From positions 28,245 to 92,244 of the forward strand of contig JBHPFI010000002.1 of the NCBI GenBank assembly GCA_042572045.1: 64,000 nt of DNA, read 5' to 3'. Below are positions 1 to 64,000 of this stretch, piece after piece. The notes under the pieces are model-generated. The model ran no database searches, was not told the DNA's origin, and was given only the letters and a program-made list of their open reading frames with translations. Position numbers and translations under genes: made by a program. The number at the start of each line of letters is the position of its first letter. The first letter of the stretch is position 1. The stretch comes from Candidatus Omnitrophota bacterium (GTDB lineage: Bacteria; Omnitrophota; Gorgyraeia; Gorgyraeales; Gorgyraeaceae).

Positions 1-79
1 CTGCATAACTCTCAGAGGATAACATGGTAAAGATAAAAGCAAAAACTAAAAACATAACTGCAACAAATCTCCTGGTCAT
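1..79 (-). CDS. 5' end of an exported-protein gene running out of the window (partial)
   Basis: ATG at 79 on the minus strand, with AGGAGG 5 nt upstream (complement of 81-90). It reads MTRRFVAVMFLVFAFIFTMLSSESYA, a basic n-region plus hydrophobic core as in a signal peptide. Absent from the ORF track because the window edge truncates it. Confidence 0.45.
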   Translation of the reverse strand, partial: MTRRFVAVMFLVFAFIFTMLSSESYA

Positions 80-137
80 CCCTTCCTCCTTTCCCTCTAT
101 CTAAGAGGGGTAATAGCTAAACATCTCCACTACACCT

Positions 138-1853
138 TTACAATATCATATTAAGAATCGCTCCCACTGTCAATGCCATAAAAATCATAATCCCTGCTGC
201 CTTCAGCATATCTCTTATCCCTATTTCGCGAACCAAGACTGCAAAGGTCGCAATGCAGGGAAAATAAATCGTCAGGATAGTGGAGCCGATTATGAGCTGC
301 TTGGTACTAAGATTAAGAGGGGCCAACATTCCCACTGCAACATCCTTTCTTAAAAATCCTACTATCAAGGCCGATATAGCCTCCTGGGGAAGTCCCCATA
401 TTTTCGTAAAAAGAGGCGCAAGGAGCTTGCCAAAAAACTCTATTATATGCAACGCGTAGAGAATATTGACAAAAAGTATGCCTAAGAGCACGTAGGGCAC
501 TGCCTCTTTCAAGAAACCACATACTCTCATCCAGAGTTTTTTGAACACTGCCAGCGGTTGAGGCAGCCTATACGGCGGGATCTCGATCAATATCTCTGGG
601 CTCGAACCCTTTATCAGCTTATTCAGAATTAAGCCTTTTATAACTAAAAGTAAAAAGAGTGTTATGAATACAACTGCCAGATGCCTCCCGCCTCTTTGCC
701 CAACCAGACCCACAATCATGGCGATCTGAGCCATGCAAGGCACAGCAATCGCCATTAAAGTAGCAGCTATAAACTTTTCGCGTCTGCCTTCTAAAAGCCG
801 GATCGCTAATGCGCCAGGCACATTGCAGCCCAGTCCCAGCATCATAGGGATTATGGCATATCCGTGAAGCCCTAGATGATGCATAAGGTTATCTACCATA
901 ACTGCTAAGCGCGGAAGATATCCAAAATCCTCCAAAATCCCTAATATTAGATAGAAACTCAGTATATAAGGCAACACCATGGCTACAGGCACAAACAATC
1001 CTGTTGTCAAAACTCCGAATGACTGACCAAAATCTATAGTCCCCCCTATAAGATTACCGATAACTACATGATGCAAAAAGCTTGTCCCACCTAAAAACGT
1101 GCTTAATTTAAGCATCAAAGGTAACCATAATATATTAAACAGAGGTTCAAATATAAAAGTTATTAAATTTTCTCCGATGAAGCGAATTGCGCAAAAGGCA
1201 GCGTATATAATGCCTAAAGCTATAGGCACCCCTGTCAAGGGTTTAATGCTGACTTCTTCCAGTCTTTGCAATAATGTATGATGATGGTGGGTCAGTCTTT
1301 GAACATTTTCTATAATACGGCCTATCCTTTCCCACTTGTGTTTGTCAGAAAAGATTTTTACCTTTAAAGGCCTTGCCTCTGGCAAATGAACGATCAATTC
1401 TTTTATGCCTTCGCCTGTTAAACCACATACAGGAATTACTGAAACTCCTAGTGCTTCCTTCAGCTTAGCGACATCTATGTGGATGCCTTGATGTTTAGTC
1501 TCATCCCACATATTCAAGACGACAATTACAGGCATGCCCTTTTCTAATATTTCCAAGGTTAGATAAAGATTTCTTTCCAGATTAGTAGCGTCGACTACAT
1601 TGATAACCAAATCTCCCTCTTCCAACATGTGAACAGCTACTTCTTCTGCCTTAGAGGTGGGTTCTAGCGTATAAGTGCCCGGGACATCTATCATAACCGC
1701 TGTCTTGTCGCCTATCTTCACATTGCCTTGGGTAAATTCTACGGTACTCCCTGGATAATTGGATATTACAATGCTGGCGCCTGTAAGTCTGGAAAAAATA
1801 GTGCTTTTGCCGACATTCGGATTGCCCATTAATAAAATCTTCTTTATATTCAT
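138..1853 (-). CDS. feoB: Ferrous iron transporter FeoB (GTPase plus permease)
   Basis: 571 aa. N-terminal G domain with GNPNVGKST P-loop, DVPG and NMWD motifs, then a long polytopic hydrophobic region. Its start overlaps the feoA stop. Confidence 0.95.
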   Translation of the reverse strand: MNIKKILLMGNPNVGKSTIFSRLTGASIVISNYPGSTVEFTQGNVKIGDKTAVMIDVPGTYTLEPTSKAEEVAVHMLEEGDLVINVVDATNLERNLYLTLEILEKGMPVIVVLNMWDETKHQGIHIDVAKLKEALGVSVIPVCGLTGEGIKELIVHLPEARPLKVKIFSDKHKWERIGRIIENVQRLTHHHHTLLQRLEEVSIKPLTGVPIALGIIYAAFCAIRFIGENLITFIFEPLFNILWLPLMLKLSTFLGGTSFLHHVVIGNLIGGTIDFGQSFGVLTTGLFVPVAMVLPYILSFYLILGILEDFGYLPRLAVMVDNLMHHLGLHGYAIIPMMLGLGCNVPGALAIRLLEGRREKFIAATLMAIAVPCMAQIAMIVGLVGQRGGRHLAVVFITLFLLLVIKGLILNKLIKGSSPEILIEIPPYRLPQPLAVFKKLWMRVCGFLKEAVPYVLLGILFVNILYALHIIEFFGKLLAPLFTKIWGLPQEAISALIVGFLRKDVAVGMLAPLNLSTKQLIIGSTILTIYFPCIATFAVLVREIGIRDMLKAAGIMIFMALTVGAILNMIL

Positions 1854-2083
1854 CTCTTAACCTGAACGAATATCTTCTTGGCCATGCCAAAACCAATAGC
1901 AAGGCGCATCCTGTCTATCTCAATGGTTTGGGGGCCGCGCCAGAAATGAGAACTAACTTTTTTTATCCTTTTGCCGGGCCTTATCCCCATACTCTGGGCC
2001 TTTCTTATAAAGGCCTGACCTCCATGGAGGACCTCTATGATACCGAATTTCCCTATCTCCATCTGAGTCAAATCTATTACCAT
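1850..2083 (-). CDS. feoA: FeoA family iron transport protein
   Basis: 77 aa small SH3-like FeoA pattern. 4-nt overlap with feoB and 6 nt downstream of fur. Confidence 0.85.
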   Translation of the reverse strand: MVIDLTQMEIGKFGIIEVLHGGQAFIRKAQSMGIRPGKRIKKVSSHFWRGPQTIEIDRMRLAIGFGMAKKIFVQVKR

Positions 2084-2089
2084 TATCGA

Positions 2090-2530
2090 TTATTTCCTTA
2101 TTTTAGAATTACATTTTTTGCAAGTGCCGAATATCTCCATTTTATGGCGCTGCGACAGAAATCCAACCCTTTTGCATAATTCAACCTGAAGTTTTTCGAT
2201 TTTAGAATCTACTGCCTCGATAAACTTTCCGCATTTAAGACAAATAAGGTGGTCGTGATGTTTATGGCCATATTTATGCTCGTACCTTATCCTTTTACCT
2301 CCTAAATCCACTTCCTTGGCAATGCCTGCCTCGCATAAAAGCTTCATGGTCCTGAAAATTGTTGCCTGCCCAATGTCAGGATGTTTCTTCTTTACGATAT
2401 CATACAAATCCTCAACGCTAAGATGCCTGTCGATCTTTAGAAAAAAATCCAAAATCTTCTGCCTCTGGCTCGTCAGTTTAAGGCCCTTCTCTTTAAGGTA
2501 ATTAATAAATATCTGTAATTCGCCGTTCAT
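2090..2530 (-). CDS. fur: Fur family metal-responsive transcriptional regulator
   Basis: 146 aa. Winged-helix N-terminus, His-rich HKYGHKHHDH stretch, and paired CxxC motifs (CLKCGK ... CKKC). A palindromic operator lies just upstream. Confidence 0.85.
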   Translation of the reverse strand: MNGELQIFINYLKEKGLKLTSQRQKILDFFLKIDRHLSVEDLYDIVKKKHPDIGQATIFRTMKLLCEAGIAKEVDLGGKRIRYEHKYGHKHHDHLICLKCGKFIEAVDSKIEKLQVELCKRVGFLSQRHKMEIFGTCKKCNSKIRK

Positions 2531-2545
2531 GTTGTTACACCTCTT

Positions 2546-2572
2546 AATTGATTTTGAATTTCAATATCAATT
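2546..2572. promoter_or_regulatory. Fur-box-like 27-nt AT-rich palindrome upstream of fur-feoAB
   Basis: AATTGATTTTGAATTTCAATATCAATT is self-complementary apart from one mismatched pair and the centre base. It lies 16-42 nt upstream of the fur start codon. Confidence 0.6.
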
Positions 2573-2590
2573 ATAACAGAAATAAATAAA

Positions 2591-2644
2591 GATGACAATG
2601 CTTGAATTGAAAAATCTTTAATGACGAAACCTTCAAGTTTAGGG
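2591..2644. repeat. Degenerate copy of the palindromic intergenic element family
   Basis: ..TGACAATGCTTGAA...GAAACCTTCAAGTTTAGGG. The right terminus and the GAAACCTT core resemble the 43-nt form. 9 nt downstream of the tal stop. Confidence 0.35.
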
Positions 2645-2652
2645 CCATTCTC

Positions 2653-3756
2653 TTATTTGCTGCAGAGCTCCCCTGCCTTTTTGTTTATTGAAGAAAGGAG
2701 CGCGTCAAATGATTTTTCAAACGCTACTAGTCCGTCGTGAAGCAACCTTTCACATACAATATCTACATCAATCTCGAGATCCTTTAATTGCTTAAGAACG
2801 TCCTCTTTGTCACTCGCATCAGCGCCCAACGCCTCTTCTATAACGCCATGGTCTAAAAAGGCCTGAAATGTATTCTCCGGCAAGGTATTTACAGTGTTTT
2901 TACCTATAAGCTCTGTTACGTATTTAATATCGCTGTATGCCGGGTTTTTTGTGCTGGTAGAGGCCCATAGAACCCTTTGCGCGTTAGCGCCTTTTTCTCT
3001 AAATACCCTAAATTCGTCCCCTGAAAAAATCTCCAGATATTTTTGAAATATGACCTTTGAATTGGCCACAGCAGCCTTGCCTTTTAAAGATATTGGCAGG
3101 TTCTTTTCCTCAATCATATTGTCTATGGCTGTATCGGCGCGGCTCACAAAGACACTGGCTACAGAGCGGGTCTTACTCAAATCCTTTCCTGTTCCCAAAA
3201 GCCTCCCTATGCCCTTGAGAAATGCGTGGGCAGTCTTTACATATTGTCCCGCTGAAAATATCAATGTGGCATTAACATTTATACCCTGGGCAAGAAGTTC
3301 TTCTATGGCAATAAATCCGGCATCTGTGGCGGGAATCTTAAACATGACATTAGGCCTGTTTACCTTTTTAAATAGCCTCTCTGCCTCTTTTAGGGTTTCG
3401 TCAGTCTTGAATGCCAGCTTAGGGCTAACCTCCAAGCTCACATAACCATCCAGTCTGCCTGTCCTATCATAGACCGCTTTAAAAATATCTGCTGCGTCCT
3501 GGACGTCCTTAACCGTCAGATCATCATATATCTCAAATATAGATTTACCTAAGCCGGCCAATTCTTGTATCTTTTCATTGTAATCATTGCTTGACCTGAT
3601 AGCCTTGTCAAATATAGTAGGGTTGGATGTCATGCCCCTCAATCCCACCCTTATCATCTCTTCAAGCCCTCCACCTTCGAGCATAGAGCGGCTGATATTG
3701 TCCAGCCAAATGCTCTGGCCAAACTCATTCAATTTTTCGACCGTTGTTTTCGTCAT
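2653..3756 (-). CDS. tal: Transaldolase
   Basis: 367 aa. N-terminal GQSIWLDNISR motif, FKIPAT active-site Lys region, and length typical of long-form transaldolases. Confidence 0.9.
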   Translation of the reverse strand: MTKTTVEKLNEFGQSIWLDNISRSMLEGGGLEEMIRVGLRGMTSNPTIFDKAIRSSNDYNEKIQELAGLGKSIFEIYDDLTVKDVQDAADIFKAVYDRTGRLDGYVSLEVSPKLAFKTDETLKEAERLFKKVNRPNVMFKIPATDAGFIAIEELLAQGINVNATLIFSAGQYVKTAHAFLKGIGRLLGTGKDLSKTRSVASVFVSRADTAIDNMIEEKNLPISLKGKAAVANSKVIFQKYLEIFSGDEFRVFREKGANAQRVLWASTSTKNPAYSDIKYVTELIGKNTVNTLPENTFQAFLDHGVIEEALGADASDKEDVLKQLKDLEIDVDIVCERLLHDGLVAFEKSFDALLSSINKKAGELCSK

Positions 3757-3774
3757 TGCGCATCCTCCTTAATT

Positions 3775-4800
3775 TTAAAATTTACCATCTATACGTGTTC
3801 CGCATTTCTGACATTTTGCGTCTTTTATATTATAGGCTGCTATGTCGAACATCTGCCTCCTGATTAAAAGGGTTTTGCAGTTATAGCAATACGTATCTCC
3901 CCCGCCAAAGACATTGCCCATGTATATATACCGAAGGCCTGCTGAGGAACCTATCTCCTTAGCCCTGTTCAAGGTATCGATCGGGGTAGCTATTGAATCA
4001 AGATATCTATAGTCAGGATGAAACCTGGATATATGCCACGGGATCTCAGGCCCTATATCTACAATAAACCCTGCGATGGCAATAAAATCTTCATCTGAAT
4101 CATTTTGCCCTGGTACAACCAGGGTCGTAACCTCAACCCATATACCCATTTTCTTCATTATCCTTATCGAATCAAGCACAGGCGCAAGATGGCCCTGGCA
4201 CATCTTTTTATAAAAATCCTCCTTGAATGATTTAAGGTCAACGTTGCAGGCATCGAGGTAAGGTCTTATTGTCTCCAGGGCCTCGGGCGTCATGTATCCA
4301 TTGGTCACAAAATTATTATAAATCCCCTGGCCTTTTGCAAGTTTTGCAGTTTCATAGGCATATTCAAAAAATATAGTGGGCTCTGTGTATGTATATGATA
4401 TGCTCTTACATTTATTTTTCCGGGCCTCTTTTACAACCTCTTCAGGTTGTGCTTCATAGCCGGAAAACCCTTCCTCCCTCATGGAAAGCTGCGATATCTG
4501 CCAATTCTGACAAAAGGAGCACTTAAAATTGCATCCTGGACTCGCTATCGAATAGGACGTGGAGCCAGGAAGAAAATGATAAAGAGGTTTTTTCTCTATT
4601 GGATCGACGTGAGACGCGATAACTTCCGCATATACATGTGTGTAGAGCTTGCCGTCTTTATTTTCTCTGAGCCCGCAGATACCGAATCCACCCGGCAATA
4701 TTTTACAGTGATGCGAGCATAGATAGCAATGCACCTTCTTCTTATCCAACTTTTCATAAAGCATTGCTTCTTTTATCATATCTTGTTTAAGGAGGGGCAA
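3775..4800 (-). CDS. AmmeMemoRadiSam-type radical SAM enzyme (PFL-activase-like)
   Basis: CNFKCSFCQNW radical-SAM CxxxCxxC motif plus an N-terminal Cys-rich CYLCSHHC...GICG motif. The N-terminus overlaps nth by 25 nt, so Met8 (4779) or Met13 (4764) may be the true start. Confidence 0.75.
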   Translation of the reverse strand: MPLLKQDMIKEAMLYEKLDKKKVHCYLCSHHCKILPGGFGICGLRENKDGKLYTHVYAEVIASHVDPIEKKPLYHFLPGSTSYSIASPGCNFKCSFCQNWQISQLSMREEGFSGYEAQPEEVVKEARKNKCKSISYTYTEPTIFFEYAYETAKLAKGQGIYNNFVTNGYMTPEALETIRPYLDACNVDLKSFKEDFYKKMCQGHLAPVLDSIRIMKKMGIWVEVTTLVVPGQNDSDEDFIAIAGFIVDIGPEIPWHISRFHPDYRYLDSIATPIDTLNRAKEIGSSAGLRYIYMGNVFGGGDTYCYNCKTLLIRRQMFDIAAYNIKDAKCQKCGTRIDGKF

Positions 4801-5414
4801 AGTTTAGCTATTGGGCATCTGCCGCATAAAGGCTTTCTGGCATTACAAATCTTCCTGCCGTGATCAACAAGCATATAATTAAAATCAACCCAGTCTTTTT
4901 TAGCGACCATCTTCATAAGGTCTCTCTCTATTTTATTAGGATTATTTTGTCTAGTTAGGCCCAATCTAATTGAAAGCCTTTTTACATGGGTATCAACGGC
5001 TATGCCTTCTGCTTTTTTAAAACCGCTCGACAATACTATGTTGGCTGTCTTGCGCGCTACGCCAGGCAGGGAAACCAGTTCTTCCATGGCGTTAGGCACC
5101 TTCCCGTTAAAGCCTTCTATCATTTTTTTTGAAGTGGCTATGATATTTTTTGACTTATTTCTGTAGAAGCCTGTGGAGCGGATCTCTTGCTCTAAAACGG
5201 ATTGTTTTGCCCTGGCAAAATCATGCATAGTTTTATATTTCTTGAAAAGCGACGGGGTGATCTTGTTTACTCTCTCATCAGTACACTGCGCCGAGAGTAT
5301 CGTGGCTATCAAAATCTGAAAGGGGGTCTTGTAATAGAGCGTTGTGCGGCTCTTATGATATTGCTTGCGTAATATCTTTATTATCTCTGTTACTCTTTCT
5401 TTGGCAGGTTTCAC
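4776..5414 (-). CDS. nth: Endonuclease III (DNA glycosylase/AP lyase)
   Basis: 212 aa. HhH-GPD region (LPGVARKTANIV) and C-terminal 4Fe-4S loop CX6CX2CX5C (CNARKPLCGRCPIAKLC). Confidence 0.9.
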   Translation of the reverse strand: MKPAKERVTEIIKILRKQYHKSRTTLYYKTPFQILIATILSAQCTDERVNKITPSLFKKYKTMHDFARAKQSVLEQEIRSTGFYRNKSKNIIATSKKMIEGFNGKVPNAMEELVSLPGVARKTANIVLSSGFKKAEGIAVDTHVKRLSIRLGLTRQNNPNKIERDLMKMVAKKDWVDFNYMLVDHGRKICNARKPLCGRCPIAKLCPSLNKI

Positions 5415-5430
5415 TATATATCCCGATGTA

Positions 5431-6375
5431 TTAGCGGTATGCTACGCCTTTGAGCTCTTCAACGTATTGCTGGGCGCTGAAAGCTGCCGTTGCTCCGTCT
5501 CCGCACGCAGTTATTACCTGCCTTAATAACTTCTGCCTGCAATCTCCACAGGCAAAAATGCCAGGCCTTGATGTTTTCATATCGTCATCTGTAATAATAT
5601 ATCCGTTTTTCTCCACCTTCAGCAAATATTTTATTATATCCGTATTAGGCAAATAACCTACAAATATAAACACGCCGTCGCAGGAAAGATCTTTTTCCTT
5701 TTCTGTTTTTTTGTTTTTTACCCTCACTGCACTAACTCTATCCTTACCTAAAATATCAACAGGTATTGAATCCCACACAAACTCCATTTTCTTGTTCTCA
5801 AACGCCCTCTCCTGCAGGATCTTTGCTGCGCGCAAGCGGTCTCTGCGATGTATCAAAGTGACCTTTTTGCCAAACCTGGTTAAAAATAATGCCTCTTCTA
5901 CTGCTGTATCTCCTCCGCCTATCACCGCTACATTTTTATCCTTATAAAGCGCCCCGTCGCAGGTAGCGCAATACGAAACACCTTTTCCCTGTAACCTCTC
6001 TTCTCCGGTTAGGCCTAACTTTTTAGGTCTTGCGCCTGTCGCAATAATCAATGCCAGGGAAGTATAGGTCTTATCCTCAAGCTCTATTTTCCAGCCGCTA
6101 GAATCCTTGTCTTTACATTCTTCTATTCTCTTCACATTGCCCACGGTAAACTTTGCGCCAAATCTCTCTGTTTGTTTTTTAAATTTTTCTACCAGCTCAA
6201 ATCCATTGATCCCATCCGGAAAACCAGGATAGTTCTCTATGCAATCTGTTATGATTGCCTGGCCTGGCACTGAAAAACTTTCTATTACCAATATCTTTAA
6301 TCTTGCCCTTGAATTATATAAAGCCGCTGTGAGGCCAGCCGGCCCCCCGCCTATAATAATCACATCATAATCCAT
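5431..6375 (-). CDS. trxB: Thioredoxin-disulfide reductase
   Basis: 314 aa. GGGPAG FAD motif, redox-active CATCDG, and a second GGGDTA dinucleotide motif. Confidence 0.9.
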   Translation of the reverse strand: MDYDVIIIGGGPAGLTAALYNSRARLKILVIESFSVPGQAIITDCIENYPGFPDGINGFELVEKFKKQTERFGAKFTVGNVKRIEECKDKDSSGWKIELEDKTYTSLALIIATGARPKKLGLTGEERLQGKGVSYCATCDGALYKDKNVAVIGGGDTAVEEALFLTRFGKKVTLIHRRDRLRAAKILQERAFENKKMEFVWDSIPVDILGKDRVSAVRVKNKKTEKEKDLSCDGVFIFVGYLPNTDIIKYLLKVEKNGYIITDDDMKTSRPGIFACGDCRQKLLRQVITACGDGATAAFSAQQYVEELKGVAYR

Positions 6376-6380
6376 AATAG

Positions 6381-7037
6381 CTACCTCTCTCTTTCTCCGA
6401 AAATCTTGGTGCCTACCCTTACAATATTCGCGCCTTCGGCAATCGCTACCTTGTATGAATTGCTCATACCCATTGAAAGATACCTCATTTCAACATTTGA
6501 AACATCCAGAGCTTTTAGTTTATCAAATATGCTTTTTGTTTCTACGAAATACGGTCGCGCGTCCTCAGGGTCCCCAAGCATAGGGCCCATGGTCATAATG
6601 CCCATTACCTTTACATTGTCTAATCTTGATAATCTCCTTATAAATGTCTCTACGTCCTCTGGCAACACGCCAAATTTTTGTTCTTCCTTGGCACTGTTTA
6701 TTTCAACCAATACAGGCATGGCCTTATTTTCCCTGACACACATCTTGTCTACTTCCTCAGCCAATTCCAAAGAATCAAGCGTCTCTATCATATCAAAGAG
6801 CCTTATTGCCTTCTTGACCTTGTTCTTCTGTAAATGCCCTATAAAATGCCATTTTGCTTTATTGCCTATTACGCCAAACGCCAGCTCTGCCTCCTGGACA
6901 TAATTTTCTCCTATAATCTTTACGCCGGCATCTATAGCCTCTAAGACCTCCTGAGGGGTCCTGGACTTGGCAACGGCTTCAAGCTCTACGCCTCCAGGTA
7001 ACTCACAAAGTATCTTACTGACATTTTCCTTAATCAT
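6381..7037 (-). CDS. yggS: YggS-family pyridoxal phosphate homeostasis protein
   Basis: 218 aa. Alanine-racemase-N-fold pattern with AVAKSRT (PLP Lys), HFIGHLQKNK and SMGMS motifs. Confidence 0.85.
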   Translation of the reverse strand: MIKENVSKILCELPGGVELEAVAKSRTPQEVLEAIDAGVKIIGENYVQEAELAFGVIGNKAKWHFIGHLQKNKVKKAIRLFDMIETLDSLELAEEVDKMCVRENKAMPVLVEINSAKEEQKFGVLPEDVETFIRRLSRLDNVKVMGIMTMGPMLGDPEDARPYFVETKSIFDKLKALDVSNVEMRYLSMGMSNSYKVAIAEGANIVRVGTKIFGERER

Positions 7038-7809
7038 AACTGCCTCTGCGCCTCAAGGTATCCTCTTTACTGATAGGTCTGGCCCCCTTCCTTCCAGAGC
7101 CATAAACAGAAATAACGTTCATACCATCAAAATATCTGATTACTACGTCCAATTCTTCTTTGGATAAGGGCCTTGCCTCGCACGGCCTCAAAGGAGTATT
7201 GATTTGAACTTCGTCTGGCTGAATCTCTCTGGCTATCGCTGCTAAATCTTCCGCATAAACCTTATTCTGCTCTATAAACATAATCTGTAGCGCCAGCTTC
7301 CCGTTATAAGCGCCCCTGAACTCCTTTATGCCTTTCAGGACCCTATCAAAAGTTATGCCACGCATAGGTTTATTTATATCAAGAAACGCTTTTGCTGAAG
7401 AGGCATCGAGTTTGGCTATTACCAAATCGCTAAGCGCTAAATCCTTTTGCACATCATCTCTGTTAATCAAAGATGAATTTGTTATGACTGCGACCTTTTC
7501 CTTTCTTATTTTCCTTATCTCTTTGATCATCTCGCCTAAATTTTTAGCAAGAGTTGGTTCTCCTTTTCCAGAAAAAGTAATATAATCTATTTTTAAGGGA
7601 GGTAGCGATTTTATCTCTTCTATAATCTTCTCCGTGGAAACAAATATCTCTCTCTGGTCGGTATATATATCAGTCTCTCCGACCTGGCAGTAAACGCAGC
7701 CGAATGAACAAATTTTTTCTTCTCTTGAGAGAGGGTCTATTCCGAGAGAACTGCCAAGCCTCCAGGAAGGCACTGGGCCATATATATATTTGTATTTTTG
7801 TGTAGGCAT
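7030..7809 (-). CDS. Radical SAM protein, function unknown
   Basis: 259 aa. CSFGCVYCQ CxxxCxxC motif near the N-terminus. 8-nt overlap with yggS. Confidence 0.7.
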   Translation of the reverse strand: MPTQKYKYIYGPVPSWRLGSSLGIDPLSREEKICSFGCVYCQVGETDIYTDQREIFVSTEKIIEEIKSLPPLKIDYITFSGKGEPTLAKNLGEMIKEIRKIRKEKVAVITNSSLINRDDVQKDLALSDLVIAKLDASSAKAFLDINKPMRGITFDRVLKGIKEFRGAYNGKLALQIMFIEQNKVYAEDLAAIAREIQPDEVQINTPLRPCEARPLSKEELDVVIRYFDGMNVISVYGSGRKGARPISKEDTLRRRGSYD

Positions 7810-7900
7810 TTTGATTTTTATTATTGATTAAGGCAGGTATATTATACGCTCAGGTATATAAATAATCTACTAATAATTAGGGAATAGGGTATAAAAAATA

Positions 7901-7929
7901 TTGCCAAGGCGTTCATTCTTGGATACAAT
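7901..7929 (+). promoter_or_regulatory. Sigma-70-type promoter of the DJ-1 gene
   Basis: TTGCCA, a 17-nt spacer, then TACAAT, ending 19 nt before the ATG at 7949. Confidence 0.5.
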
Positions 7930-7948
7930 CATAAAAAAGGAGGCTATC

Positions 7949-8500
7949 ATGTCAAAAAGGGCTATTGTTGTGATCGCGGAAGGTTTTGAGGAAATCGAAG
8001 CGATAACTCTTATCGATATATTAAGGCGGGCGGAAATAGACGTGGTGGTGGCCGGGTTGGATAATGTAAAAATCTGCGGCGCTCACGGCGTAAATATCAC
8101 TACGGATAAGAAATTAGACGATGCGGGTAATGATTTTGACGCATGTATATTCCCAGGTGGTATGCCTGGAGCGACAAATCTGGCTGACTCAGAAAAGGTA
8201 AAAGCTCTGATAAAAAAAATAAATTCTGACGGGAAAGTGATTGCTGCGATATGCGCCTCTCCCGCAATTGTCCTTGCACCCACAGGCATACTTAAGAATA
8301 AATACGCGACATGTTATCCTGGAATGCATGAAAATTTCGGAAAGGACGTCAAATTCAAGGAAGATGCTGTAGTGGTGGACGCTAATATAATCACAAGCCG
8401 CGGGCCAGGGACTGCTCTTTCTTTCTCGTTGGCAATCGTTGAAAAACTTCTCGGAACAGAGGTCAAGGATAAGATAAAAAAAGCTACGCTGGCTGGCTAA
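7949..8500 (+). CDS. DJ-1/PfpI family protein
   Basis: AGGAGG 6 nt upstream of the ATG at 7949. Nucleophile-elbow AAICASP motif. The track ORF begins at a TTG (7901) that is better read as the -35 hexamer. Confidence 0.85.
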   Translation: MSKRAIVVIAEGFEEIEAITLIDILRRAEIDVVVAGLDNVKICGAHGVNITTDKKLDDAGNDFDACIFPGGMPGATNLADSEKVKALIKKINSDGKVIAAICASPAIVLAPTGILKNKYATCYPGMHENFGKDVKFKEDAVVVDANIITSRGPGTALSFSLAIVEKLLGTEVKDKIKKATLAG

Positions 8501-8505
8501 CGGGG

Positions 8506-9483
8506 TTAGATTATCTTGTCTTTTTCATCGTAAATCTCGCCAAAGAGCTCTTCTAAGACATCCTCCATGGAGATAATACCTATGTTTTTACCCCCTTTAT
8601 CTCTTACGATAAAAAGATGCTGATGGTATGCCTGAAATTTATTCAAAAGGTCATCTGCCTTTTCGTTCTCATTTACAAATATAGGTCTTAGCATAAAATC
8701 TCTTACTTTCGCCTCATAGCTATCCTTTGCGATCTCCCTCAGCAGCACCCTCTGCTGGCATATCCCGATTATACTTGATATATCCTTATCATAAACTGCG
8801 ATCCTGCTATACTGCGAATTGAGTATCGAATCCTTCATGTCTATCAATTTCTGATCGCCGTCCAATGCATAGATATGGTCTATGGGTTTCATCATATGAA
8901 AGGCCTTTACATCGTTGAGCTTAAACACCTTGTTGCAGAGATTTTCCTCATCCACCTCAACCGTGCCAGCTGCCCTGCCGAGCTTCAGCATAATCTTTAT
9001 CTCTTCTTCGGTAACCTTAGGACCGGGCGTCTTTTTCTTCAAACTCCTACCTATAAAAATCAAAACCTGCACAAATGGCTTTAAGGCCCACATCACAATC
9101 CTGAGGACCTTAGAGCTTGCAAGAGAAACTGAAACCTTATATTGTTCTCCTATTGTCTTGGGAATCACTTCGGATACTACTATGATTAAAAAAGTGATAA
9201 AGGCCGAGGAAATCCCCAGCCATTCGTTTCCAAAAAGCCTCAAGACCTTCTGGCCTACAAATATAGATCCGACTATATTTATCGAGTTATTCAGCACTAC
9301 AATTGCCGCAATGGCAGTATGGATATCTTCCTTTACAAGAAGGAGGTCTTTTGAGCCTTTACGTTTCTGGTCACATAAAATCCTGGCCTTCACCAATGGG
9401 AGGCTCAGGATAGCAGCCTCTACCATCGAACATAAGCCTGAGGATAAAAGCACTCCTATAAGCAAAATAATCAAATTTACCAT
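8506..9483 (-). CDS. CNNM/HlyC-CorC family transporter (DUF21 plus CBS pair)
   Basis: 325 aa. Four N-terminal TM helices followed by a tandem CBS-like region. Confidence 0.75.
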   Translation of the reverse strand: MVNLIILLIGVLLSSGLCSMVEAAILSLPLVKARILCDQKRKGSKDLLLVKEDIHTAIAAIVVLNNSINIVGSIFVGQKVLRLFGNEWLGISSAFITFLIIVVSEVIPKTIGEQYKVSVSLASSKVLRIVMWALKPFVQVLIFIGRSLKKKTPGPKVTEEEIKIMLKLGRAAGTVEVDEENLCNKVFKLNDVKAFHMMKPIDHIYALDGDQKLIDMKDSILNSQYSRIAVYDKDISSIIGICQQRVLLREIAKDSYEAKVRDFMLRPIFVNENEKADDLLNKFQAYHQHLFIVRDKGGKNIGIISMEDVLEELFGEIYDEKDKII

Positions 9484-9487
9484 ATAT

Positions 9488-10075
9488 CTAACTCTTTATA
9501 GCCTTTAAAAGGTCGAGGCCCAGTTTTTCAAACATATCCTTTAGTTTAGCGGTTGGAAGACCTAATACATTAAAATATGAACCTTTTACATCATCAAAAA
9601 TAAACGAACCTGCCCCTTCTATGGAAAAACCGCCTGCCTTATCATACGGGCCAAGCAATTTGAAATACCTCGGGATCTCATTCGGCCTGATTTTCCTCAC
9701 TTTCACGCCTGAGATCTCATAGTCCAGGACTGTATTTTTTTCTTTTACGTCTATAATACATAATCCTGTATATACAAAAATAGTCTTTCCTGACATCGAT
9801 TTCAACATGCTTTTTGCATGATGAGCGTCGCGAGGTTTACCTATTATCTTCTTTCCTAACAAGACTACTGTGTCCGCGCCTATAACATAACCTGAGCGCA
9901 GTCCTTCCGCGACCTTTTCTGCCTTAAGGTAGGCGTTCATCATTGCTATATGGCTGGGGAATTTACCTTGCAGGCTTTCCCTGGCCTCGCTTACAACGAC
10001 TTTATGCTTAACGCCGCAAGACGAAAGTATCGAGGACCTTCTTTTTGAACTAGAGGCCAAAATTATATTCATCAT
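9488..10075 (-). CDS. maf: Maf-like nucleoside triphosphate pyrophosphatase
   Basis: 195 aa. N-terminal ILASSSKRR, GADTVV, and C-terminal GKAGGFSIEG / NVLGLP motifs. Confidence 0.9.
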   Translation of the reverse strand: MMNIILASSSKRRSSILSSCGVKHKVVVSEARESLQGKFPSHIAMMNAYLKAEKVAEGLRSGYVIGADTVVLLGKKIIGKPRDAHHAKSMLKSMSGKTIFVYTGLCIIDVKEKNTVLDYEISGVKVRKIRPNEIPRYFKLLGPYDKAGGFSIEGAGSFIFDDVKGSYFNVLGLPTAKLKDMFEKLGLDLLKAIKS

Positions 10076-10101
10076 ATATTCCCAGGGATTACCATCAGAA
10101 G

Positions 10102-10139
10102 CTGACTTGACAAATCAGTCAATTACATGTGTCAAGTTA
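10102..10139. repeat. Palindromic intergenic element (CCTRACTTGA...TCAAGTYAGG family)
   Basis: CTGACTTGACAaatcagtcaattacatgTGTCAAGTTA. Its first 19 nt are identical to the copy at 25544-25562, and its terminal TTA is the speB stop codon. Confidence 0.8.
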
Positions 10140-10994
10140 TTTGGCGAAAATGTAGCCAAGCATTTTGTAAATGAGCCTGGCCGCTGTAAAGTCCGGGGTC
10201 ACTATATCCTTTATAGGACAAAGTTCAACCACATCAAATCCCACCACAGTCTTGTCAGTTATAATATTACGTATGGCCTTTAAAAATTCATACCAGAGCA
10301 TACCTCCAGGCTCAGGCGCGCCTACAGAAGGCATGATTGATGGGTCAAATACATCAAGATCCACGCTTATGTAAATGTTATCTGAAAGACTATCTCTTAC
10401 AGTATTAAACCAATCAGGCGAGCTCAACATGTCTAACATGCTTATAATCTTAATATTTTTACCAGGGAGAATTTCTTTTTCTTCCTTGCTTAAACTTCTC
10501 ACCCCCGCTTCGACTACGTCCGCCATCTCTATAAGGCGCCTGGCAACGCATGCGTGATTATATTTAGAGCCCGCGTAGCTATCTCTCAGATCTCCATGGG
10601 CATCAAAATATAAAATAGATAAATTTTTATGCTGTTTCTTTGCGGCCCCTATTGCTCCAATCGTAATCGAATGCTCTCCTCCTAACATAACAGGGAATTT
10701 ATTCTGCGCAAAAACATCCGAAACCTTTTTCTCTACAACGCTGATCATTTCCTCTGACTTAAGCCCTTCCACCTCAAGGGAAGCCGCGGTATTAATACCT
10801 ATAACGTGTATCTCTTTATTCAACTCCTCGTCAAAAAGCTCCATCTTATCTGATGCGTTCAATATTGCATTAGGGCCGTTTTCAGTCCCTTTTCTATAGG
10901 TCGCGGTCTTTCCGTAGGGGACCGGCAAAACTACTACCTTTGCCTTTTTAAAAGAGGTAAATTTATTATCTGTACCGCCGAAACAAACTGCCAT
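10137..10994 (-). CDS. speB: Agmatinase (arginase-fold ureohydrolase)
   Basis: 285 aa. Mn-ligand motifs GGEHSIT, DAHGDLR and SVDLDVFDP. Its stop codon lies inside a repeat element. Confidence 0.85.
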   Translation of the reverse strand: MAVCFGGTDNKFTSFKKAKVVVLPVPYGKTATYRKGTENGPNAILNASDKMELFDEELNKEIHVIGINTAASLEVEGLKSEEMISVVEKKVSDVFAQNKFPVMLGGEHSITIGAIGAAKKQHKNLSILYFDAHGDLRDSYAGSKYNHACVARRLIEMADVVEAGVRSLSKEEKEILPGKNIKIISMLDMLSSPDWFNTVRDSLSDNIYISVDLDVFDPSIMPSVGAPEPGGMLWYEFLKAIRNIITDKTVVGFDVVELCPIKDIVTPDFTAARLIYKMLGYIFAK

Positions 10995-10997
10995 AAT

Positions 10998-11963
10998 CTA
11001 TCCTTCTAAAACATATTGAAATACAAGCGGGGCCACTATGCTCGCATCTGACTCGATTATAAACCTTGGCGTGTCAATGCCTAACTTTTCCCAGGTGATC
11101 TTTTCGTTAGGCACAGCGCCGCTATAAGAACCGTAGGATGTCGTGCAATCGCTAATCTGACAAAAATACCCCCAAAGCTTACATGCTTTTCCTAAGTCCT
11201 GCCTTATCAATGGTACGACGCATATTGGAAAATCGCCTGCGATACCTCCGCCTATCTGGAAAAATCCCATAGATCCATCTTTTGTGTTTTCCAGATACCA
11301 ATCAATAAGATAATTCATCTGCTCCAACCCGCTCTTTATAAAATTCAAACTCTTAAAACGCCCCAGCTGTAATTCAGCAACTACCCCGTTGGCCAGGGTC
11401 GAATCTTCCCACCCAGGAGTAAAAATAGGTATGTTCTTTTCGCATGCAGCAACAACCCAGCTATAGATTGGGTCTATCTCATAAAATTCTTTCAATTCAC
11501 CGCTGCGTATAAGCTGATAAAAATATTCGTAAGGGAAAAAACTTTTTCCTTCTCGGTCTGCCTTGTCCCATAAAGGATAGAGCTTTTGTCCCAATCTTCT
11601 TATAGCCTCTTTTTCGGGGATACATGTATCTGTCACGCGGTTAAGATGGTCGTCCTTAAGCCCTAATTCATCTTCGGGAGAAAGATTTCTATAATGGGGG
11701 ATCCTTTTATAGTGGCTATGGGCGATTAAATTAAACATGTCCTCTTCCAGGTTCGCTCCCGTGCAACACATGCCGCGAATCTTGTCTTTTCGTATCATCT
11801 CGGCAAGAGAAATGCCTATCTCAGCTGTGCTCAATGCGCCGGCCATGGTAAGAAACATCTTGTTGCCTTTTTTAAGATGCTCTACCCATGCTTCTCCCGC
11901 ATCTACTATAGCCGCGGCATTAAAATGCTTGAAATTCTTCTTTATAAAATCCCTTACGCTCAT
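10998..11963 (-). CDS. Deoxyhypusine synthase-like protein (possible homospermidine synthase type)
   Basis: 321 aa. TGANLEED and GGGIAGDF motifs, and a C-terminal SYSGAVPNEKITWEK region matching the DHS pattern (DGS.SGA..EA.SWGK). Directly upstream of speB. Confidence 0.75.
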   Translation of the reverse strand: MSVRDFIKKNFKHFNAAAIVDAGEAWVEHLKKGNKMFLTMAGALSTAEIGISLAEMIRKDKIRGMCCTGANLEEDMFNLIAHSHYKRIPHYRNLSPEDELGLKDDHLNRVTDTCIPEKEAIRRLGQKLYPLWDKADREGKSFFPYEYFYQLIRSGELKEFYEIDPIYSWVVAACEKNIPIFTPGWEDSTLANGVVAELQLGRFKSLNFIKSGLEQMNYLIDWYLENTKDGSMGFFQIGGGIAGDFPICVVPLIRQDLGKACKLWGYFCQISDCTTSYGSYSGAVPNEKITWEKLGIDTPRFIIESDASIVAPLVFQYVLEG

Positions 11964-12037
11964 AGCAAAGTCAGTATAACATCTGTTTTTTGGATTAACA
12001 AGGCAAAACTATTGTTCTGTATCATTCGAACAGAATA

Positions 12038-13777
12038 CTAGAAGTCTATTGTTCGAGATTTAGTCTTGAACAAATATACTGTCCCCACGTCATATAATGG
12101 GCCGTTATATAATTCTATTATATCCTTACCTGAGGACCTTATAAAATCCCGCATGGCCCTGCCATCAGGGTGGCTATCCAGCTTGCCCACAAAAAATACA
12201 AATCTATCATCTACGCCTGATGAGCCTCCTATAAATCCTGTTTTATACCCAGGGAGTTTTACATGGCCGGGCTCTACAAGAAGCGCCTCGCCTTCGTTTC
12301 TTTCCCACGTGTCTTTAATCTTTCTGTCTGAAGTGATTATACGTTTTTTATCAACAGGTACAATAGAGCACTTTGTATAGCCCTGTGTAACAGCAATATA
12401 TTTACACTTAAATTGCTTAAGGCCCTTTTCCATCCTGCCTTTATAGTGAATTATATATCCGTCTATATTACATGCGTTATAGATTATATCCTCTGGGTAA
12501 ACTGCCGAGACGATTCCCTCCCCTTTTAAACACTTATATCCATTCTGCGCCAAAAGGGCTGCTATGCCCTCTAAACTCGGCTCATAGATGATTCGGTTCT
12601 TGTATTTAAAAAGCATCATATCAACATGGCCTTTTACAGGCCCCTGGAGCTTATCATGCAGAGGCGCCTCCGCAACATAATAATTCAACCTTTTCAAACG
12701 ATCCTTTGCCTCTAAAGGCATTCTGGGATCCACAAGCGCTATGTCCCTTCTTACATCTTTTATTTTTATTCTCTTCTCAACCCTGTGGCAGGGATCGCCT
12801 AAACGCTTCTCATTACCTTTATATAAAATACGTACGCTAAAACACTTTTCTAAAAATTCTTTTTCTGCCGCCTTATGACCCGATATAAAACTAAACATGT
12901 CTTTCGGGGCCTGAATTTCTATATGCGAACGATTCGGAACATATTTATCCTTAACGATATCCCTTATCTTGTTGCGCATTTGACGGCTGCGAACCATTTC
13001 TCCAAATGCCGGGTGGTACGGCCCTCCAAGCACGGCCTTTGCTGAATCAAGGGCCTTGGAGGGATGAAGACCTATGCGTATGACTTTGACGCCGCTATTT
13101 TCAAAGATATCACTGATCTCTGCGGCCCACTCTATTGCCTCATCCAAAGAAAGAGGCCTGTATTTTCCCGACCGAAGATAATGCTCAAGCTCAGTCCCTC
13201 TTAAAACAAGCGCTGGATAGATCCTGGCTGTTTCTGGCTTCAGCTCGATAAGCGTCTTTACGGTTTGTATGGATTTTTTAATTGTGTCGCCTGGCAAACC
13301 AAGCATTATCTGAACGCCCAGCTCTAGGCCTGCTTTTCTAATACACCTGCTTGCTCTCCTAACCGCCTTGAGACTTGTCTCTCTTTTTATCTTCTTTAAA
13401 ACTGCCCTATCAAGGGATTGCACGCCCAGTTCAACGCTACAGCCTCCCTTTCTCTTGAATCTTTTCATTGATTTATCAGACACTGCTTCCGGATGCGTGG
13501 ACATACGTATACCATGAATAATCCCTTTTTTTACGTAAGAAAAAGCAGCCTCGAGATATTTCTCCTGCAACCTATCAGGTAAAAATGTAAACGTGCCCCC
13601 AAAGAAAGCAACTTCTTTTCTTTCATCCTCGGCCATGGTTCTTAGATTGCGCCTGATAACCGAATGCATTTCTTTGAGCGTTGGCGCGCTGACAGAACCT
13701 GAGATCCTGTGCTGATCGCAATATACACACCTATAAGGGCATCCTGCGTGGGGAATAAATATAGGAATGACTTTCAT
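12038..13777 (-). CDS. ELP3-like radical SAM domain fused to an uncharacterised C-terminal domain of about 235 aa
   Basis: 579 aa. N-terminus IFIPHAGCPYRCVYCDQ (CxxxCxxC). The C-terminal half (from about aa 345) has GHVDMM, TSDRKI and GFIGGSSG motifs of no fold I can assign. Confidence 0.65.
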   Translation of the reverse strand: MKVIPIFIPHAGCPYRCVYCDQHRISGSVSAPTLKEMHSVIRRNLRTMAEDERKEVAFFGGTFTFLPDRLQEKYLEAAFSYVKKGIIHGIRMSTHPEAVSDKSMKRFKRKGGCSVELGVQSLDRAVLKKIKRETSLKAVRRASRCIRKAGLELGVQIMLGLPGDTIKKSIQTVKTLIELKPETARIYPALVLRGTELEHYLRSGKYRPLSLDEAIEWAAEISDIFENSGVKVIRIGLHPSKALDSAKAVLGGPYHPAFGEMVRSRQMRNKIRDIVKDKYVPNRSHIEIQAPKDMFSFISGHKAAEKEFLEKCFSVRILYKGNEKRLGDPCHRVEKRIKIKDVRRDIALVDPRMPLEAKDRLKRLNYYVAEAPLHDKLQGPVKGHVDMMLFKYKNRIIYEPSLEGIAALLAQNGYKCLKGEGIVSAVYPEDIIYNACNIDGYIIHYKGRMEKGLKQFKCKYIAVTQGYTKCSIVPVDKKRIITSDRKIKDTWERNEGEALLVEPGHVKLPGYKTGFIGGSSGVDDRFVFFVGKLDSHPDGRAMRDFIRSSGKDIIELYNGPLYDVGTVYLFKTKSRTIDF

Positions 13778-13827
13778 AGTTGCCTCATATGCAGCTGTCC
13801 AAGGTTAAGCCTTGAATATCCTTAAAG

Positions 13828-14085
13828 TTATTTCTTATTGTGGAACAGGAGTGTACAAAAAGTTACGCAACTGAAGAAAAACAAATTAAATATAGCAAAG
13901 ACCTTCCAGACAATAAAGTCACTCTTTAAGCCAGAAGGGAGTATCGCTACAAGACAGATCCATACCCCGACCGCCCAGTAAATACTAATATCTTCTGATG
14001 AGCGCCTTTTTATTATCCTCATGATAAGAGGTATATTCCATAAAGGCAAAATTATAGAAGCTACCAATGCTATATTGTCTATCAT
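13828..14085 (-). CDS. Small 3-TM PQ-loop/SemiSWEET-like membrane protein
   Basis: 85 aa from Met17 of the track ORF; the longer form would overlap fba. Three hydrophobic helices and an IPLIMRIIKRRSSEDIS segment resembling the PQ-loop motif with PQ changed to PL. Confidence 0.5.
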   Translation of the reverse strand: MIDNIALVASIILPLWNIPLIMRIIKRRSSEDISIYWAVGVWICLVAILPSGLKSDFIVWKVFAIFNLFFFSCVTFCTLLFHNKK

Positions 14086-14104
14086 AGTATATTTTATGGG
14101 CCTT

Positions 14105-15079
14105 TTACGCCTTACCGGCGCTACCAAGCACATGTTCGTTTTTGTGCTTATACATCTTTATCAGCTCTTCCCTGGCAGGGCCTAAATATTTTCGCGGGTC
14201 GAATTCTTTTGGAGAATTGGCAAAAACCTCTCTTATCTTTGCTGTTACTACGAGACGGCCGTCGCTGTCAATATTTATCTTGCATACAGCTGAATGCGTG
14301 GCCTTTCTTAACTGCCCCTCAGGAACGCCTACTGCGTTCTCAAGTTTGCCGCCATATTTATTTACAGCTTCTATGTATTCCTTAGGGATAGAGCTTGACC
14401 CATGTAAGACTATTGAAAATCCGGGCAATCTTTTCTCAACCTCTTCGAGTATATCAAAGCGCAATTCCGGCAACGACTCGCCAGGGGTTACCTTAAATTT
14501 ATAAGCGCCGTGTGAGGTACCTATAGAAATAGCAAGGCTATCAACCCCTGTCTTTGAGACAAATTCCTCTACTTCTTCCGGCTTTGTATAATGCGTCTTT
14601 TCGTGGCTCACCTCGTCCTCTATTCCAGCCAAGACGCCTAGTTCGCCTTCCACAGTCACATCATGCTTGTGGGCATATTCAACGACCTTTTTGGTCAAAC
14701 TAATATTGTCCTCGAAGCTATGCCCGGAGCCATCGATCATAACAGAAGAAAAGCCCGACTCTATACATGAAACACAGAGTTCGTACGTATCACCATGATC
14801 AAGGTGAAGGGCAACCGGTATCTTAGAACCAGCGGCCTTTATTATTTCGAGCGCGCCCATTGCCATGTGTCTCAGCAAAATCTGATTGGCGTACTTCCTG
14901 GCGCCCTTTGAGACCTGCAATATAACAGGAGAATTTGTCTCTATACAGGCAGTTATTATTGCCTGGAGCTGCTCCATATTGTTAAAATTGTAGGCTGGGA
15001 CCGCGTATTTTCCAGCCATTGCCTTTTTGAACATCTCTCTTGTATTTACCAAACCCAACTCTTTGTACGAAATAGCCAT
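14105..15079 (-). CDS. fba: Class II fructose-bisphosphate aldolase
   Basis: 324 aa. NFNNMEQ, LHLDHG and HGSSS motifs of class II FBA. Confidence 0.9.
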   Translation of the reverse strand: MAISYKELGLVNTREMFKKAMAGKYAVPAYNFNNMEQLQAIITACIETNSPVILQVSKGARKYANQILLRHMAMGALEIIKAAGSKIPVALHLDHGDTYELCVSCIESGFSSVMIDGSGHSFEDNISLTKKVVEYAHKHDVTVEGELGVLAGIEDEVSHEKTHYTKPEEVEEFVSKTGVDSLAISIGTSHGAYKFKVTPGESLPELRFDILEEVEKRLPGFSIVLHGSSSIPKEYIEAVNKYGGKLENAVGVPEGQLRKATHSAVCKINIDSDGRLVVTAKIREVFANSPKEFDPRKYLGPAREELIKMYKHKNEHVLGSAGKA

Positions 15080-15145
15080 TAATCTCCCCTTTCCTCAATT
15101 AGCATGCAACATGCCCTGTAGTAGATTGCGTATTCATCCGAGATA

Positions 15146-15173
15146 TTATAGCATTGAATATTAAATTGTAAAT
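15146..15173 (-). promoter_or_regulatory. Sigma-70-type promoter of fba
   Basis: Minus strand TTTACA, a 16-nt spacer, then TATAAT, about 65 nt upstream of the fba ATG. Confidence 0.5.
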
Positions 15174-15309
15174 AAAATTCGACTTCTGCCTGCTTAAGCC
15201 TACGTACTATTCTATGCTGGGCAGGGTAACGTGTAACCTAACATTGAAAGTATTAGATTTTTACATTTTCTGTTTATTTTTCCAATCTTTTGTGGTAGTA
15301 TATTGTGAT

Positions 15310-16698
15310 ATGAAAACTAAAAAGACCAAAAGAAAAGACAGGTTTTATCTGAAGTTTTCTATGGCTGATAAACTGGGTATATGCTTGTTTAGATACCAGC
15401 TGTCTCCAAAAGAAAAGTTCATTGCGGTCAACTCTACCCTGGCTAGGATTTTAGGCCATTCTTCCGAAAAGGAAATGCGGCATCTTACATTCAAATCTCT
15501 CTTTAAATACCCCAAAGACGCGAACAACCTCTTTAAGATTCTAAAAGAAACAAAAGCTATCAAATTTTACGAAACTATCCTTGGAAGAAAAGATAAAAAA
15601 GACGCCTGGGTAGCCATTACTGCATCCCTCGTAGAATCGTCTAGCAACAAAAGACACCTATATATAGAAGGTATTATAGAAGATATTAGCGAACACAAAG
15701 AGTTGGAGGAAAAGTTCGCTTTAGAAAGGGACCTGTTTCAGGGTCTCCTGGACAACCTCCCTGACGCTGTTTATTTCAAAGATAATAAAAATAGATTGCT
15801 GCGGGTCAACCGCTTCTATGCGGAAGGCTTTAAGATGCCGCCTGAACAAATAATAGGCAAAACAGATTTTGATTTCTTCCCCAAAGAGCAGGCGCAAAAC
15901 ATGTTCGATGATGATACGTACGTGTTAAAAACCGGTAATCCTATAATCGGCAAGATTGAAAAAACGCTTCTACCAAACGGGACTTACAACTGCGTAACCA
16001 CCACCAAAATACCTATCCAAAATAAAAAAGGCAGGATTATCGGAACTATGGGCATAACGCGGGACATAACTGCTTATGATCAGACTGAACAAAACAGGCT
16101 AAACATGGTAATGAGCTCATTAAAGGTGCTCGATAAGGTTCTGGAAATAAAAGACCCTTATACCTTTGGACACACGCGTCGAGTATCAATTATTGCTGAA
16201 AAAATAGCGCAAGAATTAGGCTGGAATGAAAACAGAATACTGGGATTAAAGATGTCTGCGGAGCTCCATGATATAGGAAAGATACTCATTCCATTGGAAA
16301 TATTGAATAAACCTGGCAAGCTTTCTGAATTAGAACACAAGATGATCCAGGAGCATGTAAAAAGATGCTATGACATGCTCGAGCCTCATGATTTCCCGTT
16401 TCCCTTACCAGAAGCCATTTATCAGCACCATGAAAGACTTGACGGAAAAGGATATCCGCGCGGCTTAACAGCTGAAAATATTATCCCTGAGGCAAGGGTT
16501 CTTGCTATATCTGATGTCCTGGAGGCAATGACATTTCACAGACCCTATAGAACTGCACTAGGACTGAAAAAGGCTATTCGAGAATTAAAAGAAAACGCCG
16601 GCTCTCTATATGACCAGGGCATGGTAAACATCACCATGGAAATTATCCAGAAAAATAATTTTGAGCCATTTTGGCTAAATCAAAACTCTGCAAATTAA
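15310..16698 (+). CDS. PAS-domain HD-GYP phosphodiesterase (c-di-GMP)
   Basis: HDIGKI and HHERLDGKGYP motifs in the C-terminal half, with two PAS-like regions upstream. The start is uncertain: 15310 (MKTKK) is preferred over the track start at 15214. Confidence 0.8.
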   Translation: MKTKKTKRKDRFYLKFSMADKLGICLFRYQLSPKEKFIAVNSTLARILGHSSEKEMRHLTFKSLFKYPKDANNLFKILKETKAIKFYETILGRKDKKDAWVAITASLVESSSNKRHLYIEGIIEDISEHKELEEKFALERDLFQGLLDNLPDAVYFKDNKNRLLRVNRFYAEGFKMPPEQIIGKTDFDFFPKEQAQNMFDDDTYVLKTGNPIIGKIEKTLLPNGTYNCVTTTKIPIQNKKGRIIGTMGITRDITAYDQTEQNRLNMVMSSLKVLDKVLEIKDPYTFGHTRRVSIIAEKIAQELGWNENRILGLKMSAELHDIGKILIPLEILNKPGKLSELEHKMIQEHVKRCYDMLEPHDFPFPLPEAIYQHHERLDGKGYPRGLTAENIIPEARVLAISDVLEAMTFHRPYRTALGLKKAIRELKENAGSLYDQGMVNITMEIIQKNNFEPFWLNQNSAN

Positions 16699-16734
16699 CC
16701 CTTCCTCCACCAAGAAATCGTCCCGGATTTATTG

Positions 16735-18063
16735 ATGAAGAAAAAAATACTGCTGACAATTCTTCCTGTATATTGGCCAAAGATGCCGCCCATCGGCATA
16801 GGGTATCTCCAATCCTTCCTTCTTAATAAAGGCATAAAGGCGGATGTACTGGATCTCAATAATATTTTCTACAATCTATCGCCGCAGGATCTAAAAAAAT
16901 CGTGGCTTCGAAGCTGCAATGTGTTTCTAGAAAAAAATATCCTTTCTATACTCCGAAATCACATTTCCGAAGAATATAATTCCGCTATAGAGAAAATACT
17001 AAAATATGACATGGTAGGTTTTTCCTGTTTTAAGAGCAATTTAAAAACTACTCTTAAGGTAGTAAAAATACTTAAATCCAGGAAAAACAATATCCAGATA
17101 ATATTGGGCGGGCCTGAGATTACAAGGCAATATTTCAAAACATCCGGAGCGTTTACCGATGAGATAAAAGCCTTTTCGAATCTTATCGTGGCGGGCGAAG
17201 GAGAATTGCCTCTCTTTAACTACATCGCGGAAAAAGATAAAAATCATAAAATAGCAAGCTTCTGCGAACTCGAAAATCTAGAAGAACTTCCCTTTCCGGA
17301 ATACAGAGATATTGACTTGAAAGACTATTCCAGAACAGATTCTATCCCAATACTGTTTTCAAGGGGTTGTTCTAAAAAATGCGCTTTCTGTTCTGAAAGA
17401 CTTCTCTATAAAAGATCTCGCATGCGACCGGTAGAAAACGTAATCGAGGAAATAGCGTATCACAGGGCCAGGAATAAAATAGAATATTTCATATTTCACG
17501 ACTCGATGATAAATTTTAATATCCAGAAGTTAGAAAATCTATGCGATAAGATAATTGAAAACTTTGGTTCCATACGATGGGAGGCCCAGTTATATATACG
17601 CGACGACATGCGGCAAGGTCTCTTGGAAAAAATAAAAAAAAGCGGCTGTTACAACCTCTTCATAGGCCTCGAATCTGGTTGCGACAGAACGCTCCAGAAT
17701 ATGAACAAAGGTTTTACTACCCAAAACGCCATTTTGCTTTTTAAAAAACTGCGCGATGCAGGGCTCCCATTTGGCGTGAGCCTTATCGCAGGTTATCCGG
17801 GCGAAGGAGATAAGGATTTTCAGGAAGGCCTGGATTTTTTAATCCAAAATAAAAAACTTATACCAAAGATAGAGCAGGTAAACCCTTTTACATATTATGA
17901 CGGCACGGATGCTGATAAAAATTTTGACTATGCCATGAATAGCATATCTCTTAAACGCTTAAAGATTTTTATAAATGAGATTAAAAAACACGGCTTTAAG
18001 TACACAAATGCCTTTTTGGGCAACCTCATCGAAAAAAACGATCCGCTGCCAAGCCTGACCTGA
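16735..18063 (+). CDS. B12-binding-domain radical SAM protein
   Basis: N-terminal B12-binding-like Rossmann region, then FSRGCSKKCAFCSE (CxxxCxxC). The track start is a TTG at 16732 and the ATG is at 16735. The stop lies inside a repeat element. Confidence 0.8.
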   Translation: MKKKILLTILPVYWPKMPPIGIGYLQSFLLNKGIKADVLDLNNIFYNLSPQDLKKSWLRSCNVFLEKNILSILRNHISEEYNSAIEKILKYDMVGFSCFKSNLKTTLKVVKILKSRKNNIQIILGGPEITRQYFKTSGAFTDEIKAFSNLIVAGEGELPLFNYIAEKDKNHKIASFCELENLEELPFPEYRDIDLKDYSRTDSIPILFSRGCSKKCAFCSERLLYKRSRMRPVENVIEEIAYHRARNKIEYFIFHDSMINFNIQKLENLCDKIIENFGSIRWEAQLYIRDDMRQGLLEKIKKSGCYNLFIGLESGCDRTLQNMNKGFTTQNAILLFKKLRDAGLPFGVSLIAGYPGEGDKDFQEGLDFLIQNKKLIPKIEQVNPFTYYDGTDADKNFDYAMNSISLKRLKIFINEIKKHGFKYTNAFLGNLIEKNDPLPSLT

Positions 18064-18081
18064 CAAATGTGTCAAGTCAGG
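18054..18081. repeat. Palindromic intergenic element, minimal 28-nt form
   Basis: CCTGACCTGACAaatgTGTCAAGTCAGG. Contains the stop of the B12-rSAM gene, and shares a 17-mer with 30962-30978. Confidence 0.8.
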
Positions 18082-18097
18082 GAGGCATGAGACAAAA

Positions 18098-18955
18098 ATG
18101 ACAGGTCTAAAAACAGTAAAAATCTCGCGCATATTAAATCCCACGTCCATTGACCTGGGCGAGTACGTGATAAACCCGTATATGGGCTGCGAATTTTCAT
18201 GCCTCTACTGTTACGTGAGGTCCAACAAGGTTATAAGCAGGAAACGAGAACCGTGGGGCACATATGTGGACATAAGAATCAATGCCCCTAAATTGCTGGA
18301 AAAAGAAATACTCTTGAAAAAACCATCCTCTGTGCTTTTAGGTTCTACCACAGAGTGCTTTCAGGACGCGGAGAAAAGATATAAAATTACAAAAAAAATC
18401 CTGGAGATATTGAATAGATATAATGTATATTATACTATACTGACGCGCTCCACCTATATAGGAGAGTATATAGACTTACTCGCAAAAGGATTCTGTAAAA
18501 AAATTTATTTCACTATAAACAACTTAGGGCCTTCTATCAAAGCTCAATTAGAGGCAAAAAGTCCGTCTTACGGAGAAAGGTGCGATACAATCAACAGGTT
18601 GATTGAGCGCGGGATAGACGCGGTGCCTTATCTTTCTCCTATCCTGCCATGGGTATCGGATACAAGAGGCATTTTTTCAAAATTTCCAAAAGCCTCATCT
18701 ATTGAATTTGAAGGCTTGAACTTCAGGGTTGGGAATATCGAAAAAATCATAGGTGCTGTATCCTCAGTATATCCCGATCTCAGAACCGGCTACGAAAGAC
18801 TCTCAAAGGACAAGACGTATTATGATGCCTTCTGGAATAGCGTAAAAAAAGATATAATAAAAGAAGCCATAAAGGCAAAAAAGAACTATAATATTTACAT
18901 ACACAGCTTTGGATCATATTTTGCCAATAGATATTCGCATATAAGTTCTAAGTAG
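18098..18955 (+). CDS. Radical SAM protein, SPL / DNA-photolyase-like (COG1533-type)
   Basis: 285 aa. N-terminal YMGCEFSCLYCYV motif characteristic of the SPL-like rSAM group. Confidence 0.7.
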   Translation: MTGLKTVKISRILNPTSIDLGEYVINPYMGCEFSCLYCYVRSNKVISRKREPWGTYVDIRINAPKLLEKEILLKKPSSVLLGSTTECFQDAEKRYKITKKILEILNRYNVYYTILTRSTYIGEYIDLLAKGFCKKIYFTINNLGPSIKAQLEAKSPSYGERCDTINRLIERGIDAVPYLSPILPWVSDTRGIFSKFPKASSIEFEGLNFRVGNIEKIIGAVSSVYPDLRTGYERLSKDKTYYDAFWNSVKKDIIKEAIKAKKNYNIYIHSFGSYFANRYSHISSK

Positions 18956-18956
18956 A

Positions 18957-18990
18957 CCCTGGGGGCTTTGACTGAATTGTCAAGTCAGGG
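18957..18990. repeat. Palindromic intergenic element, diverged left arm
   Basis: CCCTGggggcTTTGACtgaatTGTCAAGTCAGGG. 2 nt after the stop of the rSAM gene. Confidence 0.65.
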
Positions 18991-19009
18991 GAATAAAAAG
19001 TAGCTTGTC

Positions 19010-20083
19010 ATGAAAAGCGACGTATATATCATAAAAACAACGGGTAGCGACATACGGGAAAGGAATTCCTCTCTTTTGAAATTCCTCCAGGGGATGGATC
19101 CTTTCTCGGCATATAAAAAAGATGAGATCGTCCCGGTCAAGCTCACGATAGGCGACGCCAGATGCGTCTACAATATTAATCCAGAACTTGTAAAATCAGT
19201 CGTATTTGAAATAAAAAAGAAAAAGGCGAAGCCGTTCCTGTTCGACACAAACGTTATATATAAAGGGTCACGCCTCAACGCGGTCGACCATCTAACACTT
19301 GCCCAGAATAAAGGGTTCGCGCACTCCAAGGTAGGCGCGCCATTCGTAATAGCGGACGGTGTTTTTGGTCAGGACGGGAAGGGATATTCCCTCGACTCTC
19401 AGTATATAAAAAAGATAACTGTCCCCTCTTTTGTAGGCATGACGGACAGCCTCCTCGTTCTTTCGCATATCACCTGTCATATTTTATCCGGATACGCAGG
19501 CGCGCTTAAAAATGTTGCCATGGGCATGACATCAAGGGCGACTAAACAGGTGCAGCATTCCTCGCTCAAGCCGCATGTAATAGACGAGAAGTGTACTTCA
19601 TGCGGATGCTGCATAGATATATGCCCTGTGGATGCTATATCGTTCGCTGACCGCAAAAATAATAGCAGGGCTTCCATAGACCAAAAAAAATGCGTCGGGT
19701 GCGGAGAGTGCCTGTGCGCGTGTAAATTCGACGCCATTTTTATAAACTGGGGTGAAGATACCCATATATTCTCAAAAAGGATGATAGAGGCCGCGCAATT
19801 TATATTATCAAAATTTAAAAACAAATTTTTTATAAATTTTGCCTTTGACATAACAAAGGAATGCGACTGCATATCGACAAAAAATGAAAAACTAATCTGT
19901 AAGGATATAGGGTTACTCGCCTCAAAGGATATCGTAAGTCTCGAACAGGCAACAGTAGACCTTATCAATAGGGACAAGGATATAATACTGGAAGAAAAAA
20001 AGCAAGATGCGTATAGAACTATGATTAACTACGCCCACGAAAAAGGCCTCGGCAATCTAGGCTATAACCTGATCGACCTATAA
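19010..20083 (+). CDS. DUF362 domain protein with an inserted 2x[4Fe-4S] ferredoxin module
   Basis: 357 aa. VPVKLTIGD ... FLFDTN DUF362-like N-terminus, plus CTSCGCCIDICP and CVGCGECLCACK ferredoxin motifs. Confidence 0.75.
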   Translation: MKSDVYIIKTTGSDIRERNSSLLKFLQGMDPFSAYKKDEIVPVKLTIGDARCVYNINPELVKSVVFEIKKKKAKPFLFDTNVIYKGSRLNAVDHLTLAQNKGFAHSKVGAPFVIADGVFGQDGKGYSLDSQYIKKITVPSFVGMTDSLLVLSHITCHILSGYAGALKNVAMGMTSRATKQVQHSSLKPHVIDEKCTSCGCCIDICPVDAISFADRKNNSRASIDQKKCVGCGECLCACKFDAIFINWGEDTHIFSKRMIEAAQFILSKFKNKFFINFAFDITKECDCISTKNEKLICKDIGLLASKDIVSLEQATVDLINRDKDIILEEKKQDAYRTMINYAHEKGLGNLGYNLIDL

Positions 20084-20089
20084 GTAGCC

Positions 20090-20809
20090 ATGACAGAATT
20101 TCAAAAACTATTTGGCGCAAAAGAAACTCATATCAAGGAGACATGTATATTATTGCCTCTTTTGAGAAAAGACATTTTAAGACAGCTTGGCGTAAAAGAG
20201 TTCTTAAGGGGCAGGCTGTATGGTTCCGGAAACAGCAATGCATTTACAGTAATACATACAGGGGTAGGCCCTGCATTTTCAGGCGATGTAGCGCTCTATC
20301 TCAGCCAGACTCGATGTCAAAACATGATACTCTTTGGTTCATGCGGCCTGGTAAAAGAGAAAGATGGTTTAAGGATAGGCAGCCTTGTTACGCCCTCCAA
20401 GGCCTATGCGCTCGAAGGTTTCACGGAAATGCTTTTAAAAGACAAAAAGGACTGGAATTCTTTTCATCCTGACACAACCCTTATTGAAAACTTTCTGAGC
20501 TCGAATAAAGACCGCGATATAAAAAAAACCCTCTGCGCCACGCTCGGGTCTCTAAAACTTGAGCGGGATTACGTCGATCTATTCAATAAAAAAGAGGTAG
20601 AAACAGTCGACATGGAATGCTCTGCTCTGTTCAGCGCCTCGAAACACACAGGTAAAAGGGCGATGGCCTTTTTCTATATCACTGATATCATAAACAAGAA
20701 GCCTTTTTATGTAGCCTTAGAAGCCGAAGATAAAAAGACCCTATCCTCTTCGATAAAAACTGCCGCACGCATCCTATGCGAATTTATAGAAAAGAATTTG
20801 AACTGCTGA
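20090..20809 (+). CDS. Nucleoside phosphorylase-fold protein (PNP_UDP_1 family; MTA/5'-deoxyadenosine nucleosidase or futalosine-hydrolase-like)
   Basis: 239 aa. Pattern TGVGPAFSG ... FGSCGL ... VDMECSAL is typical of the PNP/MtnN fold. 6 nt after the preceding gene. Confidence 0.6.
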   Translation: MTEFQKLFGAKETHIKETCILLPLLRKDILRQLGVKEFLRGRLYGSGNSNAFTVIHTGVGPAFSGDVALYLSQTRCQNMILFGSCGLVKEKDGLRIGSLVTPSKAYALEGFTEMLLKDKKDWNSFHPDTTLIENFLSSNKDRDIKKTLCATLGSLKLERDYVDLFNKKEVETVDMECSALFSASKHTGKRAMAFFYITDIINKKPFYVALEAEDKKTLSSSIKTAARILCEFIEKNLNC

Positions 20810-22137
20810 AAAAAGCGCAATCCATTGTTAGATCAAGATTTTCTCATCTTGGGATAAACAAAAAACGGGAGATAACCAGGCTCTTATACGAGATATCAAA
20901 AAAACAAAATGCCCCTCCCTCATCTATAGTCCGAGATATAGATTCAAAAGACTTCGACAAGCTAAAAGCTTATCTTTTAAAAACAAGGTTTCCTTACGCG
21001 TATCTCAATAACGAAATACCAAGGCCTTATCTGCCCAAGATAAGACTAAACACTTCTTTTGTATCAGATGCCAAGAAAACCAGGTTCTACCCAAAGAGGA
21101 TTATTGTAGAAAAATCCGCGCAGCGCTCACACCTTGCAGAAAGATTCAGGAAATTTTTTCCAAAGGCCATATCCACAGAAATAAAATCGCTCAAAGACTA
21201 TCTGAAACAAAATAAAGGCTTCACAACAGAAAGCTATAATAAAAGACGCGATACAGCATTCATCACCTACGAAAATTATGATTTTTTTAAAAAATGCCCC
21301 TGCACAAAAAGGGCCGTGGCCTGCGGTTATCACATATTCAATCTGAGTTTTGGCTGTATATTCGAATGCACATTCTGTTATTTACAAGAATACACAAACA
21401 GCCCTGGTCTAATATTCCCCGCTAATATCGACAGATTTTTCAAGGCCTTTGATTCCTATAAAAGACGCCCCATGCGCATAGGGACCGGTGAATTTTCAGA
21501 TTCCCTGATGCTGGACCACATCACAGAATACTCCTTCCCTATAATTGATTTTTTCAAAAAACACAAACATGTCCTTTTTGAATTCAAGACAAAAAGCGAC
21601 AATATAAGCAACCTATTAAAGATAAATCACGCCGGAAATATTGTAGTGTCATGGTCCCTGAATCCGCAGAAAATAATAGATGAGAATGAACTCCTTGCGC
21701 CTTCTCTGAACAAACGCATTCTCTCGGCCAAGCGCTGCAGTGAAGCAGGTTATAAATTGGCATTTCACTTTGATCCTGTTGTATATTTTAAAGGATGGCA
21801 AAAGGCATATGAAAGGGTGATAGAATCGCTTTTTAGCTCGATAGATCCAAGGCATATCTCCTGGATCAGCATTGGGACCCTCAGGTTTAATCCTAAAGTA
21901 AAGCCTATAATTGAAGCGCGTTTTCCGGGAAATAAAATCCTGGATGAAGAACTGGTTTTGGGATTTGACAGTAAGCTAAGATATCCTTATAGCATGAGAT
22001 CTAATATCTATAAGTCCATGATAAAAATGTTATTCAAGCATTCCAAAAAACTACCCATTTATCTCTGCATGGAACATAGCTCCATGTGGCGCGATCTAAA
22101 TCCTGCGCCAAACTTTTTTACAAACCGGTCCATTTAA
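20776..22137 (+). CDS. Spore-photoproduct-lyase-like radical SAM protein with an N-terminal extension of about 180 aa
   Basis: 453 aa. SFGCIFECTFCYLQ motif. Overlaps the preceding gene by 34 nt, with no alternative in-frame Met for more than 100 codons. Confidence 0.7.
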   Translation: MRIYRKEFELLKKAQSIVRSRFSHLGINKKREITRLLYEISKKQNAPPSSIVRDIDSKDFDKLKAYLLKTRFPYAYLNNEIPRPYLPKIRLNTSFVSDAKKTRFYPKRIIVEKSAQRSHLAERFRKFFPKAISTEIKSLKDYLKQNKGFTTESYNKRRDTAFITYENYDFFKKCPCTKRAVACGYHIFNLSFGCIFECTFCYLQEYTNSPGLIFPANIDRFFKAFDSYKRRPMRIGTGEFSDSLMLDHITEYSFPIIDFFKKHKHVLFEFKTKSDNISNLLKINHAGNIVVSWSLNPQKIIDENELLAPSLNKRILSAKRCSEAGYKLAFHFDPVVYFKGWQKAYERVIESLFSSIDPRHISWISIGTLRFNPKVKPIIEARFPGNKILDEELVLGFDSKLRYPYSMRSNIYKSMIKMLFKHSKKLPIYLCMEHSSMWRDLNPAPNFFTNRSI

Positions 22138-23660
22138 GTTCTGTCGCTCTGATAAGAAAATACCCTTATCGCCCTCACAGGCCTTGTTGGACATTTTTTC
22201 TGACAGATACCGCATCCTACGCATAGCCTGCGGTCGACATATGGCCTGAGCGCTGTCTTAGAAGCGATCTTACGACTGACCAACCTGATGGCCTTTTTAG
22301 AAACAGGACAATGCTCCTGACACACGATACAGTCCTTATTTCCAGACCAAGCAATGCATATTGAAGGATCTATTTCCGCAAGGCCTAATCTCGTTTTTTT
22401 CTTCTCCTCCAAAGACAGCACAGGAATAGCTCCTGTAGGGCAGACCTCCCCGCAAAGCGTGCAATTGTATTCACAGTATCCTGTCTCTGGAACAAGATGA
22501 GGCGTCCAGATGCCCTCAAGCCCTGACTCAAAAATAACCGGCTGTAGACCGTTGGTAATACATACCTTCATGCAATTGCCACAGCGTATACACCGGCCTA
22601 AAAACTCCTTTTCCTTTAACGCAGCCGGCGGCCTTATGATATCTCTGAGCTTTTCCTCTACGCCCATTTCTCTTCTATTCCTAAAGCCGAGCGATAAGAA
22701 AGAGGAAAACATTAAAAAAATAAATTCCCGTCTCGTAATGCCTTTTTTATCATCCCGGCCCGGACTTACTACAGATGCCGGCCAGGTAAATTTAGTTGCG
22801 CCTGGCGGACAGTCATATATACAATCCATACAAAGAACGCATTCTCCTTTTATATAAGTTAAATCGTCATTTATGGCCTGCATCCTGCAATCATTCTTAC
22901 ATCTAAGACAATCCACACATCCCTCGACGCTGCGTCCCAACAAAGAAAACCTGCCTGCCACTGAATACAATGCCCCTAGAGGACAAATTGCACGGCACCA
23001 TAGTCTTCTTGCTATAAGCACTGATAGAGAGATTAGTAGAAAAAACGTGAAAACAATGCCTGAATGGGCAAAATAATGCGGATGTGTACCGAGAAATGAG
23101 GCCTTAAGGCCACGATACAGGTCATACAAAGGCCCATAAAAATTCAACTGTCTTATAAGAAAAATAAATATGTTATCTAAAATAGACGTCAGTGACGGGA
23201 TCAGATTGAGCGAAATAAATCTGGCCACAATAACCATAGGGTCAAAAATCCACGCAAGCTGAATCCCTAAAAAAGAAGCTGCTGCAGTAAATCCCACGAT
23301 ATAAAACTTTATAGAGCGTAATTTTTTATTCTTTGACTCAGCGAGACGTGTCTTTCGTTTCCTTAGAGCGACAGCGCCACATATATCGATTATCGTGCCT
23401 AAAGGACAAACCCACCCGCAGAAAAATCGCCCTAAGGCCAATGTCAATATCAGCATAAAAATCGCAAATACTATCCCAGGGAGTATCACGCGTTCGCTTA
23501 TTGAGATAAATATCATTATCAACGGGTCGACTTTAAATAATATATCCGGGAGGAGAACGCCGCGTAACGGGTAGGTGGTGGACCACAGTATATATATGAA
23601 TGCGCCTAGAAAAAAAACTTGCGAAAATCTTCTGACAATAACTAATTTTTTCAAATTCAA
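22134..23660 (-). CDS. Membrane-anchored polyferredoxin (NapH/MauN/NosR-like)
   Basis: 508 aa. TM helices with CGWVCPLG and CRAICPLG motifs, followed by several CxxCxxCxxxCP clusters. The convergent 3' end overlaps the SPL-like gene by 4 nt. Confidence 0.75.
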   Translation of the reverse strand: MNLKKLVIVRRFSQVFFLGAFIYILWSTTYPLRGVLLPDILFKVDPLIMIFISISERVILPGIVFAIFMLILTLALGRFFCGWVCPLGTIIDICGAVALRKRKTRLAESKNKKLRSIKFYIVGFTAAASFLGIQLAWIFDPMVIVARFISLNLIPSLTSILDNIFIFLIRQLNFYGPLYDLYRGLKASFLGTHPHYFAHSGIVFTFFLLISLSVLIARRLWCRAICPLGALYSVAGRFSLLGRSVEGCVDCLRCKNDCRMQAINDDLTYIKGECVLCMDCIYDCPPGATKFTWPASVVSPGRDDKKGITRREFIFLMFSSFLSLGFRNRREMGVEEKLRDIIRPPAALKEKEFLGRCIRCGNCMKVCITNGLQPVIFESGLEGIWTPHLVPETGYCEYNCTLCGEVCPTGAIPVLSLEEKKKTRLGLAEIDPSICIAWSGNKDCIVCQEHCPVSKKAIRLVSRKIASKTALRPYVDRRLCVGCGICQKKCPTRPVRAIRVFSYQSDRT

Positions 23661-24631
23661 ACTTCTATCTTTAATATATCAGCTTTACCTGTATCAAAAT
23701 TGCCAAAATTATGATCCTTGGCCTCGCGTATATAACTTATCGACAAGGGGTCTATACCTAGCAGTTCACATGCGCAAGAATCCGCCAGGGTAGGGTCTTT
23801 GCCTACTATTACTGTCTTAAAATCCTCCACATCAGCTAGATTCCCGCCGCTCGGCCCATTTCTCACAAGCACCCTGTAGGCATCGATTACAGTCAAATCC
23901 GGCTTGATAAAATCTGCAAGATGCGCAAGTTTTATACCTATGTTATCGTGAATCATACCCCTTTCCCCTCCACACACGCCCATAAGATTCTTCATAGAAA
24001 GCGTGAGCTTTGTGAGGCCATGATGTTTGAGGACCGGCACATTTATAAAGGCATCACATTCCAACGCATCTCTATAGACCGGCCATGCCTCCATCGGGCT
24101 CTTGTAAGAAAATCTGGCCTTTACGAAATTCCAATCATCGACAAAATAGACATTTGCGCCTTTTTTTCTGGCTGCCTCTGGAATGCCGCTCTTCTCATAA
24201 CAACTCCTGGCATCATTGCATGTCCTATCAAAAATATTGACCCTTTTCGCTCCTGATTTAAAACAAAGTTCTACCAACGCCTCCATTACCTGCGGATTTG
24301 TATTGCCGGCCTGTTCTGGCGTGCGATCCCAGGCCATATTTGGCTTGATAAGGACGGTAGAGTTCTTTGCCACAAATCTATCCATGCCGCCTATGGCCTC
24401 TACTGCCTTGACTGTGATAAGATAAGGGTCGTCTCCTTTTGCCATGACAAGGTCATGATTCAAGGCAATCTTCTTGAGCGCTCTGCCAGAAGAACTCTCT
24501 TCGGCTACGGCCAGCCTGGAAAACGTATTGCCCATAAAAAGCCCTCCTAAACCAAGAAGACACAGTTTTATAAATTTCTTTCTGCCTATTTTCTTTGTCA
24601 ACAATAATTCAAATAAAGATTTGTCTGCCAT
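23657..24631 (-). CDS. Exported DUF362 domain protein
   Basis: 324 aa. N-terminal signal-like segment (KKFIKLCLLGLGGLFMG) and VLIKPNMAWDR...NTNPQV DUF362 pattern. 4-nt overlap with the polyferredoxin gene. Confidence 0.7.
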   Translation of the reverse strand: MADKSLFELLLTKKIGRKKFIKLCLLGLGGLFMGNTFSRLAVAEESSSGRALKKIALNHDLVMAKGDDPYLITVKAVEAIGGMDRFVAKNSTVLIKPNMAWDRTPEQAGNTNPQVMEALVELCFKSGAKRVNIFDRTCNDARSCYEKSGIPEAARKKGANVYFVDDWNFVKARFSYKSPMEAWPVYRDALECDAFINVPVLKHHGLTKLTLSMKNLMGVCGGERGMIHDNIGIKLAHLADFIKPDLTVIDAYRVLVRNGPSGGNLADVEDFKTVIVGKDPTLADSCACELLGIDPLSISYIREAKDHNFGNFDTGKADILKIEV

Positions 24632-24684
24632 AGGTTTCTGTACGGAATTTCAAGGAATATTATACCCTTTGCGGTTTAAGGCGT

Positions 24685-25395
24685 TTAATCTATTTTCCGT
24701 TTCTGCAAAATCAATTTTTTATTTACAGTATCGATCTGAAAATTAAATTTATTTAAAAAAGACATGCCTAATAATCCATCGTGGGCATCTGTCTCAGAAT
24801 CCCCCGGCAGGATTACTGCTCCGACATCATTGGCCTCTACCCCTCCTACGCTTACACTATCCAAGACAACGTATCTTGCATTTATCTTGCGGCCGTCAGC
24901 CATCTGCGCTTCTATTATCTCATTGCCATCTAGTCCCAATTCGCTTGCTATGCGGCTTGATAACAAAACAGCCGTAGAGCCTGTATCTAAAAGAAGCGAC
25001 GCCCTCACTTTCTTATTCAGCAGGGTATTGACTACTATATGCTCGCTTGCCTGGGAAAATCCCACTTCCCTTGGCTCAAGCTCTCTTCTTTTCCTGGCCT
25101 CCTCTAGCTCCTTTTCCCTCTTCGATCTCCTTTGTTTCTCCAGCCTCCTTTCCTTCTGCCACTCTTTATGCATGATGGTAACTTCGCTACGACTTGACCT
25201 ATATATACTCTTTATCTCGCTCATCCTGAATTTAACCGTACCAAATCCAACGTTTAACTCAAGGTCTTCTTCATCTTCCTTCTCTATCAAACCCTCTATC
25301 CTGCGGCCATTCTTAAGGTATACTGTATCTGCATTTACCTCTGAAATAAAGCCTATCAGAAAAAAGAAAATAAGTGCAGCTATCCAGACTCTCAT
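24685..25395 (-). CDS. Secreted retropepsin-like (clan AA) aspartic protease with a charged linker
   Basis: Start at Met7, with GGAG 8 nt upstream. Signal peptide, a YLKNGRRIEG beta-rich module, a Lys/Arg/Glu-rich linker, and C-terminal LLLDTGST (DTG) and LLGMSFL motifs. Confidence 0.7.
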   Translation of the reverse strand: MRVWIAALIFFFLIGFISEVNADTVYLKNGRRIEGLIEKEDEEDLELNVGFGTVKFRMSEIKSIYRSSRSEVTIMHKEWQKERRLEKQRRSKREKELEEARKRRELEPREVGFSQASEHIVVNTLLNKKVRASLLLDTGSTAVLLSSRIASELGLDGNEIIEAQMADGRKINARYVVLDSVSVGGVEANDVGAVILPGDSETDAHDGLLGMSFLNKFNFQIDTVNKKLILQKRKID

Positions 25396-25544
25396 GATGC
25401 AATCTCCGATCAATCTCTGCCGGTCTCCAGGGCATTGCTACCCATAAATAGAATATCACAAATAGCTGAATAAATGAAAAAGTTTTTTGTAAATCTTGCC
25501 TTTAGTTTTATGTCATGATAACATAATATAATTAACGAATCTAG

Positions 25545-25617
25545 CTGACTTGACAAATCAGTTAGTAGACCAGGTTTAAACCTGGTCTACGGCTGCGACT
25601 AAAAGTGTCAAGTTAGG
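25545..25617. repeat. Palindromic intergenic element with a nested 26-nt perfect palindrome
   Basis: CTGACTTGACA ... TGTCAAGTTAGG termini. The interior holds GTAGACCAGGTTTAAACCTGGTCTAC (25565-25590). Confidence 0.8.
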
Positions 25618-25637
25618 AACGGCATAAGGAGTGATAT

Positions 25638-26378
25638 ATGGAAAATTTAAAATTGGAGCGCGTAAGGCAGGACGTAAAAGAACTTATTAAGCCATACCTG
25701 GAACACCTTCTCGATATCCACAAGGAAAATATCGTATCCATAATCTTATATGGGAGCGCCACGGGAAAATTCTACGTGCCAAAACATTCTGATATAAATC
25801 TTATGGTCGTATTCAAGGAGCTTGAATTCGCCGAACTCAAATCATCTCTGAAAGTTATAAACCAGGGTATAAGTAAAAAAATATGCGCGCCTCTTTTTCT
25901 ATCCCTGAAGCATATCGAAACGTCCAAAGACGTCTTCCCGATAGAATTTCTGGAGATAAAGGAAAACAACATCCTCCTCTACGGTAAAGACCTGTTCAAG
26001 GACATAGGGATAGACCAAACGCACACCAGGCTATTCTGTGAGCGCGAGATAAAGGGAAAACTCATACGCATGCGCGAGGCCTATCTCGAGGTCGGACTTA
26101 AAAGAAAAGGCATAGAGGCCCTGATGAAAGAATCTATGTATTCATTGATGCCTACCTTCAGGGCGCTTATAAGGATCAAAGGAAATGAGCCCAGTGTAGA
26201 CAAAGAAGATATCTTGAGAGATCTCGGCGCGCTTTATGGACTCGACAAAGATGTCTTTACGGCCATTCTAAAAGACAAGATGAACGACGAAAAGATAGCT
26301 GGCCAAGATGTTGAAATATTCTTTGAAAAATATATCAATGAAATCAAAACCCTTGCCCTGGCAGTAGACAAATTATGA
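25638..26378 (+). CDS. Nucleotidyltransferase-domain protein
   Basis: 246 aa. LYGSATGKF...SDINLMVVF resembles the GS...DxD minimal NTase motif, with a helical C-terminal half. AAGGAG 7 nt upstream of the ATG. Confidence 0.5.
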   Translation: MENLKLERVRQDVKELIKPYLEHLLDIHKENIVSIILYGSATGKFYVPKHSDINLMVVFKELEFAELKSSLKVINQGISKKICAPLFLSLKHIETSKDVFPIEFLEIKENNILLYGKDLFKDIGIDQTHTRLFCEREIKGKLIRMREAYLEVGLKRKGIEALMKESMYSLMPTFRALIRIKGNEPSVDKEDILRDLGALYGLDKDVFTAILKDKMNDEKIAGQDVEIFFEKYINEIKTLALAVDKL

Positions 26379-27166
26379 GGAAAAAAGTATTTCTCTTTAT
26401 AGTTTGCATTGTTATTCTTCAGCTTATATTTACGCTGAATAGCTTTTGCGAATCTCCGAGCTTTCCGAGCTACACCGGATACATAAATGACTATGTCAAC
26501 ATCCTCTCTTACGAAACAAAACAGAGGCTCTCCCTCCTCATGGCCGAGCTCGAAAGAAAAACAAGCGCTCAGGTAGCTGTTCTAATAATCGGAACAACGA
26601 AACCTCTTGATATAGAAACTTATGCCGTAGGACTTTTTGAAAAATGGGGCATTGGCCAAAAAGGAAAGGATAACGGCGTGCTCCTTCTTATTGCAATAAA
26701 GGACAGGGCCATGCGCATAGAGGTCGGATATGGACTCGAAGGCGCGATACCAGACGCGCTCAGTAAGATCATCATAGAAAACTATATAGTCCCTTCATTC
26801 AAAGAAGGGGATTTTAATACGGGCATCACAAAAGGCGCTGTAGGTATAGTTAAATTAATTGAAAAAGAATACGGCGCAAAACTTTCCAAACTGGAAGATT
26901 TACCTATCAATGTACCTATACCTGAAAGGCCATCGCTTCTAGCCTCTATACTCAATTTTCTTTTTACTCTCTTTATCATAATAATGTTCATGGGTTTAAG
27001 GATGGGCTTTTTGGGATGGTGGCTGTTAATGCCAGGCTCGCGCAGAAGGCGTGGCGGTTTTTGGCATGGGGGCGGGTTTGGAGGAAATTCTGGCGGGTTT
27101 GGAGGCGGGTTTGGAGGGTTTGGCGGTGGTTTGTCCGGAGGCGGAGGCGCTTCTGGAGGGTGGTAA
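26375..27166 (+). CDS. TPM-domain protein with a Gly-rich C-terminal tail
   Basis: 263 aa. Signal peptide, TPM pattern (YINDYVNILS...AVLII...RIEVGYGLEG), one TM helix, and a GGFGG-repeat tail. ATGA overlap with the upstream gene. Confidence 0.8.
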   Translation: MRKKVFLFIVCIVILQLIFTLNSFCESPSFPSYTGYINDYVNILSYETKQRLSLLMAELERKTSAQVAVLIIGTTKPLDIETYAVGLFEKWGIGQKGKDNGVLLLIAIKDRAMRIEVGYGLEGAIPDALSKIIIENYIVPSFKEGDFNTGITKGAVGIVKLIEKEYGAKLSKLEDLPINVPIPERPSLLASILNFLFTLFIIIMFMGLRMGFLGWWLLMPGSRRRRGGFWHGGGFGGNSGGFGGGFGGFGGGLSGGGGASGGW

Positions 27167-27171
27167 ATTCA

Positions 27172-27189
27172 TCCCCGCCGCGGCGGGGA
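27172..27189. other. GC-rich perfect 18-nt palindrome between the TPM and LemA genes
   Basis: TCCCCGCCGCGGCGGGGA sits 5 nt after the TPM stop and 19 nt before the LemA ATG. No U-tract follows, so it is likely an intra-operon RNA hairpin. Confidence 0.5.
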
Positions 27190-27208
27190 CTCATTTAAGG
27201 AGGTAACC

Positions 27209-27775
27209 ATGAAAAAGATATGGATAATTTTACTTATTGTTCTCGGTGTAATACTTATACTGGGAAGCTGGTTTATAAAGGGATTAAATTCCCCTGTGCT
27301 GTTAGATGAACAGGTAAATGGCGCATGGGCTCAGGTAGAAAATCAGCTTCAGAGAAGAAATGACCTGATTCCAAATCTGGTAAGCACAGTAAGAGGCTAC
27401 ATGCAGCACGAACGAGAAACCTTTGAGCGCATAACAGAGCTCAGGAGCCAGTGGGCCCGAGCTGCCTCTACGCAGGAAAAGATAAATACAGCCAATGCCA
27501 TTACCGATACCCTGTCGCGGATTCTTCTTGTTGTTGAAAATTATCCGCAGCTAAAGGCAAGCCAGAATTTTTTGAGCCTGCAGGCCCAGTTAGAAGGCAC
27601 TGAGAACAGGATTGCGGTAGAAAGGATGAGATATAACAATACAGTGCGCACATTCAATGCCTACAGGCGGACTGTCCTGGGTTCCCTTTTTTGCGGCATA
27701 AGAGGGCTAAACGAGCCAAGGGTCTATTTTGAAGCGGCGGAAGGCGCAAAAGAAGTGCCGAAAGTAGAATTCTGA
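27209..27775 (+). CDS. LemA family protein
   Basis: 188 aa. N-terminal TM helix, QLQRRNDLIPNLV and ENYPQLKA motifs. AAGGAGG upstream. Confidence 0.9.
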   Translation: MKKIWIILLIVLGVILILGSWFIKGLNSPVLLDEQVNGAWAQVENQLQRRNDLIPNLVSTVRGYMQHERETFERITELRSQWARAASTQEKINTANAITDTLSRILLVVENYPQLKASQNFLSLQAQLEGTENRIAVERMRYNNTVRTFNAYRRTVLGSLFCGIRGLNEPRVYFEAAEGAKEVPKVEF

Positions 27776-27909
27776 CCTAATTCAAGATTGGCCAATATAG
27801 GCGATGTTGATGAAATATATATTGCCTCATTATACCGACAATATACAAAAGATCAGACGCCTTACAGCAAGCCTGAACAAGACTTGATAGAAAAATATAG
27901 GGGGCTGCC

Positions 27910-28413
27910 ATGGAGTTTTTTGAATGCTTAAAACAAAGAAAAAGCGTAAGGGAATATTCTGAAAAAATTGTTGAAAAAGAACTTATAAAGAAGATAATAG
28001 ATGCGGGCAGGGTCGCAGCCACAGCGAGAAACGAACAGCCATGGGAGTTTGTTGTTACAGCTGATAAAAAGATACTTAAAGAGATCTCGGCCATGTGCCC
28101 AAACGGCCCTTTTATCAAGGATGCGTCGCACCTGATAACGGTATTCTCAAAGGATACAAAATATTATCTCGAGGACTGCTCTGCCTCGACCCAGAATATG
28201 CTCCTTGCGATAGAAGCGCTTGGGCTCGGCGGCTGCTGGGTAGCGGGCGATAAAAAAGATTACATAGGCGCCATTGGAAAGATCTTCAACGTTCCCGAAA
28301 CCCACAAGCTCGTAAGCATGATATCAGTGGGTTACCCAAAAAAGTCGCAAGGGCCAAAGCCGAAGAAAAACATAGGAGAAGTCCTGCGCTGGGAAACATG
28401 GAAGACCCCTTAA
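27910..28413 (+). CDS. Nitroreductase family protein
   Basis: 167 aa. N-terminal RKSVREY and ARNEQPWEF motifs typical of the FMN nitroreductase fold. Confidence 0.85.
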   Translation: MEFFECLKQRKSVREYSEKIVEKELIKKIIDAGRVAATARNEQPWEFVVTADKKILKEISAMCPNGPFIKDASHLITVFSKDTKYYLEDCSASTQNMLLAIEALGLGGCWVAGDKKDYIGAIGKIFNVPETHKLVSMISVGYPKKSQGPKPKKNIGEVLRWETWKTP

Positions 28414-28444
28414 TCTGTGAAGTTTCTTCTGTGGCGAAGGCGGA

Positions 28445-28471
28445 TGACTCATTTCCATGTGTCAAGTTAGG
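28445..28471. repeat. Palindromic intergenic element, degenerate left arm
   Basis: TGACTcatttccatgTGTCAAGTTAGG. 31 nt after the nitroreductase stop. Confidence 0.6.
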
Positions 28472-28500
28472 AGAAAACAGAATGAACATAGGATTACGCC

Positions 28501-30933
28501 ATGTCAAAAAATAGCCTATGGAAGTTTTTAGATGACACAGGGACCTTTGTAGCAAAAAATCCTCATAAACTAAGGCGGCTCTACTTTCCCCTTGCCAATG
28601 AAGCAGGCATCCTCTCTTCTATTACCCCCACCTTACACGGTGATATCAAGATCGATCAGCATTCATTCTTAACTCCGCCGGTTTCCACAGAAGACTTGCG
28701 CGATTCAAGATACAATCGCAATTTCTGGGTATACATAAATGGCTTTGGCGCATGGTCAGCTGCTTCCGGAGAAACAGATAAGTCATTGGTAGAGGCCGGC
28801 ATGCTCTGGCATAAGACAATAAGAATCAACCGCCGCGCAGGCCTTAAGGCTGAGTTTACCAATTTTGTTCCTGTAAATGACCAGACAGTTGAGATAATGC
28901 TGGTTGAGCTGACGAATGTATCCCAAAAGCGCCTCGATATTACGCCAAGCGCTGCCATACCTATGTATGGACGCTCTGCAGACCGATTGCGCGACCATAG
29001 ACATGCGAGCGCTCTTCTTAATCGCATAAAAATACACAAATACGGATTGACATTAACGCCTACTATGAGCTTTGACGAACAGGGCCATAAAATAAACACA
29101 TTATCATATTTTGTATTTGGCTGCGGTGTCAAGGGCAATCCGCCGACAGACCTCTTCCCTACTATCCTTGAATTTTCAGGCGAAGAAGGCAACCTGGAAA
29201 AACCTGAGGCTATACTGAAAAATCTCTCGCCAAGCGCAAAGTCAGAATCCGCAAGACAGGGAAAAGAGGCAATAGGCGCTATAAAATTCAAGTCTGCTGT
29301 CCTCATGCCGAATAAATCTGTCAAATATATTATTGTAATGGGTATAACGCGGAAAGAGCGGCCTGAAAAGATATTTACAAAATTCAACTCTCAGAAAAAA
29401 ATAGACGCCTCCTTGTGCTTGAATAAAGCGTTCTGGACAGAAAAAATAAATTCAATCTCTTTATCTACTCACGACAAAGATTTTGACAGATGGATGAAAT
29501 GGGTAACGCTCCAGCCAAGTTTACGTAAAATCTTTGGCTGTTCTTTCCTGCCTGATTTTGATTATGGCCGTGGGGGTCGCGGGTGGCGTGACCTGTGGCA
29601 GGATTGCCTGACGCTCCTTTTAACAAATCCCCGGGATGTAAGACAGGCTCTCATCAACAACTTCGGAGGCGTGCGCACAGACGGCTCCAATGCCACAATA
29701 ATAGGCAAAACAAAAGGCCGATTTATACCTGATAGAAACAATATTCCTCGCGTCTGGATGGACCATGGCCTATGGCCATTCGTAACGCTAAAACTTTATA
29801 TAGACCAAACTGGCGATACAAATATACTTTCTGAAAAAGCTCCGTATTTTGAAAGCGGTAAGATCGATAGCGTACTCGAGCATCTGTTGTGCCAGCATAA
29901 ACGTCCTTTTTCAAAGATAGGCAGGCATGGAAACTTTCTTCTTGAAGGCGGGGATTGGAATGATGGGCTGGATATGGCAAAAGAAAAAGGCGAAAGCGTG
30001 GCATTTACAGCCGCATACGCGGGAAATCTCACAGATATCTCCAATTTACTAGAGAAAATAAAATACAAGAAGAAAACTATAAAAGCCCTTCGTCAGAAGG
30101 CCAGGCGCATAGAAAAACACATACGTAAAAATGAATGGCTAAAGACAAAATCAGGACATGGTTTCTTCAACGGATATTACGATAACCTGGGAAGGCGCGT
30201 TGAAGGCGACCATAAAAATGGCGTGCGCATGACGCTGACAGGACAGGTCTTCCCCATCATGAGCGGCATCGCAACAGATTACCATATCAAAGAAATCTAT
30301 AAGAGCGCAAAAAAATATTTGTGGGACCCAAAATTACGCGGATTCAGGCTCAATACTGATTTTGGCAAGATCTATCCTGAGCTAGGAAGGGCCTTTGCCT
30401 TTAGTTACGGGGAAAAGGAAAATGGTTCCTTCTTCAGCCATATGAATATAATGTTTGCCTATGCCTTGTATAAAAGGAATTTTGTAAAAGAGGGCTTTGA
30501 GGTGTTGAATTCCATATACAGGATGTCTATAAATACAAAACTGAGCAAGGTCTATCCTGGGCTTCCTGAATACTTCAACTCTGACGGAAGGGGTATGTAT
30601 TCTTATCTCACTGGTTCAGCAAGCTGGTTTGTGCTTACAATGGTCACTCAGGTCTTTGGTATACGCGGCGAGATGGGCAACCTCCTAATCTCGCCTAAAC
30701 TGGTTAAAGAACAATTTCAAAAATCGAAAAAGATTTCAATTGATGTGCATTTTTCTGGCAGGAAAATAAAGGTAAGCTACTTTAATATGCGCAAACTCGA
30801 CTATGGAAAATATAAGGTCAAAAAAATCACTATCAATGGGACGACTTTAACCAAGACGCCAATAGAAAGAAAGCTCTTCCTCAAGCTCACATCAAAATCT
30901 TCCAACAATAATATCGACGTCTATCTGGACTAA
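28501..30933 (+). CDS. GH94-like glycoside phosphorylase (cellobiose / chitobiose / beta-glucan phosphorylase family)
   Basis: 810 aa, a length typical of GH94. GGDWNDGLD catalytic-Asp motif and (alpha/alpha)6-type C-terminal pattern. Substrate is not assignable. Confidence 0.65.
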   Translation: MSKNSLWKFLDDTGTFVAKNPHKLRRLYFPLANEAGILSSITPTLHGDIKIDQHSFLTPPVSTEDLRDSRYNRNFWVYINGFGAWSAASGETDKSLVEAGMLWHKTIRINRRAGLKAEFTNFVPVNDQTVEIMLVELTNVSQKRLDITPSAAIPMYGRSADRLRDHRHASALLNRIKIHKYGLTLTPTMSFDEQGHKINTLSYFVFGCGVKGNPPTDLFPTILEFSGEEGNLEKPEAILKNLSPSAKSESARQGKEAIGAIKFKSAVLMPNKSVKYIIVMGITRKERPEKIFTKFNSQKKIDASLCLNKAFWTEKINSISLSTHDKDFDRWMKWVTLQPSLRKIFGCSFLPDFDYGRGGRGWRDLWQDCLTLLLTNPRDVRQALINNFGGVRTDGSNATIIGKTKGRFIPDRNNIPRVWMDHGLWPFVTLKLYIDQTGDTNILSEKAPYFESGKIDSVLEHLLCQHKRPFSKIGRHGNFLLEGGDWNDGLDMAKEKGESVAFTAAYAGNLTDISNLLEKIKYKKKTIKALRQKARRIEKHIRKNEWLKTKSGHGFFNGYYDNLGRRVEGDHKNGVRMTLTGQVFPIMSGIATDYHIKEIYKSAKKYLWDPKLRGFRLNTDFGKIYPELGRAFAFSYGEKENGSFFSHMNIMFAYALYKRNFVKEGFEVLNSIYRMSINTKLSKVYPGLPEYFNSDGRGMYSYLTGSASWFVLTMVTQVFGIRGEMGNLLISPKLVKEQFQKSKKISIDVHFSGRKIKVSYFNMRKLDYGKYKVKKITINGTTLTKTPIERKLFLKLTSKSSNNNIDVYLD

Positions 30934-30940
30934 CTCTCAT

Positions 30941-30980
30941 CCTGACTTGAGAAACCTTAAGTGACAAATGTGTCAAGTTA
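30941..30980 (-). repeat. 43-nt-type palindromic element, inverted orientation
   Basis: CCTGACTTGAGAAACCTTAAGTGACAAAtgTGTCAAGTTA. A 24-nt core is identical to the reverse complement of 34365-34388. It lies between convergent genes and supplies the stop of the 30978 gene. Confidence 0.85.
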
Positions 30981-31910
30981 CACAAAGTGTACTGCTTGCT
31001 TAATGTGCTTTGGTAGGTTACTAAGGCCTCTGTCCGCTATATCTTTCAGCAGAGGCGTGACCTGCATGCTATATCGGCGGGAAATATTCACGGGGTCAAG
31101 GCCTGGCCAACCCCAACAGGAAGTATGGATAACGCCGTCTACTACATAAGAAATATTATCTAGGTACGTAGGGCGCATTGTCTCTATCGGCGACTGTCCT
31201 AGCGGATTAGAAACTAAATCGAGAAGCACTGCCCCTTTTTTGAAAAGCCTTAACATATCACAGGTAACCAAAAACTCTTTTCCCCTTTTTTCCATGGGCC
31301 AGTTAATGGCATTTACAAGGATGTCTGTCCCAGGGATATGCTTTTCCATCTCTTTAAAATCTCTTTTATTTAATACCTCAAGGTGGGCAAATTTCCTGGC
31401 AGCGCACTGAACCGCGCCAAACGCGACATTGCCATATCCCATAATCTTAACAACGCATCTTGAAGGATCCCCTCCATGCAGCTCAAAACCCTTCTCCATA
31501 CCCAAATAACCTGACTGATAAAAGGCCTCTATCATGCGGCGGCCAAAGGGATCCTTTATCTCCTCCATTGCAATACCTGTTATTTTATATTTTTTCAATA
31601 GGCTTCTTAATTTGCGATTTCCTGGTAAATGCAGCATAGACATTATAGCTGAGCCAGATTTCATTAAATGAAGCTCGCGTTCTTCTGGTTCCTTGAGGCG
31701 CACGACCAAAGGGCATGAATAAATCTTCTCGGGCCCAACTACTCGGCAATTGTTCTTCTCATAATCAGCGTCTCTTATTCCAATCCCCTCCCCTGCGCCA
31801 TTTTCCACAAAAACGCTATGCCCGGCAGAGCAAATCTCCTTTAATTCCTCGGGTCTTAAAATCACCCTTTTCTCATTAGGCCTATTTTCGCGCGCTATAC
31901 CTATATCCAT
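30978..31910 (-). CDS. Alanine dehydrogenase / PNT-fold protein, N5-(carboxyethyl)ornithine-synthase-like in size
   Basis: 310 aa. N-terminal IGIARENRPNEKRVILRP...GHSVFVENGAG pattern and GYGNVAFGA dinucleotide fold. Its stop codon lies in a repeat element. Confidence 0.6.
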   Translation of the reverse strand: MDIGIARENRPNEKRVILRPEELKEICSAGHSVFVENGAGEGIGIRDADYEKNNCRVVGPEKIYSCPLVVRLKEPEERELHLMKSGSAIMSMLHLPGNRKLRSLLKKYKITGIAMEEIKDPFGRRMIEAFYQSGYLGMEKGFELHGGDPSRCVVKIMGYGNVAFGAVQCAARKFAHLEVLNKRDFKEMEKHIPGTDILVNAINWPMEKRGKEFLVTCDMLRLFKKGAVLLDLVSNPLGQSPIETMRPTYLDNISYVVDGVIHTSCWGWPGLDPVNISRRYSMQVTPLLKDIADRGLSNLPKHIKQAVHFV

Positions 31911-31924
31911 GACAGTTTATGCCC

Positions 31925-32968
31925 TTATTTAATATCAGCATAATAAAATTTTTTATTTTCAAAATTCTTAAATACATATCTTTTGCCTTTATGTTTAACA
32001 ATATAATTCGGCGAAAGAGGTATCTTGCCTCCTCCATGTTTCAGATCGATTATAAGATGGGGAATGGCCAGTCCGGAAGTATGCCCTATCAATTCCCTCA
32101 TGATTCTAATAGCCTTTTGTATGCTAACGCGAAAATGGTATGTACCCTTAACGGCATCAGGGAGATAAAGATAATAAGGCCTGACCCTGACCATCAAAAG
32201 TTCCTCAAAAAGCCTCTTCAGTATCCTGGAGTCATCATTCACCCCAGACATTAACACTGTCTGATTTCCCATAATAATACCGGCATCGGCAAGCATATTG
32301 CACGCCTCGCGACTTGCCTTTGTTATTTCGTGGAAATGATTGAAATGCGTATTAAAGTATATAGGAGAATATTTTTTCAGCATCTTGCATAACTCAGGCG
32401 TGATTCTTTGAGGCAATACACAAGGAGTGCGGCTGTCTATTCTAATAATCTGAACATGCCTTATCTGTCTTAAACGTTTAATATAGTATTCGAGCATATC
32501 GTCTTTAATGAGAAGGGGGTCTCCTCCGGATACGATAACGTCTCTTATAAATTTACGCCTCTTGATGTACTTCAGGCTTTTCTCAAACTGCTTTTTCTTT
32601 GAAACCTTATCCTTTAATCCCACCTTCCTTTTCCTTGTGCAAAAGCGGCAGTACCCAGCGCACATATTGGATACTAAAACAAGGGCTCGATCCTTGTATC
32701 TATGAACCAAACCCTCCATGGGCGTATATCTTTCTTCTAAAAGAGGGTCCTGCTTGCCTGCCTCATGAATAACTTCCAGGACATCAGGAATACACTGTTT
32801 CCATATAGGCCCTCCCTTTTCCTTGATCAGGCTGAAATAATATGGATTTATTCCAAGAGGGTATCTTTTGCTAACCTTATCTATTGTCCTTTTGTCTATT
32901 TTTAGGGCCTTGCTGAGTTTAGCGGTATCGGTTATAGTCTCAGAAAGTATTTTCTGCCACTTTTTCAT
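31925..32968 (-). CDS. KamA-family radical SAM aminomutase (lysine 2,3-aminomutase / EpmB-like)
   Basis: 347 aa. CAGYCRFCTRKR CxxxCxxC motif and SGGDPL motif typical of KamA/EpmB. Confidence 0.8.
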   Translation of the reverse strand: MKKWQKILSETITDTAKLSKALKIDKRTIDKVSKRYPLGINPYYFSLIKEKGGPIWKQCIPDVLEVIHEAGKQDPLLEERYTPMEGLVHRYKDRALVLVSNMCAGYCRFCTRKRKVGLKDKVSKKKQFEKSLKYIKRRKFIRDVIVSGGDPLLIKDDMLEYYIKRLRQIRHVQIIRIDSRTPCVLPQRITPELCKMLKKYSPIYFNTHFNHFHEITKASREACNMLADAGIIMGNQTVLMSGVNDDSRILKRLFEELLMVRVRPYYLYLPDAVKGTYHFRVSIQKAIRIMRELIGHTSGLAIPHLIIDLKHGGGKIPLSPNYIVKHKGKRYVFKNFENKKFYYADIK

Positions 32969-32987
32969 AGTCTTTCCCTTGTCTGGT

Positions 32988-33818
32988 TCAAGATATAATG
33001 CCCTGTAGTTCCTTCAGGTTTATAAAAGCTCCGTATTTTTTCAACAAAACTATCTTCTCTTCTATGCGCTGTATTTTATCTAAAGAGCTATATTCATAAG
33101 TATGGCTCAATACCGAAACTATTATATCACATTTATTTTTTATGGATATCTCTTTTAAATCATGCCCTATCTTCTCGATTTCCCCTAAAGAGATTTTCTC
33201 AAAATAAAGATATTTCCCTTCTGACGCGCCAACAGGAATCTCCCACACCTTGGAATGCCCTGGCTTGCGATGATTATCATAACTCATTCTATAATGCCTT
33301 TGGGGAGCGCCCCTCCAATCAGATATCACGCTTCCTTCATGTGTAAGAAACCTGCCGGGTTCGCACGAGAAATCAAAATAAATATCATTCGCTTCCAAGA
33401 TCCTGACCATCTCACTCGAAAAACCAAGAAAGCCTCCCCTGTAACAATTCAAGCTTAATCCGGCATTCCGAAAAATCTTTACCTGTTCAGAAATCACGCG
33501 TTTCATACGAGAGGTATCCTGGCAATAATAATGCCTGTAAGGATCATCCTCGTGACAGTGAAGGCCTACATCTCCGTCATTTTTTAAAATTTCTTTCCAG
33601 AGCTTTAAAAAATGGCTTTCGAGGAAAAAATCGCGGGCCCGAGGTGAAGTATGGATGAAATGAATAAAACGTCCTTCAAGGGTCTGTCCGGTTAGTTTTA
33701 TTTCGGAGCGTATTAAATCTTGTAAAGTCTCCTTTTTTGGGGCGCGCTCTTCCTCTGAAAGACTAATATCGAAATATTCCCCCCAGTCTCCGTCTATAGT
33801 AAAGACAAAATGCAGCAT
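32988..33818 (-). CDS. Polysaccharide-deacetylase-like (CE4/NodB-like) hypothetical protein
   Basis: Start reassigned to Met17 (ATG at 33818, GAGGA 3 nt upstream). FTIDGDW and LHCHED resemble NodB motifs TFDDG and H..xH. The assignment is weak. Confidence 0.4.
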   Translation of the reverse strand: MLHFVFTIDGDWGEYFDISLSEEERAPKKETLQDLIRSEIKLTGQTLEGRFIHFIHTSPRARDFFLESHFLKLWKEILKNDGDVGLHCHEDDPYRHYYCQDTSRMKRVISEQVKIFRNAGLSLNCYRGGFLGFSSEMVRILEANDIYFDFSCEPGRFLTHEGSVISDWRGAPQRHYRMSYDNHRKPGHSKVWEIPVGASEGKYLYFEKISLGEIEKIGHDLKEISIKNKCDIIVSVLSHTYEYSSLDKIQRIEEKIVLLKKYGAFINLKELQGIIS

Positions 33819-33870
33819 GGTTCCTCGCAAGTTACGCGTATTGCATGGCACACTTAAGCGCGCCATGCAA

Positions 33871-34281
33871 TCACTTAAACGTTGCTATAATATTTTCCTT
33901 TATTTCGCCTCGGATCTTTCTAAATACAGCCAGCTTTTTCTCATCATCACCTTCGGCCTCTCCTGGATCTTTCAGGCCCCAATGAATCTTCTCGCATTTA
34001 CCTGGAAACAGAGGGCAGCTCTTTTTGGCGTTGTCGCACACTGTAACAACATAATCAAATTCCTGGTTTAAAAATTCATCTATCGTCTTTGACCTTTGTT
34101 TTGAGATATCAATGCCGAGCTCGCTCATCACCTTTATACTATACGGATTTACGCCGGTTTGTTTTGTACCCGCGCTGTAAACCTCATAGCGCTCTCCGCA
34201 TAAAGCCCTCAGCATCCCCTCTGCCATCTGCGAGCGGCAAGAATTATAACTGCAGATAAATAACACTCTTTTTTTCTTCAT
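33871..34281 (-). CDS. arsC: Arsenate reductase, LMW-PTPase type
   Basis: 136 aa. VLFICSYNSCRSQMAEG P-loop plus downstream Cys residues (VTVCDNA...CP). Confidence 0.85.
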   Translation of the reverse strand: MKKKRVLFICSYNSCRSQMAEGMLRALCGERYEVYSAGTKQTGVNPYSIKVMSELGIDISKQRSKTIDEFLNQEFDYVVTVCDNAKKSCPLFPGKCEKIHWGLKDPGEAEGDDEKKLAVFRKIRGEIKENIIATFK

Positions 34282-34360
34282 ATTTATCTTTCCTCTGCCT
34301 ATCTTTCCTCATGTATTATATATCCCTCCAACACAGTTTGCAAGACCAAGTTCAAGCCCC

Positions 34361-34403
34361 CCTGACTTGAGCGTTTTGTCACTTAAGGTTTCTCAAGTTA
34401 GGG
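34361..34403 (+). repeat. 43-nt-type palindromic element
   Basis: CCTGACTTGAGCGTTTTGTCACTTAAGGTTTCTCAAGTTAGGG. Lies between the divergent arsC and helicase genes. 33/42 identical to 58351-58392. Confidence 0.85.
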
Positions 34404-34448
34404 AAAGTTAAGCTTAACTTTTCGCATTCTATAGTATAGAATAGTTAC

Positions 34449-36374
34449 ATGATTTATGATTCGTTTCAGCAAAAGGCCATTGATTACATAAAAGACGGGT
34501 ATTCTGTTATAGTCTCGGCACCTACAGGAGCCGGAAAAACCGTTATCGCTGAATATATAATAATGGACTGCCTTAAAAAGGGAGAAAGGGTGATTTACAC
34601 AGCTCCGATAAAGGCCCTTTCCAACCAGAAATTCCGGGATTTTCACGAAAACTTCCCGGAAAAGATAGGTATCCTTACCGGCGATGTAAGCATCAATCCT
34701 TCCGCGCCTGTCCTTATCATGACCACTGAGATATTCCGCAACAAGGTGCTTGAGGAAAAATCTAATCTTGATAATTATAGCTGGATAATATTCGACGAGG
34801 TCCATTATCTCGACGACTACGAACGGGGAACGGTTTGGGAAGAATCCCTTATCTTCCTGCCAAACCACATGAGGATGCTGGCCCTTTCAGCCACAATACC
34901 CAATATAGACGAAATTGCCTCGTGGCTCTCTTCCATACACAAAAAACCGCTTAAGATTGTAAAGGAGACAAACCGGCCTGTTCCTCTGCACTTTTTCTAT
35001 CAGACTCAAGGAGAGATCCTTGACAATCTCCACAGGGTTAATTCTGTCGCCTATAAAACGCAGAGATCTTATCGACATCACGGAAGAAGATTCTCGAAAC
35101 ATGGCCTATTAAAACCAAATAGGCCGAGTGCCCTCATCAAACATCTTTCTGAAAATGACAAGCTGCCCTGCATATATTTTGTCTTTGGAAGGAAGAGATG
35201 TCAATATCTCGCAGAGGAAGTGATGAGATTTGACTTCATAAATCAAGAAGAGAAACGGATGATACTAACGCTTTACAATAAACTATGCGTGCGATTCGAC
35301 ATTGAAAACGATAAAAGCGCGCAACTCCTCCTCCCTTTTATTGAAAAAGGCATAGCCTATCACCATGCAGGAATGCTACCTACCTTAAAAGAAGTAGTCG
35401 AGCGCCTTTTTACAAGCAGACTTATAAAAGTCATATTTACGACTGAAACCTTTGCGCTTGGAATCAATATGCCTGCAAGGACTGTTATTTTTGATGAACT
35501 CAGAAAATTCTATGGCAAATCCTTTGGCGTCCTTAAAACTCGGGACTTTTATCAGATGGCGGGCAGGGCTGGTCGGCGCGGAATAGATAAAGAAGGTTTT
35601 GTATATAGCCGCGTAAATCCTCATTGGACTTCATTTCAGGAACTGCACAAAATAATATATGGCACGCCTGAAAAGGTGCGTAGCAGATTCAATGCCTCTT
35701 ACGCGACAATACTCAACCTTTATGAAAGATACGGCGAAAAGCTATATGAGATCTATCCTTTTTCTTTTCATTATCACCAGGCAAAAAAACAATTTAGAAA
35801 AAAGGCCACAGACCTCCTCCGTTCCAAGGTAAAAATCCTAAAAGAACTAGGCTATATCAAGAAAAACCAACTCACAGAAAAAGGAAACTTCGCAGGCAAG
35901 ATATACGGATACGAACTTTCCCTTTCTGAAGTCTACGAAAAGGGGATCCTGGAAAAACTTTCTGAACTCGAGCTTGGAATCCTCTGTACGGCCCTTGTAT
36001 TTGAGCCCCGCAAGCGCAGTATCTTGCCGGAATTAAGCAAAAATGTGCGATCCCTGCGCAATACAACAGACAATGTCATCGATCGAATCCAAAGGCTGGA
36101 GAAAAAATTTGATATAAGACCTCTGAGCAAGGCCTACTATTTTCATCTCTCACCGTGTATTGAGGCATGGATGAAAAAAGAAGATTTCGATAGAATCCTA
36201 CGTTACAGTGATGCGGACGAGGGTGAAATAATAAGGTATTTCAGGATGGCAGTGCAGATACTGCGCGAGGTTTTAGACGCGCCTACTTCTTTGGAATTTA
36301 AAAATAAGGTAAAAAAGGTTATGCAACTTATAAACCGGGATATAATCGACGCGGAAAGGCAATTAAGGAGTTAA
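34449..36374 (+). CDS. Ski2/HelY-like DEAD/DEAH-box helicase
   Basis: 641 aa. APTGAGKT (motif I), DEVH (motif II), SAT, and QMAGRAGRRG (motif VI). C-terminal DSHCT-like region. Confidence 0.85.
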   Translation: MIYDSFQQKAIDYIKDGYSVIVSAPTGAGKTVIAEYIIMDCLKKGERVIYTAPIKALSNQKFRDFHENFPEKIGILTGDVSINPSAPVLIMTTEIFRNKVLEEKSNLDNYSWIIFDEVHYLDDYERGTVWEESLIFLPNHMRMLALSATIPNIDEIASWLSSIHKKPLKIVKETNRPVPLHFFYQTQGEILDNLHRVNSVAYKTQRSYRHHGRRFSKHGLLKPNRPSALIKHLSENDKLPCIYFVFGRKRCQYLAEEVMRFDFINQEEKRMILTLYNKLCVRFDIENDKSAQLLLPFIEKGIAYHHAGMLPTLKEVVERLFTSRLIKVIFTTETFALGINMPARTVIFDELRKFYGKSFGVLKTRDFYQMAGRAGRRGIDKEGFVYSRVNPHWTSFQELHKIIYGTPEKVRSRFNASYATILNLYERYGEKLYEIYPFSFHYHQAKKQFRKKATDLLRSKVKILKELGYIKKNQLTEKGNFAGKIYGYELSLSEVYEKGILEKLSELELGILCTALVFEPRKRSILPELSKNVRSLRNTTDNVIDRIQRLEKKFDIRPLSKAYYFHLSPCIEAWMKKEDFDRILRYSDADEGEIIRYFRMAVQILREVLDAPTSLEFKNKVKKVMQLINRDIIDAERQLRS

Positions 36375-38218
36375 GCCCATCTTCTTCTCTCTGCCAAGAG
36401 GACAATATTCTTTAACTCGTCTTCGTTCCTGGCCTCAAACCATTTTTTATCAAAATCAGGATTCTGTGTCACTTGGGCGATAGCGGCCAGTACTTTTAGA
36501 TGAAGATTGCGTTCGTCAGAAGAGCCTACAAGAATAAATATAATATGCGCTAATTTATCTTCGGGAAAAATAATACCTGATTTCGCCCTGACTAAAACGA
36601 TCTTAAATATATGTTCACCTTCGACAACAATATGCGGGATAGAAAGGCTCTTTCTCAGCACCGTGCTGGATTCTCTTTCCCTTTCTACAAATTTTCTGAA
36701 TAAATCCTGGGACCCTAGGTTTAATTTCCTTCCTAATGTAGCGGATATATCCTTAAAGAAATCTTCCATTTTTAAAGGGTGCTCTATGTCCAGCACATCG
36801 CTTTCTTCGATCAGCTTATGAAACCTGTCTTCTGCAATCCTATCCCTTTGGACAACAATGTCCTTTAGTTCAGTAAGAAGATTGTCCGATGTCAAGTCTT
36901 TATCTTTAACTACCAACTTTTCTAAAGCATATATTAAAGCCGAATCCTGACTGGCCTTTTTTTGACCATAGCATTTGTACCATATGAATCCCAATAAAAG
37001 AAAAAGCATGGTCAGGAAAAGAATATTTGTCCCCATCTCGATTAAAAGGAAAATCCCTCCCAATATTCCTACTATCTGGACATACGGATAAAAAGGAGAA
37101 TAAAATTTAGGCCGATAACTTAAAATCTTACTTTCTCTGAATAAAATAACAGTCAGGTTCGCGAATATATAAAGCAGGATTAAAATACTGGATGCTATCT
37201 TAACTAATAATTCCAACTTCAAAAATAGAACCGCTAAGATCATAAAAGAGCCTGTAAAAAGAATGGCTACGTAAGGGATCTTGGCCCTGGAGCTTATTTT
37301 TTGAAAATAACCGGGGAGCAGTTTATCCCTGCTCATACCCAAAGGATATCTAGAAGCAGTCATAAGTCCTGAATTTGCCGTGGAGACAAAGGCCAGAAAT
37401 GCCCCTAAGCTTATAAATATCTTTAAACCATTCCCGCCAAAAACACCTGCGCCCATAGATACAGGAATAAGCGTCCCTTTTAAGGTTCCGGCATCCAGGA
37501 CGCCTATGGTCACAAAAATAACCAATGTATATAGGATAGAGGTGACTATAATGGAAAGGGCCATACCCAAAGGTAGATTTTTGCCTGGATTCTTTGTTTC
37601 TTCGGCCAGGGCAGCTACTTTGGTCAAGCCTCCATAAGATATAAATACAAAACTCGCGGTAGCAAAAATAGAGCCTACTCCTTTAGCAAAAAATGGAGAA
37701 AAATTTAAGAGATTGATAGATCTTGCGCCCCAAATAATATAAACCGAAAGTATGGCGAGAAGCCCCGCCACCAAAATTATCTGAAATCTGCCTGCTTCTC
37801 TTATACCCGTTAAGTTTAATATAATAAAACAGAGGCAGCAAAATATGGAAATAATACTTAAAGGTATGTCGGTTATTAGACTTAAATACGCGCCCATGCC
37901 TATCAAGGCAAACGCGCCTTTTAAACTCAATGAGAACCAGGAGCTAAAACCAGCCACGGTACCCAAAAGAGGGCCAAACCCTCTCATGATATAAAAATAA
38001 TCCCCACCTGCCTTGGGCATTGCCGTGATCAGTTCTGCCTTGCTTAAAAGCGTAGGGACGCATAAAACCCCTGCTATAATATAAGACAGGATAACTGCTG
38101 GACCTGCCTTACTAAAGGCCAAACCTGGTAAAATAAATAAGCCTGAACTCACCATTGCGCCTGTTGCCACGCAAAAGATATCCAAAAGACCAAGCTCTTT
38201 TTTTAACTCCTGTTTCAT
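36371..38218 (-). CDS. APC-superfamily amino acid permease with a C-terminal soluble regulatory domain (EIIA-Ntr-like)
   Basis: 615 aa. About 12 TM helices, then roughly 170 aa soluble with a HIVVEGEH...IIFILVGS pattern. The convergent end overlaps the helicase gene by 4 nt. Confidence 0.7.
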   Translation of the reverse strand: MKQELKKELGLLDIFCVATGAMVSSGLFILPGLAFSKAGPAVILSYIIAGVLCVPTLLSKAELITAMPKAGGDYFYIMRGFGPLLGTVAGFSSWFSLSLKGAFALIGMGAYLSLITDIPLSIISIFCCLCFIILNLTGIREAGRFQIILVAGLLAILSVYIIWGARSINLLNFSPFFAKGVGSIFATASFVFISYGGLTKVAALAEETKNPGKNLPLGMALSIIVTSILYTLVIFVTIGVLDAGTLKGTLIPVSMGAGVFGGNGLKIFISLGAFLAFVSTANSGLMTASRYPLGMSRDKLLPGYFQKISSRAKIPYVAILFTGSFMILAVLFLKLELLVKIASSILILLYIFANLTVILFRESKILSYRPKFYSPFYPYVQIVGILGGIFLLIEMGTNILFLTMLFLLLGFIWYKCYGQKKASQDSALIYALEKLVVKDKDLTSDNLLTELKDIVVQRDRIAEDRFHKLIEESDVLDIEHPLKMEDFFKDISATLGRKLNLGSQDLFRKFVERERESSTVLRKSLSIPHIVVEGEHIFKIVLVRAKSGIIFPEDKLAHIIFILVGSSDERNLHLKVLAAIAQVTQNPDFDKKWFEARNEDELKNIVLLAERRRWA

Positions 38219-38261
38219 TGATCCGGCCTTCTCTATACTTTAAATACAGCCCTATTGCCGT

Positions 38262-38900
38262 TCATGCAACCTTATCTAGTAAAACATCGGTTAATTCCCC
38301 TTCATCTTCATGGACCTGTTGTATATAGGCGGACGTTAGCAGTAAATACGCTAACGGCACTAAAAAGAAAGAAACTATGTTTCCAATATAAGGAATAACG
38401 GTCAATCCTCCTGCAAAGACAAGATAAATAACGCACAATATGAGATTTACGCCGAGGCCTTTTCGACGCACTATGTTCCAGCTGACCTTAAGAGAACTGA
38501 TTACGTTCTTATTTTTGTCTACCATAAGAAAAATACTAAACAACCACATTGTCCCAAGAAGTATTCCTGGAACTAGAAATAAAACAAAACCCATAAAAAC
38601 CAAGGCGCTTTGTAGCAAAAATAATCCTGTAAGTGGAAAAAATTTATTAAAAGTACGGAACATATCGCCTAGATCAATCTTTCTATCCTCTCTGCGCATA
38701 GCATTCAACATCATCCAGGAAAAGCCACCGCCCAATACTCCTGCCAAGATCAAAAGCGTAGACAGGGAAATAATGCCTAAAAGCAAGGTTGCTAACAATA
38801 CGACAGGGAAATTCTTTTTATAGACATCGATGGCGTCATTAAAACACCTGCCTATGTCAAGACGACCTCGCAAAGAACTATTTGAGTTCTGCATATACAC
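38262..38900 (-). CDS. Polytopic membrane protein of unknown function
   Basis: 212 aa with 5-6 hydrophobic helices. A promoter and RBS lie upstream. No diagnostic motif recognised. Confidence 0.5.
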   Translation of the reverse strand: MYMQNSNSSLRGRLDIGRCFNDAIDVYKKNFPVVLLATLLLGIISLSTLLILAGVLGGGFSWMMLNAMRREDRKIDLGDMFRTFNKFFPLTGLFLLQSALVFMGFVLFLVPGILLGTMWLFSIFLMVDKNKNVISSLKVSWNIVRRKGLGVNLILCVIYLVFAGGLTVIPYIGNIVSFFLVPLAYLLLTSAYIQQVHEDEGELTDVLLDKVA

Positions 38901-38955
38901 CCCTTCCGTTAATATTCAATATCTTCAATACTTTCTGTAAAACTACCCTTTTCAA

Positions 38956-38984
38956 ATTATACATCCTAAACTAAAAAATCCCAA
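38956..38984 (-). promoter_or_regulatory. Promoter of the 38262-38900 membrane protein gene
   Basis: Minus strand TTGGGA, a 17-nt spacer, then TATAAT. The -35 region is part of a 17-mer identical to one at the 47299-47327 promoter. Confidence 0.55.
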
Positions 38985-39064
38985 GCAAAATATTTAACTC
39001 TTAGGGGACGGAGCCCTATTTTTTAGAAATAAGGCGATATCCCCTAAAAAAAATTCACTTTTTC

Positions 39065-39093
39065 TTTTCAAATAAAAATAAATATGCTATACT
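39065..39093 (+). promoter_or_regulatory. Extended -10 promoter of the hss-ODC operon
   Basis: TTTTCA, a 17-nt spacer ending in TGc, then TATACT, about 65 nt upstream of the hss ATG in a very AT-rich region. Confidence 0.45.
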
Positions 39094-39160
39094 AATTTTA
39101 AATAAAAGTCTTTTGAAAAAAATAAAATTTTTAAAATAAACTAAAAAAGGAGGGCCTGTT

Positions 39161-40666
39161 ATGAAATTCGATGGAAAATTATTGGTTATCGGTTGCGGCT
39201 CTGTCTCTCAATGCGCCATACCACTTATACTTAAGCTTATTGAAATGCCTGCACAGAAGATTACCATTATGGATTTTGTTGATAACCGTCCGCGCATCAA
39301 AAACGCTTTAGATAAAGGCGTAAACTATGCCATGGAAAAGGTCCTTCCGGATAACTACGACCGGCTTCTTGGGAAATACATAGGGCCCGGTGATATGATT
39401 ATTGACCTTGCATGGAACATTGACTGTATCACTATTGTCCAGTGGTGCCGAGACAATCAAGTCTTATACTGCAATACTTCTGTAGAAGAGTGGGATCCCT
39501 ATAAGGATTCTGAGCGCAACGATCCGACTAAATACACCTTGTATTCCAGACATATGGAGCTCCGCAGACAAATAAGTGGCTGGAATGAAAAGGGTGTTAT
39601 TACGGCTATCGTTGACCACGGCGCCAATCCAGGCCTCGTATCGCATTTCACAAAAAAAGCCCTTTTGGATATCGGCGAAAAGATCCTGAAAGAAAAACCA
39701 AGAGATCCAAGAAAGGCTCAGTTGGAAAAAACATTAGGGGATAAAAATTTTGCGAAACTAGCTCAGATTGAAGGCCTAAAAACTATCCATATAAGCGAAC
39801 GGGACACTCAAATCACCAACAAGCCCAAAGAAGTAAATGAATTCGTTAATACATGGAGCATCGAAGGCTTTTTTGAAGAAGGCGTTGCGCCTGCGGAATT
39901 AGGGTGGGGAACGCATGAGCGTTATGTGCCAAAAAATGCCTTCTTTCATAGCATAGGTCCAAAAAATCAAATATGTCTGTCAACGATCGGCATGAAAACA
40001 TGTGTCAGGTCGTGGGTCCCATGTGGCGAAATAATAGGGATGGTCGTGCGCCATGGAGAAGCATTTAGTATCTCAGACAGGCTCACGGTCTGGGACAATG
40101 GAAAGCCTGTTTACAGGCCCACTGTTCACTATGCCTACAGGCCCTGTGACGCTGCTATCAACTCGCTGCAGGAGCTTGAAATGAGGCAGTATAAATTACA
40201 GGAAAGGCAAAGGATAATGAACGATGAGATCATAAGTGGAAGAGACGAGCTTGGCGTCCTGCTCATGGGCCATGATTTTAAATCATGGTGGGCGGGGAGC
40301 CTCTTAGATATAGAAGAAGCACGCAGGCTGGTTCCTCATCAAAATGCAACCACGCTTCAGGTCGCAATCTCAGTAGTATCGGCAGCCGTATGGATGATCA
40401 AAAACCCAAAAAAAGGATTCTTGCTGCCTGATGACGTAGATCACAATGAAATCCTAAAAGTCTCCATGCCCTACATAAAACCTTTTATTTCAGAGGCGGT
40501 CGATTGGACCCCGTTAAAAAACATGAATACAAAATTCACCAAATTCGACATCTTAAAGCCCAAAGAAGAAGATATCTGGCAATTTACGACATTCCTGGCT
40601 AACGCAAGAGAGAGGTTAGACATATATGATCCAAACGCAAAACAATTTGAAACCGCCAAAGCCTAA
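39161..40666 (+). CDS. hss: Homospermidine synthase (bacterial type, saccharopine-dehydrogenase-like)
   Basis: 501 aa. N-terminal LVIGCGSVSQCAIPLI Rossmann motif, and overall length and pattern as bacterial HSS. AAGGAGG upstream, followed by an ODC gene. Confidence 0.7.
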   Translation: MKFDGKLLVIGCGSVSQCAIPLILKLIEMPAQKITIMDFVDNRPRIKNALDKGVNYAMEKVLPDNYDRLLGKYIGPGDMIIDLAWNIDCITIVQWCRDNQVLYCNTSVEEWDPYKDSERNDPTKYTLYSRHMELRRQISGWNEKGVITAIVDHGANPGLVSHFTKKALLDIGEKILKEKPRDPRKAQLEKTLGDKNFAKLAQIEGLKTIHISERDTQITNKPKEVNEFVNTWSIEGFFEEGVAPAELGWGTHERYVPKNAFFHSIGPKNQICLSTIGMKTCVRSWVPCGEIIGMVVRHGEAFSISDRLTVWDNGKPVYRPTVHYAYRPCDAAINSLQELEMRQYKLQERQRIMNDEIISGRDELGVLLMGHDFKSWWAGSLLDIEEARRLVPHQNATTLQVAISVVSAAVWMIKNPKKGFLLPDDVDHNEILKVSMPYIKPFISEAVDWTPLKNMNTKFTKFDILKPKEEDIWQFTTFLANARERLDIYDPNAKQFETAKA

Positions 40667-41792
40667 ATCTTCCGAGACAAGCAGTATCGAAAATCTTATA
40701 AGAGCGATGCTAAAAAAACATCGCTCGCCATTCATGCTGATCAGGAAATCCGTCTTGGAAAAACAGTACAGGCGCTTTCGTAAACACCTGCCTGACGTAA
40801 TGCCTTATTACGCCATAAAGGCCAACCCAGACCCTCGCATCATCAAAACATTTGTTAAGCTTGGTTCGGGATTTGACGTAGCAAGCGCTACTGAAATGAA
40901 ACATGTTTTACGTCTAGGGGCATCATCCTCAAAGATCATTTTCGCCAACACCATCAAATCCAATGAAGACATTGAATCCGCCCGAAGGCGTAAAGTCAGG
41001 CTCATGACCTTTGATAATGAATCAGAGCTCTATAAGCTTGCCAAATATTGCCCTAACGCACGCGTACTTGTCCGTATTAAAGTAGCAAATGAGGGCAGCG
41101 TGGTAGAGCTTTCTCTTAAATTTGGCGCAGATAGTGACCAGGCTTTTTTCCTCTTGCGTAAGGCAAAGGCATTAGGTCTAGTGCCTGCTGGCGTCAGTTT
41201 CCATGTAGGTTCTCAGTCCACCAATGTTGAAAACTATCTGCAAGCCCTTGAGCTTTCGGCTAATATTTTTAGAGAAGCGAAGAAAAATGGCTTACCTTTA
41301 AAGATTATGGATATAGGCGGAGGTTTTCCAATACAGCACTTTGACAACGAAATAGGTATAAATTTTGAAAGAATGACTTCACAGATAAAAAAACAAATGA
41401 AGGAACTATTTGATAGAAATGTTAAATTCATTGCAGAGCCAGGCCGCTTCTTTGCAGGCCCAGCCGGCATCCTGGTCACACAGGTTATAGGAAGGACCTT
41501 TCGCAACAATAAAAATTATTACTATATAAATGACGGGATCTACGGCGATTTCTCAGGTATAGTCTTCGATCATTGCAGATATGAGTTCAAGACATTAAGA
41601 CGCGGTCAAAAATTTTTAAGCGCGCTTGCCGGGCCTACCTGTGACTCACTTGATACCCTTTCCATGAATGAAGAGATCCCCGAGCTTTACGTTGGGGATG
41701 TGATTTACGTAAAGAATATCGGCGCTTATTCATGCGCAAGCGCTACCCCTGGTTTCAACGGCTTTCCCCCTGCAAAAATCATTATGGTTTAA
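40626..41792 (+). CDS. Ornithine/lysine decarboxylase, PLP fold-III (eukaryote-like ODC type)
   Basis: YAIKANP (PLP Lys), DIGGGFP and GPTCDSLD motifs. The track start at 40626 overlaps hss by 41 nt; the alternative Met28 at 40707 is possible. Confidence 0.85.
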   Translation: MIQTQNNLKPPKPKSSETSSIENLIRAMLKKHRSPFMLIRKSVLEKQYRRFRKHLPDVMPYYAIKANPDPRIIKTFVKLGSGFDVASATEMKHVLRLGASSSKIIFANTIKSNEDIESARRRKVRLMTFDNESELYKLAKYCPNARVLVRIKVANEGSVVELSLKFGADSDQAFFLLRKAKALGLVPAGVSFHVGSQSTNVENYLQALELSANIFREAKKNGLPLKIMDIGGGFPIQHFDNEIGINFERMTSQIKKQMKELFDRNVKFIAEPGRFFAGPAGILVTQVIGRTFRNNKNYYYINDGIYGDFSGIVFDHCRYEFKTLRRGQKFLSALAGPTCDSLDTLSMNEEIPELYVGDVIYVKNIGAYSCASATPGFNGFPPAKIIMV

Positions 41793-41804
41793 CCTCTTCC
41801 CCCG

Positions 41805-41816
41805 CCTAACTTGACA
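41805..41816. repeat. Isolated left half-site of the element family
   Basis: CCTAACTTGACA 13 nt after the ODC stop, with no matching right arm nearby. Confidence 0.4.
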
Positions 41817-41827
41817 CAAAAAAATGA

Positions 41828-41856
41828 TTTTAAAAATGTGGAGTTTGTGTTATAAT
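41828..41856 (+). promoter_or_regulatory. Extended -10 promoter of the PilZ gene
   Basis: TGtTATAAT at 41848-41856 with a weak -35 TTTTAA 17 nt upstream. 28 nt before the ATG. Confidence 0.45.
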
Positions 41857-41884
41857 AATATACATAAAAAAGAGGAGGTGGAAA

Positions 41885-42289
41885 ATGAGAGAGGCGCGTA
41901 ATGGTAAAGAAAAAAGGGAATTTTTAAGGTATGACTACAATAAACCGATAAAGTATAGCGCGATAAATACAGCCAAAAATAAAAGCTTTGTCTCAAAATT
42001 GCTTACCGGTATATCTAAAAACCTGAGCGTTTCAGGTATATTATTTACTACCAACGCTACAAAGTTACCTGGCATCTGCAGCCTATTGGCCCTGGATTTA
42101 GATTATAAAATAACCAATGTCTGCCAGGAAATAGAAAGCCAGACTTTAATACTAAAAAACAGGGTTATAGGCAAGGTGGTAAGAATAGAAGACAATGAAG
42201 ACGGCACATGCGGCGTTGGCGTGGCATTTGTTAAAAAATCCGATCGTACATCAAAGGATATAAAAAATATAGAGCCCCTAATAAAATAG
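41885..42289 (+). CDS. PilZ domain protein
   Basis: 134 aa. N-terminal REFLRYDY (RxxxR-like) and DLS.SGILF (D/NxSxxG) c-di-GMP-binding motifs. GAGGAGG upstream. Confidence 0.7.
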   Translation: MREARNGKEKREFLRYDYNKPIKYSAINTAKNKSFVSKLLTGISKNLSVSGILFTTNATKLPGICSLLALDLDYKITNVCQEIESQTLILKNRVIGKVVRIEDNEDGTCGVGVAFVKKSDRTSKDIKNIEPLIK

Positions 42290-42309
42290 GGCCTCCTGCG
42301 ATTACTCAA

Positions 42310-42687
42310 TCACTCCTTCAAGAGTTCCTTTATTTTACCCAGCAATACGTGTGATTCAAAAGGTTTTACTATATATGCGTCCGCGCCTACTTCCTCCCCT
42401 GTCTTTCTATCTTTTTCCTGAACCCGCGCAGTAAATATAATAATATAAATATCCTTGTATCTTTCGTCAAATTTAAGCGTCCGACAAACTCTGTAACCAT
42501 CCATCTTTGGTAACATTATATCCAGCAAAATCAGGTCTGGTTTTTCTTTGCGCGCCTTATCAAGCGCTTCGAACCCGTCATGCGCAACAATAACATCGTA
42601 GTTAGCCGCATCTAATCTCATCTTCAGCATCTCAACCAATTGAGGCTCATCATCAACTACTAGGATCTTCTTTCTCGCGCCCGCCAT
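42310..42687 (-). CDS. Response regulator, receiver domain only
   Basis: 125 aa. VDDE acidic pocket, the phospho-acceptor D in LLDIMLP, and conserved T and K (KPF). Confidence 0.9.
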   Translation of the reverse strand: MAGARKKILVVDDEPQLVEMLKMRLDAANYDVIVAHDGFEALDKARKEKPDLILLDIMLPKMDGYRVCRTLKFDERYKDIYIIIFTARVQEKDRKTGEEVGADAYIVKPFESHVLLGKIKELLKE

Positions 42688-42701
42688 TTTATCACTTTCT
42701 T

Positions 42702-44315
42702 TTATTTACAAATTGACTTTTCAATAAGTTCCTCGCTGCTACTTGCCTCATCCGGGTAAATAGTATAACCAAGTCGTACTTCAATCATATCGGTTATTTT
42801 CTTGTTGGTTAGATAAGCTTTTAGAATCTTCTCCGATCTCGTTTTCACTTTAAAACCGCCATTTTTATCGCATTCGGTTAAGCTAATGCCTACCATATTC
42901 GGACCTTTAAAAACCATGTCTCCTGCGCGACGAAAGTTATCCTTGAAAATATTAGCGATATCTTCTAAAACGTCCTCTATTTTTTTATCTGAAAACTTGC
43001 TTCTTGACTTATCAGAAAGTTTTATAGACACAATAATCAGACACATCTTTGAACGTTTATCAATAGCTTCCTTTATCCCATTATTAACGTGCTCTCTAAA
43101 TAAAACCCTAGGCGTATATTTGGGTAGGGTAAAAATAAATCTTGTGCCCTTGCCAAGCTTGCTCTCGACCCAAATAATACCGTTATGTATCTCAATAATA
43201 GCCTTAGTTATAGGGAGCCCCAGGCCTGTGCCTTTGTCGCCAGGGCCGTAGGTACGGTCAAACTGCTGGAACTTGTCAAACACCCTGGGCAGGTTTTCTT
43301 CTGAAATCCCTCTGCCTGTATCAGCCACAGTACATTCAACCTCATCCTCCTTGTCCTTGACTAAAATCTCTATAGATCCATGTTGAGTGAATTTCAAAGC
43401 ATTATATATAAGATTGGTGAATACCTGGTTAATCTTGTCAGAATCAACATAGATATCTATTGTTTCATCCGGAATACTAGTCCTCAGTTCTAAGCCTTTT
43501 TGTTTAAACTTAATCTCGAAAGAAGAGGTGAGTTGTTCCATAAAAGTTTTTATATCGATAGGCCTTTTATTAAGCTCTATCTTGCCGGATTCAATCTTTG
43601 ATATATCAAGCAAATCGTTTATTACACGAGTTAGTCTATTTAAATTTTCTAACGCGACACCAAGAAATCTTCTTTGTTCCTGGTTCACCTTACCAAGCAC
43701 CTCATCTAAAATAAGGCTTATCCCCTCTTTGGTAATAGTAAGAGGGGTCCGTAGTTCATGAGAGACAGTAGAAATAAAATCTGACTTCAATTGATCGAGC
43801 TTTCGGAGCTTTATATTTTTGCTCTCTAGCTCTTTATAAAGAATCCTGATGGCTTCGTTTGTCTTTCTGAGACCCCAGGCCTGTATCTCTAATTCATCCT
43901 TTGCATCTTTAAGCACTTTTTCTGCTTTTTTCTGAGCTGTGATATCCTTGGCAATGTGTACGCAACCTATAAACTTACGGTCATCATCAAAAATAGGAGA
44001 TGAGGTGATTAAAAGAGGCATGGCGATATTAGGATCACCTACTTCCTCTGTGTGTATCTTTTCATCTTTTCTGGTCTTTTCAAATGGGCAATTCGGCCAC
44101 GGTCTATTTGACTTATGAAGTATCTTATAACATTTCTTACCAATAACATCTTCGCGTTGTAATCCAAGCGCATCTAAGCAGGCCTTATTTGTCTTGATAA
44201 CAGTAAAATCATTATCCTGGATGAAAATTATATCCGTTATAGAATCAAACGTCCTCTGCCATTCTTTGGACATCTGTTTTATCTTTTCTTTTACATTTAT
44301 GTTATTTTTCTTCAT
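42702..44315 (-). CDS. PAS sensor histidine kinase with a C-terminal degenerate GGDEF-like domain
   Basis: 537 aa. PAS region, H-box SHELRTPL, N/G1/G2 boxes (NALKFT, DTGRGI, GTGLGL), then about 135 aa matching the GGDEF fold pattern but with KGPNM in place of GGDEF. Confidence 0.8.
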   Translation of the reverse strand: MKKNNINVKEKIKQMSKEWQRTFDSITDIIFIQDNDFTVIKTNKACLDALGLQREDVIGKKCYKILHKSNRPWPNCPFEKTRKDEKIHTEEVGDPNIAMPLLITSSPIFDDDRKFIGCVHIAKDITAQKKAEKVLKDAKDELEIQAWGLRKTNEAIRILYKELESKNIKLRKLDQLKSDFISTVSHELRTPLTITKEGISLILDEVLGKVNQEQRRFLGVALENLNRLTRVINDLLDISKIESGKIELNKRPIDIKTFMEQLTSSFEIKFKQKGLELRTSIPDETIDIYVDSDKINQVFTNLIYNALKFTQHGSIEILVKDKEDEVECTVADTGRGISEENLPRVFDKFQQFDRTYGPGDKGTGLGLPITKAIIEIHNGIIWVESKLGKGTRFIFTLPKYTPRVLFREHVNNGIKEAIDKRSKMCLIIVSIKLSDKSRSKFSDKKIEDVLEDIANIFKDNFRRAGDMVFKGPNMVGISLTECDKNGGFKVKTRSEKILKAYLTNKKITDMIEVRLGYTIYPDEASSSEELIEKSICK

Positions 44316-44324
44316 TTTATAATA

Positions 44325-44690
44325 TCAAAGAAGGCTTTTAACTGCTCCTATCAATGGAGAAAAGCTGCTGCTCTTGGCAAAATAATCATCTGCGCCTGCC
44401 TTTCTGGCCTTTACTGCGTCTACTGCGTCAATAGAGCCTGTCACAATAATAATCTTTGGATTAGTCGGGCCTTCGGTTTTTCTGATCTCTCCACAAATTT
44501 CAAAACCATTGGTATCGGGAAGCAAGGTATCTAAGATTATCAGATCCGGCTTCTCCTCTCTTGTCTTCCTTATGCCTTCAGCGCCATCCTCCGCTGTGAT
44601 AATTTCGCTATAACCGGCCTCTTTTAAATATCTTTTGACAATCAAGGTATCATCTTTGTTGTCGTCGATTATTAAAATTTTCTTACCCAT
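44325..44690 (-). CDS. Response regulator, receiver domain only
   Basis: 121 aa. IDDN..D, ILDTLLPD and KAGADDY patterns. Confidence 0.9.
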   Translation of the reverse strand: MGKKILIIDDNKDDTLIVKRYLKEAGYSEIITAEDGAEGIRKTREEKPDLIILDTLLPDTNGFEICGEIRKTEGPTNPKIIIVTGSIDAVDAVKARKAGADDYFAKSSSFSPLIGAVKSLL

Positions 44691-44729
44691 TTTAGAGCTC
44701 CTTCTATTATCTTCATACTAATCCACGTC

Positions 44730-45215
44730 TTACGACTTACCGCCTTTCCCGTAAGGTAATTTATTGATATTATGCCAGTAAAAACTAAAGACCTTGATGA
44801 CATCGACAAATTCTTCATAACTTACAGGTTTTTGAATATAACTGGCGGCATGATTTCGGTAACTTCTAACGATATCTTCTTGATTCTTGGAACTGGTTAG
44901 CATAATAACCGGGATCGTCATGTATTCCAGATCCTTCTTAAGTGTTTCAAGAACCTGGAATCCGTCTACCTTGGGCATCTTAATATCCAATAGAATCAGG
45001 TCAGGTATGGGATATTGTTGCTTATCTTCATAGCTCCCTTTGTGATAAACAAAATCCAATGCCTCCTGGCCATCGCGAACAATGTAGAGCTTGCTTTTTA
45101 TTTTTAGATGCTTAAACGCTCTTTTGGTTATCAAAATATCGTCTTCTGAGTCTTCAACAAGAAGAATATTCATCGGATCATCATTTGTTTTGTTTTGGTC
45201 TTTTTCATTTAACAT
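44730..45215 (-). CDS. Response regulator, receiver domain only
   Basis: 161 aa. LLVEDSEDD, LLDIKMPK and SYIQKP patterns. Met15 (MNILLVED) is an alternative start. Confidence 0.85.
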   Translation of the reverse strand: MLNEKDQNKTNDDPMNILLVEDSEDDILITKRAFKHLKIKSKLYIVRDGQEALDFVYHKGSYEDKQQYPIPDLILLDIKMPKVDGFQVLETLKKDLEYMTIPVIMLTSSKNQEDIVRSYRNHAASYIQKPVSYEEFVDVIKVFSFYWHNINKLPYGKGGKS

Positions 45216-45239
45216 ATACTATATCCTCATCTCTTCGTA

Positions 45240-47267
45240 TTAAACAGAAGATGCGTCTTCTGTTTCTTGTTTATCTAAGGCCTTTTTCAAAGCCCCTTCT
45301 GAAATAGCCCCGTCTTCAACCAGTATCTCGCCTATTTTCTTTTTCTGCGCCTGTTTCTTCGGAATAGTAAAATAAAAAGTGGCCCCCTTGCCAAGCTCAG
45401 ATTCAATCCAGATGCGGCCTTGATGGTCATCAACGATATTCTTTACGATGCTCAGGCCAGCTCCGGTCCCTTCATATTCTTCTTGCTTATGAAGTCGTTT
45501 AAATATTCCAAATATACCTTCGTGGTATTTTTTATCAATGCCTATACCATTATCCTTCACGTAGAATTCATACACATTGCCTTTATCACTACATCCCACT
45601 TCTACCACCGGACTGACATCTTTGAGCTTTGAAGAGAATTTTATAGCATTATTGATCAAATTTAAAAACACCTCTCCCATCTTGATACGGTCGCAGATGA
45701 GGACAGGAAGATCCTCAGTAATCTTTAATTCTACTTTGTGTTTCTTGATATCAAATTCGATTCTATCGATAACTGATTTTACCAAATCGCCTATATTAAC
45801 GTCTTCAAAAGGATTTTTGATCCTGCTAATCCTGGACAAAGTCAAAAGATCATCAATAAGCTCTGTCATCTTGTTAACGCCTGCGCGGATCCTCCCCAGA
45901 TAACTCTTCCCGTCTTCATCGAGTTTATCCGTATAATCCTTTTCTATAAAAGTGGCAAATGCGTCGATCCCGCGAAGTGGCGCCCTGAGATCATGTGAAG
46001 CTGTATAGACAAAACTATCTAGCTCATGATTAACCTTTTCCAAGAGTTTCTTCTGTTCTTCCAATTCGAGTCTTTTTTGTTCTATGCTGGCATTGGCCTC
46101 AACAAGGCTATCGGTCATTTGGTTGAAAGACTGAGCCAATTCTCCGATTTCATCCTTTGCTTCTATCTTTGCCCGCGCTGAAAGATTACCGCTGGCAATC
46201 GTTCCGGAAATCTCCATAAGCTCCTTAATGGGGCTGGAAACAGACCGCGCTATAAGAACGGCCATGATCACAACCATGACCAAGAGTCCCAAGCTAATCT
46301 TTAACAGCGTATTTCTTAATTGCTTTGCCGAGGCGAATACTTCAGATGTATCCATCTTTACAACCATGCCCCATCTAAAAGCAGGTATATATCTTCGTAC
46401 GGTCAGCGTCTCTTTGTTTCGATAATCAATAGACATGCCAAAACCTTTTTCTCCCTTAAGGGCCTTCTGCATATCTATCTCTTCCTCCGATCCAATAATT
46501 ACAGTTCTTTCAAATGCTGCCTGGGGGTCAAATCTGAGAGGGGTAACAAACACTAGCTCATCTTTTATCCTCGAAGCTATCACTGTTTCCCCTGTCTCGC
46601 CTAAGCCCATATAGTCCGCTACAAGCTCACAAACTCCCTCGTTACCCATCTGGAGCGCAACTATGCCTATAAGATCGCCTCCTTTAAAAACCGGCGCAGC
46701 AATAAACAAAGCTGCCTTCTTAGTCTGTGGATAGTACTCAAAATCAGATATCTCTGTCTTCAAGGATTCCTTTGATTTGATAAATACCTTTGCCAATTCA
46801 GAATCTTTATATAGCGCTACCTCATAAAGTGAATGAAGGTCTTTTGTCCCTTTTGTCGAAAATATCATATCCCCATCAGGACGAATAAGAAAAAGACCCT
46901 GGTAATCAAATGATTTTTGATAATACGTTAAAAATGGTCCAAATTCCTGATTAACATCGATATATTCCTGAGAATACGCCTCATTATTAAAGGCGGTTTC
47001 GAATCTCTCTATGGCCTCAATAATATCTGAAGTATGCGACAATCTGGTGGCATTTTTCTCTTTTTCGCGAAGGTACGCCTCGACCTGGTTGGTCTTATTG
47101 TCAGCAAGCGCACGAAGGGTGTTTGTTACTTCCTGCTCTAAGACCTTCTGGGAGCTATTATAGCTTATATAGGTTGCAATAATTAAAGGCACTAAGGAAA
47201 TGACCAAAAACCATAAAACAAATTTGGCAGTAATCCGAAGGTCTTTAAAATGTTGAAGATTAAACAT
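45240..47267 (-). CDS. Cache/HAMP sensor histidine kinase
   Basis: 675 aa. TM1, an extracytoplasmic Cache-like domain of about 270 aa, TM2, HAMP, H-box SHDLRAPL, and an HATPase_c domain (NAIKFS, DNGIGI, GTGAGL). Confidence 0.85.
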   Translation of the reverse strand: MFNLQHFKDLRITAKFVLWFLVISLVPLIIATYISYNSSQKVLEQEVTNTLRALADNKTNQVEAYLREKEKNATRLSHTSDIIEAIERFETAFNNEAYSQEYIDVNQEFGPFLTYYQKSFDYQGLFLIRPDGDMIFSTKGTKDLHSLYEVALYKDSELAKVFIKSKESLKTEISDFEYYPQTKKAALFIAAPVFKGGDLIGIVALQMGNEGVCELVADYMGLGETGETVIASRIKDELVFVTPLRFDPQAAFERTVIIGSEEEIDMQKALKGEKGFGMSIDYRNKETLTVRRYIPAFRWGMVVKMDTSEVFASAKQLRNTLLKISLGLLVMVVIMAVLIARSVSSPIKELMEISGTIASGNLSARAKIEAKDEIGELAQSFNQMTDSLVEANASIEQKRLELEEQKKLLEKVNHELDSFVYTASHDLRAPLRGIDAFATFIEKDYTDKLDEDGKSYLGRIRAGVNKMTELIDDLLTLSRISRIKNPFEDVNIGDLVKSVIDRIEFDIKKHKVELKITEDLPVLICDRIKMGEVFLNLINNAIKFSSKLKDVSPVVEVGCSDKGNVYEFYVKDNGIGIDKKYHEGIFGIFKRLHKQEEYEGTGAGLSIVKNIVDDHQGRIWIESELGKGATFYFTIPKKQAQKKKIGEILVEDGAISEGALKKALDKQETEDASSV

Positions 47268-47298
47268 GACTCATCTCTCGTGTTCTGTATCTATTACG

Positions 47299-47327
47299 AT
47301 TATACCCTTAGGGACAATAAATCCCAA
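47299..47327 (-). promoter_or_regulatory. Promoter of the Cache-HK / response-regulator operon
   Basis: Minus strand TTGGGA, a 17-nt spacer, then TATAAT, about 30 nt upstream of the ATG at 47267. The -35 lies in one arm of the hairpin at 47319-47347. Confidence 0.55.
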
Positions 47328-47463
47328 GCAAAATATGCTTGGGATTTATCCTGATATCCAAAAACAATCCCTGTTCTCGACTTTTACAATCATAACAGGA
47401 CATTATAAAGAAATTTACCATGCTTTCTATGCGCTGTCAAGACCACGACGCATAAAAACATTG

Positions 47464-47553
47464 CTAACTTGATACGTGAGATTGCGCCACCCGCCAGAGG
47501 CGGATTATTCGCCTGCGGCGAATAACTTTTGTCATTGAGAATTCCTCAAGTTA
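47464..47553 (+). repeat. 43-nt-type element carrying an insertion of about 50 nt with two GC-rich hairpins
   Basis: CTAACTTGAtacg [insert] TTTTGTCATTGAGAATTCCTCAAGTTA. The insert holds the hairpins CCGCC-AGA-GGCGG and TTATTCGCC-TGC-GGCGAATAA. Confidence 0.75.
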
Positions 47554-47589
47554 AAAGACCCTCTGCAATCTAGTCAATTACAGAGGGTC
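47553..47589 (-). terminator. Intrinsic terminator-like hairpin after the repeat-protein gene
   Basis: Minus strand GACCCTCTG, a 15-nt loop, CAGAGGGTC, then CTTTTAA. 48 nt downstream of the stop at 47637. Confidence 0.5.
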
Positions 47590-47636
47590 AAAAATTTGCT
47601 CTTTTCGGCACACTTACTCATCAAACTATTATATCT

Positions 47637-48566
47637 TTACCTTCGTGGACTACGCCCACCGCCTCGTTTGCCTCCACCTTGTTTGCCGCCACCTCGAGGG
47701 CCTCCTTTAGGGCCTGGAGAATTGCCCTTCCCGAATCCCTGTCCAGCGCCTGGTCCACCTTTTGGCCCTGGAGGGTTTATTGGCGGCTTGCGGTCTGGAA
47801 GCGGGCCTCGATCCCTTATATCTTCACCCCTATCCCTGATATCTTCTCTGCGGTCACGAACATCTTCTCTGTGATCGCGCATATCTTCTTTGCGGTCAAG
47901 CATATCTTCCTTTTTATCCCAAACATCTTCCCTCTTATCCTTTTCGATGTTCCTCTGTAATACTCTTATTTGCTTTCTAATCCTTGCCTGTTCTGCAGAA
48001 TCTGTAGCGCTTGATAGTTGTTCCTTTAAATTATTAAGCCTTTCAGATTTTTTTCTATCATCTCTTGCGTCTCTAATATCTTCTTTTCGATCCCATGCAT
48101 CCTCCCTGCGATCCCGTACATCTTCCTTTCGGTCCCATGTATCTTCCCTGCGGTCTTTGATATCTTCTTTTCTATCATAGAAATCTTCTCTGCGATCAGC
48201 TCCTGCAGGAGATGGGCGTAAGTCTACACCTGGGCCGCCTTCTGGTCTTGGCGATTTATCTTTCCAAGGCCCACGCCTTACGCCTGGACCATCTTTTGGC
48301 CCTAGGGGATTACCCTTTCCGAATCCTTGACCAGCGCCTGGACCTCCTTTTGGTCCTGGCAGATTGCCTTTTCTAAATCCTTTGCCTGTCGTCGGACCGC
48401 CTTTGGGACCCTGCGAGCTGCCTTTTTTGAATCCTTTCCCTGCCTTTGGGCTGAGCTTCGGCCCTGAAGGACTGCCTTTACGTTGAGCGTAAGACATTGT
48501 TGTTAAGAAAAACACCGCGCATATGGATAAACAAACTATTGCCATAGTTCTTTTTTTGATATTCAT
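47637..48566 (-). CDS. Secreted low-complexity repeat protein (GPKGG/GKGF repeats flanking DRxEDxx heptad arrays)
   Basis: 309 aa with a signal peptide ending SYA|Q. Internal repeats are conserved at the protein level with synonymous DNA divergence, e.g. GPKGGPGAGQGFGKGN occurs twice. GGAGGAG lies upstream of the ATG. Confidence 0.7.
   Translation of the reverse strand: MNIKKRTMAIVCLSICAVFFLTTMSYAQRKGSPSGPKLSPKAGKGFKKGSSQGPKGGPTTGKGFRKGNLPGPKGGPGAGQGFGKGNPLGPKDGPGVRRGPWKDKSPRPEGGPGVDLRPSPAGADRREDFYDRKEDIKDRREDTWDRKEDVRDRREDAWDRKEDIRDARDDRKKSERLNNLKEQLSSATDSAEQARIRKQIRVLQRNIEKDKREDVWDKKEDMLDRKEDMRDHREDVRDRREDIRDRGEDIRDRGPLPDRKPPINPPGPKGGPGAGQGFGKGNSPGPKGGPRGGGKQGGGKRGGGRSPRR
47805..47939 (-). 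repeat. 21-bp tandem repeat array (heptad DRxEDxx), distal block
   Basis: Encodes DKREDVW DKKEDML DRKEDMR DHREDVR DRREDIR DRGEDIR. The periodic ATCTTC..CGGTC pattern is visible on the plus strand. Confidence 0.85.
48051..48197 (-). repeat. 21-bp tandem repeat array (heptad DRxEDxx), proximal block
   Basis: Encodes DRREDFY DRKEDIK DRREDTW DRKEDVR DRREDAW DRKEDIR DARDDRK. Confidence 0.85.
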
Positions 48567-48597
48567 CTCATCTCCTCCCTTCTATATTATAGACCTA

Positions 48598-49293
48598 CTA
48601 TACTCGTCGATATACAACTTTAGAAAAGATAATACCGATTTCATATAAAACCAACAACGGCCCTGCCATCAGACATTGGGTAATTACATCCGGAGGGGTA
48701 AGGATGGCTGATAGTATAAACATGCCAACTATTGCATGTTTTCTTTTCTTTACTAAAAACACAGGCGTAACTATGCCAATCTTTGTGAGAAAAAGCATTA
48801 TTAAAGGGAGTTGAAACACAATGCTAAAGGCAAACGTCAAAGTTCCCACAAAAGAGATATATTTATTCACGCTTATCATAGGACTTATAACATCTGTAGC
48901 GAATCCTAAAAGAAAATCCATGGCAATAGGTAAAATTACAAAATAACCGAATATAGAACCCCCTACAAAAAGAAGAAAGGATAATAGGGCGAATACAACT
49001 ACATATTTTCTTTCTTTTTTCTCTAATCCCACTGAAATAAATTCCCAAATATGGTAAAGGATATAGGGGGAAGAGAGGTATAATCCACCTAAAAAAGCTA
49101 TTTTGATATTCACTATAAAGGCTTCTGTGGGAGCTATGAATATAAGCCGCTTTACAGGCCTAACAAGCATGAAAAGGAGGGCATCTATGTTGCCGTAAAG
49201 CACGCAAGATACAACGACTATAAATACAAGCGACTTTAATATCCTTGTCCTGAGTTCTTCTAAATGTTCGACTAACGTAATGCGTGTATCCAT
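48598..49293 (-). CDS. tatC: Twin-arginine translocase subunit TatC
   Basis: 231 aa with six TM helices. N-terminal TLVEHLEELR motif and C-terminal SAILTPPDV motif. Confidence 0.9.
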   Translation of the reverse strand: MDTRITLVEHLEELRTRILKSLVFIVVVSCVLYGNIDALLFMLVRPVKRLIFIAPTEAFIVNIKIAFLGGLYLSSPYILYHIWEFISVGLEKKERKYVVVFALLSFLLFVGGSIFGYFVILPIAMDFLLGFATDVISPMISVNKYISFVGTLTFAFSIVFQLPLIMLFLTKIGIVTPVFLVKKRKHAIVGMFILSAILTPPDVITQCLMAGPLLVLYEIGIIFSKVVYRRV

Positions 49294-49350
49294 AATATAA
49301 TATATTTTATCTCTTTCTTAAGACTGATTCAACTAAAGAGTTGCGTCAAC

Positions 49351-49392
49351 AAAAAAATGCCTCTCTTTTACCTGCGACATAAAAGAGAGGCA
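49351..49392 (-). terminator. Rho-independent terminator after thi4
   Basis: Minus strand TGCCTCTCTTTTA, a 9-nt loop, TAAAAGAGAGGCA, followed by T7. 35 nt downstream of the thi4 stop. Confidence 0.85.
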
Positions 49393-49426
49393 CCAGAAGC
49401 TTTGGTCCAAAAATACGGCTAGGGCT

Positions 49427-50866
<1,440 letters not shown>

Positions 50867-50870
<4 letters not shown>

Positions 50871-51652
50871 TCTACCCTCTTTAATTTTTCTATTTTCTCT
50901 CTGTCCAGATTATAAATATTATCGAATAGCCTTTCTTTAAATGTGCCGGGCCCGGCGCTATCTTTACAAGCAAACTCTGCTGCGATCTCATAGCATGTAA
51001 GTCCGGCAGTAGCTGCCTTGGCTAAATCCTTTTCAACAGCGCTAAATGTGCCTATCACTGAAGTAGCCATGCACCCGGTCCCTACCACATGGCTCATCAT
51101 GTCGCATCCGTTTTTAACAATAAAATGTTTGTCCTTGTCAGCTATTACATCTTCTTTTCCAGTTATAACTACAGTAGCGTTTCTTTTAGCCGCAAGGTGC
51201 ATTGCCAGTTCTATTAAATCCTTTTCAACTTCGCTGGCATCTACTCCCTTTGTCTGCACATTTTCTCCTGCGATCCTGGCAACCTCTGAGGCATTACCTT
51301 TTATAATATCTATTTTTGCATCTTTGAGTAGCTCAAAGGATTTCTCATTTCTTAATCTTGTAGCGCCTGCGCCGCATACATCCAGGGTAACAGGAATGCC
51401 TTTTTTATTTGCGGATTTTGCGGCTCGCTTCATTGAGTCAACAAAATCAGGGGTCAGCGTACCTATATTAAGGACGAGACTGGACGCCAAGCTCACCATA
51501 TCCTCAACCTCTTCTATCGCATGAGCCATCACAGGCGCAGCCCCAAAGACCTTTACAATATTAGCACAGTCATATATCGTGACCCAGTTTGTGAGATGGT
51601 GCACCAGAGGTTTTTCTGCTCTGACTCTTTCCAAAATGCTATATATATCCAT
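50867..51652 (-). CDS. thiM: Hydroxyethylthiazole kinase
   Basis: 261 aa. PLVHHLTN, LDVCGAGAT and VVGTGCM motifs. Preceded by a TPP riboswitch. Confidence 0.9.
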
Positions 51653-51663
51653 CGGTCTCTCCC

Positions 51664-51805
51664 TAAATAAAAAACCCTATGCTAAAACATAGGGTTCCAT
51701 CTAATACTGGGTTCTTTTCCCTACGCTGGCATTATCCAGTTCAGGTTCGTCGGGTAATCCGTTCATTCACGGAACTCTCAGGCCGGCCGCGACCTCCCCA
51801 TTGCT
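51664..51805 (-). promoter_or_regulatory. TPP (THI-box) riboswitch with a terminator expression platform
   Basis: The minus strand contains CCTGAGA and ACCTGAACTGGATAATGCCAGCGTAGGGAA, matching the THI-box consensus. It is followed by the hairpin AACCCTATG-TTTTAG-CATAGGGTT plus TTTTATTT just before the thiM RBS. Confidence 0.9.
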
Positions 51806-51811
51806 CGTTAT

Positions 51812-51840
51812 ATTAAAACACACCTGTATTCAACTGTCAA
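51812..51840 (-). promoter_or_regulatory. Promoter of the thiM-thiE-thi4 operon
   Basis: Minus strand TTGACA, a 17-nt spacer, then TTTAAT, immediately upstream of the riboswitch. Confidence 0.6.
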
Positions 51841-51860
51841 TATCAATATAAGATAGAATG

Positions 51861-52223
51861 CTATTCAGAAATAGAACAACTTTCTCCAGCCTTCTTGCAT
51901 TCTTCTATGACATCTATATCGGTTTTACATTTAGGGCATTTAATCATGCATTTTCTTTCGATTTTTGCCATGTATTTTTCGGGGTCTTTTTTAAAAGCAT
52001 CTATGCAGCCAGGGCAACAAAATCCTATCATCTTTCCGTTGTGTTCTGTTTTATACGGGGTATCTTTGCTAACCGCGCCTGCCATAACAGGGCAAACAGC
52101 GTTGGTTACCTCACCCTCTTCATTAGAATCAACTTGACACGCGCCGCAATCTGCAAACACAATACCAGACAACGCAAAAGATACAAACAAAACCAGCATT
52201 GATAATACCATAAGTTTCTTCAT
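51861..52223 (-). CDS. Secreted Cys-rich YHS/TRASH-domain metal-binding protein
   Basis: 120 aa. Signal peptide and a CPVM...GFCCPGCIDAFKKDPEKY YHS-like core, plus extra CGAC and CPKC pairs. 3 nt downstream of cusA. Confidence 0.7.
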   Translation of the reverse strand: MKKLMVLSMLVLFVSFALSGIVFADCGACQVDSNEEGEVTNAVCPVMAGAVSKDTPYKTEHNGKMIGFCCPGCIDAFKKDPEKYMAKIERKCMIKCPKCKTDIDVIEECKKAGESCSISE

Positions 52224-52226
52224 ACA

Positions 52227-55200
52227 CTATCTCCTTTCTAGAGTTTTTTTAAGCTGTCTTTCCTTGATCCAGCAATATAGGACTGGGACCAAAATCAAAT
52301 TTGAAAGTGTCGCGGTTACCAGGCCTCCCACTGTCGGAGACGCCATAGGTTTCATGATCTCAGAACCTGTGCCTGTTGAAAGCATAACTGGCAGCAATGC
52401 TATAATCGTCGTCATAGTAGTCATCATTGCCGGCCTTAGCCTTAAAAGTCCGCCTTCTATAACAGTTCGGCGAACGTCTTCTATGGTCTTCGGGACCTTT
52501 TTCCTGAATAAATCGTCTAAGGTCGAAAGCAGTACCACGGCATTATCAGTTGCAATACCGAATAAAGCAATAAATCCCACCCACACAGCAGTAGAAAATT
52601 TAAAGCCCAGGATGAATAATAGAATAATACCTCCCATAAGAGAAACGGGTATGCCTGTAGACAAAATAAATAAAGTGCTGAACTTTTTAAATGCCATATA
52701 AAGTAGGAGCAATATCACGCTCAGCGCTATCATAAGCGATGGTATAAGTTTCTTCCGCGACTCCATCTCTGAGGCGAACTGGCCTGACCAGGAAATAAAA
52801 TATCCCTGAGGGAGCTTTAATTCTCCGCTATCAATCTTTTCCTTTACTGCCTTCTGTGCCGCAGCTACGAAATCTATCAGGCCTATTCTTTCCTGATCAA
52901 CATTCACAAAGACCCTTGCGTAAGTCTGGGTATCCTCTGAATTGATAACTGCCGGACCAGGCACCTTCCTTAAAGTCGCGACTTGCGTTAAAGGTATGTG
53001 CTCGCCACCTGGCGTCGGAATAAAAATCCTGTTTAATGCCTCAGGTGAATCTCTTAATTCTCTCAAGTATCTGACCCTTACAGGATATCTCTCTCTCCCT
53101 TCAACTGTAGTAGTCAGATTCATCCCGCCTATTGCTGTCATGATAATATGCTGAATATCTCCGACCTTTACGCCGTATCTGGCTAACTCTTCCCTGTTTA
53201 TCTCTATTTCAAAATATGGCCTATTAGACGTGCGCTCGGCATACGGACTGACCGCGCCGGCTACCTGGCTTACTATGCCTTCTACCTTAACGCCTATTTC
53301 AACTATCTTGTTTAAATCAGTCCCAAAGACCTTGATGCCCACTGGCGTCTGTATGCCAGTGGCCAGCATATCAATTCTATTTCGTATTGGCTGCGTCATT
53401 ATCGGGCTTACGCCAGGCATCTTGGTCTTCTCCTGAATCTCCCGAATGAGTTTTTCCCTGGTCATGCCTTTTCGCCAGAATTTTCTGTCTTTAAGATGTA
53501 TGATACTTTCAATCATAACTACAGGCGCGGGATCAGTTGCTGTTTCTGCCCGGCCCAACTTACCCACTACCCACTCTACCTCTGGAAATTCATTCTTTAT
53601 AATAATATCCTGGGTTTTCATGACCTCCATTACCTGCGTCAGAGATGCCCCTGGTAAAAGAACAGGCATGAATAAAAGGTCTCCTTCGTTCAAAGGAGGC
53701 ATGAATTCCTGATTCATCATAGAGCCGCATAATAAACCTATCACTATAATCGCAATAGAAATAAAAACTATTATTCCCTTATGCTCAATGGACCACTTTA
53801 TAGCGGGATTGTACCCTTTATACAAAACCTGGGCTGTTCTGTTTTCTTCAACCGGCCGCAATCGCCCTCTCAAAAAATAATAACAAAGTGTGGGCAGAAG
53901 CATGAGGGCGATTATAGCAGCGCCAGCCATGGCAAATGTCTTTGTAAATGCGAGCGGCGTAAAGAGCTTGCCTGCCTGGCCTGTTAAAACAAAAACAGGG
54001 ATAAACCCTACGATGGTCGTGAGAAGGGCAAAAAGAACGGGTTTTCCCACTTCCTGCGCCCCGGCTATACAGACACCTAGCCTTTCATCAGGCTCAAGCT
54101 GCTTCCCGCCCAGTTCCTTGACCCTCGTAGCTAATCTTCTATAAATATTCTCGACCAGCACGCAGCCAGAATCCACCATGACGCCTATGGCTATTGCGAT
54201 ACCTCCCAAAGACATAATATTGGCATCCACGCCAAACCTCTGCATTAATATAAAGGAAAGGAGCACACCTATCGGTAAAACCATGGATATAACCACGCTT
54301 CCTCCAAAATGCAGCAAGAATACAAGTATGACAAAAACTGTGATTATAATCTCCTGAATTAGAGCACTTTTTAATGTATTAATGGCCCGCATGATAAGGT
54401 CTGTGCGGTCATAAAAAGGGATTATCTTTACGCCTGGAGGAAGACCTACTGATAATTCTTCTATCTTTTTCTTGATGCGCTCTATGACCTTAAGCGGATT
54501 CTCTCCGTACCTCATAAGAATAACGCCGCCTGTGACTTCTTTTCCTTCTTTATCCAAAGCACCTCTACGAAATTCAGGACCTATTGTCACGGTCGCGATA
54601 TTCTTTACATATATAGGTATACCCTCTTTAACCCCTACGACAATGCTCTCTATATCAGAAACCTTTTTTATAAAACCAATACCGCGGATAATGAACTCTA
54701 CGCCTCCTTCTTCAAATACCTTTGCTCCTACATCTATATTAGACTTCTGGACAGAGCTTATTACTTCATGAATTTTAATATCGTGCGCAAGAAGCTTATT
54801 AGGGTCTATATCTATCTGGTACTGCTTTACATATCCTCCGACCGAGGCTACTTCTGACACTCCTTCAACAGCAGTAAGTTGATAACGGACATACCAATCT
54901 TGGATTGACCGAAGCTCTGCTAAATCATACCCGTCGCCTTCCACTGTATACCAAAAGATCTGGCCCAGCGCAGTTGCATCCGGACCCAGCGTAACACTTG
55001 CGTCATTAGGAATATCTCTTTTAGCGAAATCCAACCTCTCCAACACCCTTGTCCTTGCCCAGTAATAGTCTGTCCCTTCCTTAAAAATCATATTCACAAT
55101 GCCAAATCCGAACGCAGAGGTAGAACGCACTACCTTAACCTTTGGCGTACCCATGAGTCCAGTTGTCAATGGATATATCACTTGGTCTTCTACGTCTCTG

Positions 55201-55373
55201 GGGCTTCTTCCAGGCCAGTCAGCATACACAATAACCTGGAGTTCGCCTATATCTGGGATTGCGTCTATTGGCGTCTCCTTCATTGAAGAAAAACCCCAGA
55301 CAATCAAAAGCGCAAAGGTCGCTATAACGAGAAATCTATTTTTTAGACAACTCTCTATAATTTTATTTATCAC
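52227..55373 (-). CDS. cusA: Heavy-metal efflux RND pump, CusA/CzcA family
   Basis: 1048 aa. 12-TM RND architecture and typical HME N-terminus (IIE..L.NRFLV). Sits in an operon with an MFP and an OMF. Confidence 0.9.
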   Translation of the reverse strand: MINKIIESCLKNRFLVIATFALLIVWGFSSMKETPIDAIPDIGELQVIVYADWPGRSPRDVEDQVIYPLTTGLMGTPKVKVVRSTSAFGFGIVNMIFKEGTDYYWARTRVLERLDFAKRDIPNDASVTLGPDATALGQIFWYTVEGDGYDLAELRSIQDWYVRYQLTAVEGVSEVASVGGYVKQYQIDIDPNKLLAHDIKIHEVISSVQKSNIDVGAKVFEEGGVEFIIRGIGFIKKVSDIESIVVGVKEGIPIYVKNIATVTIGPEFRRGALDKEGKEVTGGVILMRYGENPLKVIERIKKKIEELSVGLPPGVKIIPFYDRTDLIMRAINTLKSALIQEIIITVFVILVFLLHFGGSVVISMVLPIGVLLSFILMQRFGVDANIMSLGGIAIAIGVMVDSGCVLVENIYRRLATRVKELGGKQLEPDERLGVCIAGAQEVGKPVLFALLTTIVGFIPVFVLTGQAGKLFTPLAFTKTFAMAGAAIIALMLLPTLCYYFLRGRLRPVEENRTAQVLYKGYNPAIKWSIEHKGIIVFISIAIIVIGLLCGSMMNQEFMPPLNEGDLLFMPVLLPGASLTQVMEVMKTQDIIIKNEFPEVEWVVGKLGRAETATDPAPVVMIESIIHLKDRKFWRKGMTREKLIREIQEKTKMPGVSPIMTQPIRNRIDMLATGIQTPVGIKVFGTDLNKIVEIGVKVEGIVSQVAGAVSPYAERTSNRPYFEIEINREELARYGVKVGDIQHIIMTAIGGMNLTTTVEGRERYPVRVRYLRELRDSPEALNRIFIPTPGGEHIPLTQVATLRKVPGPAVINSEDTQTYARVFVNVDQERIGLIDFVAAAQKAVKEKIDSGELKLPQGYFISWSGQFASEMESRKKLIPSLMIALSVILLLLYMAFKKFSTLFILSTGIPVSLMGGIILLFILGFKFSTAVWVGFIALFGIATDNAVVLLSTLDDLFRKKVPKTIEDVRRTVIEGGLLRLRPAMMTTMTTIIALLPVMLSTGTGSEIMKPMASPTVGGLVTATLSNLILVPVLYCWIKERQLKKTLERR

Positions 55374-55389
55374 AACCTGCTCCTTTTAA

Positions 55390-56685
55390 TCAATGCTGGT
55401 GCGACATAGGCGCCTTTTTTTCTTCAACGCCCACTGCTCCGCCATATGCTGCTGCTGCCACGCCTGAAATCTGACTCTGTGAATCTATAAGAAAATTTGC
55501 CTTTGTCACAACTGTTTCGCCTTTACGGATACCTTTTAAAACAGGGTAGAATTTGCTTTCCTGGCCATCAATAACACCAGTTGATTCAGGCCCAATTTCA
55601 ATGACCCTACCTTCGTATTCCTGATCGCCTTTATCGATCCATACGATCTTGCGCATGCCTGTATCCAGGACAGCATCTTTAGGAATTGCCAACACCTCTT
55701 TTTCGCCTTCTCGACCCGCATACATGCTCATAATAATCACGTCCACATACATCTCTGGTTTCAGCTTCAGGCCGGGATTATCCACCTCAGCCCTGAACCT
55801 TACTGAGCGCGTCCTTGCATCAAGCACAGGATTTATAGAAGTGACGATTCCATGAAATTCCTCGCCAGGAAAGCTCGAGGTAGCGATCTTTACCTTTTCA
55901 CCTACCTTCAGCCATCCCAACTCATATTCATATACATCTCCGTAAATCCACATCTTTTCCTCTGGCAAGATAAGGTTGGTCTGGACCTCTCTTTTCTTTT
56001 CTAACTCTACAATCTGCTCTGCGCTCAAACCCAATAGCTTTAATTTTCTCTTTGAGGACTCAACCAGATTCGATGCCCTTTCATTAATCTCTTCGACATT
56101 CCCTTGCTGGATCTTATCTAGCGCTTTTAAGCTAGTGATGAATTCCTGTTGAGCAATTGCCAACCCTGGGTCATATGCAACTCTGCCTACAGTACGGATT
56201 TCCTTGTATAGATGAATTTCTCCTATAGGCTCGGTCCGGACCCCGGCCAATCTTATCTGTTCGCCTTTTATCTTAACCTTGCTGACCACTCCTTTTAACC
56301 TCTCTGCCTCTTCTTTTGATAATTTAATTAGATCCATGCCGCATATAGGACAAGTAGTCATGCCTTCTGCGTCCTTTATCAAAAATACATGCTCTGCGCC
56401 CTCCATGCCACAGCCATAGTATTGGGCCTTGGATTCTGACTGTTTTCCTTTATGTACAGGTGTTAAATTCATATTGCAAATAGGGCAGGATTTATTACCT
56501 CTATTATACTCCTCGAGAGAGACCTTAACATCTGGGTGCATGCCGCAGGTATAGTAGGAAATCTGCGACTCATCGCTCGTCGGTTTTGACTCATCATGCT
56601 TATGTTGGCCGCAGCTTGTAAGCGTAAAAACAACGCTTAGAATAAAAACAATGGGTAATATTACAAAAATATTTTTCTTTTTCAT
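55390..56685 (-). CDS. cusB: RND periplasmic adaptor (CusB-like) with two N-terminal heavy-metal-binding modules
   Basis: 431 aa. YTCGMHPDV...CPICNM and YGCGM...CPICGM modules, followed by barrel-sandwich/beta-barrel MFP regions. Confidence 0.85.
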   Translation of the reverse strand: MKKKNIFVILPIVFILSVVFTLTSCGQHKHDESKPTSDESQISYYTCGMHPDVKVSLEEYNRGNKSCPICNMNLTPVHKGKQSESKAQYYGCGMEGAEHVFLIKDAEGMTTCPICGMDLIKLSKEEAERLKGVVSKVKIKGEQIRLAGVRTEPIGEIHLYKEIRTVGRVAYDPGLAIAQQEFITSLKALDKIQQGNVEEINERASNLVESSKRKLKLLGLSAEQIVELEKKREVQTNLILPEEKMWIYGDVYEYELGWLKVGEKVKIATSSFPGEEFHGIVTSINPVLDARTRSVRFRAEVDNPGLKLKPEMYVDVIIMSMYAGREGEKEVLAIPKDAVLDTGMRKIVWIDKGDQEYEGRVIEIGPESTGVIDGQESKFYPVLKGIRKGETVVTKANFLIDSQSQISGVAAAAYGGAVGVEEKKAPMSHQH

Positions 56686-57944
56686 TCTAGATCCCTCCCT
56701 ATCACGCGCTCCAAATACGCAATAGATTTTTCATAATCAACTATTGCCTTATAATGCGCAAGTCTTGTCTGAAGGAGCACCCTCTCAGCATCAAGCCAGT
56801 TTAGGAAATCCACCCTGGCTGTCTCGTATCCGATCCTTGCTGCCTCAAACGCCTGCTCTGCCTGCGGGACCAGTGCTGTCTTATAAAGAGATATGATATC
56901 TTTATAGGTATTTATCTTAAAATACATGTCCTCGACCTCGTACGCTACGCTATTCGCTACATTCGTATAATTCTTTTTGCTTGATTCCAAACTGAATTTT
57001 TTCTCTTTAAGCTGTGAGCCTAATTTATCGAACCATATAGGGACATTTACGCTTACTTTCCCTAACCACGCATCTTCGCCGTCATTGGGCTGCGTTGTAT
57101 GTCCCTCTCCTATACCTATATACTCCACGCCAAATGTAAAATCAGGCAGATAATCCAGCCTTGCGAGCGAGCGTTCATATTTTGCCCTCTCAATGTCCAG
57201 GCCAGCCGCGACCAACTCTTGCCTTGATCCTTTAGCAATATCATGCAAGCCCTGGAGCGCATATTTAAATTCCTCTGGTTCAACCTCACTTACAGAGTTT
57301 AATATCGTGCCCTCTGGCCTGTTGAGCAAGGCATTCATCCTTGCCTCAAGACTTTTTCTATTCTGTTTCAATAATAATAGTTTATCTATAAGCTTGGAAA
57401 GCTCTACCTGCGCCTTTATAACATCCTGCTGAGGCGCAAGATTTAATTCATATTTTCTCTGCGCTACCTTTTCAAGGCTTTCAATTATGGTCTTTTCCTC
57501 TTCTGTTATATTAATCGCCTTCTCGACCCAGAAAATATCATAGTACACAAATTTTATATCCTTTATTACTTCACGCTTTGTGGCTTCGTATTGCTGCTTG
57601 AGCATACTTGAGCGTTTAGACTGCACCTTTCCTTTGAGACTTAACTTTCCAGGGAAGGGGATCTTTTGGGCTACGCCATATTTATTTTCTTGCGGCCCGA
57701 CTCGCGTTTCAATGTTCTCGCCAAAATACGCATAGCTTGCTGTCGGGTCAGGAAGGGCATTGACATACCCTACCCTATACTCCGCTGCCTTCCATTTATC
57801 CTCTACAGCCTGTATCTTTGGATTATTATTCAGGGCTTCGTCAATGAGTGATTCAAGCGTTACTGCCCCCTCTGAATAAGCATATCCCGCAAGAGAAATT
57901 AAACCAATCACCAATATTACTAAAAAAGGTCGCCGGATAAGCAT
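56682..57944 (-). CDS. TolC-family outer membrane efflux protein (CusC-like)
   Basis: 420 aa. Signal peptide and a duplicated OEP coiled-coil/beta pattern. 4-nt overlap with cusB. Confidence 0.8.
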   Translation of the reverse strand: MLIRRPFLVILVIGLISLAGYAYSEGAVTLESLIDEALNNNPKIQAVEDKWKAAEYRVGYVNALPDPTASYAYFGENIETRVGPQENKYGVAQKIPFPGKLSLKGKVQSKRSSMLKQQYEATKREVIKDIKFVYYDIFWVEKAINITEEEKTIIESLEKVAQRKYELNLAPQQDVIKAQVELSKLIDKLLLLKQNRKSLEARMNALLNRPEGTILNSVSEVEPEEFKYALQGLHDIAKGSRQELVAAGLDIERAKYERSLARLDYLPDFTFGVEYIGIGEGHTTQPNDGEDAWLGKVSVNVPIWFDKLGSQLKEKKFSLESSKKNYTNVANSVAYEVEDMYFKINTYKDIISLYKTALVPQAEQAFEAARIGYETARVDFLNWLDAERVLLQTRLAHYKAIVDYEKSIAYLERVIGRDLE

Positions 57945-57945
57945 A

Positions 57946-58230
57946 TTAATGACTCCTCCTGAATCTCTGTATTAAACCAATAATCTCATCTATCTTTTTC
58001 TGTTTTTCAGATTCAGATTTTCCTTTTAGGGCATGAACCACACACCCGTCAATATGCTTTCTGAAGATATTGTTCTCCACTCTATAGAGCGCTCCTACGA
58101 TAGAATGGATTTGTGTGATGATATCCACGCAGTACCTCTTATCCTCGATCATCCTCTGTATTCCCTTAACCTGACCCTCGATTTTCTTTAAAGCTATCGA
58201 TTGTTCGCTGTGGGTAGTCTTTTTGTTCAT
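57946..58230 (-). CDS. csoR: CsoR/RcnR-family metal-sensing repressor
   Basis: 94 aa. LKKIEGQVKGIQRMIE and C..H..C ligand positions (YCVDI...HIDGC). First gene of the efflux operon. Confidence 0.85.
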   Translation of the reverse strand: MNKKTTHSEQSIALKKIEGQVKGIQRMIEDKRYCVDIITQIHSIVGALYRVENNIFRKHIDGCVVHALKGKSESEKQKKIDEIIGLIQRFRRSH

Positions 58231-58254
58231 CGCAATAGGTCTCCTCTCACTACA

Positions 58255-58284
58255 AGTATACCCTACCCCCCTACCCTATGTCAA
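58255..58284 (-). promoter_or_regulatory. csoR-efflux operon promoter with an embedded C/G-tract operator
   Basis: Minus strand TTGACA, the 18-nt spacer TAGGGTAGGGGGGTAGGG, then TATACT. The spacer is TAGGGTA-G6-TAGGGTA, resembling CsoR/RcnR G-tract operators. Confidence 0.7.
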
Positions 58285-58350
58285 GGGCTAAATAAAAACC
58301 CTTCCACCTCTATGACCAGGCAATTTCCAGCAGAAGGGTTAAACTAATAT

Positions 58351-58392
58351 CCTAAGTTGAGCGCTTTGTCATTTGAGACTTTTCAAGTTAAG
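58351..58392 (+). repeat. 43-nt-type palindromic element
   Basis: CCTAAGTTGAGCGCTTTGTCATTTGAGACTTTTCAAGTTAAG. Overlaps the last 8 codons and the stop of the permease gene. Confidence 0.8.
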
Positions 58393-59412
58393 CATATTCA
58401 ATAAAATACATACTAACAAAAAGCTGCTCGCTGCTATCTTAATCCACGAAGGGATAATATCGCCATGGCGCGCTATATAACTCAGCGTATCAATATTTAG
58501 AAATCGCCATATATGGTTCAACAAACCTCCCAAGGCGAGGCTACATCCTATAATCGAGGTTAAAAACACAAAAACAGTTTTTTTCCCGAACTGATTGCTG
58601 ATAACAGTAAGCGCAACTGAATTTGTCGCTGGCCCAGCCAGGAGAAATACAAATGCTGCCCCGGGGTTCATCCCTTTTAGCATCAATGCCGCTGCTATCG
58701 GGATAGAGCCGGAAGAACATACATACATAGGTATACCTATCAAAAGCATGATAATCATGGATTGCCATCCTGATCCAAGATAACGCGCTATAAATTCCTC
58801 AGGAATAAAATATGATATTACGCCTCCAATCAAAATACCTATAAGGAGCCATTTACCAACATCTTTCAAAAGCACGCCAAACGCATAACCAAAAACGCTT
58901 CTCGTCTTATCAAAAAAACTATGCCCTGATTCCGAATGGTCACCGTCTTCGCACATCTTGCACTTAGCTTTATTTTCTGAGGGCTCTTTATGTTCATCTT
59001 CTTTAAACAATATATTCGCAAATACACCTGCAAACACACCCGTGAGAAAAGAAGCGGCCACGCGAAATACAGTAAAAACCCACCCCAGCAGCGCATATGT
59101 CGCAAAAATAGAGTCAAGTCCTGTTGTCGGAGTCGAGATCAGGAATGAAAGTACGGCTCCCTTACTGGCCCCGTCTTTACGTAAAGCTAAAGCTGCAGGC
59201 ACTACCCCACATGAACATAGCGGGAGAGGTATACCGAATAAAGAGGCCTTTACTACGGATAAAAAGCTGTTTTTACCCAAATGTCTTGCGATCAGACCTT
59301 CTTTCATAAAGATATGCAAAACCCCGGCAAAGAAAAAACCAAAAACCAGGTAAATAGACATCTTGTTCAGCAAGAGATACGCTTCTTTAAAAATACCGAG
59401 GAGGGTTTCCAT
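58369..59412 (-). CDS. DUF318/ArsP-like permease (putative metal or metalloid efflux)
   Basis: 347 aa. Two 4-TM halves, a LPLCSCGVVP motif, and a central cytoplasmic loop rich in Cys/His/Asp (CKMCEDGDHSESGHS). The last 8 codons lie in a repeat element. Confidence 0.7.
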   Translation of the reverse strand: METLLGIFKEAYLLLNKMSIYLVFGFFFAGVLHIFMKEGLIARHLGKNSFLSVVKASLFGIPLPLCSCGVVPAALALRKDGASKGAVLSFLISTPTTGLDSIFATYALLGWVFTVFRVAASFLTGVFAGVFANILFKEDEHKEPSENKAKCKMCEDGDHSESGHSFFDKTRSVFGYAFGVLLKDVGKWLLIGILIGGVISYFIPEEFIARYLGSGWQSMIIMLLIGIPMYVCSSGSIPIAAALMLKGMNPGAAFVFLLAGPATNSVALTVISNQFGKKTVFVFLTSIIGCSLALGGLLNHIWRFLNIDTLSYIARHGDIIPSWIKIAASSFLLVCILLNMLNLKSLK

Positions 59413-59437
59413 CTAAACATTCCTTTTATCTTACTGA

Positions 59438-60076
59438 TTATTTAAAAATAAAGCCTGTCTCGCTGGACCAGAACAAAAGGTCTATATCTTCAAGGGGAAT
59501 GCTGACTTTTCGCGAGAACCGTCTCATTTTCTCCTCTATATCCAGGTAGGCCTTTCTGTTGAGCGAAGGCGGGATTTTTTTTATAACCTTGCATATTTTT
59601 AGATTCCTCAAGATATGTACATCCAATATAGCCATGTCTCTACCAAGGCCTATATTACGCAAGAAATGGCTCGCCTCTTTATACCCCAATCCTTTTACGT
59701 TACTGGCAAGCCAATCCCTTGTTTTAAACAATTCTTTAATATCCAACTTATCTTTTATCTTTATTCCTTTGCAATTCTTGAAAAGATTTCTTGCGCTAAC
59801 CAAATATCTGGCTTTATTATTAGGGAAGCGCACGCCTCTTAAATATGGCTTAATATCTTCTTCCCTTCCCTCAAAAAGCAGCCTTTTCCTTTTTAGCTCC
59901 TTGATCGCCTTATCACACACCAAAGCCTTTGCCTGCGGGGTCAATAGACAAAAACATAATTCTGCAAAAATGACCTTATCGCTGGCTTTACATAATCCCC
60001 TAAACTCTCTCAGTCTTTGCTTTATATGCCTTTTTTTTCTTTTATATTCTGATATTAAACCAAATCTTCTCGACAT
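59438..60076 (-). CDS. 8-oxoguanine DNA glycosylase / N-glycosylase-DNA lyase (Ogg2-type, HhH-GPD)
   Basis: 212 aa. NVKGLGYKEASHFLRNIG helix-hairpin-helix and ILDVH catalytic Asp region. Confidence 0.7.
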   Translation of the reverse strand: MSRRFGLISEYKRKKRHIKQRLREFRGLCKASDKVIFAELCFCLLTPQAKALVCDKAIKELKRKRLLFEGREEDIKPYLRGVRFPNNKARYLVSARNLFKNCKGIKIKDKLDIKELFKTRDWLASNVKGLGYKEASHFLRNIGLGRDMAILDVHILRNLKICKVIKKIPPSLNRKAYLDIEEKMRRFSRKVSIPLEDIDLLFWSSETGFIFK

Positions 60077-60118
60077 CTCTCTTATCCAGCCAATAACAAA
60101 AGCGCCAAACTAGAATAA

Positions 60119-60610
60119 TTATTTTATTTTATCAGCTGCCTCTTCTATTGAATGCCCAAAATATATAATCTGCCAGTCCTTATTAATAGCAATAATCGTA
60201 GGTATGCCCCTGACTCCGTATGAGCGCGCTACTCCTGTATCTAAATCCAGGCCTATCGGATATGATATGCCGGCTTCCTGTATAAATTTTGACACCTTGA
60301 CTTTGCTCTCTCCTGAATTAACGCCTACGACCGCAATCTTATCCTTATTTTCCTTATAGAATGCCTCTACATGAGGCATCTCTTTTCTGCAGTGGGGGCA
60401 CCAGGTGGCCCAAAATACTAAAACCGCTTTCCTTTCTTTTAATAAATCCGATAAAATTATTTCCTCGCCGCTTATCGCTTCCAAGGTAAAATCGATGGCC
60501 TTCTTATATTGCGCTTCCTGCGAATAGACGCCTGAAGTAAAAGCTAAATTGATTGCCAGCGATATTACTGCTAACATAAAAACTTTAAGTATAATATTTT
60601 TCATGCTCAT
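60119..60610 (-). CDS. TlpA/ResA-like periplasmic thiol-disulfide oxidoreductase
   Basis: 163 aa. Signal anchor, WATWCPHC active site, and GIPT cis-Pro loop. Confidence 0.85.
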   Translation of the reverse strand: MSMKNIILKVFMLAVISLAINLAFTSGVYSQEAQYKKAIDFTLEAISGEEIILSDLLKERKAVLVFWATWCPHCRKEMPHVEAFYKENKDKIAVVGVNSGESKVKVSKFIQEAGISYPIGLDLDTGVARSYGVRGIPTIIAINKDWQIIYFGHSIEEAADKIK

Positions 60611-60617
60611 CTCCTTT

Positions 60618-61316
60618 TTAAATATTTAAAAACCCTGCCCTAAATATAAAATATTCGCCCAAAAGAATCATGCTAAAAGCTATGATCTTTTCTATCGTAT
60701 GCATTAATTTCTGTGACCTGGGTAAAACCGCCAACATGCCTGTAAAGGTGCCGATGAGTATTAAAACCGTCCCCAGGCCCATTGCAAACGTGAAAAGCAG
60801 GGTAGATCCGAATAGTATGTTTTGCGTTGTAGCGACATAAGCCAAAAGCGCGCCTAAAACAGCTGCCGTACACGGCGCAGCAATAAATCCAGAAGCAACT
60901 CCCATAAAAAACACCGAAAATACCGAACCGCCCTTGATCACCCTTCCCGCACCCAGCTTGTTTAACAAAAAAGTCGGAATGGTAATGACATTAAGAAGCA
61001 CCAGTCCAAAGAAAATCAAGACATTGCCGACGATTAAATGAGCCAAAGGGCTGGTTTGCAACTGGCCGAATAATCTCCCTGTCATAGCGGCAACCATTCC
61101 CAGTATAGAAAATGTAAACGCTGTGCCTAAAACATAAATAAAAGACAAAATGAAATTTTTCCATCTGGACTTTTCCTTGCTCGCTCCAATTATACCTACT
61201 ATTATAGGTATAAGCGGATAGACACAGGGTGTAAAAGAAGCTGTTATACCTGCCAAGAGAACAACGATGTATGTTATACCTGAAATATTGATAAAATAAT
61301 CCTGAATATTTCCCAT
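60618..61316 (-). CDS. ccdA: CcdA/DsbD-type transmembrane thiol-disulfide electron transporter
   Basis: 232 aa with six TM helices and conserved Cys in TM1 (FTPCVYP) and TM4 (AAPCTA). Confidence 0.85.
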   Translation of the reverse strand: MGNIQDYFINISGITYIVVLLAGITASFTPCVYPLIPIIVGIIGASKEKSRWKNFILSFIYVLGTAFTFSILGMVAAMTGRLFGQLQTSPLAHLIVGNVLIFFGLVLLNVITIPTFLLNKLGAGRVIKGGSVFSVFFMGVASGFIAAPCTAAVLGALLAYVATTQNILFGSTLLFTFAMGLGTVLILIGTFTGMLAVLPRSQKLMHTIEKIIAFSMILLGEYFIFRAGFLNI

Positions 61317-62231
61317 TTAAAACCTATGCGTGTTTAAATATTTAAATGCACTCAGGGCTGCCTTTGAGCCTTCGCCGGCAGCGATTATTATTTGTTTTTC
61401 TGCTACATCCGTGACATCGCCTGCCGCAAAGATACCTGAAACATTGGTTTCGTTCCGAGAGTTTACCTTGATTTCCTTTGAGATATTCTTGTCCAGGGCA
61501 TTTATAAATTCTGAGTTGGGGACAAGGCCTATTTCCACAAAAATCCCTTCCACTGCGAGACTTTCTTCCTTTTTGTCCTTCTCTACCTTAATTGAATCAA
61601 CGAAACTTTTCCCCAAAACAGCAGTCACCCGGCTATTGTTCAGGATAGAAACCTTTTTGTTCTGCCTTACTTTTTCTAACATCACCTCATCCCCGTTCAG
61701 GCTCGAGGTTATATTTATAATATATACGCGATTAGCTATATTTATAAGCTGTAACACTGCGTCTAAGGCAGAATTCCCTCCTCCTATAACAGCCACGTCC
61801 TTTCCTGAAAAGAGCGGCCCGTCACATGTAGCGCAATAAGTAAGACCCTTATTTTTAAACTCCTTCTCTCCCGTAACTCCTAATTCCCTTGATCTCTTGC
61901 CAGAGGAGACTATAACTGTTTTTGACTGATAATTGCTTTTATCAGTTTTAACAAAAACTAGGTCCTTTTTCTTTGCCACTTCCAGCGCTTCTTCATTTTC
62001 TTTTATCTCAAAGTTATATTTACGCATGTGCTCTTCAAATTTTATAGCAAGCTCCGGACCTGTAACAAACTGGTACCCCGTATAATTTTCAATATCGCCG
62101 CTCAATGCTGCCTGGCCTCCGATATCCTTACTGATGACTAAAAATCGCATCTTCTTGCGGGCTGCGTATACTGCGGCCGTAATGCCGCTAGGCCCAGCTC
62201 CAATAATGATAAGGTCATACACAATAGACAT
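61317..62231 (-). CDS. Thioredoxin-reductase-like FAD-dependent disulfide reductase (second copy)
   Basis: 304 aa. GAGPSG, CATCDG and GGGNSA motifs. Abuts ccdA with no gap and follows a glutaredoxin-like gene. Confidence 0.8.
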   Translation of the reverse strand: MSIVYDLIIIGAGPSGITAAVYAARKKMRFLVISKDIGGQAALSGDIENYTGYQFVTGPELAIKFEEHMRKYNFEIKENEEALEVAKKKDLVFVKTDKSNYQSKTVIVSSGKRSRELGVTGEKEFKNKGLTYCATCDGPLFSGKDVAVIGGGNSALDAVLQLINIANRVYIINITSSLNGDEVMLEKVRQNKKVSILNNSRVTAVLGKSFVDSIKVEKDKKEESLAVEGIFVEIGLVPNSEFINALDKNISKEIKVNSRNETNVSGIFAAGDVTDVAEKQIIIAAGEGSKAALSAFKYLNTHRF

Positions 62232-62237
62232 ATTCTT

Positions 62238-62474
62238 TTATAATCCTAAAGTGGCTTGTATCTTGGCCTTGTCAAACCCTACGATAATCTCGCCGTCGAT
62301 ATCCAGCACAGGAACGCCCATCTGTCCTGATTTTTGAACCATCTCCTGCGACCTTTTCTGATCAGCGCCAACATCAACATCCTCGAATACAATACTATGC
62401 TCTTTTAAGAATTGTTTTGCCCTGACGCAGTACGGGCACGTTGGAGTGCTATAGACTATGACTTTTTTGTCCAT
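62238..62474 (-). CDS. Glutaredoxin/NrdH-like small redoxin
   Basis: 78 aa. TPTCPYC active site and GVPVL cis-Pro region. Confidence 0.85.
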   Translation of the reverse strand: MDKKVIVYSTPTCPYCVRAKQFLKEHSIVFEDVDVGADQKRSQEMVQKSGQMGVPVLDIDGEIIVGFDKAKIQATLGL

Positions 62475-62492
62475 TTTGCACGCTCCCTTCTA

Positions 62493-62978
62493 CTATAGAG
62501 TGTTTTTTAGTTCAGATAGTTTCTTCAGGTGTTCCTGCTCCTGCGCGATCAGCCCACCTATAACTTTAAGCTCATGTTCCGGCGCTACCTTTTTCATGCC
62601 TTCATAGAAAACAATAGAGTCTTTTTCAAACCCTATGCCCAATTCGATCGCTTCCTTGTCGCTCTTCGCTCCCTTGGCCATCTCGATTCCCTTGTCTTTT
62701 TTAGTAAATACATGCTCGCTGGCCAGAGAATTCATATAGGCAAAATATTCTCCTGGAAACGCCTCTTGCGGCTCGTATTTCTTCACAGAATCCAGCACCT
62801 TCTGAAAGGATGCAATGTGCCTTTCCTCTTCTGAAGCTAAATGCTTAAAAATATCTTTAGCTTTTTCATTCTTGGACTGAGCGCTCAGAACGTTGTAGAA
62901 ATCTCTGCCGTTTTTTTCAATCTGTATTCCTATCTCTACTACCTCGCTTCCGGAAAATATATTACCCATAAAAGACAC
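62493..62978 (-). CDS. Ferritin-like diiron protein (rubrerythrin N-domain-like)
   Basis: 161 aa four-helix pattern with two ExxH motifs (EEERH, EQEH). Confidence 0.7.
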   Translation of the reverse strand: MSFMGNIFSGSEVVEIGIQIEKNGRDFYNVLSAQSKNEKAKDIFKHLASEEERHIASFQKVLDSVKKYEPQEAFPGEYFAYMNSLASEHVFTKKDKGIEMAKGAKSDKEAIELGIGFEKDSIVFYEGMKKVAPEHELKVIGGLIAQEQEHLKKLSELKNTL

Positions 62979-62990
62979 CGCCTCTCTTTT

Positions 62991-63116
62991 TTAACCCTCT
63001 CTCTTTTCCATGGGCTGGTTGCAACAGACAAGTTCCCCACCGCCTACCTTTGTCACAATAACTTCATTGCCACAAATATTACACTTATATTTTTCACCTA
63101 TATTCTCTACTGCCAT
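62991..63116 (-). CDS. Desulforedoxin
   Basis: 41 aa from the ATG at 63116, with GGAGG 9 nt upstream. CNICG...CC signature with adjacent cysteines. The longer track ORF would overlap the SOR gene. Confidence 0.75.
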   Translation of the reverse strand: MAVENIGEKYKCNICGNEVIVTKVGGGELVCCNQPMEKREG

Positions 63117-63156
63117 AAGAGAAGCCTCCTGTGTTCTTCTACTCTCCTTCTTATCT

Positions 63157-63606
63157 TTACAAAGCCTCTTCGCTAATCCACGCCCCATGTAGATTGCAAA
63201 GTTCTATTGCAGTAAGTTTTCCGCCTTTTGCTTTAAGATGGAGCGCGGCAGCTGGATTTAGTTTGCCGGGCGTCAAGATGACCCTTGATATAAACTCATT
63301 ATCAATATAAAAATCTATGTGCAGGATGTTGTGTTCTGCCTGCATAGGATGCTGTATCTCCCCCACTTTTACATGCGCGTCCTGACACCCTTCAGGTATT
63401 AATCCGCATTTTTTTACTACTGTAATAACGGGTGTGTGTTTTCTCTCTGACTCATTAAGATTCTTCGCATCCGCAGGCGTCTTAATAGCATCTTCCTTTT
63501 TATCAAAAGACGTCTTCGGAGCATGACAAACCGGACAGTTTTCAGGAGCGCTGCCGTTTATCGATATATAACCGCAAACCTTACATACAAACCCTTTCAT
63601 TTTCAA
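63157..63606 (-). CDS. Superoxide reductase with an N-terminal rubredoxin-type Cys4 domain
   Basis: 149 aa. N-terminal CKVCGY...CPVC, then SOR ligand motifs KHTPV, HPM..EH.I.H and CNLHGAW. Confidence 0.8.
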   Translation of the reverse strand: MKMKGFVCKVCGYISINGSAPENCPVCHAPKTSFDKKEDAIKTPADAKNLNESERKHTPVITVVKKCGLIPEGCQDAHVKVGEIQHPMQAEHNILHIDFYIDNEFISRVILTPGKLNPAAALHLKAKGGKLTAIELCNLHGAWISEEAL

Positions 63607-63655
63607 CCTCCTTCTTTATAGCTAAGTGTATTATCCTAATAAGTGACTACTAAGC

Positions 63656-64000
63656 TTAATAGTTCTCGCAGAGAAGTTCATAAAACGCCTGCGGATGCGC
63701 GCAGGCAGGGCACTTATCCGGCGCTTCTTTCCCCTCATGTACATATCCGCAATTGCGGCATTTCCATTTAACTGCTTTATCTCTCTTAAAAACCTTTCCT
63801 TCTTTTATATTTTTAGCTAAAACCCTATACCTCTTTTCGTGTTCCGCTTCTACTTCTGCTATCTCTTTAAATTGTTCGGCTATCTCTTTAAAACCCTCTT
63901 GAGCTGCCACCTCTCCCGCTTCTTTGTAGAGCTTTGTCCACTCAAGATTTTCACCTGCAGCAGATGCCTCTAAGTTTTGAACGGTATTTCCTATAATACC
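63656..64000 (-). CDS. rbr: Rubrerythrin (C-terminal part; gene continues beyond the window)
   Basis: The frame stays open to 64000 (GNTVQNLEASAAGENLEWTKLY...). C-terminal rubredoxin-like CRNCGY...CPAC. The track Met at 63910 is an internal GTG. Confidence 0.85.
   Translation of the reverse strand, partial: GIIGNTVQNLEASAAGENLEWTKLYKEAGEVAAQEGFKEIAEQFKEIAEVEAEHEKRYRVLAKNIKEGKVFKRDKAVKWKCRNCGYVHEGKEAPDKCPACAHPQAFYELLCENY

Follow-up and report, generated by a model that had tools for sequence, protein, structure and literature searches.

Miniature palindromic repeats at gene ends in a Candidatus Omnitrophota genome, a family without earlier description

The tiny palindromic repeats between genes of a Candidatus Omnitrophota MAG are a genuine family, without earlier description and a fresh example of a familiar small-repeat type (REP/MITE), whose selfish or semi-domesticated members in other bacteria they resemble in behaviour. 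In the window, by which we mean the whole 64-kb stretch of DNA that was analysed, 11 copies were found, all of them extragenic or at gene ends. The first-pass annotation had described a dispersed, intergenic, palindromic family; this description was borne out, and each copy that it listed is present where it had been placed. The exact word CTRACTTGASA matched nine times in 64 kb, against 0.04 expected, and none of 100 shuffled sequences reached nine, which confirms within the window the enrichment over shuffled sequence that had been proposed as a check. Allowing up to one mismatch to CCTRACTTGA gave 17 matches (6.9 ± 2.9 in shuffles; 0 of 100 reached 17). When intergenic and coding DNA of the window were compared, as had also been proposed, all 17 good arms lay in intergenic DNA or overlapped gene 3' ends, a space of 3.6 kb (5.7% of the window), and none lay inside coding sequence.

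The repeat unit and its copies in the window

The full unit measures ~41–43 bp, with inverted ends of 11–12 bp, (C)CTRACTTGA(S)A ... T(S)TCAAGTYAG(G), around an interior of ~20 nt that falls into two subtypes, also holds a third arm-like motif and occurs in both orientations between like arms. Sizes span ~27–93 nt, the short copies (27 and 28 nt) being internal deletions of full-length forms and the long ones (74 and 93 nt) carrying nested hairpins. Of the original picture, in which conserved termini enclosed 4–75 nt of interior, the termini stood; the interior is better described by the ~41–43 bp unit with its deletion and insertion derivatives, and the two subtypes recurring among copies contradict the idea of a free interior behind conserved ends. 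Likewise, the 43-nt form, given earlier as four copies, has five members when copy 2601 and the insertion-bearing copy 47463 are counted. Copies 30941 and 34361 are 87% complementary over 38 nt, and copies 10101 and 25544 have 19 nt in common; the two shared strings reported at first pass are exact, namely GCTGACTTGACAAATCAGT at 10101 and 25544, and TGACAAATGTGTCAAGT at 18061 and 30962. That interiors, and not the arms alone, are common to several copies indicates that whole units were copied.

Copies of the palindromic family in the window (positions numbered from the first letter of the window; scores in bits)
Coordinates	Strand	Form	Location	Score
2601..2644	-	Decayed subtype-1 copy, interior reversed	Between transaldolase stop and Fur start	
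10101..10141	+	Full subtype-2 copy, 41 nt	Between agmatinase and Maf	
18054..18081	+	Deletion form, 28 nt	Provides TGA stop of B12-radical-SAM gene	
18957..18990	.	Degenerate copy, 5' arm disrupted, 3' arm perfect	Between radical-SAM and DUF362 genes	
25544..25617	+	Subtype-2 copy with nested perfect 26-nt palindrome (25565–25590)		
28445..28471	+	Subtype-2 copy, 12-nt internal deletion in 5' half, 3' arm perfect	Nitroreductase/GH94	
30941..30982	-	Subtype-1 copy, interior reversed	Occupies entire spacer of convergent GH94 and AlaDH-like genes	
34361..34403	+	Best-preserved subtype-1 copy, 43 nt	Divergent intergenic region	47.8
41805..41818	-	Lone arm CCTAACTTGACACA	12 nt past ornithine/DAP decarboxylase-family stop	
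47463..47555	+	Subtype-1 copy with ~50-nt insertion of GC-rich hairpins		
58351..58392	+	Subtype-1 copy	Overlaps 3' end of ArsP-type permease gene	42.1

Copy 2601, reported earlier as a degenerate copy at 2591–2644, proved genuine: a covariance model built without it returned 2599–2645(-) as the best non-training match of the leave-one-out search (21.8 bits, rough E 0.005), and in a hand alignment it has the same length as the reverse complement of copy 34361 and 69% identity to it. The lone arm at 41805, whose partner arm is decayed or absent, is in the top three by position-weight score (23.0). Copy 25544 sits between the conserved promoter and the ribosome-binding site of a 246-aa gene, and copy 47463 adjoins the T-tail of a separate terminator-like hairpin (47557–47589, minus strand).

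Eight of the 11 copies lie between co-directional genes, where two inside a co-directional operon had been counted before, and the flanking genes have no function in common. Four copies contain a stop codon, as had been noted: TGA at 18061, TAA at 10137, TAA at 30978 and TGA at 58369, the last three on the minus strand. The agmatinase TAA (10137–10139) lies within an arm of copy 10101 and that of the AlaDH-like gene within an arm of copy 30941, and copy 58351 codes the final seven codons of the ArsP-type permease together with its TGA (58369–58371). The arms supply these stops as TGA in CCTGACTTGA and as TAA in CCTAAC, readable from both sides, and the copies thereby change protein C-termini. 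The proximity of copies to stop codons, emphasised at first pass, is correct as to position but is largely a side effect of the compact genome, in which most of each spacer consists of the element. Separately, nucleotide skew was seen to track gene strand in the window.

Orthologous junctions in relatives and searches beyond the window

Orthologous junctions were compared in relatives that are distant, with 70–78% protein identity to the window. The comparison revealed the presence/absence polymorphism that had been suggested as a check: of the junctions that carry a copy in the window, at least five have none in one to four of the relatives, and L004 shows the opposite arrangement. The junction of the B12-radical-SAM and radical-SAM genes (copy 18054) has a 41-nt copy in L083; in L001 and L082 the two genes form an ATGA overlap. 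At the junction of the radical-SAM and DUF362 genes (copy 18957), L083 and L081 have a copy, L082 has an ATGA overlap, and in L004 the two genes overlap as well. The element is missing from the nitroreductase/GH94 junction (copy 28445) of L001, L085, L086 and L087 and present at that of L084, and the GH94 3' end (copy 30941) is followed in L086 by a 2-nt spacer. The agmatinase 3' end, which carries copy 10101 in the window, is followed in L081 by a 14-nt spacer without the element, and the promoter upstream of copy 25544 is conserved in L001, L085 and L087 without the downstream element. The copies physically separate genes that form ATGA overlaps in relatives.

Four other lineages carry copies (two in L083, and L081, L084 and L004), L004 having a variant family with two fully compensated arm pairs at a junction that overlaps in the window. 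At the orthologous junction of copy 18054, the arms differ between window and L083 by an A-T to G-C swap. Across shared junctions the arms are far better conserved than the interiors, in lineages ~22% diverged in protein; copies at such junctions may stem from independent insertion or from inheritance, which cannot be told apart. The relatives also carry other, unrelated palindromic insertions at like sites, so these genomes are evidently permissive to such elements. In the flanking DNA of the window copies, a direct repeat common to them was not seen. A larger insert at the 18054 site is flanked by an imperfect 11-nt direct repeat (GAAAAAAACGA / GACAAAAATGA); the relatives are too diverged to give boundaries.

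The earlier statement that the sequence matches no recognised repeat family holds for Rfam, plasmids, viral contigs and the searched literature. Rfam, at gathering and E<=5 thresholds, returned for the window only a TPP riboswitch and one chance match elsewhere, and none for the family; the family was likewise without a match in a plasmid collection (BLAST) and in two scans of viral contigs, and the searched literature had no match to the motif beyond primer-like coincidences and no account of Omnitrophota repeat content. The subtype-1 pattern had 0 matches among GTDB representative genomes, which do not include the source MAG, and one chance match in JGI metagenomes, within a gene of an unrelated AT-rich contig. 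The two-arm pattern matched 73 loci in GTDB genomes, none of them in Omnitrophota and nearly all single hairpins in unrelated taxa; many are ordinary terminators, and a recurrent Clostridia group was set aside as an unrelated conserved terminator 13–14 nt behind a tRNA gene. Within the 64-kb window, RAYT, Y1 transposase and parent IS were absent from the 60 ORFs, and the first-pass claim of no transposase holds, with transposase, integrase and HUH domain all absent from these ORFs.

Folding and possible origins of the family

Individual copies differ in how well they fold. Copies 18054 (-15.8 kcal/mol, z -3.6), 25544 (-36.7 kcal/mol, z -7.0) and 34361 (-19.3 kcal/mol, z -3.3) fold better than shuffled sequence, whereas copies 58351, 28445 and 30941 fold no better than shuffles. 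In agreement with the reported lack of a U-tract, a terminator scan called no copy from the copy's own stem and T-run; a single scan site overlaps a copy, 34370–34352(-), and is a side hairpin made of one arm and upstream flank, and the nested hairpin at 47505–47525 inside copy 47463 was also called. An intrinsic terminator was rejected, since no T-run follows the own stem of any copy and copy 47463 merely adjoins a separate terminator. A promoter based on TTGACA in the arms was rejected for want of a usable -10 at the right spacing and of any excess in the promoter scan, and an operator for a dimeric regulator because arm spacing runs from 4 to ~70 nt and the neighbouring genes are functionally unrelated.

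We consider it probable that the copies are members of a non-coding, MITE/REP-like family of miniature interspersed palindromic repeats with a lineage-restricted distribution. Such units would have spread by copy-and-paste into tolerant positions (last gene codons, short spacers, 5' leaders), with a putative enzyme, presumably encoded elsewhere in the genome, acting in trans on the inverted ends. Copies would then decay in place: point changes would accumulate, internal deletion would give the 28-nt and 27-nt forms, and other hairpins inserted within copies would produce the 74-nt and 93-nt forms. By analogy with REPs, the 11–12 bp mRNA stem of intact copies could slow 3' exonucleases or terminating ribosomes. 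We infer mobility of the family; over-representation, gene-end placement, copied interiors, filled and empty junctions and derivatives traceable to full-length forms all speak for spread. Against MITE/REP-like spread stand the lack of a transposase, parent IS or RAYT in 64 kb, in-silico excision at 18054 and alignment at 30941, neither of which resolved a target-site duplication, the 28–43 bp unit, smaller than usual MITEs, and the far better conservation of arms than of interiors at shared junctions; in addition, the matched two-sided arm changes involving L083 and L004 might be the mark of selection by the host on the stem and not of selfish spread. Bacterial MITEs include Correia/NEMIS (Neisseria), RUP (Streptococcus), ERIC and Nezha. 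Like these, the present family has terminal inverted repeats and no coding capacity, gives stop codons and new C-termini through gene-end insertion, varies between relatives in which sites are filled, and includes deletion variants as well as nested insertions, but its unit is three- to five-fold smaller. To our knowledge, no full-length IS has the same ends as the Omnitrophota palindrome. The resemblance to REP/BIME or MITE elements proposed at first pass stands for general behaviour and for the filled and empty sites and fails for the tag and the tight stem-loop of REPs, the fit to MITEs being incomplete.

Selection by the host on a cis-acting RNA or DNA hairpin, with repeat-like spread secondary, is a possible but doubtful alternative; such a hairpin may shield upstream mRNA from 3' exonucleases, set the expression ratio of neighbouring cistrons, serve as an RNase site or bind a nucleoid or regulatory protein. 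Across eight copies 85% of arm cells are paired, against 12–52% when the partner is slid, and three pairs changed on both sides, with 2–5 of 500 shuffles reaching the observed covariation measures. The A-T to G-C swap in L083, the two compensated pairs in L004, the position of eight of the 11 copies between co-directional genes and the 3' arms beside downstream starts, perfect where the 5' arms have decayed (18957, 28445), all point the same way. Yet several copies have lost the terminal stem, three fold only at shuffle level, the flanking genes lack a common function, relatives have translational coupling in place of the element at the same junctions, and copies are found in divergent promoter regions and in both orientations with respect to transcription. 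Template switching within quasi-palindromes can also produce matched arm changes without selection. Moreover, pairing of the arms is biased to one DNA strand: G.T, never A.C, pairs occur on the plus strand of copies whatever the gene orientation, even where the mRNA is of the minus strand. These G.T pairs, the two-sided arm changes and the interior found both ways round would fit selection that maintains the complementarity of the arms, together with a dedicated new enzyme that recognises the hairpin on one DNA strand, an explanation that we regard as unlikely. With the same low probability, the family would then be REP-like but untagged, served by a mobilising or processing protein of its own, the first such system described in the phylum.

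Mobilisation as REPs proper, that is, as single-stranded DNA hairpins moved by a RAYT (an IS200/IS605-like tyrosine HUH transposase) encoded elsewhere, seems quite improbable. The copies resemble the REP/BIME/REPIN elements of Enterobacteria and Pseudomonas in being short imperfect palindromes, strictly extragenic, locally dense and lineage-specific in consensus, with transcription into an mRNA hairpin expected, and their 28–43 bp falls with the small repeated extragenic palindromic unit of 20–40 bp; the interior in both orientations and the strand bias of pairing also agree. REPs and these palindromes alike lie mostly behind ORFs, in spacers of co-directional or convergent gene pairs, and most of the REPs surveyed are marked by a GTAG/CGTC tag (PMC3733652). 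An unpaired tag of this kind is at neither end of any copy: in the flanks of all copies GTAG/CTAC or CGTC/GACG is not consistently beside the stem, and the only adjoining GTAG (18953–18956) belongs to the stop-codon context of a single copy. Unlike REPINs, the family has no inverted doublets, its 11–12 bp arms enclose a loop of ~20 nt instead of forming a tight stem-loop, and neither RAYT nor Y1 transposase occurs in the 64 kb. That the arms are independent 12-nt recognition words (DUS-like or protein-binding) or integron attC-like sites is very improbable, even with lone arms at 41805 and, effectively, at 18980 and 28462. DUS/USS of Neisseria and Pasteurellaceae are conserved 10–12-mers, often inverted pairs with a variable spacer behind genes; the present arms share the inverted pairing behind genes and some lone copies, but differ in having spacer sequence common to copies, no arm inside coding sequence and no competence link. 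Known attC sites combine R''/L'' and L'/R' boxes with an unpaired spacer and extrahelical bases over ~57–141 nt, in a cassette array near intI, with the outer consensus RYYYAAC...GTTRRRY. The copies are likewise variable-length imperfect palindromes at ORF 3' ends, and the outer 6–7 nt of the A/T variant (CCTAAC...GTTAGG) fit the R''/R' consensus, but the G/C variant CCTGAC/GTCAGG violates it. In addition, each copy is one continuous stem without L boxes or bulged bases, the 28–43 nt unit is below the known range, no integrase is in the window, and the genes between copies form no cassette array, being syntenic housekeeping genes on both strands that are also found in element-free relatives.

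Consequences for gene ends, coupling and assemblies

As it stands, the family is another lineage-specific REP/MITE-like one. If a mobilising enzyme were found, the substrates known for hairpin- or TIR-dependent transposition would extend to a very small one. Gene pairs that overlapped and were translationally coupled have repeatedly been converted to separated pairs with a hairpin between them, and, should a dedicated enzyme recognise the hairpin, these insertions would represent lineage-specific uncoupling of translationally coupled genes. The family also affects annotation, since it shifts gene ends and stop codons. Omnitrophota are known almost wholly from metagenomes, and dense ~40-bp palindromes break short-read assemblies: in three relatives contig boundaries fall at a copy or within it, a contig of L084 starting inside one, as expected for multi-copy repeats.

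Placement and anatomy of the repeated unit

Across the window, the motif CCTRACTTGA (at most one mismatch, both strands) was found 17 times against 6.9 +/- 2.9 in dinucleotide shuffles, none of which attained 17 matches, while its exact 11-mer core, CTRACTTGASA, occurs nine times with 0.04 expected. A weight-matrix scan of the window retrieved 17 arms and nothing comparable elsewhere. These counts establish that the dispersed palindromic family proposed in the first-pass annotation is real; every copy position listed there was verified, and both long strings shared between copies proved to be exact. Within the window, all 17 arms fell either in intergenic DNA, which totals 3.6 kb (5.7%), or on the closing codons of genes. 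Scanning with a covariance model for the full-length form turned up no additional intact copy in the window. The element listed as degenerate (copy 2601; copies are named by their start coordinates) was still recovered, as the best non-training match (21.8 bits, rough E 0.005), by a model built without it, and is therefore a genuine, decayed member.

The family had been described as conserved termini around an interior of widely varying length. The termini stood up to closer comparison, but interiors are common to copies and fall into two subtypes (subtype 1, GCGTTTTGTCACTTAAGGTTTC; subtype 2, CAAATCAGTCAATTACATGTG). A unit of ~41-43 bp describes the family better than a pair of termini enclosing an arbitrary interior. 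The unit is bounded by 11-12 bp inverted repeats (CCTRACTTGASA), and in both subtypes the interior includes a third motif resembling the arms, TGTCACTTAAGG or CAGTCAATTA; copies 30941 and 34361, which carry the same interior in opposite orientations, are 87% complementary across 38 nt. Copies 18054 and 28445 are deletion forms, lacking the central 13 nt and 12 nt of the left half, respectively. Copy 25544 carries a nested perfect 26-nt palindrome, GTAGACCAGGTTTAAACCTGGTCTAC, with GTAG at its start and CTAC at its end, and copy 47463 holds a nested insert of roughly 50 nt with GC-rich hairpins, each unique within the window. In seven copies, across lineages, the short motif (G)GCAT follows the 3' arm, so that one flank of the unit may reach past the palindrome.

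Features of the window and of contigs from relatives (L numbers; other positions refer to the window; rSAM, radical-SAM gene)
Feature	Position	Form or remark	Junction	Filled in	Empty in
Copy 2601	2591-2644 (-)	subtype 1, reversed
Copy 10101	10101	subtype 2	agmatinase 3' end	none	L081
Copy 18054	18054	deletion form	B12-rSAM / rSAM	L083	L001, L082 (both ATGA overlaps)
Copy 18957	18957		rSAM / DUF362	L083, L081	L082 (ATGA overlap), L004 (genes overlap)
Copy 25544	25544-25617	subtype 2; nested palindrome at 25565-25590	5' leader of 246-aa gene	none	L001 (promoter conserved)
Copy 28445	28445	deletion form	nitroreductase / GH94	L084	L001, L085, L086, L087
Copy 30941	30941	subtype 1, reversed	GH94 3' end	none	L086 (2-nt spacer)
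Copy 34361	34361	subtype 1
Copy 47463	47463-47555	subtype 1
Copy 58351	58351	subtype 1
Variant copies	L004 7042-7088 and 8777-8806	one full, second truncated	unoccupied in window
Terminator-like hairpin	47557-47589 (-)	14 pairs
Arm and mini-ORF region	28466-28514	ATG at 28482; GH94 start at 28501
Retropepsin-like ORF	24685-25413 (-)	PF13650/PF13975
Repeat AATCCCAAGCAAAATAT	38977-38993 and 47320-47336	hairpin at 47317-47349
309-aa ORF	47637-48566 (-)	no Pfam match
thiM/thiE/thi4-type genes	49427-51652
TPP riboswitch	51700-51810 (-)	54.3 bits
Long palindromic insertions	L001 6430-6612, 10717-11213, 12740-12922
Long palindromic insertions	L085 1-165, about 290-520; L086 1093-1643

The window derives from a Candidatus Omnitrophota MAG. 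Its genes are ordinary housekeeping and redox genes, and two of them encode proteins that match NCBI MFC1666458.1 and MFC1666469.1, from a 163-kb contig, at full identity. Eight copies lie between co-directional genes, one between convergent genes and two in divergent regions. Four copies contain a gene's stop codon, as the first-pass annotation had noted; read from either side, two of the arm's three frames hold TGA or TAA, and the final seven codons of the permease gene at copy 58351 consist of element sequence. The reported lack of a transposase was confirmed, with no transposase, integrase or HUH domain among the 60 window ORFs. The missing U-tract was likewise borne out by a terminator scan of the window, which called no copy on its own stem and T-run. 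Copy 47463 is located exactly at a separate, strong terminator-like hairpin, whose T-tail runs straight into its arm. A promoter scan of the window revealed no enrichment of promoter-like sites, and the arm's TTGACA, being without a usable -10, was rejected as a promoter.

The terminal stem of intact copies is predicted at -10 to -19 kcal/mol. Predicted folding is clearly better than that of shuffles for copies 18054, 34361 and 25544, and not better for 58351, 28445 and 30941. In eight copies taken together, 85% of the cells of the arms are paired, as against 12-52% with the partner slid, and three arm pairs are altered on both sides. On the + strand of the window, four or five copies (10101, 18054, 25544, 30941, 34361) show G.T at the position-4 pair (R of CCTRAC with its partner Y of GTYAGG) and none shows A.C, independently of gene strand and interior orientation; in relatives this pair is mostly A-T. 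Since at most five independent events are involved, this + strand bias is suggestive at best.

Filled and empty junctions in relatives

Thirteen contigs of relatives (73.5 kb in total) were compared, the closest relatives available being only 70-78% identical in two enzymes; L083 stems from sample SRR29324590, L084 from ERR15087780, and L081 and L085 from ERZ24794671. At this distance, presence/absence polymorphism was evident, with both filled and empty states found at orthologous junctions (see table). L083 carries a 41-nt copy ahead of its rSAM gene and a second one after it, with the TAA stop within the arm. At the rSAM 3' end of L081 sits a copy whose arm likewise includes the TAA, and this contig stops ~30 nt further on. 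L084 begins within a copy upstream of GH94; because contigs begin or end at copies, these relatives are suggested to be multi-copy as well. A decayed copy precedes a conserved promoter in L085. The L004 variant, with arms CTAACCTGGCA...TGCCAGGTTAG in which two pairs are altered on either side, encloses an inner CTAAC-CAG-GTTAG mini-hairpin; a DUF362 gene has its TAA stop within an arm. Copy-bearing and copy-free lineages intermingle in a single-protein tree, which is nearly star-shaped and not to be relied on. Like spacers of relatives also hold unrelated, much longer palindromic insertions (150-500 nt, with long inverted ends), and this Omnitrophota clade seems on the whole to abound in MITE-like elements.

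Described families and the proposed spread of the unit

Checked against described families, the copies gave no Rfam match at gathering or permissive thresholds, and the literature searched held no mention of the motif, nor of repeats in Omnitrophota. A two-arm pattern scan of 185,579 representative genomes (GTDB; the source MAG is not among them) returned 73 loci. No Omnitrophota were among them; almost every locus is a single hairpin, and many are plain terminators. The Clostridia loci (MAGs L008, L013, L025, L043) were rejected as family members, representing a terminator hairpin conserved 13-14 nt downstream of a tRNA gene. The same stem of 10 bp thus appears in clades that are not related, namely Clostridia, Thermoleophilaceae (L024, L031, L044, L056; stem CCTGACTTGACC...GGTCAAGTCAGG) and Endomicrobiellum (L028, L036, L063). 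JGI metagenomes, viral contigs and plasmids yielded no true match to the repeat family.

The REP/BIME- or MITE-like character proposed at first holds for behaviour, which is that of REPs and small MITEs. It does not extend to tagged REPs, as the copies lack a GTAG or CGTC tag and form neither tight stem-loops nor doublets. With MITEs the family shares inverted ends and filled/empty sites. MITE membership is incomplete: the unit is unusually small, the copies have no direct repeat in common at their flanks as a candidate target duplication, and the window holds no parent IS. In its outer CCTAAC...GTTAGG the unit recalls the R''/R' consensus of attC sites, although all other attC features are absent. 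Uptake sequences were rejected because whole units, not single words, are common to copies and none lies inside genes in the window. The copies constitute a family of miniature palindromic repeats that is real, restricted to its lineage and hitherto undescribed, and so far nothing points beyond the REP/MITE framework.

Numerous spacers and gene ends have received copies of a repeated unit bounded by inverted repeats; its occupancy varies among lineages, and copies decay through deletion and nested insertion. Copies also provide genes with stop codons and hold apart gene pairs whose counterparts in relatives overlap, which are thereby uncoupled. We consider it reasonably probable that these are MITE/REP-like miniature palindromes spread in trans and placed where tolerated. 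The copies would be spread by a trans-acting enzyme that works on their inverted ends, which would make them MITE-like, or REP-like if the substrate were a single-strand hairpin, and their placement would mirror where a compact genome tolerates insertion.

The main rival, that the host keeps the stem for a cis function, would account for arm changes matched on both sides and for the good preservation of 3' arms adjoining downstream starts. However, template switching at quasi-palindromes can yield paired changes without selection; several copies are unable to form the stem, relatives do without the element, and the functions of neighbouring genes are unrelated, all of which makes a retained cis function rather unlikely. 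With spread in trans as the preferred reading, intact copies would still form stems in mRNA. By analogy with REPs (PMC3733652 and the wider REP literature), such stems could shield the upstream message or, a few nt from a stop codon, impede terminating ribosomes.

Further features of the window

The 3' arm of copy 28445 finishes in AGGAG, and an ATG 7 nt later begins a mini-ORF of 10 codons that overlaps the start of GH94 and could be a leader peptide, a coupling device or chance. The ORF adjoining copy 25544 encodes a retropepsin-like aspartyl protease domain; L001 has a different gene (DUF763) at that position. An exact 17-nt repeat, AATCCCAAGCAAAATAT, occurs in two intergenic regions, once within a perfect 14-bp hairpin, and the pair may represent a second small repeat family. 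The 309-aa ORF is made up nearly throughout of tandem periods of 21 nt and 54 nt, and its predicted product is a highly repetitive protein without a Pfam match. A TPP riboswitch, scoring exactly at the Rfam gathering score, lies upstream of the thiM/thiE/thi4-type genes.
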